DNA of 36,895 nt from Pyrinomonadaceae bacterium (GTDB taxonomy: Bacteria > Acidobacteriota > Blastocatellia > Pyrinomonadales > Pyrinomonadaceae): assembly GCA_035630035.1 (NCBI GenBank), contig DASQLL010000055.1, forward strand, positions 1-36,895, in the 5' to 3' direction. The notes under the pieces were generated by a model. It was not told the origin of the DNA. It did no database searches and saw only the letters and a list, made by a program, of their open reading frames with translations. Numbering within the stretch: the first letter of the stretch is position 1; the number at the start of each line of letters is the position of its first letter. A program made the translations under genes and the position numbers. This document shows positions 1 to 36,895 of the stretch, in pieces.

Positions 1-48
1 GTTCCGATCATGTCCCGGCTCGCGCCTAAAACAGCCCCATCAAAATTC

Positions 49-69
49 GTTTCACGCGACGTTTCACGC
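49..69. repeat. Short tandem direct repeats upstream of the recombinase gene (possible protein-binding or att-proximal sites)
   Basis: GTTTCACGC occurs at 49-57 and 61-69 (12-bp period), with a degenerate GTTTTTCAC at 103-111. TTCCGAT(C/A)ATG occurs at 2-12 and 127-137. All lie in an AT-rich leader, unlike the rest of the window. Confidence 0.3.
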
Positions 70-233
70 CCTCTAATTTTATCACGTCGGGGATTAAACC
101 TCGTTTTTCACATTCTCTCACGGCAATTCCGATAATGGATATTTTGCGAATGACCTTATTGACTCCGCGGGCGAGATAAGACATGATTTGCCTTGATTTT
201 GCTCGCTAAATCCGTTCCGAGAGGCGCTCGCCC

Positions 234-1202
234 TTGTCTAGTGAAGCTCTGACCCCTGAAATCCTGCGTGGCGGGGAAGTCGCGGCGAAGAGGTTTGACC
301 CAAAGAGCGCGGCTCCCTTCGTCAACAAGTCAGTCTCTGAAGCAACTAGGCGCGCCTATGGGCGGGCGCTGCGGGAGTTCTTCCAGTCCGCCAGCATGAA
401 GCACCCCTCGGAGGTCGTGCCGCAGGACGTGCTGCTCTGGAGGGACAGGATGCGCTCTCGGAAGAAGAGTGCCGCGACAGTCGCCTTCAAGCTATCTGTC
501 GTCCGCTCATTCTTCGAGTACCTGAAGGCCGCCAGCGCAGTGCCGCTCAACCCGGCCTCGACCAAGCTGGTTTCGCCGCCCGAGCTGCCGTCGGAGCCGG
601 CGGGGCGTGCGCTCACGGCCAAAGAGGTGCGCTACCTGCTGGCGGGGCCTGACAGGGAGAAGCCGGAGGGGGCGAGGGACTACGCACTGATGCTCGTCAT
701 GCTGCGGCTCAGCTTGCGCGTATCCGAGGCCTGTTCTCTGCGCGCCTCCTCGGTGAAGTGGAGTCACGGCCGCTGGACTCTGAGGTGCAAGGTGAAAGGC
801 GGCAGGGAGGAGGTCTGGCCACTGCCGAAGGACGTGAAAGAGGCCATCGACAGTTACCTCCGCCTGGACCGTAAGCGGAGGGAGGTGAGCCACTCGGGCG
901 GCGAACACGCGCACCTCTTCCAGCCTCACACGAACTACCGGACGCTGGACTTCGACAAAGCACTCTCGACGAGGATGGCGCAGAAGATCGTCAAGCGATG
1001 GGCCGACTACGCGCGGCTCGGCGACCTCTCCCCTCACGACCTGCGCAGGACGGCGATCACCAGGGCGCTCGAAAGCGGTCTCTCCTACAGGCAGGTGCAG
1101 ATGATGAGCAAGCACAAGGACCCGAAGACTGTGATGCGCTACGACCACGGCAGGGAGAACCTTGACCAGAATGCCGTTAATTTCCTCGAATACGGCGAGT
1201 GA
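234..1202 (+). CDS. Tyrosine recombinase / phage-type integrase (XerC/XerD-like)
   Basis: 322-aa ORF with a TTG start at 234 and GAGAGG 9 nt upstream. N-terminal SAM-like core-binding region (SEATRRAYGRALREFF...VVRSFFEYL). C-terminal catalytic signature HDLRRTAIT...KHKDPKTVMRYDH (H-x-x-R ... Y). Confidence 0.9.
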   Translation: MSSEALTPEILRGGEVAAKRFDPKSAAPFVNKSVSEATRRAYGRALREFFQSASMKHPSEVVPQDVLLWRDRMRSRKKSAATVAFKLSVVRSFFEYLKAASAVPLNPASTKLVSPPELPSEPAGRALTAKEVRYLLAGPDREKPEGARDYALMLVMLRLSLRVSEACSLRASSVKWSHGRWTLRCKVKGGREEVWPLPKDVKEAIDSYLRLDRKRREVSHSGGEHAHLFQPHTNYRTLDFDKALSTRMAQKIVKRWADYARLGDLSPHDLRRTAITRALESGLSYRQVQMMSKHKDPKTVMRYDHGRENLDQNAVNFLEYGE

Positions 1203-1219
1203 TTTGAGGGCTATAACTC

Positions 1220-1420
1220 ATGGACGGTAGGGAGCGTAAGGACGTGAGGCCGGGGCTCACAGTCGACATTGTCCTGAAGCAGGACCAGCGCACCGGCAGG
1301 CTGACGCGCGGCGTCGTCAAAGACGTGTTGACGAAATCCCAGTTCCACCCGCACGGCATCAAGGTCAGGCTGGAGACGGGCGAGGTCGGCAGGGTTAAAG
1401 AAGTCGTCGCCGGAAGTTAG
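1220..1420 (+). CDS. ywbE: YwbE-family small conserved protein (DUF2196-like)
   Basis: 66 aa. RPGLTVDIVLKQDQRTGRLTRGVVKDVLTKSQFHPHGIKVRLETGEVGRVKEV closely matches the YwbE family pattern as I remember it. Confidence 0.75.
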   Translation: MDGRERKDVRPGLTVDIVLKQDQRTGRLTRGVVKDVLTKSQFHPHGIKVRLETGEVGRVKEVVAGS

Positions 1421-1474
1421 AGGGTCAGACTCACATTCAGAAGTGCGTAAACGAAAAGAGGGCCGGGGACGGCT

Positions 1475-1720
1475 ATGACCATCATCAGCGCGGACAAGGC
1501 ACCCACAAGGACTGTTCTGTTGGCGGGGGCGACGGGTCTGGTCGGGCGTGCCATCCTGGAGGGGCTGCTCTCCGACACATCGGTCGTGGCCGTCCACGCG
1601 CTCGGCAGACGCGCACCCGACCTCTCGCACCCTAAGCTCACCTCGCAAGTGGTTAACTTCGCCGCGCTGCCTCCGCTCCCTCCCGTAGGTCACCGGCGGG
1701 GAGAATTATGGCGTCGGTGA
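1475..1720 (+). pseudogene. N-terminal fragment of an NAD(P)-binding Rossmann-fold oxidoreductase/epimerase-like protein
   Basis: VLLAGATGLVGRAILEGLL is a GxxGxxG dinucleotide-binding motif. The ORF stops after about 80 aa, whereas such proteins are normally over 200 aa, and the tail GHRRGELWRR looks non-native. Confidence 0.5.
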
Positions 1721-1814
1721 CCGCTTTTGATGAAGTCGTGCGTGCCCGAACTGAAGACGCTGCTCTATGATGTTGGGCGGAAGAGATGAATAGTCAGGCG
1801 AGGTCTCGGAGCTT

Positions 1815-2177
1815 ATGAACGACGAAAGACCTGCGGTGAAAGAGTCGCCCATCGCCTGCGACATGAGCGCCATCGAGCCAAGCCAGAGGGCGCGACACGT
1901 CGCCGCGGCCGGCGAGCTGTTCCGCGCCGTCATGGAGATCAGGGAACTGCCGGGCGGTTACGCCTTCCGCCTGCCCGCAGGGGCCGACACTCTACTCAAG
2001 GCCGCGGAGTTCGTCTCCCTCGAACGGCTCTGCTGCCCGTTCCTGGGCTTCATGCTGGAGGTGGAGCCGGAGGGCGGCCCCGCCTGGCTGCGGCTGACCG
2101 GGCGCGAAGGCGTCAAGGCTTTCATCCGCGAGGAGGTCGGCGGCCTCCTCGGCGGCGCCATCGACTGGGCGGCATAG
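1815..2177 (+). CDS. Hypothetical protein (120 aa)
   Basis: ATG start with GGAG upstream. Compositionally normal ORF with a CCPF motif (ERLCCPFLGFMLEVEPEGGPAWLRLTG). I recognise no family. Confidence 0.5.
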   Translation: MNDERPAVKESPIACDMSAIEPSQRARHVAAAGELFRAVMEIRELPGGYAFRLPAGADTLLKAAEFVSLERLCCPFLGFMLEVEPEGGPAWLRLTGREGVKAFIREEVGGLLGGAIDWAA

Positions 2178-2187
2178 GTACACGATT

Positions 2188-2528
2188 GTGGGGGGCACGT
2201 TGGAGACCGTCTTGGTGTCTTGGAGCGGCGGCAAGGATAGCTGCCTCGCGCTCTACAAGCTTCTGCACTCGGGCGAGTACAGGGTCGCGGCGCTGCTGAC
2301 GACCGTCACGAGTGCCTACGACCGCGTCCAGATGCACGGCGTCCGGCGCGCGCTGCTAGAACGCCAGGCCGCGAGCCTCGGGCTGCCGCTGCGCCAAGTG
2401 CCCGTCCCCGCCGGCGCGACCAACGAGGAGTACGAGCGGGCGACCGCCGAAGGGTTGCGTTGCGTCTATGAAGCAGGCAGTGTACGTCAAGTGAATTCCG
2501 CGCACACCTCTCTCACCCAGCCAGCGGC
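2188..2528 (+). pseudogene. PP-loop ATP pyrophosphatase (MJ0570/Dph6-related adenine-nucleotide alpha-hydrolase), 3'-truncated at the IS3 insertion
   Basis: N-terminal SWSGGKDS PP-loop (SGGxDS) motif. Only about 95 plausible residues remain before the frame reads into junction sequence and then the IS3 inverted repeat at 2529. Full-length family members are roughly twice as long. Confidence 0.65.
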
Positions 2529-2566
2529 TGACATGGTCAAGTTAATCTGGACACAACCCTCTCGCT
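2529..2566. repeat. IS3 terminal inverted repeat (orfB-proximal end)
   Basis: TGACATGGTCAAGTTAATCTGGACACAACCCTCTCGCT matches the reverse complement of 3711-3748 at 30 of 38 positions (hand aligned). Confidence 0.75.
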
Positions 2567-3409
2567 GCTTTCTCCCTTCGTTTTGATGTTGATTTCTCGC
2601 TCGAACTCATCAGGGCTTTTGTAGCCCAGTGCTGAGTGACATCGCACCCGGTTGTAATAACCTTCGATGTAACTGAAGGTTTCATTCCTAGCCTGACTCA
2701 CATCCTCGAACGCGCCGCCTTCCAGCAACTCGGCCTTGTAGCGCGAGAAGAAACTCTCGGCCTGTGCGTTATCGTAGCAGTTGCCCCGCCTCGACATGCT
2801 CTGGCGACATCCGTGAGCCTTCAACAACGCGCGAAAGCTGTTCGACACGTACTGGCTACCCTGATCCGTATGGATGATCGTGCCGCTCTCGACGCTGCCG
2901 CTTTTGATTGCTTTCTCAAACGCCTTAATGATTAACTCTTCTGTCATCCTCGCCTCGACCGCCCAGCCGACGATGCGCTTGGTGAACTTATCTTGCCAGC
3001 TCGCCAAGTATCCCCACCGACCTGTTTGCAGCGGCAGGTAAGTGATGTCGCCCACGATCACCTCGCGCGGTTTCTGCGGCGCGTTCCGAACGTCGAGCAG
3101 CAGGTTCGGCGCGGGCACGACCCCATGCCGCGAGTCGGTCGTGTGCGGCACGAACGAGCGTGGCCGGATAGCTTTCAACTCCTGACGTCGCATCAACGTC
3201 CGCACCGCACATCGCCCGGCTCGATCTCCTTGTGCTTTCAGCTCGGCGGCGATGCGACGCGCGCCATAGCGCCGACGATGAAGATAAAACAGCTCTTTGA
3301 CTCGCGCGGCCAGCGCTGCCTTCCGCGGGCTGAGCGCGTAACTCTTACCACTCGCGCAGGCGTAATAAGCGCTTACCGATACCCGCATCACACGACATAA
3401 TATCCGCAC
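2537..3409 (-). CDS. IS3-family transposase OrfB (DDE integrase core), probably expressed as an OrfAB fusion by -1 frameshift
   Basis: rve-type motifs: VGDITYL, IIHTDQGSQY, NCYDNAQAESFF. The orfB frame stays open upstream to the slippery site at 3481-3487, reading GGAYLRQKRVKRYRFIAVERNCYPVRILCRV. Confidence 0.92.
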   Translation of the reverse strand: MRILCRVMRVSVSAYYACASGKSYALSPRKAALAARVKELFYLHRRRYGARRIAAELKAQGDRAGRCAVRTLMRRQELKAIRPRSFVPHTTDSRHGVVPAPNLLLDVRNAPQKPREVIVGDITYLPLQTGRWGYLASWQDKFTKRIVGWAVEARMTEELIIKAFEKAIKSGSVESGTIIHTDQGSQYVSNSFRALLKAHGCRQSMSRRGNCYDNAQAESFFSRYKAELLEGGAFEDVSQARNETFSYIEGYYNRVRCHSALGYKSPDEFEREINIKTKGESSERVVSRLT

Positions 3410-3450
3410 CGGATAACAGTTTCTCTCGACCGCGATAAATCGATAACGCT

Positions 3451-3699
3451 TTACCCGCTTCTGCCGAAGATAAGCGCCGCCTTTTTTAATATGTCGCGCT
3501 CCATCTCCAGCTCACGGACACGCTTCTTCAATGCCAGCACCTCGCGCTCCGAGTCGGAACTAGCCTCGACTGCCTGCCGCTTCCAATTGTGAAGTAGACT
3601 CTCGGCACAGCCTAACTCGCGTGCGACTGAAGCCACTGATTGCCCGTCGTGAATCTTGCGGATGGCTTCACGCTTGAACTCGTCGTCGTATTTCCTCAT
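3451..3699 (-). CDS. IS3-family transposase OrfA (HTH DNA-binding)
   Basis: 82 aa. MRKYDDEFKREAIRKI...SVASVARELGCAESLLHNWKRQ is a typical IS3/IS911 OrfA HTH, followed by a leucine-zipper-like LKKRVRELEMERDILKKA. Confidence 0.9.
   Translation of the reverse strand: MRKYDDEFKREAIRKIHDGQSVASVARELGCAESLLHNWKRQAVEASSDSEREVLALKKRVRELEMERDILKKAALIFGRSG
3481..3487 (-). promoter_or_regulatory. Programmed -1 ribosomal frameshift heptamer A_AAA_AAG
   Basis: The minus strand reads ATA TTA AAA AAG GCG in the orfA frame. The -1 frame from here is continuous with orfB (frame arithmetic checked). Confidence 0.8.
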
Positions 3700-3710
3700 T
3701 CGCTTATTCT

Positions 3711-3748
3711 AGCGAGAGTTTTGTGTCCGGTTAAATTAGACCATCTCA
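3711..3748. repeat. IS3 terminal inverted repeat (orfA-proximal end)
   Basis: Its reverse complement TGAGATGGTCTAATTTAACCGGACACAAAACTCTCGCT pairs with 2529-2566. Confidence 0.75.
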
Positions 3749-3833
3749 TATCAAAGTGAGGCGACCAGGGTGCTCTCCGACGCCGAGATGAACTTCCTGC
3801 TCGGGGTCGTCAGAGTTTCGAAGGCGGGACAGG

Positions 3834-4622
3834 TTATAAGAACTCGCGCCTGAGTGGTTCTTCAAAGACGGCGACGGCTTCCCCTTGATGCGCCGCGGTG
3901 TCGCGGGCGACGTTGAGGTTCGCGGCCGCGTGGGGGTAGTCGGGCGCGGCGGCCAGGACGGCTTCGAGTTCCTCGACGGCCTCGGCCGCGCGCCCCTGTT
4001 GCAGTCGCGTCAATCCCAGGTGGTAGCGCGCGGGGACGTGCGTGGCGTCGAGCGCCAGCGCCCTCTCGAACAGTCGGGCTGCGCGCGCGAGGTCGTTGCG
4101 GAAGAAGTAGCCGACGCCGAGGGCGGTCGCCCCCTCCGCGTCGTCGGGCTCAAGGTGTTCGGCGGCGGCGGCGAACGCCTCCGCGGCCTCTTCGCACGAG
4201 CCCTCACTCATTAGCAGCAACCCGAGGTTGTGCCACGCCTCCCCGTCCGTCAGCTCAAGTTCGAGGTAGAGACGGTAGGCGGCAATCGCCTCGTCGGCGC
4301 GCCCCACGAGCTGGTAGAGCACGGCGAGGTTGCGGTACGACTTCGGGTACTCGGGGGCGACCTCGACCGCGCGCAGGTATGCGTCCCGCGCCTCCGTCAG
4401 ACGGCTCAGCACGAACAGCGCGTTGCCGAGGTTGTTGAGGACGATGGGGTTTTCCGGCTTCAAATGCAGCGCCCGCTTAAAGCGAGCGACGGCCTCTTCA
4501 TACGCTCCTACGGACAGGAGTTGACAGCCGTGCAGGTTCTCCGATAGCACGGCCTCCTCGCCGGCAAGAGAAGCGCCGGGACGCACCGGTGACGAAACTG
4601 TTTCAGGAGATGGCTTCTTCAT
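3834..4622 (-). CDS. Tetratricopeptide-repeat (TPR) protein, last gene on the operon strand
   Basis: 262 aa with serial TPR-like units (AYEEAVARFKRALHLKPENPIVLNNLGNA; ARDAYLRAVEVAPEYPKSYRNLAVLY; EAIAAYRLYLELELTDGEAWHNLG). It lies 21 nt downstream of the preceding gene. No clear SD. Confidence 0.8.
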   Translation of the reverse strand: MKKPSPETVSSPVRPGASLAGEEAVLSENLHGCQLLSVGAYEEAVARFKRALHLKPENPIVLNNLGNALFVLSRLTEARDAYLRAVEVAPEYPKSYRNLAVLYQLVGRADEAIAAYRLYLELELTDGEAWHNLGLLLMSEGSCEEAAEAFAAAAEHLEPDDAEGATALGVGYFFRNDLARAARLFERALALDATHVPARYHLGLTRLQQGRAAEAVEELEAVLAAAPDYPHAAANLNVARDTAAHQGEAVAVFEEPLRREFL

Positions 4623-4643
4623 CGCCGGAACGACAGGGGAGGT

Positions 4644-5039
4644 TCATCTACTCGCCCTGACCAGGTGGGAAAGCTCCCGGTCGTCAACGCCCTGTGTTAT
4701 CAAGTGGAGGCATTTTTCAATGGCGGCCCGAATTTCCCGGCGGTCCGCAGATTCGATTGTCGCCAGGATGTTATTCCAATCCCTCCGAATCACGACAAGG
4801 CGGTAGCTCCCCTGTGGGTCGGAATCAGGATACCACCCGAGGTCTAACAGGTGTCCCTCCGGGTTGAGAGCCCAGCGCTCGCCGTCGTTTCTCATGCTCT
4901 GAATCCACAAGAGACCTATGGTGTAAAACTGGTCGTTGACAATCCGACCGTCAAGTACGATTGGGTCTTCGTCTCCGAAATGGTTAATCATGACGGCCCA
5001 CCCACTAGGGATTTGTAACGGAACCAATGAACGGCTCAT
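4644..5039 (-). CDS. Small protein immediately downstream of effector 2; candidate cognate immunity protein
   Basis: 131 aa. The ATG lies 7 nt after the effector stop, with GAGGTGA overlapping that stop. Lower GC than the structural genes. No family recognised; the role is inferred from position only. Confidence 0.55.
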   Translation of the reverse strand: MSRSLVPLQIPSGWAVMINHFGDEDPIVLDGRIVNDQFYTIGLLWIQSMRNDGERWALNPEGHLLDLGWYPDSDPQGSYRLVVIRRDWNNILATIESADRREIRAAIEKCLHLITQGVDDRELSHLVRASR

Positions 5040-5046
5040 AGAATTT

Positions 5047-8000
5047 TCACCTCGTCAGACGCGGGTGTGAATGAATCTCCGGTGTGCCGCTGCCCACGTT
5101 CGTCATTTCGGCCCGGATTAAGAAGGCGTCCTTCCCTTTGTCGTAGCCGATCTGCTCGTTGAAGGTCTTAAACGCCCAGTACCCGTCAGCACCTCTCTCT
5201 ACAATGTCTCCCGTCAGGAAAGCATCTTTTTCAAGTCTCTCCACGTCGGCGGCGGTTAACGAGTATAGGAATTGCCCGTTACCTGTACCCTTCTCCTTCG
5301 TGCTCGACTCTCGCCGCTCATCTTCCGAGTTACCCCGCCAGTGTTTCGCGCCGGTGTAGTCGGCGGGCTTCGTGTGGTGGGCTTTCTTCAACAGCTCCGC
5401 GACCTTTTCCTTCAAGGTCGGTGTCGCTGTTGTCGTTGTCGTTGACTCGGTTAAGAGTTCTTCGATGTCGGTTGTCTTCCACCTCTTACCGTACGCCTCA
5501 ATCGCGTCCTTCAGCTCAACGAAGGCTTCTTCGAACCCCGGTATCTGATTCAGCTTCTTTGTCGGGTCCGTTCCGGTCTGGATGGCTTTGCCCTGAAGAG
5601 TTTTAGCCATGCTGCCGAGCCATTTGAGATCGTCTATCTGTCCCGTGCCCTGGGCTTCGGGATTCACCTTCATCATCTTACCGACGGCTCTCCCGATCTT
5701 GTTGGATAATAAATCCCGCTTCGACTCGAATTCCACCTTGGGCCGTGCGCCGGGAGTTACGATCAGCCTGTGCTGAGTCCCCATCATGGTGACCGGTTTT
5801 TCCGTAGGCCCGTCAGGCGTGGCCTCTTTACCCCCGCCTTTCTTTTCCGAGTCCGCGCCGCCCGGCCCCTTGAGGTCTTTATCTTCCGACTTCTTCCCGT
5901 CCTGAATGGCCTTCTTCTTGTAGTCCTCAACCTTCTTCCCGTCGGCGGTCGTGGCCTTGTCGTCAACGTCCTTCTTGCCGCCCTTGCCGCCGCCGGACTG
6001 GGTAGTTGACTTGGCGGCGGTCTGCTCGCCGAGTTCGCCGGGCTTGGCGTCGCCCTTGCTGCCGCCTGTGGGAACCTCTGCGTCTTTGGTGTTCTTCTCC
6101 TTCCACTCGCCCTTCTTGTCGCCCTCCTCCGCCGACTTCGACTTGACCTTGTCGTGGTAGAGGTCGGACATGAACTTGTCGGCGGAGAAGTCCACGGGCT
6201 TGAACTCGATGGCGGGCCACTGCTTCGAGCCGAAGACGTAGTCCACGGAGGCGACCATGCCGAAGCTGCCGCCGATGGGGTACTCCTTGTCGAAGAGCGG
6301 CCACGTCCACCTCTTATCCGAGAGGGGCGACCACCACGGCGTATCTATTTCGACGAAGAGTTCGCCGCTTAGACCGAGGAAGGGCTGCGCCGCGATCTCC
6401 AGGTCGCCGCGGATGAAGAACTCGCCCTTCTTGTCCTCGCCGGGCGCGCCCTTCTCGCGGTAGCCGATGGTGGGAGTGGCCTCGGCGTAAGCCTTGATGC
6501 CCGCGATGCCGCTCAGCCCCGCGCCGGCCTTGATGTCGTGGCCGAGGATTTCCAGCCCCACGCCCGCCTGTGCGGTCAGACGCAGGCCCGCAGCCGCCGA
6601 GATGTTGATGCTGCCGCTGATGCTGAAGTCCTTGTTCTCTTCCGGGTTGGTCGAGTACGTGCCCTCGACGACGATGTTGTAGAACTTGGCCGGGCCGAGC
6701 TTGGCGAAGGCGTCCATCCCGACGTTGGCGAAGATGAAGACGTTGCCGACGACGGGGATGCCGTAGGCGGCGCGCGCCTCGAACTTGAAGAGCGGCTTGA
6801 TGAAGTCCTTCTGCTCGAACAGCTCGAACTCTTTCTGCGGCGTGATCTTGCCGATGATGGTGACGAAGCCCTCCGGATCGACGATGACGTGCGCCGTCCC
6901 GTTGAGCCACTCGTTGAAGGCGAAGGTGAGGTCGCCCTCGCCGAAGACGACGTAACTCATGTTCTTCGGCTTCGGCGGGGCCTTCGTCGGCTTCTCGGCG
7001 GCCGGCCCCTTGTCTCCCTCCGCCGGGGGCGCTTTCTTCTCCTTTTGGAGCCGCGCGGCCTCGCCCTTCTCCATCAGCCGCAGCGTCACTTCGCCCGACA
7101 TCTTCTCGCTCTGGTAGCCGACCTTGCCCTCGCCCGTGATGGCGCTCCCGTCCCACGCCATGTCCACCCCGCCCGTGAAATTCCCCTTCTTCAGGGCCAG
7201 CTTCACGTTGCCCTGACCGGTGAAGAGTCCCTCCTTGTTGCGCGCCAGTTTGATCTCGCCCTCAGCCAGCCCCGTCACTACGACTTTGGCGTGTCCCTCA
7301 AACGAATCCACTTTCTCGTCAGTCACCTTCAGGGTGAATCCGCCGCTGAATGGCCCCAACCCGATGGTCGCGTTTTCCACGGAGAGGTGCAGATGACCGG
7401 CATCGATTTTGTTGTTTAGCGTCAACTTCGGTATGTTGATGCCGGCCATGCCGATCAGCACTGGGGCCTTCTCGATGTAGTCCTCAATCTTCGTACCGGA
7501 AAGCTTGGCCTCGGCGGCGAGGCCGACGTGGCCCGTGAGTTGATTCTTAGTGAGCTTGACGACGAGGCTCGGCCGAAGGCCGCCCTCGGCATCGCCGACG
7601 TTCGCGAAGAGCGGGTGGATTAGCGGGAGCGGCTGGGCGTTAACTTCGTGGAGGTTGTCCTTCGACTTTTTGACTTTGAGATCGCCCTCCGCGATCCCGC
7701 CGAAGCGCGCCCTGACGCTCACCTCCTTGCCCTTGTGCTCTTCGAGGAACTCCTTGATGGGTGAAGGCGGGTTGAAATCCTTCATACCCTTGAGTTCGAG
7801 CACGCCGGGCGCGGCATCGAGGGGCTTCCCGCTCGCCTTCTTCTTCGTATCCTTCGCCGGCGCGGGCCGGAGCGTGTCGCTCTCCTTGCGGCTGACGGTC
7901 GGCGACGGCTGCGCCGCCCCGGAAGCGCCGGGGGAGGTCTGCTGGACGACGTGCGTCAGCTCGTGCGCCATCAGCCGCGTGTCGTTCTCCGACTCGCCGC

Positions 8001-14736: not shown

Positions 14737-17117
14737 CACGCCCCCCGCAAGCGGAATCTCAGTCGCCTGCCGCCGAGCCACGGCACGCGCTCAAGCTCCG
14801 CCAGATAGCCTGCCGTCTCCAAGACCACGTCGAGCGGCGCGCGCTCCAACTCGACGGTCAGCGCGTCGCGTCCCGCGTACAGCCGCCCGCGCCTGCGTAG
14901 GAACTGCTCGACCAGATACGGCACGCCCGACGCGGAGAAGTTTCTGAGCCAGCGCGCCCATAATCTGAGCAGCGAACAGGTCGTGAGCGCGATTGACAGG
15001 TCGGTGCGAGCCGCCCCGAGCCGCCCGCCATCGAGCGCCGCCAGCGCCTCGCGCAGCGCCGCACGACCTGACTCGTGCAGGCTCGACAACTCTTCGCCCG
15101 CCGCGCCTGGCCCCACGCCGACGGCGGCCGCGTCTTCGACGGCGACACCCTCGCCGACGACGACGCGCGGGCGCACGCCGGACGCCGCCTCCCACGAGTC
15201 GAGCCACGCGGCCAGGATTCCCGAAGCCTCTTCGCGCTCGCCGACGACGCACCCCAGCGGCCAGAACAGCGCACCCTCATCCGCGGCGACGAGTGCCGCC
15301 TCGCCGCCTTCAAGCTCCACCTTGTAGACGTGCATCACGTCGGCGCGCAGCAAACGCTGCCCCGCCGCGACCTTCAGCAGCGCCCCCTGAAGTCGCTCGC
15401 CGCACGCCTCGTCCGAAGCCCACGCTTCGCGCAGCTCGTCGAGCGACAGCGGCCCGTCGAGCCCCGCGAGCAGGCAGAGCCCTTCGTCCAGAGACCCGAC
15501 CGCCGTCGCCGCCTCCGCGCCGAACAGACGTAGCCCGAGCGCGGCAATCAGCTTCGCGGTCGTCGTCAGACGCGCGGCCGGCTCGTGCCCTTCGCCCGTC
15601 ACGGCGGCGCGCACGCCCCCCGTCTCCGAGTCAAGTGAGTTGAGCCGCGCGTCGAAAATCGCGCGCAGAAGGAGCGACGCCCCCGCGCACGCACTCTCGA
15701 CGCCGACGCCTTCGTGCGCCCGAGTCTGCTTCCAGCCGTCGTCGAGTTTTTCGAGCAGCGCCACCGCGGGCTCGCCCAGTGCCGCGACGAAATGGATGGC
15801 GGCGGCCGCGCCCGCGTGCCTCTCCGCCGTACTTGCGCGTCCTTCTTCTGCGACGGCGTGCAGCGCGCCCTCGGCGTCACCCTGCCGGAGGCTGCGCGCT
15901 AGCGCCTCGGGGCGAGCCGCGTCGAGCAGCAACTGCCTCACCGCCAGCAGATGTTGAATGGTCGTTTTCGCCGCGGCGTCGTCGGCCCAACGCGGCTCGC
16001 GGCCGACGAGCGCCGCGTAGAGCCGCAGCGCGCCGGCGTAGAGATCATCGCCCGCGCCGCCCGTGCCCGGTCGCGCGCCTTCGCCGACGACCGCGTCGAG
16101 CGCCCTGAGCAGTTCGCGCTGGCGCGGAGTCGCCCCGAGGCGCGCGGGCAGGCGCGCCGCCTCCCGCGAGCCGCCGTGCAACTCAACCAGCGCGCCCTTC
16201 AGCCACCCGGCGTCGAGCCAGTCGTACTTTGCGAGCGCGCGCTCGAAGGTCTCAGGGAGGCCGACGGCCGTCTTGCGGCTGAGCAGCCCTCGCCTATCGA
16301 AGAAGAGCAGAACGTCGAAGAGTGCGACGGCCAGGGCGCGCGGGTCGCGCCAGTCGGGCGCGGGCGGCGAGGTTTGAAGATAGACTTCCAAAAGCTCCTC
16401 GCCCACACGATTGCGTCCCCACGCGCCGAAGTCTTCGACGAGCGCGAGGGCAAGCGCGTAGAGCGGGCGAACCGATTCGGCCCCGCCGCCGGGCGCTTCC
16501 ACGGCGTGCGTTCCGCCGTCGAACACTTCGTCGGTGGGTGCTTCGTCGTGCGGGGCGCCTTCCCAGAGTTCGCGCCGCGTGCTCGAATCGAGCGAGTCGA
16601 GCGCGGGGCCGAGCGCGCCTGCCTCGCCGAGTCGCGCGAGTATGTGGGCGAGGCGCCGGCGGTTGTCGAGCAGCACGCGGCGCAGCGTCGCCGGCGCCGT
16701 GTCGGCGCGCAGAGGTGCGAAGGCCGAGAAGTACCAGCGTCCCCAGGCGTCGCTGTTCAGCAGCGCCGCGACGAACTGCGCGACGTAGTCGGCCTGCGAG
16801 TCGAAGCGCACGAGGTTCGTGCCGTCTTCGGAGGTGAGGGCGCGCACGACCGCGCCCGCCAATTGCTCGCCCCAGCGGTTCGCGACGCGCGTGTCGGTCG
16901 TCGTCTCGCCGAGCGTCAGGCCGACGCGCGCGCGCACGCGCCGGAGGACGTAGACCGTCTCTTCGCCGCCGAGCGCGGCCTCCAATGAGTCGGAGAAGGT
17001 CGCCGCCAGTCGCTCGCGCTTGATGGCTTCGAGCCGCGCCGTCAACGCCCGCGCGCCTTCGCCCCGCGCGCCGAACACGCGGTAGCGGCTGTGTAGGTGA
17101 GCGACGCGACCGTCCAC
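14736..17117 (-). CDS. Putative eCIS tape-measure protein (Cis14 position), 793 aa Ala/Leu/Arg-rich
   Basis: GTG start at 17117 with GAGGGGAGG upstream. It sits between the fibre-position genes and the ATPase, as Afp14 does. The N-terminus (HLHSRYRVFGA...VYVLRRVRARVGL) and C-terminus (PLDVVLETAGYLAELERVPWLGGRRLRFRL) resemble my recollection of CIS tape-measure family ends. Not verified. Confidence 0.5.
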   Translation of the reverse strand: MDGRVAHLHSRYRVFGARGEGARALTARLEAIKRERLAATFSDSLEAALGGEETVYVLRRVRARVGLTLGETTTDTRVANRWGEQLAGAVVRALTSEDGTNLVRFDSQADYVAQFVAALLNSDAWGRWYFSAFAPLRADTAPATLRRVLLDNRRRLAHILARLGEAGALGPALDSLDSSTRRELWEGAPHDEAPTDEVFDGGTHAVEAPGGGAESVRPLYALALALVEDFGAWGRNRVGEELLEVYLQTSPPAPDWRDPRALAVALFDVLLFFDRRGLLSRKTAVGLPETFERALAKYDWLDAGWLKGALVELHGGSREAARLPARLGATPRQRELLRALDAVVGEGARPGTGGAGDDLYAGALRLYAALVGREPRWADDAAAKTTIQHLLAVRQLLLDAARPEALARSLRQGDAEGALHAVAEEGRASTAERHAGAAAAIHFVAALGEPAVALLEKLDDGWKQTRAHEGVGVESACAGASLLLRAIFDARLNSLDSETGGVRAAVTGEGHEPAARLTTTAKLIAALGLRLFGAEAATAVGSLDEGLCLLAGLDGPLSLDELREAWASDEACGERLQGALLKVAAGQRLLRADVMHVYKVELEGGEAALVAADEGALFWPLGCVVGEREEASGILAAWLDSWEAASGVRPRVVVGEGVAVEDAAAVGVGPGAAGEELSSLHESGRAALREALAALDGGRLGAARTDLSIALTTCSLLRLWARWLRNFSASGVPYLVEQFLRRRGRLYAGRDALTVELERAPLDVVLETAGYLAELERVPWLGGRRLRFRLRGA

Positions 17118-17153
17118 TGGCCTCCCCTCTGAACCTTCCCGCGCGCGCTGGGC

Positions 17154-18563
17154 TTACGGCTCGACGATGAGCTTGAGTGCCTTGCTGAGTTCGTCGGCGA
17201 GCGCCGGTTGGCTCGCCCTGACGCGCTCGACGAAATGGTCGCGGAACGACGAATCTTCCGCGAGGCGGCGCGTTAAGGCTTCCATGCTGTCCGCGTCCGC
17301 GGCGGTGGCTGAACTGCTAAAGGCTATGGCCCGCCTGTCCGTGCCGCTGCCGCTGAGCGCCGCGAGCATCGCCCCGCCGGCGACGCCGCTCCCGATGGTG
17401 CCGGCTAAGTAGGCGCGCGCCGACGAGGACGCTCGCGCCGAGGCACGTTCCTGCGTTTCGATGAGCTGGCCGATGACGACGAGGTTGCCGTGGACAGTGA
17501 CGGTGCAGTCGTCCGTGATGGTGAGGCACGGGTGGAAATCTTCGGTCTCGTTGCCGGCCTCGTCCGGCCCCTTGAACCACGAGCCGATGACGACCCGGTT
17601 GCTCCCGGCGCCAGCGGCGGTGGCGGCGCGCGCCATCTCGATCCGAAGCTCGTGTGCGCCCTCGCCGTTGTCGAGGTGGTAGACGCTCCACGGCGGGAGG
17701 TCGGGGTCGCGCGCCGTCCCCGCCTGAAACTCGATGGCGCCGCCCGCCATCGTCAGGTTGCCGTAGAGCGTCGCGTCGCGCCGCACTTCGAGGTCGCCGC
17801 TCTTGTCAATGCTCAACAGCGGGCGCGGCGGCCGCTCGCCGGCCTCCTGAGCTTCGGGGATGAAGACGGCGAAGCGGCGCGAGTCGTCGGCAAGCTCCGC
17901 GCCGACCTGCACGCGCGCGCGCCCGGAAGGAGCGGCCACCTCCTCGCCGACGAGCCCGATATAAGGGCGGTCGTCCGACTTGATGGTGAAGGGCTGCTTC
18001 TGGTTCGAGCGGTCGTAGACGACCTGGCCGAGGAAGACGGGCCAGTCGTTGACGGGGTCGTCGGGCGGCGTGCGGACGGGCGAGAAATCGAGGTCGGGGC
18101 GGGGGACGCTCTCGGGCTGGCGGCGGACGAGGAAGTCCGGGTCGGGGCGTTCGAGCTGGACGCGCGCCGTCTCCTGCCAGCGGTAGAAGGAGGCGCCGCC
18201 GCGCGCCGAGTCCCCGCAGCCGGCGTAGCCCGCGGGCGGCTCGTCGCTGCCGCTGCGCTCGTAGACGAGCCAGACGTCAAGCTCGTCGCTCACCTTTTCC
18301 GAGAAGGTGTTCGACGAGAGCGGCTGCCGCTGCGGCAGAATCAGCTCGCGCCCGTAGCCGTCCACGGCCATACCCGGTTGGACGTAGAGGTTGCCGCCCT
18401 CTTCGGCGACCACCTCAAGCCCGGTGACGATGCCCCAGGTGTGGTGCGAGATGTTGTGGCGGCGGCGCATCGCGACGTGGTAGTCCTGCTCGTCGGCGAA
18501 GTCCGCGGGGCGTAGGTATTGGCGTTCGTAGTAGTGGACGCGTGTGACCTGTCTGTCGCTCAT
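17154..18563 (-). CDS. eCIS fibre-position protein, paralog 4 of 4 (shared N-terminal module; unknown function)
   Basis: 469 aa, ATG start. N-terminal HYYERQYLRPADFADEQDYHVAMRRRHNISHHTWGIVTGLEV...QPGMAVDGYGRELIL. Collinear with 18595-20364 over about 400 aa (RTPPDD, WPVFLGQV, SGRARVQVG, FHPCLTITDDCTVTVHGNL). Confidence 0.7.
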   Translation of the reverse strand: MSDRQVTRVHYYERQYLRPADFADEQDYHVAMRRRHNISHHTWGIVTGLEVVAEEGGNLYVQPGMAVDGYGRELILPQRQPLSSNTFSEKVSDELDVWLVYERSGSDEPPAGYAGCGDSARGGASFYRWQETARVQLERPDPDFLVRRQPESVPRPDLDFSPVRTPPDDPVNDWPVFLGQVVYDRSNQKQPFTIKSDDRPYIGLVGEEVAAPSGRARVQVGAELADDSRRFAVFIPEAQEAGERPPRPLLSIDKSGDLEVRRDATLYGNLTMAGGAIEFQAGTARDPDLPPWSVYHLDNGEGAHELRIEMARAATAAGAGSNRVVIGSWFKGPDEAGNETEDFHPCLTITDDCTVTVHGNLVVIGQLIETQERASARASSSARAYLAGTIGSGVAGGAMLAALSGSGTDRRAIAFSSSATAADADSMEALTRRLAEDSSFRDHFVERVRASQPALADELSKALKLIVEP

Positions 18564-18594
18564 CTCGTCGTGTCACCCCCTTCGTCTGGCCCGT

Positions 18595-20364
18595 CTAACC
18601 CTGCGGCACGATGACCCGGACGGTCGCCTCCGCCGTCGCCGTCAGCACGTTCGACATGGCTCCAAGGCCGACGACGGTGACGACGAGTTTGATGTCGCCG
18701 GCGACTGAGCCCGGTTCAAAGATAAAGAAGTCTGCGGGTTGGGAGAGGTCGGGTCTTGGCGGGAATCTCCTCGGCGTCGCGCCCGCGGCGAGGCTGAAGG
18801 GTGCGGCGGGATAAGTCCGCCGCGTGGTCGCGCCGTTGAAGGTCAGGCTCTCGTAGACCAGCAGGCCGGCGATCAGGTTCTCCCCGGCGTTGAGCACGTT
18901 GATGGCATAGACCAGCTTCTCATTCGTCACCATCGCCCGCACGTTGCCGTCCGGGGTCTCGAGCTCCGTCAGCGGTCGCGGGGGGTTGTCCCCGTCCTGC
19001 CTCTGAACCGTGAGTTCGAGCTGAAGCTCAACCGGCACGTCTGCCGGCGTACTGCTGACAATCCCGCCCACCGCGGCCGCTGACTTGACGAACTGGTTGA
19101 CCAACTCGGCGCCGAAGCGCGGGTCTGAAGGGTCGGCCTTGATGGGGGCTTCGATGACCCGGCCCCTGACTTCGAGGTTGCCCGCGACCGTGACGAGGCA
19201 GTCGGCCGTCAGCGAGAGGCAGGCGTGGAACTCGTCCTTCGCGTCGCACGAGCCGACCGTCAGCCTGTAGAGCGCGGGGTCGCCCTTGTCGCCGGGGTTG
19301 CCCATCTCGAAGCGGAGCTGTCGGATGCTCCGGGCGTCCTTCGTGACCGAGGTGCGATAAACCTGCCAGGGCGCGGCCGCCTTCGGCGTCGCGGCGAGCG
19401 GGCGGAAGTTGACGGCGCGCGCCGCCCCCTTAACCTCCTCACGCGCCGCTCCGCGTCGGCACTCGGGCGGGAGGTCGGGCGGGAGCGGCCCGCCCGCGTC
19501 TTTATTCTCGTGCAGGATGAGCTGGCCGCCGAGCGTCGTGTTGCCGCGCACGACCGTCTTCCCCTCGCGGTCGAGCGCGAGGCGTTCGACGAAGGCGCCC
19601 GCGTCGTCCGCGACGGAGACGGCGAAGCGGCGCGCGTCGCCCGCCGCCTCGCTCCCCACCTGCACGCGCGCGCGCCCCGACGCGGCCGTCAACATCTCGC
19701 CCCGCAGCCCCGCGTAGGGGCGCGTCGCGCGCGGGATTTCGTAGCGCACCGTCCCGCCGGCCGAGACACGCGCGACCCGGCCGAGGTAGACGGGCCACAC
19801 ACGCGCCGCGTCGTCGGGCGGCGTCCGGTGGGGACGGAAGCCGAGGTCGTCAGTGGGGACTTCGGCGGGCACGCGCGGGTCTACCACCTGCGCGGGATTG
19901 ACGAAGTCTGCGGGGCGAACGCGCGTCAGGCGCAGGCGCGACACCTCGCGCCTGCGGTCGGAGAAACCCGGCCCGCAGGCGCGGCGTCCGCGCTGCGTCG
20001 TCAACGCTCCCTCGTAGTCGTAGACGAGCCACACGTCGAGCATCTCGCTGTGCAGCCGGTCGAAGGCGTCGGGCGGGAGCGCGAGCTGTTCGTCCACGAA
20101 CAGCTCGCGCCCGTAGCCGTCAACGGCCACGCCCGCCTCGACCGAGAGCCCGCCCGCCTGCGTCAGCCTCAGCCCGAGCCCGCGGACGATGCCCCAGATG
20201 TGGTGCCCCGTGTTGTGGCGGCGGCGCATCGAGACGCGGTAGTCCTGCTCCGCGACGAGGTCTGCGGCGCGCAGCACCTGGCGCTCGCGGAAGCGGACGC
20301 GCGTGGCCCCGGCGACGGGCTCGGCCGCCTCTACCGGGCTAGCTTTTTGGCACTTTCTATCCAC
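18595..20364 (-). CDS. eCIS fibre-position protein, paralog 3 of 4 (shared N-terminal module; divergent beta-rich C-terminus)
   Basis: 589 aa. The only in-frame start nearby is GTG at 20364, which overlaps the upstream gene by 34 nt. RFRERQVLRAADLVAEQDYRVSMRRRHNTGHHIWGIVRGLGL...EAGVAVDGYGRELFV. The start position is uncertain. Confidence 0.65.
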   Translation of the reverse strand: MDRKCQKASPVEAAEPVAGATRVRFRERQVLRAADLVAEQDYRVSMRRRHNTGHHIWGIVRGLGLRLTQAGGLSVEAGVAVDGYGRELFVDEQLALPPDAFDRLHSEMLDVWLVYDYEGALTTQRGRRACGPGFSDRRREVSRLRLTRVRPADFVNPAQVVDPRVPAEVPTDDLGFRPHRTPPDDAARVWPVYLGRVARVSAGGTVRYEIPRATRPYAGLRGEMLTAASGRARVQVGSEAAGDARRFAVSVADDAGAFVERLALDREGKTVVRGNTTLGGQLILHENKDAGGPLPPDLPPECRRGAAREEVKGAARAVNFRPLAATPKAAAPWQVYRTSVTKDARSIRQLRFEMGNPGDKGDPALYRLTVGSCDAKDEFHACLSLTADCLVTVAGNLEVRGRVIEAPIKADPSDPRFGAELVNQFVKSAAAVGGIVSSTPADVPVELQLELTVQRQDGDNPPRPLTELETPDGNVRAMVTNEKLVYAINVLNAGENLIAGLLVYESLTFNGATTRRTYPAAPFSLAAGATPRRFPPRPDLSQPADFFIFEPGSVAGDIKLVVTVVGLGAMSNVLTATAEATVRVIVPQG

Positions 20365-22886
20365 TCTTTGACCTGTTCCTCTCCGACTCCGGTGATCTCT
20401 TTGGTGAGTTCTTTCAGGCGCTCGACCGGCGTCTCCGCAAGCTGCGCGAAGGTGCTTATGCCGGCCTCGCGCAGCTTCTGCGCCGTAATCGGGCCGATGC
20501 GCGGGATAACTGTGAAGTCGTCCTCACGTGAGGCGGCCCGTCGCGGTAGCGGGAGGAGCTGCGAGTTCGCGGGGACTGGCGGGGTCGCTCCCCGAGGCAC
20601 GAGCCACAACTCAAACCTATATTCATTCAGGGTTGGGTCCTCGAAGATGACGATTCTCACCACGATGCGTCCGGAATCAATGCCCCGCCTATTGACGAGA
20701 TAGTCCCTCGCACGGCTTGCACGCTGGTCGATGGTGCCTTTAGTGCCGTCGCCGTTACCGAAGTGGTAGACGATAACGTGGCCTTCGGCTGTCGGGTCGT
20801 TCTGCAACTCGATGGCGAAAATGTCGAGACGCGCATTCTCAGTGGCGAACCTTTCCTGTAACTCGTCAGAGAAAATATCCTCACTCCCAAGAGTCCCAAT
20901 AAAAGGGTCGGGGAAATCGTCAATCTTGCGCGCCTGCGGGGCGATGACGTTGGTGCTGAGCCTGCCCGTGGTGTTGCAGCGCGGGTCGTAGCCACTGACT
21001 TCGACCGTGGCCGTGATCTGGTGGCCGGGAGGTACCCCCGACGAGTCCACCCCGATGCTCGGCGTGCCCTGACCGCTGGCGATGGTGCCGCGGGACGCCG
21101 ACCAGTTATAGCCGACCGTCGTGACAGGTGTGGCGCCCGTCACCCTGACCGTGAATTGGACTATGTCTCCGACCGGGACGCTGTTTGGAGCGTCCATCGT
21201 GATTGTCGGGCACGCGGGCTCTTCGGGCGCGGCCTCGACGGTGGCCGCAATGCTCCGCGTGGTATCGCACGTCTGGTCGTAGCCGCCGACTCTAACCCTG
21301 ACCGTGACTGGCGTGTTGGGCGCAAGCCCGGCGGGGTCAAAGGTGATCGAATTGGTGCCCTGGCCGCTGATGGCTCCGGCCGAAACCTCCCAGTTGTAGG
21401 TCGGCGTTACGTTCGGGTCGCCGCCGGTCACGTCGGCCCAGAACGGGTTCGGCTGCCCGGCCCTGAGGGAAATCGAACCGGTCAAACGGATGTCCGGGCA
21501 CAGGGGCGGCGGCGTCGTGCCGGTGGCCGTGCAGAAGCCGACGACGCGCTGCCCGAGCGGCCCGTCCGTGAAGGTGTAGGCGATGCGCTCCTCGCCGCAC
21601 TTGACGAAGAGGTCGCAGCGCAGCGCCTTCAGGAGGTCGGCGGGCGTGGCGGGCGTCCTGAACTCTTCCCGCCTCACGCGCACGCCGAGGTCGGCGAGCA
21701 TCGTGCAGACCTCGTCCCAGCGGTGCCAGATGGCGCGGCCGACGTTGACGTAACCGAGCGGGGCGGGCCAGCAGTCGGGCTGAACGGGACGGCGGAACGG
21801 CGGGTAAGGGTCGATGGCCGTGATGCAGAAGCGCTCGACGCCGTTGCGCTCGCGCTTCTCAAGCCAGACGCGCGCGAGCGGCACGCCCACGTCCGTCTCG
21901 CATTCGAAGCAGGCGCAGTTGAGGTAGGCGGTGCGACAGTCGCGCACCATCTGGAAGAGCAGCTCGGTCTGCACGCGGGGGCTGGCGAGTTCCGTTTCGG
22001 TGAGCCCGCAAATCTCGTCCTGCAGGCCGCAGAAGTACCGCATCGGGTGGGCCGCGAGCCAGTCGAGCAGGTAGCGGCGCACCTCCGCGCCGGTGAGGTT
22101 CGGCTTAAAGTTGACGAGCACGTCGAGGCACTTCTCGTAACCCTCGTGCCAACGCTTGGCGCGCTCGCTGACCGGGTCGTCGTTGAGCGCGCCGAGCTTC
22201 CAAAAGAGTTCGTACGACTCGCGCGTGCGGCTGTACTCGCACGCGGCCACCTCACGGCAGGCGCTGCGGCCGAGCGCCGTCGCCGGCTCCGAGGGCTTCT
22301 CGGCGTAGCGTATGTAGATGTCTACTATCTTGACGTTCTCAATCGCGTCGGGCCGGTGGACTCCGCCGGAGGCCGCGTCGACCGCATGCGGGTTGGCCTT
22401 ACGGAAATCCTTCAGGGCGGTCTGCCGCGCCCCCGCGCCCGGCACGCCGGCGAGCCCGAGCGCGCCGTAGCCTGCGAGCGCGCCGTACTTCTCCTCGACG
22501 GCGCTGCGCAGGTCGGCACACGGGTCTTCCTCGTCGCGGCAGGCGGCCGAGAGGTCGAGCGTCGCCTCCGAGCAGACGATGATGTCGTCGCCGCAGCAGT
22601 TGACGGCGTAGCCCGGCGTGACGACAACGCTGTCGCACTTGCCCGGCGCGCAGCGCACGTCGAGCCCGCAGACGACGCCCCAGCCATCGCGGTAGCGCAC
22701 GAGCCCCGTCTTGTCGCGCGTCCAGTTGACGAGCGCCGTCAAGTCCTGGTCGGTGAGGAGTTGCCCGCAGAAGAAGCGCGGCTGCACGAGGCAGTCGAGG
22801 CCGCAGCACGTCTCCTCGCCCCCGCCGCAGTCGCAAGGGTGCGCCCCGTTCTTCTTACTCGGCACGGTCAGCGTCGTCGTTGCCAT
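20331..22886 (-). CDS. eCIS fibre-position protein, paralog 2 of 4: Cys-rich N-terminal module, two Ig-like repeats, alpha/beta domain, C-terminal helix-hairpin-helix (851 aa)
   Basis: Start re-set to the ATG at 22886 (AGGAGGA upstream); the ORF-track extension overlaps the previous gene. HPCDCGGGEETCCGLDCLVQPRFFCGQLLTDQDL...DGWGVVCGLDV. Two ~88-aa repeats (YNWEVSAGAISGQGTNSITFD / YNWSASRGTIASGQGTPSIGVD). The C-terminal IPRIGPITAQKLREAGISTFAQLAETPVERL is HhH-like. Confidence 0.7.
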   Translation of the reverse strand: MATTTLTVPSKKNGAHPCDCGGGEETCCGLDCLVQPRFFCGQLLTDQDLTALVNWTRDKTGLVRYRDGWGVVCGLDVRCAPGKCDSVVVTPGYAVNCCGDDIIVCSEATLDLSAACRDEEDPCADLRSAVEEKYGALAGYGALGLAGVPGAGARQTALKDFRKANPHAVDAASGGVHRPDAIENVKIVDIYIRYAEKPSEPATALGRSACREVAACEYSRTRESYELFWKLGALNDDPVSERAKRWHEGYEKCLDVLVNFKPNLTGAEVRRYLLDWLAAHPMRYFCGLQDEICGLTETELASPRVQTELLFQMVRDCRTAYLNCACFECETDVGVPLARVWLEKRERNGVERFCITAIDPYPPFRRPVQPDCWPAPLGYVNVGRAIWHRWDEVCTMLADLGVRVRREEFRTPATPADLLKALRCDLFVKCGEERIAYTFTDGPLGQRVVGFCTATGTTPPPLCPDIRLTGSISLRAGQPNPFWADVTGGDPNVTPTYNWEVSAGAISGQGTNSITFDPAGLAPNTPVTVRVRVGGYDQTCDTTRSIAATVEAAPEEPACPTITMDAPNSVPVGDIVQFTVRVTGATPVTTVGYNWSASRGTIASGQGTPSIGVDSSGVPPGHQITATVEVSGYDPRCNTTGRLSTNVIAPQARKIDDFPDPFIGTLGSEDIFSDELQERFATENARLDIFAIELQNDPTAEGHVIVYHFGNGDGTKGTIDQRASRARDYLVNRRGIDSGRIVVRIVIFEDPTLNEYRFELWLVPRGATPPVPANSQLLPLPRRAASREDDFTVIPRIGPITAQKLREAGISTFAQLAETPVERLKELTKEITGVGEEQVKEWIESAKKLAR

Positions 22887-24222
22887 CTCCCTCGTCCTCC
22901 TTCCGATAGACCACGTGGAACCAGCTCTCGAACGTGCCGCCGGGGACGCCGTTGCCCGTCGGCAACAGGCCGCGCAGGAAGTTGCCGTCCACGGGGTTGC
23001 CGTGGCAGTCGAGAATGAAATCGCACTTGAGCCGGACGTACACGGTGTTGCCGACGATGGTCTCGCCGCGGCGGTCGGCGCGCAGCTCGCCGCGGCGGTC
23101 GCCGCGGTAGGCCGGTCGGATGTAGTCGGGATCGATAGTGAAGACGGCGCGGCAGTCGTCTTCAAGCGCGGGCGGGCTGTCGGCGTCGTAGGGCAGGAAC
23201 TCCACGTCGCGCTGGATGCCGCCGTACTCAACGACGAAGGTCAGTGGGCTGACGCCGGTCGCGTCGCCGTCGGCCTCGCGCAGCTTGCGGTCGAAGAGGA
23301 CTTCGAGCCGGCCGCCCATCCGTTCGTTCAACTCTTCGAGCGTCACCTCGCCGCCGTGCGGCCAGTTGACGTGGACGACGTGTGTGAGCAGGTCGGGCGG
23401 CGTCGGCAGGTAGCGACGCCCGCGGCGTCGGATGCGGAAGCCCGCCGAAGGGTCGTCCGTGTTGACCTCGATGTAGGCGAGCGGCACATACTCGCCGCAG
23501 GGGCAGACGGGCTCGATGCACGTCCCGCCGGGGCCGGGCAGTTCGTCGCCGCAGTCGTCGCGGCAGGGCGCTTCGGGGTCGCCGCCGGGGGTGCGCCAGC
23601 AATCCCCCTGCACGTCTTCGAGCTTGACGACGACGATTTCGGCGCGCTCGCGCACGCGGTTGGCCTCGACGCGCGCGGGGTCGCACGCGCCCTCGCTGTA
23701 GAGCGCAGGCACGCGCTCTATCTCGTCCTCCGTGTAGCGGAGCGCGAGCAGGAAAGGCTCGGCCAATACTTCGTCGCCGCCCGTGCCGCCTTCGCCCCCC
23801 GATGCTTCGCCGTGGCCCTCTGTGCCCTCGCCGTACGAGCGCGACTGTTGGCCGCCCTCGTCCTCTTCCGCCGCGCGGGGCGGCAGCGGCAGCTCGAAGG
23901 CCGTCGCCTGCTCGATGATCAGCTCGCGGCCGCAGCAGTCGAGCGCGACGCCCGGGTGCACGACGACCCAGCGGCGCGCGCACTCCGAGTCGGGGTTGCG
24001 CCGGTAGTCCGGGTGGTGCGTGACCTTGAGGCCACAGACGATGCCCCAGCCGTGGAGCAGGTGGTTGTGCAGGCGGTGGCGGCTCAGGAAGTAGGTCTGC
24101 TCGTCCTGAAAATCGCGCGCGGCCATGTACTTGCCTGTAAAGTAGCGGTTGCGCTCGGCGGCGATGTAGCCGCACTCGCCCTGCCCGCAACGGCAATCGT
24201 CCTCGTGCCCTTTTGAACGCAT
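22855..24222 (-). CDS. eCIS fibre-position protein, paralog 1 of 4: Cys-rich (455 aa)
   Basis: Start re-set to the ATG at 24222 (GGAGGA upstream, 17 nt after the previous stop). DDCRCGQGECG...RYFTGKYMAARDFQDEQTYFLSRHRLHNHLLHGWGIVCGLKV...HPGVALDCCGRELII. Many further Cys pairs. Confidence 0.7.
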   Translation of the reverse strand: MRSKGHEDDCRCGQGECGYIAAERNRYFTGKYMAARDFQDEQTYFLSRHRLHNHLLHGWGIVCGLKVTHHPDYRRNPDSECARRWVVVHPGVALDCCGRELIIEQATAFELPLPPRAAEEDEGGQQSRSYGEGTEGHGEASGGEGGTGGDEVLAEPFLLALRYTEDEIERVPALYSEGACDPARVEANRVRERAEIVVVKLEDVQGDCWRTPGGDPEAPCRDDCGDELPGPGGTCIEPVCPCGEYVPLAYIEVNTDDPSAGFRIRRRGRRYLPTPPDLLTHVVHVNWPHGGEVTLEELNERMGGRLEVLFDRKLREADGDATGVSPLTFVVEYGGIQRDVEFLPYDADSPPALEDDCRAVFTIDPDYIRPAYRGDRRGELRADRRGETIVGNTVYVRLKCDFILDCHGNPVDGNFLRGLLPTGNGVPGGTFESWFHVVYRKEDEGDGNDDADRAE

Positions 24223-24239
24223 CGTCCGTCTCCTCCGAC

Positions 24240-26630
24240 TCACGTCAAGACTGTCCCAAGGCCGGCGCGCGTCCCGCGCCCGACCCGTAGCGTGGGCCGG
24301 TCTGCGGCCTGCGCGGCCAGGATCATGTCGTAGCCCAAGCGGCCCGCGGGCGGCCGGCTCGGCGGCGTGTCGGCGTCGTGGCGACACGCGAGCCTCGCCC
24401 GCGGGTGCGCCCCGACGACCGTGTCTATCCCGACCGTTGACTGGAGCCCGACGCGGAAGCGCGGCTCGACGAGGCAAAGGTCGAAACTGGTGTGCGCCGG
24501 CTTCTCGGCGTTGAGGGCGCGGCGCACCATCTCCTCGTCCCTTGCCGTGCGCACCCATGCCGAAGGGACGAAGACGCGGAAGCGGTGCGCGAATTCGTGG
24601 AAGAGGTCGCGCTCCGGGTCGCCCGTCGAGACCAGCCGCGTCTCGCCCTCGCGCGCGAACTCGCCGAGCCGCAAGCGGCCGACCGCGCTCTGACTCCAGA
24701 GCGGCGCGCCGACTGAGAGCGCCGCCCCGTCGCCGCAGCCGAGCGTCATCCGCTGGCGCTCGCGGAAGCCCTCGACGACCTGCGGGTACTCGCCCTGCTG
24801 CTCGTGGCTCAGCCCCGTGATGTTCTCAAGGTAGACGCGTAGGAACCTGCGCAGCCCCTCGGCCGTCCCACGCCGCGCCGCCGAACTCGGCTCGACCTCC
24901 GACAGGCACTCGTCGTTCGCGCCCGAAACCTTCCACCTGCCGAAGTAGATTCCGGCGGCGGCTTCGAGCAGCCGCCGCTTCTGCTCAGATTTCCAGGTGC
25001 CTTCAAGCGGCAGCGCGAACCAACTCGCCAGCCATTCGAGCGCCTTCCCGCCCGGCACCGCCTTCGCATTGAAGAGCGCCAACGAGTCCTCGTCGGCCGG
25101 CACCGCCTTCGGATCGAAGAGCGCCGCCGAGTCATCAATGCGCCGCTCCAACTCGTCCCACTCGGTCTGGAAGATCGAGAGGAAGCGTTCGAGGAAGTGC
25201 CGCGTCTCCTCGTCGGACGAGTAGACGGCCGGCAGGTACGCGAGGTAAGACTGGCGCGGGTAATGGATGCGCGCCGACTTTACCGACGGCGTCCCGTAGC
25301 CGTCGCCGGTCAGCCGAATCTTCAGCCAGAGGAACTGCCCTTCGTGACTTTGCACGAGGAACTCGTGAGGGACGCCTGTCGGCTCGTCCGCGCACGGCTC
25401 TCGCACAGCTCCCCCTTTCGGCTTCGCGCGCGGTGGGCGCGCGAGCCTTCCGGCCGCCTCGTGGCTCTTGCTCCACAGACTTTCGGGACGCGCGCGCACC
25501 TCGTCGTCGGTCAGCTTCTGCGCGTCCGTGTAGGTGTAGACTTCGAGGCGCGTCCCCGCGGGCAGCGCGCCGACCCCAAGCTCGACGCGGTGCCACTGGC
25601 AGCGGTAAATCTCGCTGTCGAGCGCCTCGCTCAACCACTCGCCCTTGGCCGCGTAGAGCCTCGGCCCCGCGTGGCGCTCCGCGGGGAGGCGCACGCGCCG
25701 ACCCTCCCGGTCGAAGACGAGCCCGCCGGGCGGCTTCGACGCGCAGGCTCCGAGCGGCGACTCGGCCGCCGGCGGGTCGCAGGGCGCGCGCCGGTCGCAC
25801 GCGCGCATGAGCCCTTCGGGCAGGCAGAAGCGCCAGGGCTCCTTCTCGCCGTCGCCCGATAGGCGCAGCGGCGGCGGCTCGAAGCTCTCGCGCACGTCGC
25901 CCGCATCCGTCAACGTCTCCTTGAAACGCCCGCCCGCGTCATAGACCCTGAGCCTCCGCTTCCCGGCGTCGAGCAGATAGACGAGCCCTTCCGTGTCCAC
26001 CGCTACGCGCGACCAGAGCCCGCGTGCGTTGCGCTCGTCAATCAGAAGCCGGAGCGTGTCCGTCCCCGGCCGGTGCGTGTAGACGCGCGCGCGGCGGCGG
26101 TCGAGGATGTGCGCAAGACCGCCGCGCGCGGCCACGTCAACGGGCTCCCACGCGTCCGGGTCGTCGGCGCGCGTGCGTCGGCCGCGCGCGTCCAGAGGCC
26201 CGAAGACGTGGCGCACGGCCAGCGTCCCCAATGCGAAGACCTGCACGCGGCGGTTGCCGCGGTCGGCGACGTAGAGGCTGTGGCCGGCGACGGCGATGGC
26301 CGAGGCGTCGCGGAACTGCCGCACGTCCGAGCCCTGCTCGGCGCCGACGGCCGCGAGCGCGACGAACTCACGCCACTCGGGGTCGAAGCGACGCACGCCC
26401 GCCAGCTCGCGCCCGAGGATGTAGAACGTGCCCTCGTCGTCCAACGCCACCCGCGCCGGCAGGACGAGGCCGCCGAGGCTGTCGTCCTGGCTCGTCAGCG
26501 CGAGCGGCCCCGCCGGGTCGGCGTCGAGGCGCAGCCCCCCCCGCGCGCTCACGCTCACGCCGTCGGACGAGGCCGTGCGCCAGCCGGTGCGCCCGTCGAG
26601 CAGGAATGATTTGGGGCCTTTTGGTCGCAT
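24240..26630 (-). CDS. Baseplate protein, P2 gpI-like phage-tail domain (Cis12 position) with an N-terminal NHL-type repeat region (796 aa)
   Basis: The C-terminal half carries the phage tail protein signature YLPAVYSSDEETRHFLERFLSIFQTEWDELERRIDD. The N-terminal ~250 aa carry repeats such as SLYVADRGNRRVQVF and LVYLLDAGKRRLRVYD. No obvious SD at the ATG at 26630. Confidence 0.8.
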   Translation of the reverse strand: MRPKGPKSFLLDGRTGWRTASSDGVSVSARGGLRLDADPAGPLALTSQDDSLGGLVLPARVALDDEGTFYILGRELAGVRRFDPEWREFVALAAVGAEQGSDVRQFRDASAIAVAGHSLYVADRGNRRVQVFALGTLAVRHVFGPLDARGRRTRADDPDAWEPVDVAARGGLAHILDRRRARVYTHRPGTDTLRLLIDERNARGLWSRVAVDTEGLVYLLDAGKRRLRVYDAGGRFKETLTDAGDVRESFEPPPLRLSGDGEKEPWRFCLPEGLMRACDRRAPCDPPAAESPLGACASKPPGGLVFDREGRRVRLPAERHAGPRLYAAKGEWLSEALDSEIYRCQWHRVELGVGALPAGTRLEVYTYTDAQKLTDDEVRARPESLWSKSHEAAGRLARPPRAKPKGGAVREPCADEPTGVPHEFLVQSHEGQFLWLKIRLTGDGYGTPSVKSARIHYPRQSYLAYLPAVYSSDEETRHFLERFLSIFQTEWDELERRIDDSAALFDPKAVPADEDSLALFNAKAVPGGKALEWLASWFALPLEGTWKSEQKRRLLEAAAGIYFGRWKVSGANDECLSEVEPSSAARRGTAEGLRRFLRVYLENITGLSHEQQGEYPQVVEGFRERQRMTLGCGDGAALSVGAPLWSQSAVGRLRLGEFAREGETRLVSTGDPERDLFHEFAHRFRVFVPSAWVRTARDEEMVRRALNAEKPAHTSFDLCLVEPRFRVGLQSTVGIDTVVGAHPRARLACRHDADTPPSRPPAGRLGYDMILAAQAADRPTLRVGRGTRAGLGTVLT

Positions 26631-26647
26631 GTCGAAAAGCCGAGTCG

Positions 26648-28672
26648 TTACAAGTTGACCGCGGGCACGACGACGATCTCGTGTTCGGCGACGCCGTAGA
26701 CGAGGCCGTCGGGGCCGACCTTCACCGCCTTGTCTCTCTCGTGCGGACGGCCGTCAACCGTGACGGCGAGGTAAGAGACCGAGACGACATCCTTCACGTC
26801 GAGGATGACGTTGAAGAGGTTCGTCGGGAAGAACTCGCGCCCGAAGTCCCACCCGGGCTTCGCGCCGCCCTGCGCGTCGGGACACTTGGAGGCGGGCTTG
26901 GAGTCGTCGTCGGACTGCTTGCGCCCGAGCGGGTCGAGGTACTCGTTGATGGCCGCGGCCACGTCGAGCGCGACCGTGTCGAAGGCCGCGTAGGGCTGCG
27001 CCGCGACCTGCGCCTCGACCTTGACGGCCTGATACTCCGGCCCTTTGACGTAAATCTCGGCCGTGAGCGGGCGGCGCTTGTCGAGGTACTGGCAGACGCG
27101 CCGCAGCAGGTCGGCCGAAGGCTTCGGCGCGGGGTCTTCGATGTCGGCCTCGGGGACGACGACGACGGTCACGGCGCCGGGGACTTCGACGCCGGGGTGA
27201 TCGGGGTGCATGAGCGAGATGGCCGTCGCCTTGCAGACCTCGCCCGCCTCGGCCGCGAGTGCCGCGAAGTCGTCGCCCGTGATGGCGCGGTCGCGGCTGC
27301 GCAGGAGCCGGGGCGCACGCTCCCTCAGCGTCTCGACCTTCTGCTCGTCGCGCCCGCCCGTCGCGGGACGCTCGTTCGTCACCTTCTCGACGCCGACGAG
27401 CGACGAGACGATTGACGTGACGAGCCCCGAGGGGACGTTACCCGCCCCTCCGCCGCCCGCAAGGTATTGTCGCGCGATGATGTCGACGCCCGCGGGTGGG
27501 ATGAGGCCGCGTGCCCCGTCGCCGAAGCGTATCTCGCCGGTCGTCGCGCTCAGCGTGTAGTGCCGGCTCTCGGGGCCGGAGGCGAGGAAGTCGTCCACGC
27601 GTTGCCAAGTCTGCGACTCGACGTTGTCCTGCTCGACGACGAGTTCGAGCGAGTCGGGCTGCACGGGCCTCTGCCGCAGTGTGAAGAACTGTTCGGGGGT
27701 GCCATCACTCTTGCCGGGGAAGCCGTTGCTCTTGCCGACGAACTCGTCGCGCACGGTCGAGAGGTTTTCGGCCTCGACCGTGTTGGGGCGTATGAAGTCC
27801 ACGACCGGGGGCTGACCCGCGGGGTAAGTGCCGGAGGCGAGGCGCACACGCAGCCAGTAGCGCGGCTCGGCCACCTTCTCTACAACGGTCGGCTCAACCT
27901 CCTTCGGCCCTTCGACCAAGATGTAGCCCTCGCGCGTGAAGGCGACGCTCTCGTCCTTGTAGACACTCAACCGCCGCCAGCGCGGTGCTTTGTCAGAGGG
28001 GAGGTACTCCCAGACGAGCGTGACGGGCGGGGCGGGGGCCTGCGCGACCTCTCGGCAACTGACGGGCCTGCCGGCCTGCGACGCCGGAGGTAGAAAGACG
28101 CGGAAGCGCATCTCCTGCGGGAAGGGGCGCGACGGCGGCGGGCGGGGCGGAGTGAAGCCGAGGTAGAGCGCGCTGCCTGACTGCGGGAGCCAGCCGAAGG
28201 GCGGGAAGGTCGTGCCGGGGGTGTTGTTCGCTTCGGTCAGCACGGTGAAGGCGGCGCCGTCGAAGACCTGCACGTCGGTGAGCGGAACTCTGATCAGGTC
28301 GAGCCCTTCACGCGTCTCGAAGACAACGGAGCTGCCTTCGGGCGACTGCGCCTGAATCTGCGCGCGGCGCGGGACGGACTCGACCGCCGCGCCGGCCACA
28401 GCCGTGAACGTCAGGTGCGCGGTGGCCGGCTGCGCGGGCTGTAGCTCCATGCCGAGCAGTTGCAGGAACTTGATGTAGTTGCGATCCGGCACGCGGTTCA
28501 TCTGGTAGAGCATCATCTCGGTGAGCCACGCGAAGAGCTGGACGAGCGTGATGCCTGGGTCGCTCTCGTTGAAGTCCGTCCACTGGGGCGTGTAGCGCGG
28601 GATGCGCAGCTCCGCCTCGCGCAGGAGGTCTTCAAACTTCCGTGTGTCGAGTTGTGGCGCTTCGAGTGGCAC
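26648..28672 (-). CDS. Baseplate J-like protein (gp6/gpJ; Cis11 position), 674 aa
   Basis: GTG start with GAGGAGG upstream. The N-terminus APQLDTRKFEDLLREAELRIPRYTPQWTDFNESDPGITLVQLFAWLTEMMLYQMNRVPDRNY is the characteristic putative-baseplate-assembly-protein opening. Confidence 0.88.
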   Translation of the reverse strand: MPLEAPQLDTRKFEDLLREAELRIPRYTPQWTDFNESDPGITLVQLFAWLTEMMLYQMNRVPDRNYIKFLQLLGMELQPAQPATAHLTFTAVAGAAVESVPRRAQIQAQSPEGSSVVFETREGLDLIRVPLTDVQVFDGAAFTVLTEANNTPGTTFPPFGWLPQSGSALYLGFTPPRPPPSRPFPQEMRFRVFLPPASQAGRPVSCREVAQAPAPPVTLVWEYLPSDKAPRWRRLSVYKDESVAFTREGYILVEGPKEVEPTVVEKVAEPRYWLRVRLASGTYPAGQPPVVDFIRPNTVEAENLSTVRDEFVGKSNGFPGKSDGTPEQFFTLRQRPVQPDSLELVVEQDNVESQTWQRVDDFLASGPESRHYTLSATTGEIRFGDGARGLIPPAGVDIIARQYLAGGGGAGNVPSGLVTSIVSSLVGVEKVTNERPATGGRDEQKVETLRERAPRLLRSRDRAITGDDFAALAAEAGEVCKATAISLMHPDHPGVEVPGAVTVVVVPEADIEDPAPKPSADLLRRVCQYLDKRRPLTAEIYVKGPEYQAVKVEAQVAAQPYAAFDTVALDVAAAINEYLDPLGRKQSDDDSKPASKCPDAQGGAKPGWDFGREFFPTNLFNVILDVKDVVSVSYLAVTVDGRPHERDKAVKVGPDGLVYGVAEHEIVVVPAVNL

Positions 28673-28685
28673 GCTTGCGGCCTCC

Positions 28686-29084
28686 TCAGCCGGCTCCCTC
28701 GTTGATGAAGAAGGGGTAGACGAGATTGTAGAAGGCGTTGTTGGAGCGGACGCGGTAATCGACCCGGATGAGCATGTAGTTGCGCGCCTCCGGTTCGGTC
28801 TCGACGCGCACGTCCGTCACGTCGATCCGCGGCTCCCAGCGGACGAGCGCCTCGCGCACGCGCGTCTGCACGAGCCCGCGCAACGCCGCCGTGTTCGGCT
28901 CGAAGACGAGGTCGTGGATGCCGCAGCCGAAGTCGGGGCGCATCTGTCGTTCGCCGGGCGCGGTGCTCATGATGAGCCAGATGCTCTGGCGTATCTTCTC
29001 CTCGCCGCCCGAGAACGAGAGTCGGCCGCCCGGCCCGGGCCTGACGGGGAAGCTCCAACCCCGCCCAATGAAATCTCGCTCCAT
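28686..29084 (-). CDS. GPW/gp25-family baseplate wedge protein (Cis9 position)
   Basis: 132 aa. FIGRGWSFPV...EEKIRQSIWLIMSTAPGERQMRPDFGCGIHDLVFEP is the classic gp25 motif. GAGAGGAG SD. Confidence 0.9.
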   Translation of the reverse strand: MERDFIGRGWSFPVRPGPGGRLSFSGGEEKIRQSIWLIMSTAPGERQMRPDFGCGIHDLVFEPNTAALRGLVQTRVREALVRWEPRIDVTDVRVETEPEARNYMLIRVDYRVRSNNAFYNLVYPFFINEGAG

Positions 29085-29121
29085 CCGCCGTCCGCTCCTC
29101 TCATCCGCTTCCGCGCCGACT

Positions 29122-29508
29122 TCAGCCGATCATCACCGTGCCCGTCGCGACGACGGTTCCGACGGGGAGGTCTACCGGGTCGTTGCAGGTCAGCGCGGTG
29201 TCGCCGTTGCGCGCCGCCGCCTTGTTGTTGATAAAGACGGTGGCGCTGCCGGTGCTGATCTGCGCCCTGTTCTTGGGCGGGTTGACGAACGAGCCGCCCT
29301 GCGGGATGTGCGGCGGTGTGTTCGTCGCCGTGCTGTTGAGCGTCGCCGCCGGCCGCGACTCAATATTCACGTCGCTGCTCAGGGAGCCGTCGATGATGCC
29401 GCTGAACGGGTGCGGGACGGGGATGGGCGAAGAAGGCCCGGGCGGCTGAATCAGGTGTGTGTCAGTCGCCGTCACGCGGTCGCCCTGCTTGGCTGCGGGT
29501 TGCCCCAT
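29122..29508 (-). CDS. PAAR-like spike-tip protein (Cis10 position)
   Basis: 128 aa. GDRVTATDTHL...TVFINNKAAARNGDTALTCNDP fits PAAR-type repeats. GAGGAGG SD. It lies directly downstream of the spike gene. Confidence 0.8.
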   Translation of the reverse strand: MGQPAAKQGDRVTATDTHLIQPPGPSSPIPVPHPFSGIIDGSLSSDVNIESRPAATLNSTATNTPPHIPQGGSFVNPPKNRAQISTGSATVFINNKAAARNGDTALTCNDPVDLPVGTVVATGTVMIG

Positions 29509-29521
29509 CGTCGTCGCCTCC

Positions 29522-30106
29522 TCAGTTGATGTTGACGGTCGCGCCCTTGATCGTCATCGTCCCCGACGCCTGGAGCGTCATGTTGCCGCTGGCCTTGATC
29601 TCGACGGTCGTCGCGTCCACCTTGACCGTCCCGCTCCCGGCCTTCACCTCCACGTCGCCAGAGTCGCAGGTGACTTGAATCTTCTGGTTGGCGCTGTCGA
29701 GGACGACCTTGCGCTTGCCGTCGCTCGCGATGATCTCGATCTTCTCCTTGCCCTGCGTGTCGTCGAAGATGAGCAGGTGCGCGCTGCGCGACTTGATGAC
29801 GCGGATATCGTTCTTCGCGGACTGCACGCCCTCGTCGGGCGGCGTGTCGGTCTGGCTCCACAGCGAGCCGAGGACGTAGGGGCGGCGCACGTCGCCCAGC
29901 TCGAAGGCGACCAGCACCTCGTCGCCGACCTCGGGGCGGAAGAACTGCCCGCGATCTTTGCCCGCCATCGGCGTGACGAGCCGCGCCCAGTCGCTCTCCT
30001 GGTCGGCGAGCGTGGGGTACTTCACCTTGACGCGCCCGAGCTTCTCCGGGTCATTGAGGTCGGTCACGAGGCCGATGATGATGCCGTTGACCTGCTGTCC
30101 GCCCAT
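29522..30106 (-). CDS. gpV/gp5-like baseplate spike protein (OB-fold, VgrG-like; Cis8 position)
   Basis: 194 aa. GLVTDLNDPEKLGRVKVKYPTLADQESDWARLVTPMAGKDRGQFFRPEVGDEVLVAFELGDVRRPYVLGSLW is the Phage_base_V / VgrG OB-fold signature, followed by a beta-helical tail (VTCDSGDVEVKAGSGTVKVDATTVEIKASG). Confidence 0.9.
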   Translation of the reverse strand: MGGQQVNGIIIGLVTDLNDPEKLGRVKVKYPTLADQESDWARLVTPMAGKDRGQFFRPEVGDEVLVAFELGDVRRPYVLGSLWSQTDTPPDEGVQSAKNDIRVIKSRSAHLLIFDDTQGKEKIEIIASDGKRKVVLDSANQKIQVTCDSGDVEVKAGSGTVKVDATTVEIKASGNMTLQASGTMTIKGATVNIN

Positions 30107-30122
30107 TGCGTCCTCACCCCCT

Positions 30123-31262
30123 TTAAAGTTCCTCGCGGCGACACTCGAACTGCGTGGTGTAGCCGGCGTCGGTGATGGAGTGTGTCGTGCCCGTCAGGAA
30201 GTAGCGTCCGCTGAAGCGGTCGCCCATGCCGTCGATCATGACGACGCCCCCGGCGCGCAGGTCGGGCAGGCCGACGACCGTGCCGCGCCCCTTAAGCATC
30301 TCCTTGGCAATCTGTTCGAGCGTCTCGACGGCGAGCTTCTTGGCCTCGTTGAGGCTGTTCACGGGGCGGTCGGCGATGATCTCCTCACGGTCGCCGAACG
30401 ACTGCTCGACGGCCCCCTGCCGCCCCTTCGACCCGACGCCCTTCGTCCGCAGCTCCTTGCGCGTGGCCGTGTACTTAATCCGCTCCTTCTTCTTGTTGTC
30501 CCAGCCGAAGACCGTCACCTTGCCGACCTGCATGGCCGTCGAAAGTTCGGGTTGGAACTCGACGAGCGATTTGCCGAAGGAGAGCTGGTAGGTGACGCGC
30601 TTGACGCCGTCCGACTTGCCGAAGTAGAGCTTGCTCTCGCCCGCCGTGTCGTTCTCCGAAGACTCCTTGACGAAGATGTCGTAGCCGACGCGGCGCGCGC
30701 GCTCCATCAGGAAGATGATGTCGTACTTGTTGTCCTGGAGGACGTAGTCGTAGCGCTCCTCCTTCTCGAGCGGGTTGGTCTCGACCGTGACGCCGAGCTT
30801 CTCCTTGAGCCGCTTACCGACCTCCTGAGCGATGCTGCTGTCGGTCTGCCTGACGTAGGTGTGCGACTCCTGCTTCGTGCGCATGCGGTGGATCAGGTTG
30901 AGCCCGCTGATGGCGAGCGTCGGCTGCCCCGTCGCCGGGAAGTTCGGGCGCAGCGACGTGATCTCGCCCTTAATCATCAGCCGGAGCTTGTCCTTGCCGA
31001 AGTAGCCCATCCAGAGTTCGATCTCCTTGCCGGGGTCGAAGATGGTGTCGTCGATGTACTTGAAGGAGCGCTTCTCGGCGTCCCAGTTGTTGATGGTGAT
31101 CTCGAACGAGTCCACCTCCTGCAAGCTGTCTTTGTAGCTGACCTGGACGATGTCGCGCACGACGTCCTTGTCGAGCAGGCGGCCGCGCAGCTTCACCTCG
31201 AAGGCGGGAACGTAGAACTCCTGCCCCTGATAGATCGGGATGGCTGTCGTGTCGGTGCTCAT
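30123..31262 (-). CDS. Phage late control gene D-like hub protein (gp27-like), 379 aa
   Basis: Start re-set to the ATG at 31262, which overlaps the LysM gene stop as ATGA. The overall layout and the C-terminal SGRYFLTGTTHSITDAGYTTQFECRRE resemble gpD-family ends. Confidence 0.8.
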   Translation of the reverse strand: MSTDTTAIPIYQGQEFYVPAFEVKLRGRLLDKDVVRDIVQVSYKDSLQEVDSFEITINNWDAEKRSFKYIDDTIFDPGKEIELWMGYFGKDKLRLMIKGEITSLRPNFPATGQPTLAISGLNLIHRMRTKQESHTYVRQTDSSIAQEVGKRLKEKLGVTVETNPLEKEERYDYVLQDNKYDIIFLMERARRVGYDIFVKESSENDTAGESKLYFGKSDGVKRVTYQLSFGKSLVEFQPELSTAMQVGKVTVFGWDNKKKERIKYTATRKELRTKGVGSKGRQGAVEQSFGDREEIIADRPVNSLNEAKKLAVETLEQIAKEMLKGRGTVVGLPDLRAGGVVMIDGMGDRFSGRYFLTGTTHSITDAGYTTQFECRREEL

Positions 31263-31984
31263 CTCTTCACCGCGGGCGAGCCAAACACGTCGGCCGGGGG
31301 AATCTCCAGCACCGTGCCGGGTTCGGGTCGGCGCGGGTTGGAGACGAGGTTGGGGTTGGCGTCGGCGATGCGCCGCCACTCACCGGGGTCGCCGTACTCC
31401 TTCGCGGCGATGCTGTTGAGCGTGTCGCCGCGCCCCACGACGTGCTGCTTCGTCTGGTCGGACGACTGTAGGTTAAGCTCGCGGAGCTGATCCTCAAGCG
31501 TCTTGTACTCGCGGAATGCGACGGAGAGCGTCGCGCGCAGCGGTATGCCGTCGGGGTCGAAGAGCGTGAACTTCTGCTGCACGCTCTCGACGATGGCCTT
31601 GAAGTTGAGACCGCTGCCCCAGACGAAGCGGACGCGCGGCGCGGCGTGCGTCTTGGGCTGAATCTTGACGAGCCTGTAGATGAGGTCGGTCTTCTTCCGC
31701 ACGTCCCGCTCATAGGGGCCGGACTTCTCGGGGATTGTGGTGTCAAAGAACAGGTCGAGCGTCAGCTTCTCGTTCTGCCCGCGAATGAATTGCAGGATGG
31801 GCGAGTCGATGCCGGGGATGGCGATCTCGGCGATCTGCGCGCCCTTGCTCAGCGTGTACTCCGTCGGGTTGAACTGCACCTGGATGGTCGCTGGCAGCCC
31901 CGGCGAGGTTTGACCCGCCTGACCGGGCGACGTGTCCACCGCCTCGCGATCCAGCACTTCAATGATGGCTTTGACGAGCGCCAA
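31259..31984 (-). CDS. CIS tube-initiator-like protein with a C-terminal LysM domain (Cis7 position), 241 aa
   Basis: TTG start with GGAGTGAGG upstream. N-terminal MALVKAIIEVLD...IQVQFNPTEYTLSKGAQIAE...SPILQFIRGQNEKLTLDLFFDT. LysM: HVVGRGDTLNSIAAKEYGDPGEWRRIADANP. Confidence 0.85.
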   Translation of the reverse strand: MALVKAIIEVLDREAVDTSPGQAGQTSPGLPATIQVQFNPTEYTLSKGAQIAEIAIPGIDSPILQFIRGQNEKLTLDLFFDTTIPEKSGPYERDVRKKTDLIYRLVKIQPKTHAAPRVRFVWGSGLNFKAIVESVQQKFTLFDPDGIPLRATLSVAFREYKTLEDQLRELNLQSSDQTKQHVVGRGDTLNSIAAKEYGDPGEWRRIADANPNLVSNPRRPEPGTVLEIPPADVFGSPAVKR

Positions 31985-31993
31985 CCCCGCACC

Positions 31994-32191
31994 TCACTCC
32001 CCGACGCGCGCCGGCGGGGCCGCCCCGCGCCTGAGCGTCGTCGCCTCGCGCGACTTGCGCGCCTCGCGCTGCTTGCCTTCGAGCCGGCCGAGCACGATCT
32101 GCACGAGCTTTTCGATCTGCGCCTGCGTGAGCGGCAGCTCGCCCTCCACGACCGCGACCTCCTCAGTTAGCTCCTCGATGTGCACGGGCAT
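31994..32191 (-). CDS. Small 65-aa protein at the Cis6 position (unknown function)
   Basis: ATG at 32191 with GAGGAG upstream, 14 nt after the tube-2 stop and 9 nt before the LysM gene. MPVHIEELTEEVAVVEGELPLTQAQIEKLVQIVLGRLEGKQRE. The longer ORF-track version overlaps the tube gene and is rejected. Confidence 0.6.
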   Translation of the reverse strand: MPVHIEELTEEVAVVEGELPLTQAQIEKLVQIVLGRLEGKQREARKSREATTLRRGAAPPARVGE

Positions 32192-32205
32192 ATCCGGTTC
32201 GCTCC

Positions 32206-32646
32206 TCACTTCGTGCGTGTGAGCCCGCGGTGGCAGAGCTCGACCGTCTCGACGGCGACGCTGTTCTGCATCGCGTTCAGGTCGGGGCCGAGCCACTTGC
32301 AGGGGAAGGCGTCGCTGAACTGCCACTCCATCACGGCCGTCCCGCCCGACGGGTCGCGCACGGTGATGCTGCCGCTGCGCAGCAAAGTCAGCCCCTGTGT
32401 CAACAGCCAGTACCAGTCCCACATGGCCCTGTCCACGATGCCGCGCTTGAGCACGATGTTGGTCTGCTTGGTGCGCGTCGGGAACTTGAGGACGTGCGTG
32501 TTGAGTCCGCCCTCGTTATAGTCCTGCACCTCGGTTTCGAGTTGCAGCCCCGTGCAGTCGCTGAAGCCGGCGACCGGCATCGCCTCCAGCGTGACCTCGA
32601 AGCGGAAGGCGAGGAAGGGATCCTGGCGGTCTCCGGTCTTAGGCAT
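32206..32646 (-). CDS. Phage-tail tube protein, copy 2 (T4 gp19-like; Cis1/Cis5-type)
   Basis: 146 aa. DPFLAFRFEVTLEAMPVAGFSDCTGLQLETEVQDYNEGG is the conserved tube-protein opening. Confidence 0.9.
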   Translation of the reverse strand: MPKTGDRQDPFLAFRFEVTLEAMPVAGFSDCTGLQLETEVQDYNEGGLNTHVLKFPTRTKQTNIVLKRGIVDRAMWDWYWLLTQGLTLLRSGSITVRDPSGGTAVMEWQFSDAFPCKWLGPDLNAMQNSVAVETVELCHRGLTRTK

Positions 32647-34546
32647 TGATGGCCCCCGCCGTCTCGAAGAACTCCGCGCGTCCTTCGGTCTTACCGATGC
32701 GAACGATGACGAACTCAGCCGGCCACGGCGGCAGCAGCCCGATCTCGCAGATCATCCGCCCCTGATCGGTCTCGGAGGATGGGTTGGTTGTCTCGTCGCA
32801 GCGCACGGAGAAAGCCTCCTCGGCTGTCGCGCCGTCGAGCATGCCACGCAGCCAGAGCCCCTGGAGGAAGTTGCGCGCGACGCGGTCGAGCTCGCGCCAG
32901 AGGTTCTGGTTGTTCGGCTCGAAGACCGTCCACTGTGTCTGCTCGTCGAGCGCCTCCTCGATCATCGTGACGAGGCGGCGCACGTTGACGTATCGCCAGG
33001 CGGGGTCTTCGCTCAGTGTGCGCGCGCCTGCCACGCGGATGCCGCGCCTGGGGTAGTCGCGCAGGACGTTGACGCCTCGCTCGTTCAGGTCGCCGTGCGC
33101 GATGTCGTCGAGCGCGACGCGCACATCCTTCGCCGCCTCAAGCTCCTCGTTGGCGGGCGGCTTGTGGACGCCGACCCGGCGGTCGCCGCGCGCGTAGACG
33201 CCCGCGACGTGGCCCGAGGGCGGGACGGCGCGCAGGAGCCCCTCGATGCCGAGCGGATCCGGCACGAGCAGCCAGGGGAAGTAGAGCGCCGCGTACTTCA
33301 GGCCGTCGCCCGAGAGTCTTTGCAAGCGCCAGTCCACGACGGTCTCGGTCGTCAACCGCGTGGGCGGCGTGTCGAGGACGGCGAAGCGATCCTTGAGCTT
33401 CAGGCAGTGCGAGACGAGCGCCGACTGTAGTTGCGAAATTTCGTCCTCGTCGAAGCCGCGCGGGAACTCGGCCGGCTCTTCGGTTCGGGCCGGCACTCCG
33501 GTCTCCGGGTCGGGCTCGCCGCACCTGGCCGGCAAGGGCTCCGGGCCGGGTCCGTCTGAGTCCGGAGGCTCGGGTTTGGCGGCCGGCTCGCAGAAGTCCG
33601 AAGGCGTCAGGTTCGGGTCGAGCTTGGAGCAATCGAGCGGCGGCTCTTTCGGCTTCCGCGGCGAGATGAGAGCCTTCGGCATGATGTCGGGCATCGCGAC
33701 GATGCTGATCTCGTCAACCGTTTCGAGCGCCGCGAGCCCCCACGCCTGCACGACCGGCGAGCCCTCACCGCTGAAGTGTTTGGACGTGAGCGACGCGATG
33801 CCGTCGCGCCCGCAGTTAAGGTGGCCGCTGCCGCCGCGCAGGTTCGGCGCGTCCGGGTCGGGCGTGTTCTTCTGCGAGCGCTCTAGCGGGAGCAGGTCGG
33901 CGGCGCGCACGAGGCGCGAGCCGCCGCCGCGCACGCGCGCATGTTCGTCGGCCGCGGGCGAGCCCGCGCGCTTTTTCGCCCTGCCGGGGCAGGAGTCATC
34001 GTCCCTCTCGCCGTTGATCAACTTGCAGACATAGCGCGTGTCGCAGGGGTTCATCGAGAGGTCGCGCCAGATTTCGCGCACGTTGCCGAGTTGGAGCGTG
34101 AGCGTGAACCGGTCGCGCGCGGTGTGCACCAGCGAGAACGTGATGCGGTTGCCGGCCGCGCCGGGGTTCGCGTAGACGTGGTGCTGGCCGTCACTGCTGG
34201 TGATGTTGGTGATGGCCGTGAGCCTCAGGGCCGGCTGCTTCGTCTCGTCCAGCAGCACGAAGAAGGCCGGGCGCGCGATGTCGGGGTCGGCCACGCGGAC
34301 GACCCAGCAGGTCGCGCCGCCATTGGCGAAGAAGCCCTCGACCGCGTAGGCCAGGTAGCCGTGCTCGATGTGCTCGCCGAAGATGGAGGCGAACTGCGTC
34401 ATGCTCTCGATGCGGACGGGCGTGTGCAGCGGGCCGGCGGCGGCAATGCCGATGAAGCCCGCCACATCCGTCCGCAGCGGCCTGAGTGCGGGGACGCGCG
34501 TGTCCGGCCACTCGAAGTAGACTCCTGGTGTGCGGTAGGCCAGCAT
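32639..34546 (-). CDS. Contractile tail sheath protein, copy 2 (635 aa) with a Pro/Cys-rich insertion
   Basis: Start re-set to the ATG at 34546 (AAGGAG upstream); the ORF-track extension overlaps tube 1. MLAYRTPGVYFEW is a sheath N-terminus. The C-terminal PPWPAEFVIVRIGK matches sheath 1 (APVKPAEFVIFRISQK). Confidence 0.9.
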   Translation of the reverse strand: MLAYRTPGVYFEWPDTRVPALRPLRTDVAGFIGIAAAGPLHTPVRIESMTQFASIFGEHIEHGYLAYAVEGFFANGGATCWVVRVADPDIARPAFFVLLDETKQPALRLTAITNITSSDGQHHVYANPGAAGNRITFSLVHTARDRFTLTLQLGNVREIWRDLSMNPCDTRYVCKLINGERDDDSCPGRAKKRAGSPAADEHARVRGGGSRLVRAADLLPLERSQKNTPDPDAPNLRGGSGHLNCGRDGIASLTSKHFSGEGSPVVQAWGLAALETVDEISIVAMPDIMPKALISPRKPKEPPLDCSKLDPNLTPSDFCEPAAKPEPPDSDGPGPEPLPARCGEPDPETGVPARTEEPAEFPRGFDEDEISQLQSALVSHCLKLKDRFAVLDTPPTRLTTETVVDWRLQRLSGDGLKYAALYFPWLLVPDPLGIEGLLRAVPPSGHVAGVYARGDRRVGVHKPPANEELEAAKDVRVALDDIAHGDLNERGVNVLRDYPRRGIRVAGARTLSEDPAWRYVNVRRLVTMIEEALDEQTQWTVFEPNNQNLWRELDRVARNFLQGLWLRGMLDGATAEEAFSVRCDETTNPSSETDQGRMICEIGLLPPWPAEFVIVRIGKTEGRAEFFETAGAINA

Positions 34547-34602
34547 GAAAGCGTAGCTCCTTGCGCCCCGCCGACACGCGGGCAGGGGCGCGCTGCGGGG
34601 CT

Positions 34603-35037
34603 TCAGGTCATCTCGATGCCTTCGCAGACGAGCTCCAGCGTCTCGATGGCGACCTCGTTGGTCTTGGCGTTGAAGGCCGGCCCTTCCCACTTGCGCGGCC
34701 ACGCCTCGCGGAACGTCCAGCGCAGAGCTTCGGTGCGCGCCTCGTTCTTGAGGACGACGGCTCCGTCGCGGCGCTCGGTCTTGCCGTCAAGCACGGTCTT
34801 GCGCCACAGCCAGAGGTCGTGGTTGTCGGTGAAGCCGCGCTTCAGAGTGATGTTGCCGAACTTCTTCAGGCCGGGCAGCTTCTTGACGGTGATGTCGAGG
34901 TCGCCGGTACGGTACTCGATAGCGTCGGTCTCGGTGTTGAGGCCGGTGCACTCGGTGAAACCGGCGACGGGGATGCCGTCAATCTCGACGGTAAAGTTGA
35001 AGGCCGAATAAGGATCTTCGCGGTCTCCCGTAGGCAT
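34603..35037 (-). CDS. Phage-tail tube protein, copy 1 (Cis1-type)
   Basis: 144 aa. DPYSAFNFTVEIDGIPVAGFTECTGLNTETDAIEYRTG. GGAGGTGA SD. Confidence 0.92.
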   Translation of the reverse strand: MPTGDREDPYSAFNFTVEIDGIPVAGFTECTGLNTETDAIEYRTGDLDITVKKLPGLKKFGNITLKRGFTDNHDLWLWRKTVLDGKTERRDGAVVLKNEARTEALRWTFREAWPRKWEGPAFNAKTNEVAIETLELVCEGIEMT

Positions 35038-35054
35038 TTCTCACCTCCGCTTTT

Positions 35055-36647
35055 CTACTGTTGCGCCTCAATCGTCTTCTGACTGATGCGGAAGATAACG
35101 AACTCGGCGGGCTTCACCGGCGCGATGCCGATGTAGCAGATGAGCCGGCCGTTATCTATGTCGTCCTGCGTCATCGTCGTCCGGTCGCACTTGACGAAGA
35201 ACGCCTCCTCCTGCGTCAGCCCCATCAGCGCGCCGCTGCGCCAGACGCTAAGGAGGAAGTTCGAGATGCTACGCACCACTCTCGCCCACAACGCGGAGTC
35301 GTTCGGCTCGAAGACGACCCACTGCGTGCCCTCGTCAATTGACTCCTCGACGAAGAGGAAGAGCCGCCGGACGTTGACGTACTTCCACTCGCCGTTCGAC
35401 GACATCGTGCGCGCCCCCCAGAGCCGGATGCCGCGGCCGTCCGGGCGGAAGTCGCGGAAGCAGTTGACGCCGCGTGGATTGAGCACGTCCTGCGTGCCCT
35501 TGGGCACGGGAAACTCCAGGTCGCGCACGCCGCGCCCGACTTCGTTGGCCGGCGCCTTGTGGACGCCGCGCGTCACGTCCGTGCGCGCGTAGATGCCCGC
35601 CACGATGCCCGTCGGCGGGATGAGCCGCTGGTCGTTAATCGAGGGGTCGTAGACCCAGACCCACGGGTAGTAGAAGGCACCGTAGGAGGTGTCGCGCGGC
35701 GGGTTGAGCGGTGTGGGATTGTCGATGTCGCTGCGCCCCTGCACGACCGAGCAGATGGCGAAGCGATCCTTGAGCGCCTCGCACTGGTCGAGCACCGCAT
35801 CCGTGACCGGGCTCATGTTGCTGCGAACCTCGTCGGGGGCCATCAGGAGCGAGACCTCGTCTATGTTGGCGACGGCAGCGAGCCCGCGGCCGCGGCCGAG
35901 CAGGTCGGCCGTGGTCGTGCCCGTGAATATCGAGTCGTCGTTGCCGTTGAAGTCGCCAGCGTTGATGGGCGCGCCGTCCGAGCCCGTCGAGCCGACCTGC
36001 ACGAAGTTGCCCGTCGGCGCGAGCGGGCCCGGGCCGGCGCCGCTCCATTCGACGCGAACGAGGCGCGAAGAGGAGTTGATGACGGTGATGATGTTGTTGC
36101 TCGCTCCGGGCTCCTCGGTCAGGTTGTCGTAGACTTCGAGTACGTCCGGGTTGCGACGGTCGGTGCTGACCAGGTCGGCGGGGAGGGTCGAGGTCGGGTC
36201 GATAATGCTGCCGGGGAAGTTCGGGGGCGGCGTCCTGTAGTAGAGGACGTAGACGCGGAACATGGGCCGCAGCGGTGTAGAGCGTGTGGCGACGTCCACC
36301 TTGATCATGACGCGGTTGCCCCACGCGCCGTGCCCGATGGCGAAGACGTTCATGTTGTCCACGCTGCCGGTGGTCAGTCCCGCACCGGCGCCGACGATGC
36401 GGGCGACGTAGCAGCGCTGGCCGCCGTTGTCGAAGAAGCCCTGCATGGCGTAGGCCAGGAAGGACTGGTCGATATAGCTGCCGTACCAGCGCTGGAATTG
36501 GAGAAAGCTTGTGATCAGCTTCGGATACAAAGGCCCGCGCTCGGTCGCGCCGAGCATGGCGGCGGTGCTGGTGCTGACGCCCTCAATTGGGACTGGGCCG
36601 GTACTGATCTCCTCCACGTAGACACCGGGCGAAAGATACTCAGGCAT
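35055..36647 (-). CDS. Contractile tail sheath protein, copy 1 (Cis2-type), 530 aa
   Basis: MPEYLSPGVYVEEISTGPVPIEGVSTSTAAMLG is the canonical sheath N-terminus. The C-terminal domain carries GVNCFRDFRPDGRGIRLWGARTMS. AAGGAG SD. Confidence 0.93.
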   Translation of the reverse strand: MPEYLSPGVYVEEISTGPVPIEGVSTSTAAMLGATERGPLYPKLITSFLQFQRWYGSYIDQSFLAYAMQGFFDNGGQRCYVARIVGAGAGLTTGSVDNMNVFAIGHGAWGNRVMIKVDVATRSTPLRPMFRVYVLYYRTPPPNFPGSIIDPTSTLPADLVSTDRRNPDVLEVYDNLTEEPGASNNIITVINSSSRLVRVEWSGAGPGPLAPTGNFVQVGSTGSDGAPINAGDFNGNDDSIFTGTTTADLLGRGRGLAAVANIDEVSLLMAPDEVRSNMSPVTDAVLDQCEALKDRFAICSVVQGRSDIDNPTPLNPPRDTSYGAFYYPWVWVYDPSINDQRLIPPTGIVAGIYARTDVTRGVHKAPANEVGRGVRDLEFPVPKGTQDVLNPRGVNCFRDFRPDGRGIRLWGARTMSSNGEWKYVNVRRLFLFVEESIDEGTQWVVFEPNDSALWARVVRSISNFLLSVWRSGALMGLTQEEAFFVKCDRTTMTQDDIDNGRLICYIGIAPVKPAEFVIFRISQKTIEAQQ

Positions 36648-36666
36648 GTCGAATCTCCTTACTCAG

Positions 36667-36895
36667 CTATGCGAACCGGAAGGTCGGCACGACCGCGGTT
36701 GCCCGCGGCCTCACCTGCTGATTAGTTTTCGTCTGCGAACGCCCGTCGGGCAGAGTCGCCGTTACTTGAACCGCCGCCGCCCCCTGATTCAAGCCGAAGT
36801 AGTAGAACCAGGAGCCGTCCGCGGCAACGGACGTCGAGCCGGGCCGCCCCTGCACCTGCACGGTCGCGCCGGGGATGACGCCGCCCGCGTTCGAG
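36667..36895 (-). CDS. 3' end of an upstream operon gene (5' part outside the window); carboxypeptidase-regulatory-like beta-sandwich C-terminus
   Basis: The frame is open to the window edge: SNAGGVIPGATVQVQGRPGSTSVAADGSWFYYFGLNQGAAAVQVTATLPDGRSQ resembles CarboxypepD_reg-type repeats. Its stop lies 19 nt before the sheath start. Confidence 0.4.
   Translation of the reverse strand, partial: SNAGGVIPGATVQVQGRPGSTSVAADGSWFYYFGLNQGAAAVQVTATLPDGRSQTKTNQQVRPRATAVVPTFRFA

Follow-up and report, generated by a model that had tools for sequence, protein, structure and literature searches.

A Contractile Injection System Locus with Two Putative Polymorphic Toxin-Immunity Cassettes in a Pyrinomonadaceae Bacterium

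The locus described here raises the question of what kind of contractile machine its phage-tail-like genes encode, what that machine carries, and where it would act. In the window (the whole stretch of DNA that was analyzed, 36,895 nucleotides), 23 complete genes lie on the minus strand from 36647 to 3834, with intergenic gaps of ≤89 nt and overlaps of 1 to 34 nt between several neighbors, in agreement with the preliminary description of co-oriented, tightly packed genes. These genes likely encode a contractile injection system (CIS) that resembles a phage tail and belongs to the Afp/PVC-like (eCIS) superfamily, along with two polymorphic toxin-immunity cassettes. This degree of confidence applies to the combination of CIS and polymorphic toxins; the mode of action is graded separately below. 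The sheath, tube, hub, and spike genes are the following.

35055..36647, minus strand: sheath 1 (Cis2-like), 530 aa; Phage_sheath_1 and Phage_sheath_1C
34603..35037, minus strand: tube 1 (Cis1-like), 144 aa; Phage_T4_gp19, E 4.9e-44
32639..34546, minus strand: sheath 2, 635 aa; Phage_sheath_1, Phage_sheath_1C, and Gp18_domIII_N
32206..32646, minus strand: tube 2 (Afp5 position), 146 aa; Phage_T4_gp19, E 1.4e-34
31994..32191, minus strand: conserved 65-aa protein in the Afp6/Cis6 position; same-position homologues 43 to 75% identical in L001-L016
31259..31984, minus strand: tube initiator with LysM (Cis7-like), 241 aa; CIS_tube E 1.1e-34, LysM E 5.9e-6
30123..31262, minus strand: spike hub, 379 aa; NCBIfam VgrG_rel E 2e-36, model positions 5-346 of 547
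29522..30106, minus strand: spike (Cis8 C-part), gp5/gpV OB domain and beta-helix, 194 aa; Phage_base_V E 1.1e-29
29122..29508, minus strand: PAAR tip, 128 aa; PAAR_motif E 2.9e-9

Profile searches gave Pfam or NCBIfam support for all components named in the preliminary description, the tape measure being matched only below threshold. Judging by gene order, sheath 2 is probably the baseplate-proximal sheath, and the protein in the Afp6/Cis6 position has no Pfam, NCBIfam, or PDB match. The hub is the counterpart of the N-terminal, gp27/gpD-like portion of VgrG (Cis8 N-part): its PDB matches include 7AEF_q (E 4.8e-21) and 7B5H_AJ, and in the spike-hub chains of AlgoCIS and Anabaena (tCIS VgrG-like) it aligns to ∼345 residues at the N terminus. 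It had first been called a gpD hub, an identity that VgrG_rel and these PDB chains sustain, whereas no Pfam model matches the gene. In AlgoCIS of Algoriphagus machipongonensis (7AEF; PMC8894135), whose hub is the best PDB match to this one, hub and spike form a single chain of ∼580 residues, while here they are encoded by two genes. The baseplate genes follow.

28686..29084, minus strand: gp25 sheath initiator (Cis9), 132 aa; GPW_gp25 E 1.8e-30
26648..28672, minus strand: Baseplate J (Cis11), 674 aa; Baseplate_J E 1.7e-23
24240..26630, minus strand: Cis12, 796 aa, with an N-terminal NHL propeller and a Tail_P2_I/TssG-like wedge; NHL E 3.7e-7
22855..24222, minus strand: Cis13-type paralogue a, 455 aa; CIS13_fam N-terminal domain E 7.9e-25
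20331..22886, minus strand: Cis13-type paralogue b, 851 aa; CIS13_fam E 3e-9
18595..20364, minus strand: Cis13-type paralogue c, 589 aa; CIS13_fam E 2.5e-5
17154..18563, minus strand: Cis13-type paralogue d, 469 aa; CIS13_fam E 5e-10

Cis12 matches TIGR02242 (E 1e-16) and, below the cut-off of that family, CIS12_fam (E 1.6e-39); its NHL part has PDB matches, and full-length orthologues occur in relatives. With Cis12, the set of tail and baseplate genes that starts at sheath 1 is full. The four genes in the fiber position, which encode peripheral baseplate proteins, are indeed paralogous, as was proposed earlier, since all share an N-terminal domain of ∼100 aa. Paralogue a has a Cys-rich N-terminal extension and orthologues that are 86% (L162) and 63% (L161) identical, while those of paralogue c are 70% and 43% identical. 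Paralogue b carries PKD-like repeats (PKD_6) and a C-terminal HhH domain (HHH_5 E 2.3e-9), a type often associated with DNA binding, and its C terminus differs from orthologue to orthologue. For paralogue d, 343 homologues were found at E ≤ 1e-5, the best 120 of which have no Pfam domain. Its N-terminal domain is TssK-like, or shoulder-like, in an AF2 model, which Foldseek matches to the 7B5H baseplate chain and to TssK (probability 0.99-1.0) and also to phage tail fibers. All four paralogues have positional orthologues, and a and d are conserved like core baseplate genes, which suggests fixed structural roles rather than interchangeable receptor binders; b and c are less conserved. The arrangement resembles the Tail_P2_I multifiber eCIS baseplates with eBAP3/TssK-like fibers (PMC12923769), in which a Tail_P2_I/TIGR02242 wedge is likewise followed by several fiber genes with a shoulder-like, TssK-like N-terminal domain. 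Up to four fibers per adaptor and up to five fiber genes per locus were reported there.

Two further genes separate the baseplate from the cargo.

14736..17117, minus strand: candidate tape measure (Cis14 position), 793 aa, Ala/Leu-rich; CIS_TMP E 9.4e-4 at the C terminus, below cut-off
12307..14736, minus strand: Cis15-type AAA+ ATPase, 809 aa; WHD PF22977 E 2.8e-45, AAA E 8.6e-26

The former is a probable tape measure: position and composition speak for the earlier assignment, while the CIS_TMP match (E 9e-4) is subthreshold; positional orthologues are found in L082, L084, L161, and L162. The proposed Afp15-type AAA+ ATPase was confirmed by its WHD and AAA profile matches, and relatives that are 33 to 63% identical adjoin CIS genes in L081-L084 and L091-L098, either the tape measure and Cis13 paralogues or sheath and tube. 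Downstream of the ATPase lie the cargo genes.

9281..12307, minus strand: effector 1, 1008 aa; eCIS_core (former DUF4157) E 2.2e-32
9024..9284, minus strand: immunity protein 1, 86 aa; 4-nt overlap with the effector 1 stop
5047..8934, minus strand: effector 2, 1295 aa; eCIS_core E 8e-25
4644..5039, minus strand: immunity protein 2, 131 aa; homologues 32-54% identical, 3' of toxin homologues

The two DUF4157 effectors noted at the outset were thus recovered (eCIS_core at 2e-32 and 8e-25), each followed by a small gene and each with an intact HExxH. Effector 1 is composed of a low-complexity leader, DUF4157 (HELTH at 231), transmembrane helices predicted at about 571-595 and 674-714, and a putative C-terminal toxin (891-1006); effector 2 of a leader, DUF4157 (HELTH at 324), a long linker, and a putative toxin in about the last 115 aa. 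The two leaders are related (38% identity over about 80 aa, E 5e-6). The C terminus of effector 1 is 52 to 61% identical to those of WXG100, VENN (CdiA), RHS, and DUF637 proteins and has an invariant D..DRK; judging by the invariant E...D...DxK pattern, it may be a nuclease. The C-terminal family of effector 2 is always found at the extreme C terminus, behind DUF4157, LXG, PT-TG, or PAAR N termini. In four unrelated loci, counting both pairs, an immunity homologue lies directly 3' of a toxin homologue (Ralstonia L167 for the first pair; L163, L164, and L165 for the second). The GC3 of the toxin/immunity cassettes is 0.47-0.70 (0.53 for immunity gene 1), compared with ∼0.9 for the machine genes. 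By sequence comparison, both C termini are polymorphic-toxin modules common to CdiA, Rhs, T7SS, and T6SS proteins, and the toxin and immunity cassettes are judged to undergo horizontal exchange. The shared modules, the cotraveling immunity genes, and the foreign GC3 point to bacteria as the targets of both toxins.

This organization is that of DUF4157/PVC-metallopeptidase pre-toxin systems (Zhang et al. 2012; Geller et al. 2021, PMC8213781), in which a DUF4157 with HExxH likewise stands at the N terminus, a very long linker leads to a C-terminal toxin that other secretion systems also use, and the immunity gene lies next to it. It differs in that neither toxin C terminus here matches a Pfam toxin family, and for that of effector 2, searches of Pfam, PDB sequences, and PDB folds gave no match, although its AF2 model is confident (pLDDT 90.7). 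AlgoCIS cargos, too, consist of a disordered leader, DUF4157, and a variable C-terminal domain, occur in pairs with a common leader, and need Alg15, a Cis15-type AAA+ ATPase, for loading (bioRxiv 10.64898/2026.05.27.728243); however, no immunity genes are described for them (PMC8894135; bioRxiv 10.64898/2026.05.27.728243), whereas each effector here has one.

The ends of the locus are marked by two genes.

36667..36894, minus strand: CarboxypepD_reg-domain gene, 3' end only (last 75 codons), interrupted by the window edge at base 36895
3834..4622, minus strand: TPR protein, 262 aa; TPR families only

The operon had been described as complete-looking, but the window covers its 3' 33 kb and is truncated at the 5' side, inside the conserved CarboxypepD_reg gene. 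The stop of this gene lies 19 nt before the sheath start codon, and its product is 53 to 67% identical to that of the gene directly 5' of the sheath in L001-L005, with CarboxypepD_reg matches in the orthologues from L002, L001, and L004. In relatives, this position is between the cap gene and the sheath. A DUF4255/Pvc16_N gene was not found within the window, and a Pvc16_N cap gene lies farther upstream in five relatives (within the 6-10 kb upstream of the sheath that were examined per locus), three of which also have regulators there (a sigma-54 activator in L002 and L016; BTAD and a histidine kinase in L004). Membership of the TPR gene in the system is not supported: it is a co-oriented neighbor with no tblastn match among the related loci listed. 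The left flank carries a tyrosine recombinase and an IS3 element.

Given that every structural gene is a phage-tail homologue, and that a recombinase and an IS3 element lie nearby, the locus could represent the tail module of a defective myovirus prophage, or else a tailocin of the R type acting by membrane depolarization, with the neighboring toxin genes unrelated. This is highly improbable, since the Cis15-type ATPase and the DUF4157 cargo are part of the operon, holin and endolysin are absent, the five relatives have the cap gene (and three of them regulators) upstream with no head-gene match among the scanned ORFs, and the stand-alone cluster is conserved across phyla. Together with the absence of head, portal, terminase, TssJLM, and ClpV genes from the window, this upholds the original view insofar as the locus is neither a prophage nor a canonical T6SS.

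The designation as extracellular goes beyond what the gene content can carry. The closest solved sheaths to sheath 1 are 9EZM (E 1.8e-133), which is Cis2 of the membrane-bound CIS of the haloarchaeon Halogeometricum borinquense, and 8BKY (E 2.4e-108), both far above the PVC and Afp sheaths, with 8BL4 of the Streptomyces cytoplasmic CIS at E 1.1e-105; that of AlgoCIS is far less similar (E 7e-47). We slightly favor particle release, as in a true eCIS, over firing from inside the cell; this extracellular step is the weakest link, because, judged by sheath similarity, the nearest characterized systems are not eCIS that act as free particles.

The same machine might instead be a membrane-anchored, contact-dependent T6SS-like CIS, fired from inside and unreleased, like that of H. 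borinquense (clade IIa; PMC11566945), which functions in antagonism between cells. Besides the sheath, the two have in common Cis11, Cis12, and Cis13-type proteins as well as DUF4157 toxins with downstream immunity genes, and Cis12 and Cis13 are the proposed membrane contacts in H. borinquense (PMC11566945). The Cis13-type N-terminal domain also occurs in the haloarchaeal locus L073, paralogue d has a TssK-like fold, and toxin-immunity pairs match contact killing with protected kin. However, cis6 and the cis14 tape measure are missing from the H. borinquense cluster, which contains cis11 twice and is associated with a 6-TM putative anchor (Hbor_38620), whereas this locus has a tape-measure candidate, a Cis6-position gene, one Cis11, and four Cis13 paralogues. 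A TM scan of the window revealed no transmembrane helix in any structural protein, including Cis11, Cis12, and all Cis13 paralogues, effector 1 being the only multipass membrane protein, and the genes just upstream of the relatives' cap gene have none either. With TssJLM absent, such a machine would have to cross a diderm envelope without a known membrane complex, and the PKD-like repeats of paralogue b suggest an external adhesin role. We consider this alternative possible but unlikely.

Less likely still is a cytoplasmic CIS that fires within its producer, not to attack other cells but in the service of regulated cell death or development, as in Streptomyces coelicolor (8BKY; PMC10066040). 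Its sheath is the second closest, it has the same superfamily core set, neither secretion signals nor a lysis cassette nor a membrane anchor occur in the window, and an HhH domain on a baseplate protein would be sensible inside a cell. Against this, intercellular antagonism is indicated by the cotraveling immunity genes and by toxin modules that also occur in CdiA, Rhs, T7SS, and T6SS effectors, and the Streptomyces CIS is assumed to have no tail fibers (PMC12923769), in contrast to the four fiber-type genes and the polymorphic cassettes of this locus.

In the mechanism proposed here, the baseplate would be the platform for particle assembly in the cytoplasm, the tape measure would set the length, and the AAA+ ATPase would load both cargos via their N-terminal leaders, by analogy with AlgoCIS. 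The four Cis13-type trimers would dock onto the Tail_P2_I/Cis12 wedge; by analogy, paralogues b and c, which are less conserved and of which b has the PKD-like repeats, would be the likeliest target contacts. The contracting sheath would then push the spike, PAAR tip, and cargo into a neighboring bacterium, while the immunity proteins would protect the producer and its kin.

The gene complement was initially regarded as unusual, a view that the comparison with relatives does not bear out. Every gene from sheath to AAA has positional orthologues in conserved synteny. Related loci in Acidobacteriota, Chloroflexota, and other phyla repeat the series without a change of order, from the split of hub and spike through NHL-Cis12, the four Cis13-type paralogues, and the tape measure to AAA and the DUF4157 effectors. 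Tail_P2_I baseplates with multiple fibers have also been described before (PMC12923769). Within a widespread CIS lineage that has been catalogued before, the locus is thus an ordinary representative, and what our analysis adds to the earlier account is the reading of the effector C termini as putative mobile polymorphic toxins with their own immunity genes.

Between 36647 and 3834, the minus strand carries every long ORF that is not nested in another. After trimming of over-extended starts, we counted 23 complete genes, with gaps of at most 89 nt and several overlaps of 1 to 34 nt, and a 24th gene that is cut by the end of the window:

36667-36894, minus strand: last 75 codons of the 24th gene, whose stop lies 19 nt ahead of the sheath start codon

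Nearly all component calls of the preliminary description were upheld by Pfam and NCBIfam. The two sheath genes and two gp19-type tube genes match Pfam models above the cut-off, and the baseplate and spike set (LysM tube initiator, VgrG-type hub, spike, PAAR, gp25, Baseplate_J, and Tail_P2_I/Cis12) is present according to Pfam, NCBIfam, and PDB comparisons, with a wedge protein that combines NHL and TIGR02242/CIS12-type regions. PF13699 (eCIS_core, formerly DUF4157) occurs in two proteins of the operon. The AAA+ ATPase is of the Afp15/Cis15 type (WHD PF22977 plus AAA), and many loci have homologues of it beside contractile injection system (CIS) structural genes; its listed PDB sequence matches are generic CDC48/VCP-type AAA ATPases, with no solved Cis15 among them. 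The window contains no capsid, portal, terminase, TssJLM, or ClpV genes.

The 379-aa protein called a gpD hub has no Pfam match, but its NCBIfam match, to VgrG_rel (E 2e-36), is confined to model positions 5 to 346, and it aligns with the spike-hub chains of AlgoCIS (7AEF) and Anabaena (7B5H) over their N-terminal ~345 residues. Since the hub covers only the N-terminal part of this model and of these chains, the proposed split between hub and spike is real; it is not unusual, as it recurs in near relatives. The 793-aa protein is a putative tape measure, as inferred from its position, size, and Ala/Leu-rich composition, and only its C-terminal 48 aa match CIS_TMP (E 9.4e-4, 19 bits, below the cut-off of 27.8). 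For a 65-aa protein, Pfam at E values up to 5 and a PDB sequence search gave nothing informative. Scans of the window and its left flank for tRNAs, Rfam families, and repeats were empty except for one 16-nt two-copy direct repeat, which is probably due to chance.

The initial observation was largely right, as was its interpretation at the level of the superfamily, the Afp/PVC-like CISs or eCISs sensu lato of dbeCIS/eCIStem, whereas the claims that the operon is complete and that its gene complement is unusual did not hold. The window stops inside the operon, within a CarboxypepD_reg-type gene, and contains no Pvc16_N/DUF4255 (Afp16) tail terminator gene, referred to as the cap gene here. The C-terminal fragment at the window edge shares 53 to 67% identity with the gene that immediately precedes the sheath gene in related loci. 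In three loci related via the sheath (L001, L002, and L004), this upstream gene encodes a CarboxypepD_reg domain and follows a Pvc16_N gene. A fourth, L016, shows the same two-gene layout, including Pvc16_N, with a sheath-adjacent gene that has no Pfam match. The Pvc16_N gene is therefore two genes upstream of the sheath in these four loci, and it is directly upstream in L009. A PDB sequence search with the upstream CarboxypepD_reg protein gave nothing informative. Among the ORFs scanned within the 6 to 10 kb upstream of each sheath in five relatives, none matched head, portal, or terminase proteins, so that, as far as relatives allow, the upstream check for head genes proposed in the preliminary description came out in favor of a CIS. 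The gene content and the upstream context scanned in these relatives led us to reject a prophage or tailocin.

Regulators are encoded further upstream in three loci: a sigma-54 activator in L002 and L016 (enhancer-binding protein genes at 5511-6947 and 6545-7975, respectively) and BTAD and histidine kinase proteins in L004. In L016, the stretch that separates the activator gene from the cap gene contains a -24/-12 site with one mismatch, TGGCAACCCGGTTGCA (8122-8137); the sigma-54 promoter scan gave no more matches than expected by chance. Immediately upstream of the Pvc16_N gene, a coiled-coil protein of 270 to 350 aa is encoded in L001 (5539-6600), L002 (7539-8363), and L009 (7707-8687), and L012 has a similar upstream gene (7308-8171). 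These proteins have no Pfam family above threshold and no transmembrane (TM) helix, and they may be an unrecognized CIS component.

Sheath searches in species-representative genomes yielded 563 relatives. The best are metagenome-assembled genomes of Acidobacteriota (74% identity, then 71% in Pyrinomonadaceae and Blastocatellia), followed at 44 to 70% by Chloroflexota, Deltaproteobacteria, Gemmatimonadota, Planctomycetes, Firmicutes, and many archaea. The near relatives examined keep the order of the window, sheath-tube-sheath-tube-small protein-LysM-hub-spike-PAAR-gp25-J-NHL-Cis12, the exceptions being L008, without a PAAR match, and L012, without a match to the small protein. In longer loci, these genes are followed by those for Cis13-type paralogues, the candidate tape measure, the AAA ATPase, and effectors with DUF4157. 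All four paralogues are found in L161 and L162, and the shorter contigs of two relatives found via the ATPase (L082 and L084) carry those within reach. What had been regarded as an unusual gene complement is therefore the norm in this lineage, with each class of feature already known from earlier work.

The four Cis13-type paralogues, referred to as a to d, have their N-terminal ~100 residues in common. Against NCBIfam CIS13_fam (NF053767) they score 24 to 88 bits over the N-terminal ~90 to 140 model positions only, all below the curated cut-off of 370 bits, which applies to the whole protein. By this comparison, they share with CIS13_fam the N-terminal domain and not the architecture of the whole family. 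In L161 and L162, every one of them has a separate positional orthologue, from which we conclude that the duplication of the fiber genes is old; a recent duplication of the four is ruled out by the same separate orthologues.

Identity of the four Cis13-type paralogues, and of Baseplate_J for comparison, to their counterparts in the two loci with all four paralogues
Paralogue a (22855-24222, minus strand): L162, 86%; L161, 63%
Paralogue b (20331-22886, minus strand): L162, 59%; L161, 52%
Paralogue c (18595-20364, minus strand): L162, 70%; L161, 43%
Paralogue d (17154-18563, minus strand): L162, 84%; L161, 60%
Baseplate_J: L162, 85%; L161, 67%

Paralogues a and d match core baseplate genes in conservation, while b and c vary more, and the C terminus of b differs among orthologues in the number of PKD repeats and the presence of a helix-hairpin-helix (HhH) domain. 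This domain, a DNA-binding-type module, ends paralogue b (HHH_5, E 2.3e-9; residues 792 to 848, window 20331-20510, minus strand); the L161 and L084 orthologues retain it, but it is missing from the closest one, in L162. Cys-rich N-terminal extensions precede the shared domain in paralogue a (CRCGQGECG; 24130-24222, minus strand) and paralogue b (CDCGGGEETCCGLDC; 22790-22886, minus strand), but not in c and d; these extensions could be metal-binding sites.

A PDB sequence search with paralogue a gave nothing informative. Paralogue d has 343 homologues at E ≤ 1e-5 in a metagenomic protein set, the best 120 of which have no Pfam domain. Its AlphaFold2 model (mean pLDDT 70, with the best-scoring stretches in the N-terminal half) matches in Foldseek a ~725-residue baseplate chain of the Anabaena tCIS (7B5H, chains AA to AC), as well as T6SS TssK (6N38, 5Y0E, and 5MWN) and phage tail fibers. 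These matches have probabilities of 0.99 to 1.0 and low TM-scores, so they cover the N-terminal ~210 to 250 residues only. A catalogue of eCIS fibers describes shoulder-like, TssK-like N-terminal anchor domains and Tail_P2_I adaptors that resemble TssG and may hold up to four fibers, with more than one fiber gene in 23% of fiber-containing loci and a maximum of five (PMC12923769). The paralogues and wedge of the window agree with this catalogue in their TssK-like N-terminal domain, Tail_P2_I wedge, and multiple fiber genes. In Anabaena Cis13, the N terminus binds the baseplate and the C terminus decides the place of anchoring (PMC8894136).

The combination of an AAA+ ATPase and DUF4157 cargo with the absence of head genes and TssJLM had been read as the signature of an eCIS; it establishes the superfamily and not how the machine acts. 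The closest characterized sheath is that of the haloarchaeal CIS (9EZM, E 1.8e-133), followed by the Streptomyces CIS (8BKY, E 2.4e-108), the Anabaena CIS (E 4.6e-55), and PVC and Afp (E 1e-51 to 1e-43). The first three differ in their mode: the haloarchaeal CIS is membrane bound and contact dependent, the Streptomyces CIS is cytoplasmic, and the Anabaena CIS is thylakoid anchored. The membrane-bound nature of the nearest sheath relative would speak for a T6SS-like anchored machine. However, the haloarchaeal system is associated with a putative 6-TM anchor of the Hbor_38620 type and has its baseplate bound to the cytoplasmic membrane, whereas a hydropathy scan detected no TM segment in the structural proteins of the window, nor in the proteins encoded by the genes that immediately precede the cap gene in relatives. 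Similarly, Cis13 of the Anabaena tCIS has a C-terminal anchoring TM helix, whereas paralogues a to d have no convincing one, the sole candidate being a marginal segment (hydropathy 1.7) at the C terminus of paralogue c. Given also that the PKD-like repeats on paralogue b suit external adhesion, we consider anchoring rather unlikely. A role in cytoplasmic cell death, to which the second sheath match (8BKY) would point, appears very unlikely. The lack of TM helices in the structural proteins and the PKD-like repeats of paralogue b lead us to lean toward a released particle that would attack bacteria.

A more far-reaching model, which we regard as quite improbable, would make this Acidobacteriota/Chloroflexota lineage one of antibacterial CISs with a heteromeric baseplate periphery, built from four TssK-like trimers, distinct and fixed, on a TssG-like wedge that bears an NHL domain. 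The arrangement would stand between the receptor-binding proteins of phages and the TssK-TssG-TssF wedge of the T6SS. Without TssJLM, such a machine might fire by contact from within a diderm cell, and the HhH-tipped paralogue might tether it to DNA (nucleoid or extracellular). If true, contact firing of this kind would be a new T6SS-like mode in bacteria.

Returning to the particle cargo, effector 1 (9281-12307, 1,008 aa) and effector 2 (5047-8934, 1,295 aa), both on the minus strand, have in common a low-complexity leader (38% identity between residues 2 to 83 and 3 to 78, E 5e-6) and a DUF4157 core, in which the HELTH motif is intact. This is the leader-DUF4157-C-terminal-domain architecture shown for AlgoCIS cargos, in which tube loading requires both the leader and Alg15, an AAA+ protein, while DUF4157 is dispensable (bioRxiv 10.64898/2026.05.27.728243). 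As in polymorphic toxin systems of the DUF4157/PVC-metallopeptidase class, both effectors join a conserved N-terminal trafficking or pretoxin region to a variable predicted toxin at the C terminus that is found on other delivery domains, and a predicted immunity gene that covaries with the toxin C terminus lies directly downstream. Fusions of DUF4157 to toxins through very long linkers, occasionally with immunity genes, have already been described (PMC8213781). Pfam searches at E values up to 5 with effector subsegments and the immunity proteins found nothing usable, and PDB sequence searches with both toxin C termini were uninformative.

Residues 891 to 1006 of effector 1 share 52 to 61% identity with the C termini of WXG100, VENN (CdiA-type), RHS, and DUF637 proteins and contain an invariant E...D...DRK pattern, which would fit a PD-(D/E)xK nuclease. 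A homologue of its 86-aa immunity protein, Imm1, follows a toxin homologue directly on a Ralstonia megaplasmid (L167), and an orphan homologue with 39% identity is encoded on a Streptomyces californicus plasmid (NZ_CP070262; L166, 4001-4240), where no toxin homologue was detected in the surrounding 8-kb stretch. The linker of effector 1 contains two or three strong TM helices (residues ~571 to 714, window 10160-10600, minus strand), which might act as a module that inserts the C-terminal toxin into a membrane or translocates it.

The last ~115 residues of effector 2 define a small family, with 56 representatives found by exhaustive search among 1.84 billion proteins; a word-indexed homologue search had returned one match. 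In nearly all full-length matches (~170 to 1,455 aa), the toxin domain ends within ~20 residues of the C terminus. Of the 33 members scanned, 8 have an N-terminal DUF4157, and LXG, PT-TG, and PAAR/prePAAR occur in 1 each. Homologues of the 131-aa immunity protein, Imm2, follow the toxin homologue directly in three other loci (L163, L164, and L165). The C-terminal domain (window 5050-5499, minus strand) has invariant or near-invariant residues Y1193, K1197, H1198, R1207, Q1221, E1235, E1276, and H1288-S-H-P1291. AlphaFold2 models it with confidence (pLDDT 90.7), yet searches of Pfam and of PDB sequences gave no match to the domain, and Foldseek found nothing better than E 0.25. The modeled topology (a helix, then an antiparallel sheet) and the conserved His, Glu, Arg, and Lys prompt the tentative idea that it might be a barnase/EndoU-like RNase.

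The toxin/immunity cassettes stand out as foreign by their composition, as swapping of C-terminal modules would predict: GC3 is 0.85 to 0.95 in the genes of the machine but drops to 0.47 in the effector 1 toxin C terminus (9281-9664) and 0.53 in imm1 (9024-9284), and to 0.70 in the effector 2 toxin C terminus (5047-5574) and 0.64 in imm2 (4644-5039). From this drop, we conclude that the cassettes were acquired separately from the machine. The cluster as a whole has a higher GC content than its surroundings, both in relatives (0.64 versus 0.54 in the 6 to 7 kb upstream in L002, and 0.71 versus 0.62 in L016, ~10 points) and in the window (~0.70 versus ~0.61 in the left flank), which suggests horizontal movement of the cluster. 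The left flank contains the following features:

234-1202, plus strand: tyrosine recombinase
2188-2586, plus strand: Dph6-like ATP pyrophosphatase gene, truncated after ~130 aa
2537-3409 (orfB) and 3451-3699 (orfA), minus strand: IS3-family element abutting the truncated Dph6-like gene

No inverted repeats were detected in this flank, and the region (234-3699) looks like a rearrangement boundary beside the operon's 3' end.

The locus leaves the current picture of these systems unchanged, and the toxin-immunity analysis is of modest added value: with the two cargo C termini, unannotated families of predicted toxins and immunity proteins enter the polymorphic-toxin repertoire, and the confident predicted fold of one of these C termini has no PDB counterpart. 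We found no experimental work in the literature on CISs from Acidobacteriota or close relatives of this locus. As the locus is also well formed, with two clear toxin-immunity cassettes, it is a sensible choice for asking whether Acidobacteriota in soil deploy phage-tail-like particles against other bacteria.

Follow-up and report, generated by a model that had tools for sequence, protein, structure and literature searches.

The window, i.e., the whole stretch of 36,895 nucleotides analyzed here, has a G+C content of ~70% and carries the genes of a contractile injection system (CIS), namely two sheath and two tube genes and those encoding a LysM-tube protein, a VgrG-related protein, PAAR, gp25 and Baseplate_J, along with a Tail_P2_I/TIGR02242 gene, a weakly matching CIS_TMP gene, an AAA+ ATPase gene and two eCIS_core (DUF4157) genes. 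Four consecutive genes, hereafter P1 to P4, are located between the Tail_P2_I-type gene, whose product is designated Cis12 (61 bits with TIGR02242, above the cut-off, and a weak Tail_P2_I match), and a tape-measure-like gene; since the gene found downstream of P4 is Cis14-like, P1–P4 occupy the "position 13" slot of the locus. Each of the four genes is preceded by a Shine-Dalgarno-like sequence, and the overlaps between P1 and P2 and between P2 and P3 amount to 32 and 34 nt, respectively. The coordinates of all these features are collected in Table 1.

Table 1. Features of the P1–P4 region, in positions of the window
Feature	Position	Strand	Description
Cis15-type AAA+ ATPase	12307-14781	minus	
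Conserved 793-aa protein 3' of P4	14736-17117	minus	weak CIS tape-measure (Cis14) match
P4	17154-18563	minus	469 aa; shoulder domain (by homology), beta-rich middle, helical C-terminal tip (aa ~371-469)
Module in P4	18300-18554	minus	about aa 4-88
P3	18595-20364	minus	589 aa; anchor, P4-collinear middle, own beta-rich C-terminal tip (aa ~406-589)
Module in P3	20059-20310	minus	about aa 19-102
P2	20331-22886	minus	851 aa; anchor, Cys-rich middle, two PKD/Ig-like domains, C-terminal HhH_5, variable tip
Module in P2	22533-22790	minus	about aa 33-118
P1	22855-24222	minus	455 aa; N-terminal shoulder/anchor (by homology), Cys-rich region, C-terminal Ig-like beta-sandwich
Module in P1	23878-24162	minus	about aa 21-115; helix, then beta-strands
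Cis12-type wedge protein	24240-26630	minus	Tail_P2_I/TIGR02242, TssG-like position; N-terminal NHL repeat
Cis12 C-terminal tail	24243-24467	minus	conserved; motifs FRVGxQSTVGxDTxxG, RLGYDxxL, RVGxxTxL
Cis11 / Baseplate_J wedge protein	26648-28672	minus	

An earlier note on this DNA had claimed that the four proteins open with one and the same N-terminal pattern; indeed, the peptides quoted there are present and both BLASTP and the NCBIfam profile NF053767 (CIS13_fam) agree in delineating a common module of ~85 aa, which in P1 is marked by the motifs RDFxDEQxY...HNxLLHGWGIVCGL...PGVALDCCGRE and whose helix spans aa 35–52 of P1 and aa 19–42 of P4 in the AF2 models. Whole-protein BLASTP matched the N-termini only in the pairs P1–P2 (E 2e-10, 32% over 108 aa), P1–P3 (E 5e-9), P1–P4 (E 2e-12) and P2–P4 (E 2e-4), and gave no direct match between P2 and P3. 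CIS13_fam matches the N-termini of P1, P2, P3 and P4 with E-values of 8e-25, 3e-9, 2.5e-5 and 5e-10 and scores of 87.9, 36.6, 23.7 and 39.1 bits, respectively, these matches being confined to profile positions ~3–140 (5–89 in the case of P1) and none of them reaching the equivalog cut-off of 370 bits. Because an independent curated profile recognizes all four N-termini, the similarity of the modules is not due to chance. The premise that the pattern reflects a fortuitous or compositional resemblance, for which nothing speaks other than the high G+C of the genome, is in fact refuted by the pairwise BLASTP, by the profile matches, by the presence of the module in 11,887 cluster representatives and by its conservation in all 80 syntenic loci described below, so that its probability can be regarded as negligible.

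The note had further considered the module impossible to assign. This opinion has to be abandoned, for the module belongs to a characterized baseplate/fibre family: besides CIS13_fam, its profile retrieved from the PDB residues 13–83 of 7b5h_AA, the Anabaena All3314 protein or Cis19 (E 1.8e-6), and residues 12–83 of 9wt0_a, the AlgoCIS protein Alg19 (E 2.9e-5). These two proteins were reached by profile searches only, since single-sequence phmmer of P1, P2, P3 and P4 against the PDB found no CIS protein and missed the Cis19 and Alg19 chains, and the homologue search performed with a 92-aa module alignment yielded short fragments only, along with taxon hints. The Anabaena Cis13 chain (All3316) was matched in the PDB by neither P1 nor the module profiles, and the module was accordingly not equated with that protein. 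An eBAP5 identity of P1–P4 was rejected, DUF6519 having been found by Pfam neither in P1–P4 at E≤1 nor in nine relatives at E≤0.1. Neither Pfam nor NCBIfam gave a TssK family match for the four proteins.

The similarity with Cis19 extends to the predicted fold. The best PDB match of the P4 AF2 model (pLDDT 72) is 7b5h Cis19 (Foldseek E 7e-4, prob 0.99, ~215 columns); the TssK structures 5y0e, 6n38, 5mwn and 5m30 are matched with probabilities of 0.99–1.0, and in BFVD the same model resembles those of phage tail-fibre/RBP proteins. For the P1 model (pLDDT 79), too, no PDB entry matches better than Cis19 (prob 0.95), whereas its match with TssK is weaker (prob 0.57) than that of P4. Foldseek gave only modest E-values, between 1e-3 and 1e-2, and low TM-scores because the N-terminal ~200 residues alone align, the N-terminal placement of the P4 and P1 fold matches being taken from the sequence-profile matches and not from the Foldseek aligned ranges.

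Past the module the four proteins diverge. P1 and P2 are Cys-rich, having 17 and 33 Cys residues as opposed to 6 and 3 in P3 and P4, whereas P3 and P4 are collinear paralogs with different C-termini (E 6e-75, 39% identity over ~400 aa), and on both counts the initial description proved accurate. The same holds for the absence of classical tail-fibre features, no collagen or adenovirus-shaft match being obtained with Pfam in P1–P4. Pfam recognizes PKD_6 and HHH_5 in P2, whose residues 477–651 are similar to the Ig domains of T4 Hoc, and the C-terminal part of the P1 AF2 model matches Ig-like folds in the PDB.

Comparison with 80 related, syntenic loci from about ten phyla showed that both the module and the gene order gp25–Cis11–Cis12–[3 or 4 module genes]–TMP–ATPase are conserved in 80/80 cases, four module genes being present in 43 of the 80 fetched loci, including that of Saccharopolyspora spinosa, and that the four gene positions constitute separate orthogroups across phyla. 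When conservation was scored over 38 four-gene loci, the anchors were found to be 54–60% identical; the C-terminal part of P1 was present in 38/38, this protein being conserved throughout its length and devoid of a variable tip, whereas the tips were recovered in 8/38 loci for P2, in 5/38 for P3 and in 1/38 for P4. Furthermore, relatives possessing the same anchor carry H-type lectin, collagen repeats or a beta-propeller. The idea put forward in the earlier note of a baseplate-docking module endowed with four different distal domains is thus sustained as far as the shoulder homology with Cis19 and Alg19, the conserved anchors and the variable tips of P2–P4 are concerned, but not for P1.

The lack of a variable tip in P1 speaks against the view that all four proteins are fibres, as do the Cys-rich stretches seen in P1 and in P2, for which a fibre function offers no explanation. 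It could be envisaged that P1–P4 are structural or anchoring baseplate parts of an intracellular or membrane-attached CIS, like TssK in the T6SS or Cis13 in the thylakoid-anchored system of Anabaena, where this trimer sits on the baseplate and attaches the CIS to a membrane; the shoulder fold common to TssK and the conservation of P1 would agree with such a role, as would the existence of relatives in Actinomycetota, where, according to a quoted view, the CIS studied act intracellularly. However, a transmembrane-type hydrophobic segment was not found in P1–P4, and since the most hydrophobic 19-mer, which lies in a beta-rich C-terminus, has a Kyte-Doolittle value of no more than 1.71, Cis13-like membrane anchoring by these proteins is unlikely. 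In addition, the tips of P2–P4 are replaced between orthologous loci as expected of receptor-binding domains, the same anchor bears lectin, collagen and Ig/PKD domains, and eCIS_core genes, which are typical of extracellular CIS, are present in the locus. Altogether, a structural or anchoring function of the whole set appears improbable.

The presumed docking partner of P1–P4 is Cis12, as suggested by the Alg12–Alg19 pair and by AlphaFold-multimer models of eBAP3 with Tail_P2_I proteins. The conserved C-terminal tail of Cis12 holds an insertion of ~17 aa, ACRHDADTPPSRPP, that 34/35 four-gene loci possess and 23/28 three-gene loci lack, and this insertion and the motifs of the tail are candidate docking loops.

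In light of these data, P1–P4 probably represent the fibre/outer-baseplate set of the CIS, being eBAP3-type shoulder anchors docked on a Tail_P2_I-type Cis12. Each protein would open with a shoulder domain of the TssK/phage-RBP type (eBAP3), the ~85-aa module corresponding presumably to its first helix and beta-strands, and by homology with Alg19, Cis19 and TssK this domain would cause each protein to trimerize. A socket made by the three N-terminal helices is predicted to clamp a loop of Cis12, a mode of attachment that would therefore allow several different trimers to be placed on each of the six wedges. The exchangeable distal tips of P2, P3 and P4 are most likely binders of target-cell surfaces; on the other hand P1, conserved end to end, more probably serves as a constant structural component.

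That the trimers contain only one type of chain is not the sole arrangement conceivable, for the paralogs could co-assemble as heterotrimers (e.g., P1–P2–P4 where there are three genes, P3 being able to take the place of the third chain), giving rise to one or two pseudo-threefold complexes per wedge. Three or four distinct paralogs always occur together in a fixed order, each position being an orthogroup of its own, exactly one of each type is found in three-gene loci, P3 and P4 arose by a recent duplication within one type, and the overlap of successive genes would suit translational coupling and equal dosage. Nevertheless, the solved relatives TssK, Alg19, Cis19 and Cis13 are all homotrimers, in the AlphaFold models that have been published the eBAP3 fibres are homotrimers on separate Tail_P2_I loops (PMC12923769), and the conserved elements of the Cis12 tail track the number of paralogs, a finding better explained by one socket per protein; we consider heterotrimers very unlikely.

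A more elaborate version of the fibre-set interpretation, offered only tentatively and on balance doubtful, is that of a fixed, ordered outer layer of the baseplate, in which the Cis12 tail would be a multi-socket strip offering each paralog a short docking element of its own, the one gained together with the fourth gene being the ~17-aa insertion. In this scheme P1, Cys-rich and possibly metal-binding, would form a structural trimer that never varies, and the exchangeable receptor binders would be limited to P2–P4. If this were true, each particle could display up to 24 trimers with three specificities, a stoichiometry that, to our knowledge, none of the contractile injection systems solved so far exhibits. 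We also know of no solved structure of an eBAP3 multi-fibre baseplate; the four-gene loci are good candidates for obtaining one for the first time for a Tail_P2_I baseplate with multiple fibres, and it would probe the way in which different trimers are held by a single TssG-like protein.

Among the known systems, the adenovirus-like fibres Afp13/Pvc13 (eBAP1) likewise lie between genes 12 and 14 of their operon and presumably have the same role, but their helical anchor, of ~50 aa, is a different one and their shaft is a beta-spiral, and no match of this type was found for P1–P4 in Pfam or in the PDB. As to the CIS13 family of NF053767, P1–P4 and their relatives match its N-terminal ~90–140 profile positions; the scores amount to 24–88 bits against a cut-off of 370 and the remaining ~250 positions are unmatched, the anchor alone being common. 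With TssK (PDB 6N38, 5Y0E, 5MWN, on TssG loops) the similarity consists in the shoulder fold of the P4 model, in a gene adjoining that of the TssG-equivalent wedge protein and in the expectation of more than one trimer per wedge; unlike TssK, P1–P4 show no family match at the sequence level and have no TssK head, their tips being Ig, helical or beta-rich, and, unlike a T6SS, their locus contains tape measure (CIS_TMP), PAAR and eCIS_core genes.

Further relatives are Alg19 (AlgoCIS, PDB 9WT0; 10.1101/2025.10.08.681156) and the Cis19 crown (Anabaena tCIS, All3314, PDB 7B5H; PMC8894136), classified as eBAP4, whose first ~70 residues are homologous to those of P1–P4 at the profile level. Both are trimeric baseplate appendages, Cis19 being like Cis13 a baseplate-bound trimer in Anabaena, and cryo-EM has shown that the shoulder of Alg19 clamps a C-terminal loop belonging to Alg12, a wedge protein and the Cis12 homologue (10.1101/2025.10.08.681156). 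However, Alg19 and Cis19 are single genes encoding ~1450 aa with Ig-rich shafts, whereas here there are four shorter paralogs (455–851 aa) with unrelated distal parts in which, judging from their sizes and from phmmer against the PDB, the full-length Cis19/Alg19 architecture (neck and Ig-rich shaft) is lacking; moreover, according to the catalogue the Alg19/Cis19 loci have an Afp12-type wedge (PMC12923769), as opposed to the Tail_P2_I type of the P1–P4 locus.

The strongest likeness is with the eBAP3 anchors, which are ~200 aa long, shoulder-like, attached through loops to Tail_P2_I proteins, which can thus carry as many as four fibres (Nachmias, Wang, Feng, Jiang & Levy, Nat Commun, January 2026, PMC12923769), and whose fold resembles the tCIS crown and TssK (PMC12923769). 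P1–P4 share with them the N-terminal, TssK-like anchor of that length, the location directly downstream of the Tail_P2_I gene in an eCIS locus and the occurrence in runs of genes that can number four. Some taxa are common to both as well (Saccharopolyspora, Kutzneria, Nocardioides), the S. spinosa locus that is syntenic with the window belonging to a species for which four consecutive eBAP3 genes have been tabulated (PMC12923769). The assignment of P1–P4 to the eBAP3 class thus rests on fold, context and shared species and not on a direct HMM match, Supplementary Data 10 of that study containing PVC13-based chimeras only (PMC12923769). Since an arrangement of this type was already catalogued in 2026 (PMC12923769), the module is not of a new kind, and the novelty proposed in the earlier note, which had been made dependent on the module falling outside the characterized families, does not survive.

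What emerges instead is that the CIS of a widespread uncultured lineage (Acidobacteriota-like) has the TssK-like anchor system in its full form with four fibres. Among genome-resolved metagenomes this form is far more frequent (43/80 fetched loci) than suggested by the catalogue, where it is rare (19/2585; PMC12923769). The sharp boundary separating conserved anchor and middle from exchangeable tip in P2–P4 offers natural graft points for programmable injection systems. Finally, whereas the eBAP3 catalogue regards all of the fibres as rapidly evolving, the present loci may add to that study (PMC12923769) the existence of separate orthogroups at the four positions, the restriction of swappable tips to P2–P4 and a Cis12 insertion that tracks the fourth paralog.

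On its minus strand the window carries a locus for a contractile injection system (CIS), where gene order places P1–P4, the four tandem genes that follow those of the wedge proteins Cis11 and Cis12, after gene 12 and before gene 14. In classical systems this position is occupied by Afp13 and Pvc13. A Shine-Dalgarno-like sequence precedes each of the four genes, with overlaps of 32 nt between P1 and P2 and of 34 nt between P2 and P3. As held by the earlier note, the four proteins share an N-terminal module; indeed, the quoted peptides are all found in place and align over ~85 residues, pairwise BLASTP matching the N-termini of P1–P2 (E 2e-10), P1–P3 (5e-9), P1–P4 (2e-12) and P2–P4 (2e-4). Likewise, the description of P3 and P4 as collinear paralogs with different C-termini is borne out by 39% identity (E 6e-75, pairwise BLASTP) over ~400 residues followed by divergence, and that of P1 and P2 as Cys-rich by their 17 and 33 cysteines, as opposed to 6 and 3 in P3 and P4. 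The cysteines of P1 and P2 are conserved, with medians of 19 and 26–30 across loci.

Features of the CIS locus, from the first transcribed gene to the downstream edge
Feature	Position	Strand	Remark
Sheath gene	35055-36647	-	first in transcription order
Tube gene	34603-35037	-	
Second sheath gene	32639-34702	-	
Second tube gene	32206-32646	-	
LysM-tube protein	31259-31984	-	
VgrG-related protein, first ORF	30123-31379	-	NF033848 positions 5-346
VgrG-related protein, second ORF	29522-30106	-	NF033848 positions 371-540
PAAR	29122-29508	-	
gp25	28686-29084	-	
Baseplate_J/Cis11	26648-28672	-	
Cis12	24240-26630	-	Tail_P2_I/TIGR02242-type, with NHL repeat
Cis12 C-terminal tail	24243-24467		~75 aa
P1	22855-24222	-	455 aa
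P1 C-terminal part	22855-23772		aa 151-455
P2	20331-22886	-	851 aa
P2 C-terminal domain	20331-20510		aa 792-848
P3	18595-20364	-	589 aa
P4	17154-18563	-	469 aa
Weak CIS tape-measure match	14736-17117	-	793 aa
AAA+ ATPase	12307-14781	-	
eCIS_core (DUF4157) protein	9281-12769	-	large; 3' of ATPase
eCIS_core (DUF4157) protein	5047-8934	-	large; 3' of ATPase
TPR protein	3834-4622		downstream edge
IS3-type integrase-core (rve) transposase	2537-3409	-	downstream edge

The VgrG-related profile NF033848 is split across two adjacent ORFs, an organization similar to that of P2-type tails, which have separate gpD-like and gpV-like genes. At the 3' ends of the two eCIS_core genes the G+C content falls to 0.53 (9001-10000) and 0.56 (5001-6000) vis-à-vis ~0.70 elsewhere, which points to recently acquired toxin cassettes.

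The module had been regarded as unassignable, a premise that does not survive profile comparison. No Pfam family matches it, and NCBIfam NF053767 (“CIS13 family contractile injection system protein”, 392 positions) matches all four N-termini (E 8e-25, 3e-9, 2.5e-5 and 5e-10 for P1 to P4) over profile positions ~3–140 only and far under its 370-bit cut-off, a score that none of 13 scanned proteins attained; neither P1 nor the module profiles matched a PDB chain of Anabaena Cis13 (All3316). A Cis13-like role as membrane anchor is argued against by the absence of a plausible transmembrane segment from P1, P2, P3 and P4. Profiles built from the four N-termini and, more broadly, from 40 module sequences match residues 13–83 of 7b5h_AA (All3314; E 1.8e-6) and 12–83 of 9wt0_a (E 2.9e-5). 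The former is Cis19, which forms the “crown” trimer in the Anabaena CIS anchored to thylakoids (PMC8894136), and the latter is the AlgoCIS tail fibre Alg19 bound to the baseplate wedge, a homotrimer having the N-terminal shoulder fold of lactococcal phage RBPs and T6SS TssK (bioRxiv 10.1101/2025.10.08.681156). The module is thus assignable to a characterised fibre-anchor family.

Predicted structures lead to the same family. When P4 was modelled with AlphaFold (49-sequence alignment, pLDDT 72), the top PDB matches were Cis19 (E 7e-4, prob 0.99, ~215 columns) and structures of TssK (prob 0.99–1.0), and phage tail-fibre and RBP models were matched in BFVD. The top match of the P1 model (pLDDT 79) is again Cis19 (prob 0.95), and the C-terminal part of the P1 model is similar to Ig-like sandwiches. 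In both models the motif DFxDEQxY...RRHN forms a long N-terminal helix that aligns with the corresponding segment of Alg19 and Cis19.

Segment-wise BLASTP of the window proteins against 38 four-gene loci found the anchor modules of P1–P4 in 38/38 loci with median identities of 54–60%, so that they exceed the wedge proteins in conservation (Cis11 52%, Cis12 44% across the same loci), and the middle parts of P2–P4 in 37–38/38 (33–34%). The tips, i.e., the distal C-terminal parts, of P2 (PKD/Ig x2 plus HhH), P3 and P4 were found in 8, 5 and 1 of the 38 loci (median identities 40, 29 and 33%), whereas the C-terminal part of P1 is conserved in its entirety in all 38 (43%), leaving P1 without an exchangeable tip. 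For P2, P3 and P4 these data support a fibre architecture; the proposal that a docking module is common to all and that the distal parts differ is largely right for these three and does not fit P1. P1, which keeps ~17–19 cysteines, with CxC and CC pairs among them, and whose C-terminal part ends in an Ig-like sandwich, resembles a fixed, possibly metal-binding structural component rather than an exchangeable receptor binder. The C-terminus of P2 is a helix-hairpin-helix domain (HHH_5, E 2e-9, besides weak DUF4332 and Cdd1 matches), which is unusual as the tip of a fibre that binds surfaces.

A search for relatives of P4 in one genome per GTDB species yielded 196, for which 79 loci were fetched. 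The order gp25-Cis11-Cis12-[module genes]-TMP-like-ATPase is kept in every one of them; by module HMM, 43 loci have four consecutive module genes and 29 have three, fewer being found only at contig ends, and the P1, P2, P3 and P4 positions each have their own sequence signature and form separate orthogroups. The hosts are Acidobacteriota (the closest, at 58% identity, being Pyrinomonadaceae), Chloroflexota, Actinomycetota (Actinoplanes, Kutzneria, Amycolatopsis, Saccharopolyspora spinosa, Kibdelosporangium, Nocardioides), Cyanobacteria (Nostoc), Myxococcota, Proteobacteria (Lysobacter, Massilia), Bacteroidota, Verrucomicrobiota, Trueperaceae and Nitrospinota. In more distant three-gene relatives the anchor is joined to an H-type lectin domain and a lactonase-like beta-propeller (Nostoc MAG, L060 9932-11314 and L060 5397-8216) or to collagen triple-helix repeats (Verrucomicrobia MAG, L080 5576-8086). 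Within a library of 1.84 billion representatives, 11,887 proteins contain the module at E<=1e-3 and 6,249 at E<=1e-10, and it lies near the N-terminus in nearly all of the best 150 of the 11,887 matches, whose lengths range from ~100 to >1200 aa; the window's own genes are present on a Logan contig (run SRR6958552).

In AlgoCIS the C-terminal loop of Alg12 is gripped by the three central helices of Alg19, in a manner comparable to TssK-TssG (10.1101/2025.10.08.681156). By analogy with these two pairs, the most likely mechanism is that P1–P4 would trimerise through the shoulder domain, as homotrimers or mixed trimers, that the socket of the trimer would clamp a loop of Cis12 and that each of the six wedges would seat several different trimers. 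The C-terminal tail of Cis12 is conserved in an alignment of 63 loci and contains three short similar elements (FRVGxQSTVGxDTxxG, RLGYDxxL and RVGxxTxL). An insertion of ~17 residues, ACRHDADTPPSRPP (ACRH..PPSRPP), present in 34/35 four-gene loci and absent from 23/28 three-gene loci, may be an extra docking loop, a pattern that would fit one docking element per paralog, the correlation being confounded by phylogeny because the three-gene loci are the more distant group. At the other end of Cis12, the first ~400 aa, which fall outside the CIS12/Tail_P2_I core and include the NHL repeat (aa 106–132), may extend the baseplate as a beta-propeller.

Five N-terminal “eCIS baseplate anchor” domains have been defined (Nachmias et al., Nat Commun 2026, PMC12923769), of which eBAP3 (~200 aa, 1420 genes) is shoulder-like and similar to TssK and to the tCIS crown, eBAP4 consists of the crown gene's own first 200 aa and eBAP5 is DUF6519, TssG-like Tail_P2_I adaptors being used by eBAP3 and eBAP5 loci. 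The eBAP3 table lists four consecutive genes in S. phatthalungensis and in S. spinosa (IMG 2547161183-86; PMC12923769), and the S. spinosa locus retrieved here (L045) shares synteny with the window and carries four module genes in tandem. The match in species, together with fold and context, makes it very likely that the module is eBAP3; its identity with DUF6519 is excluded.

The multi-fibre arrangement is already published: such loci amount to 23.4% of those catalogued, with three fibre genes in 173, four in 19 and five in 4 (PMC12923769). Four-fibre loci are 43/80 here as opposed to 19/2585 (0.74%) in that catalogue (supplementary file 21), an excess due either to under-detection of some paralogs there or to the few Acidobacteriota/Chloroflexota MAGs sampled. 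The present data are of use mainly as evidence that uncultured soil lineages commonly have four-fibre loci, and as a starting point for the first structure of a four-fibre baseplate; the advance itself is modest, P1–P4 adding to the known multi-fibre, eBAP3-like anchor arrangement.
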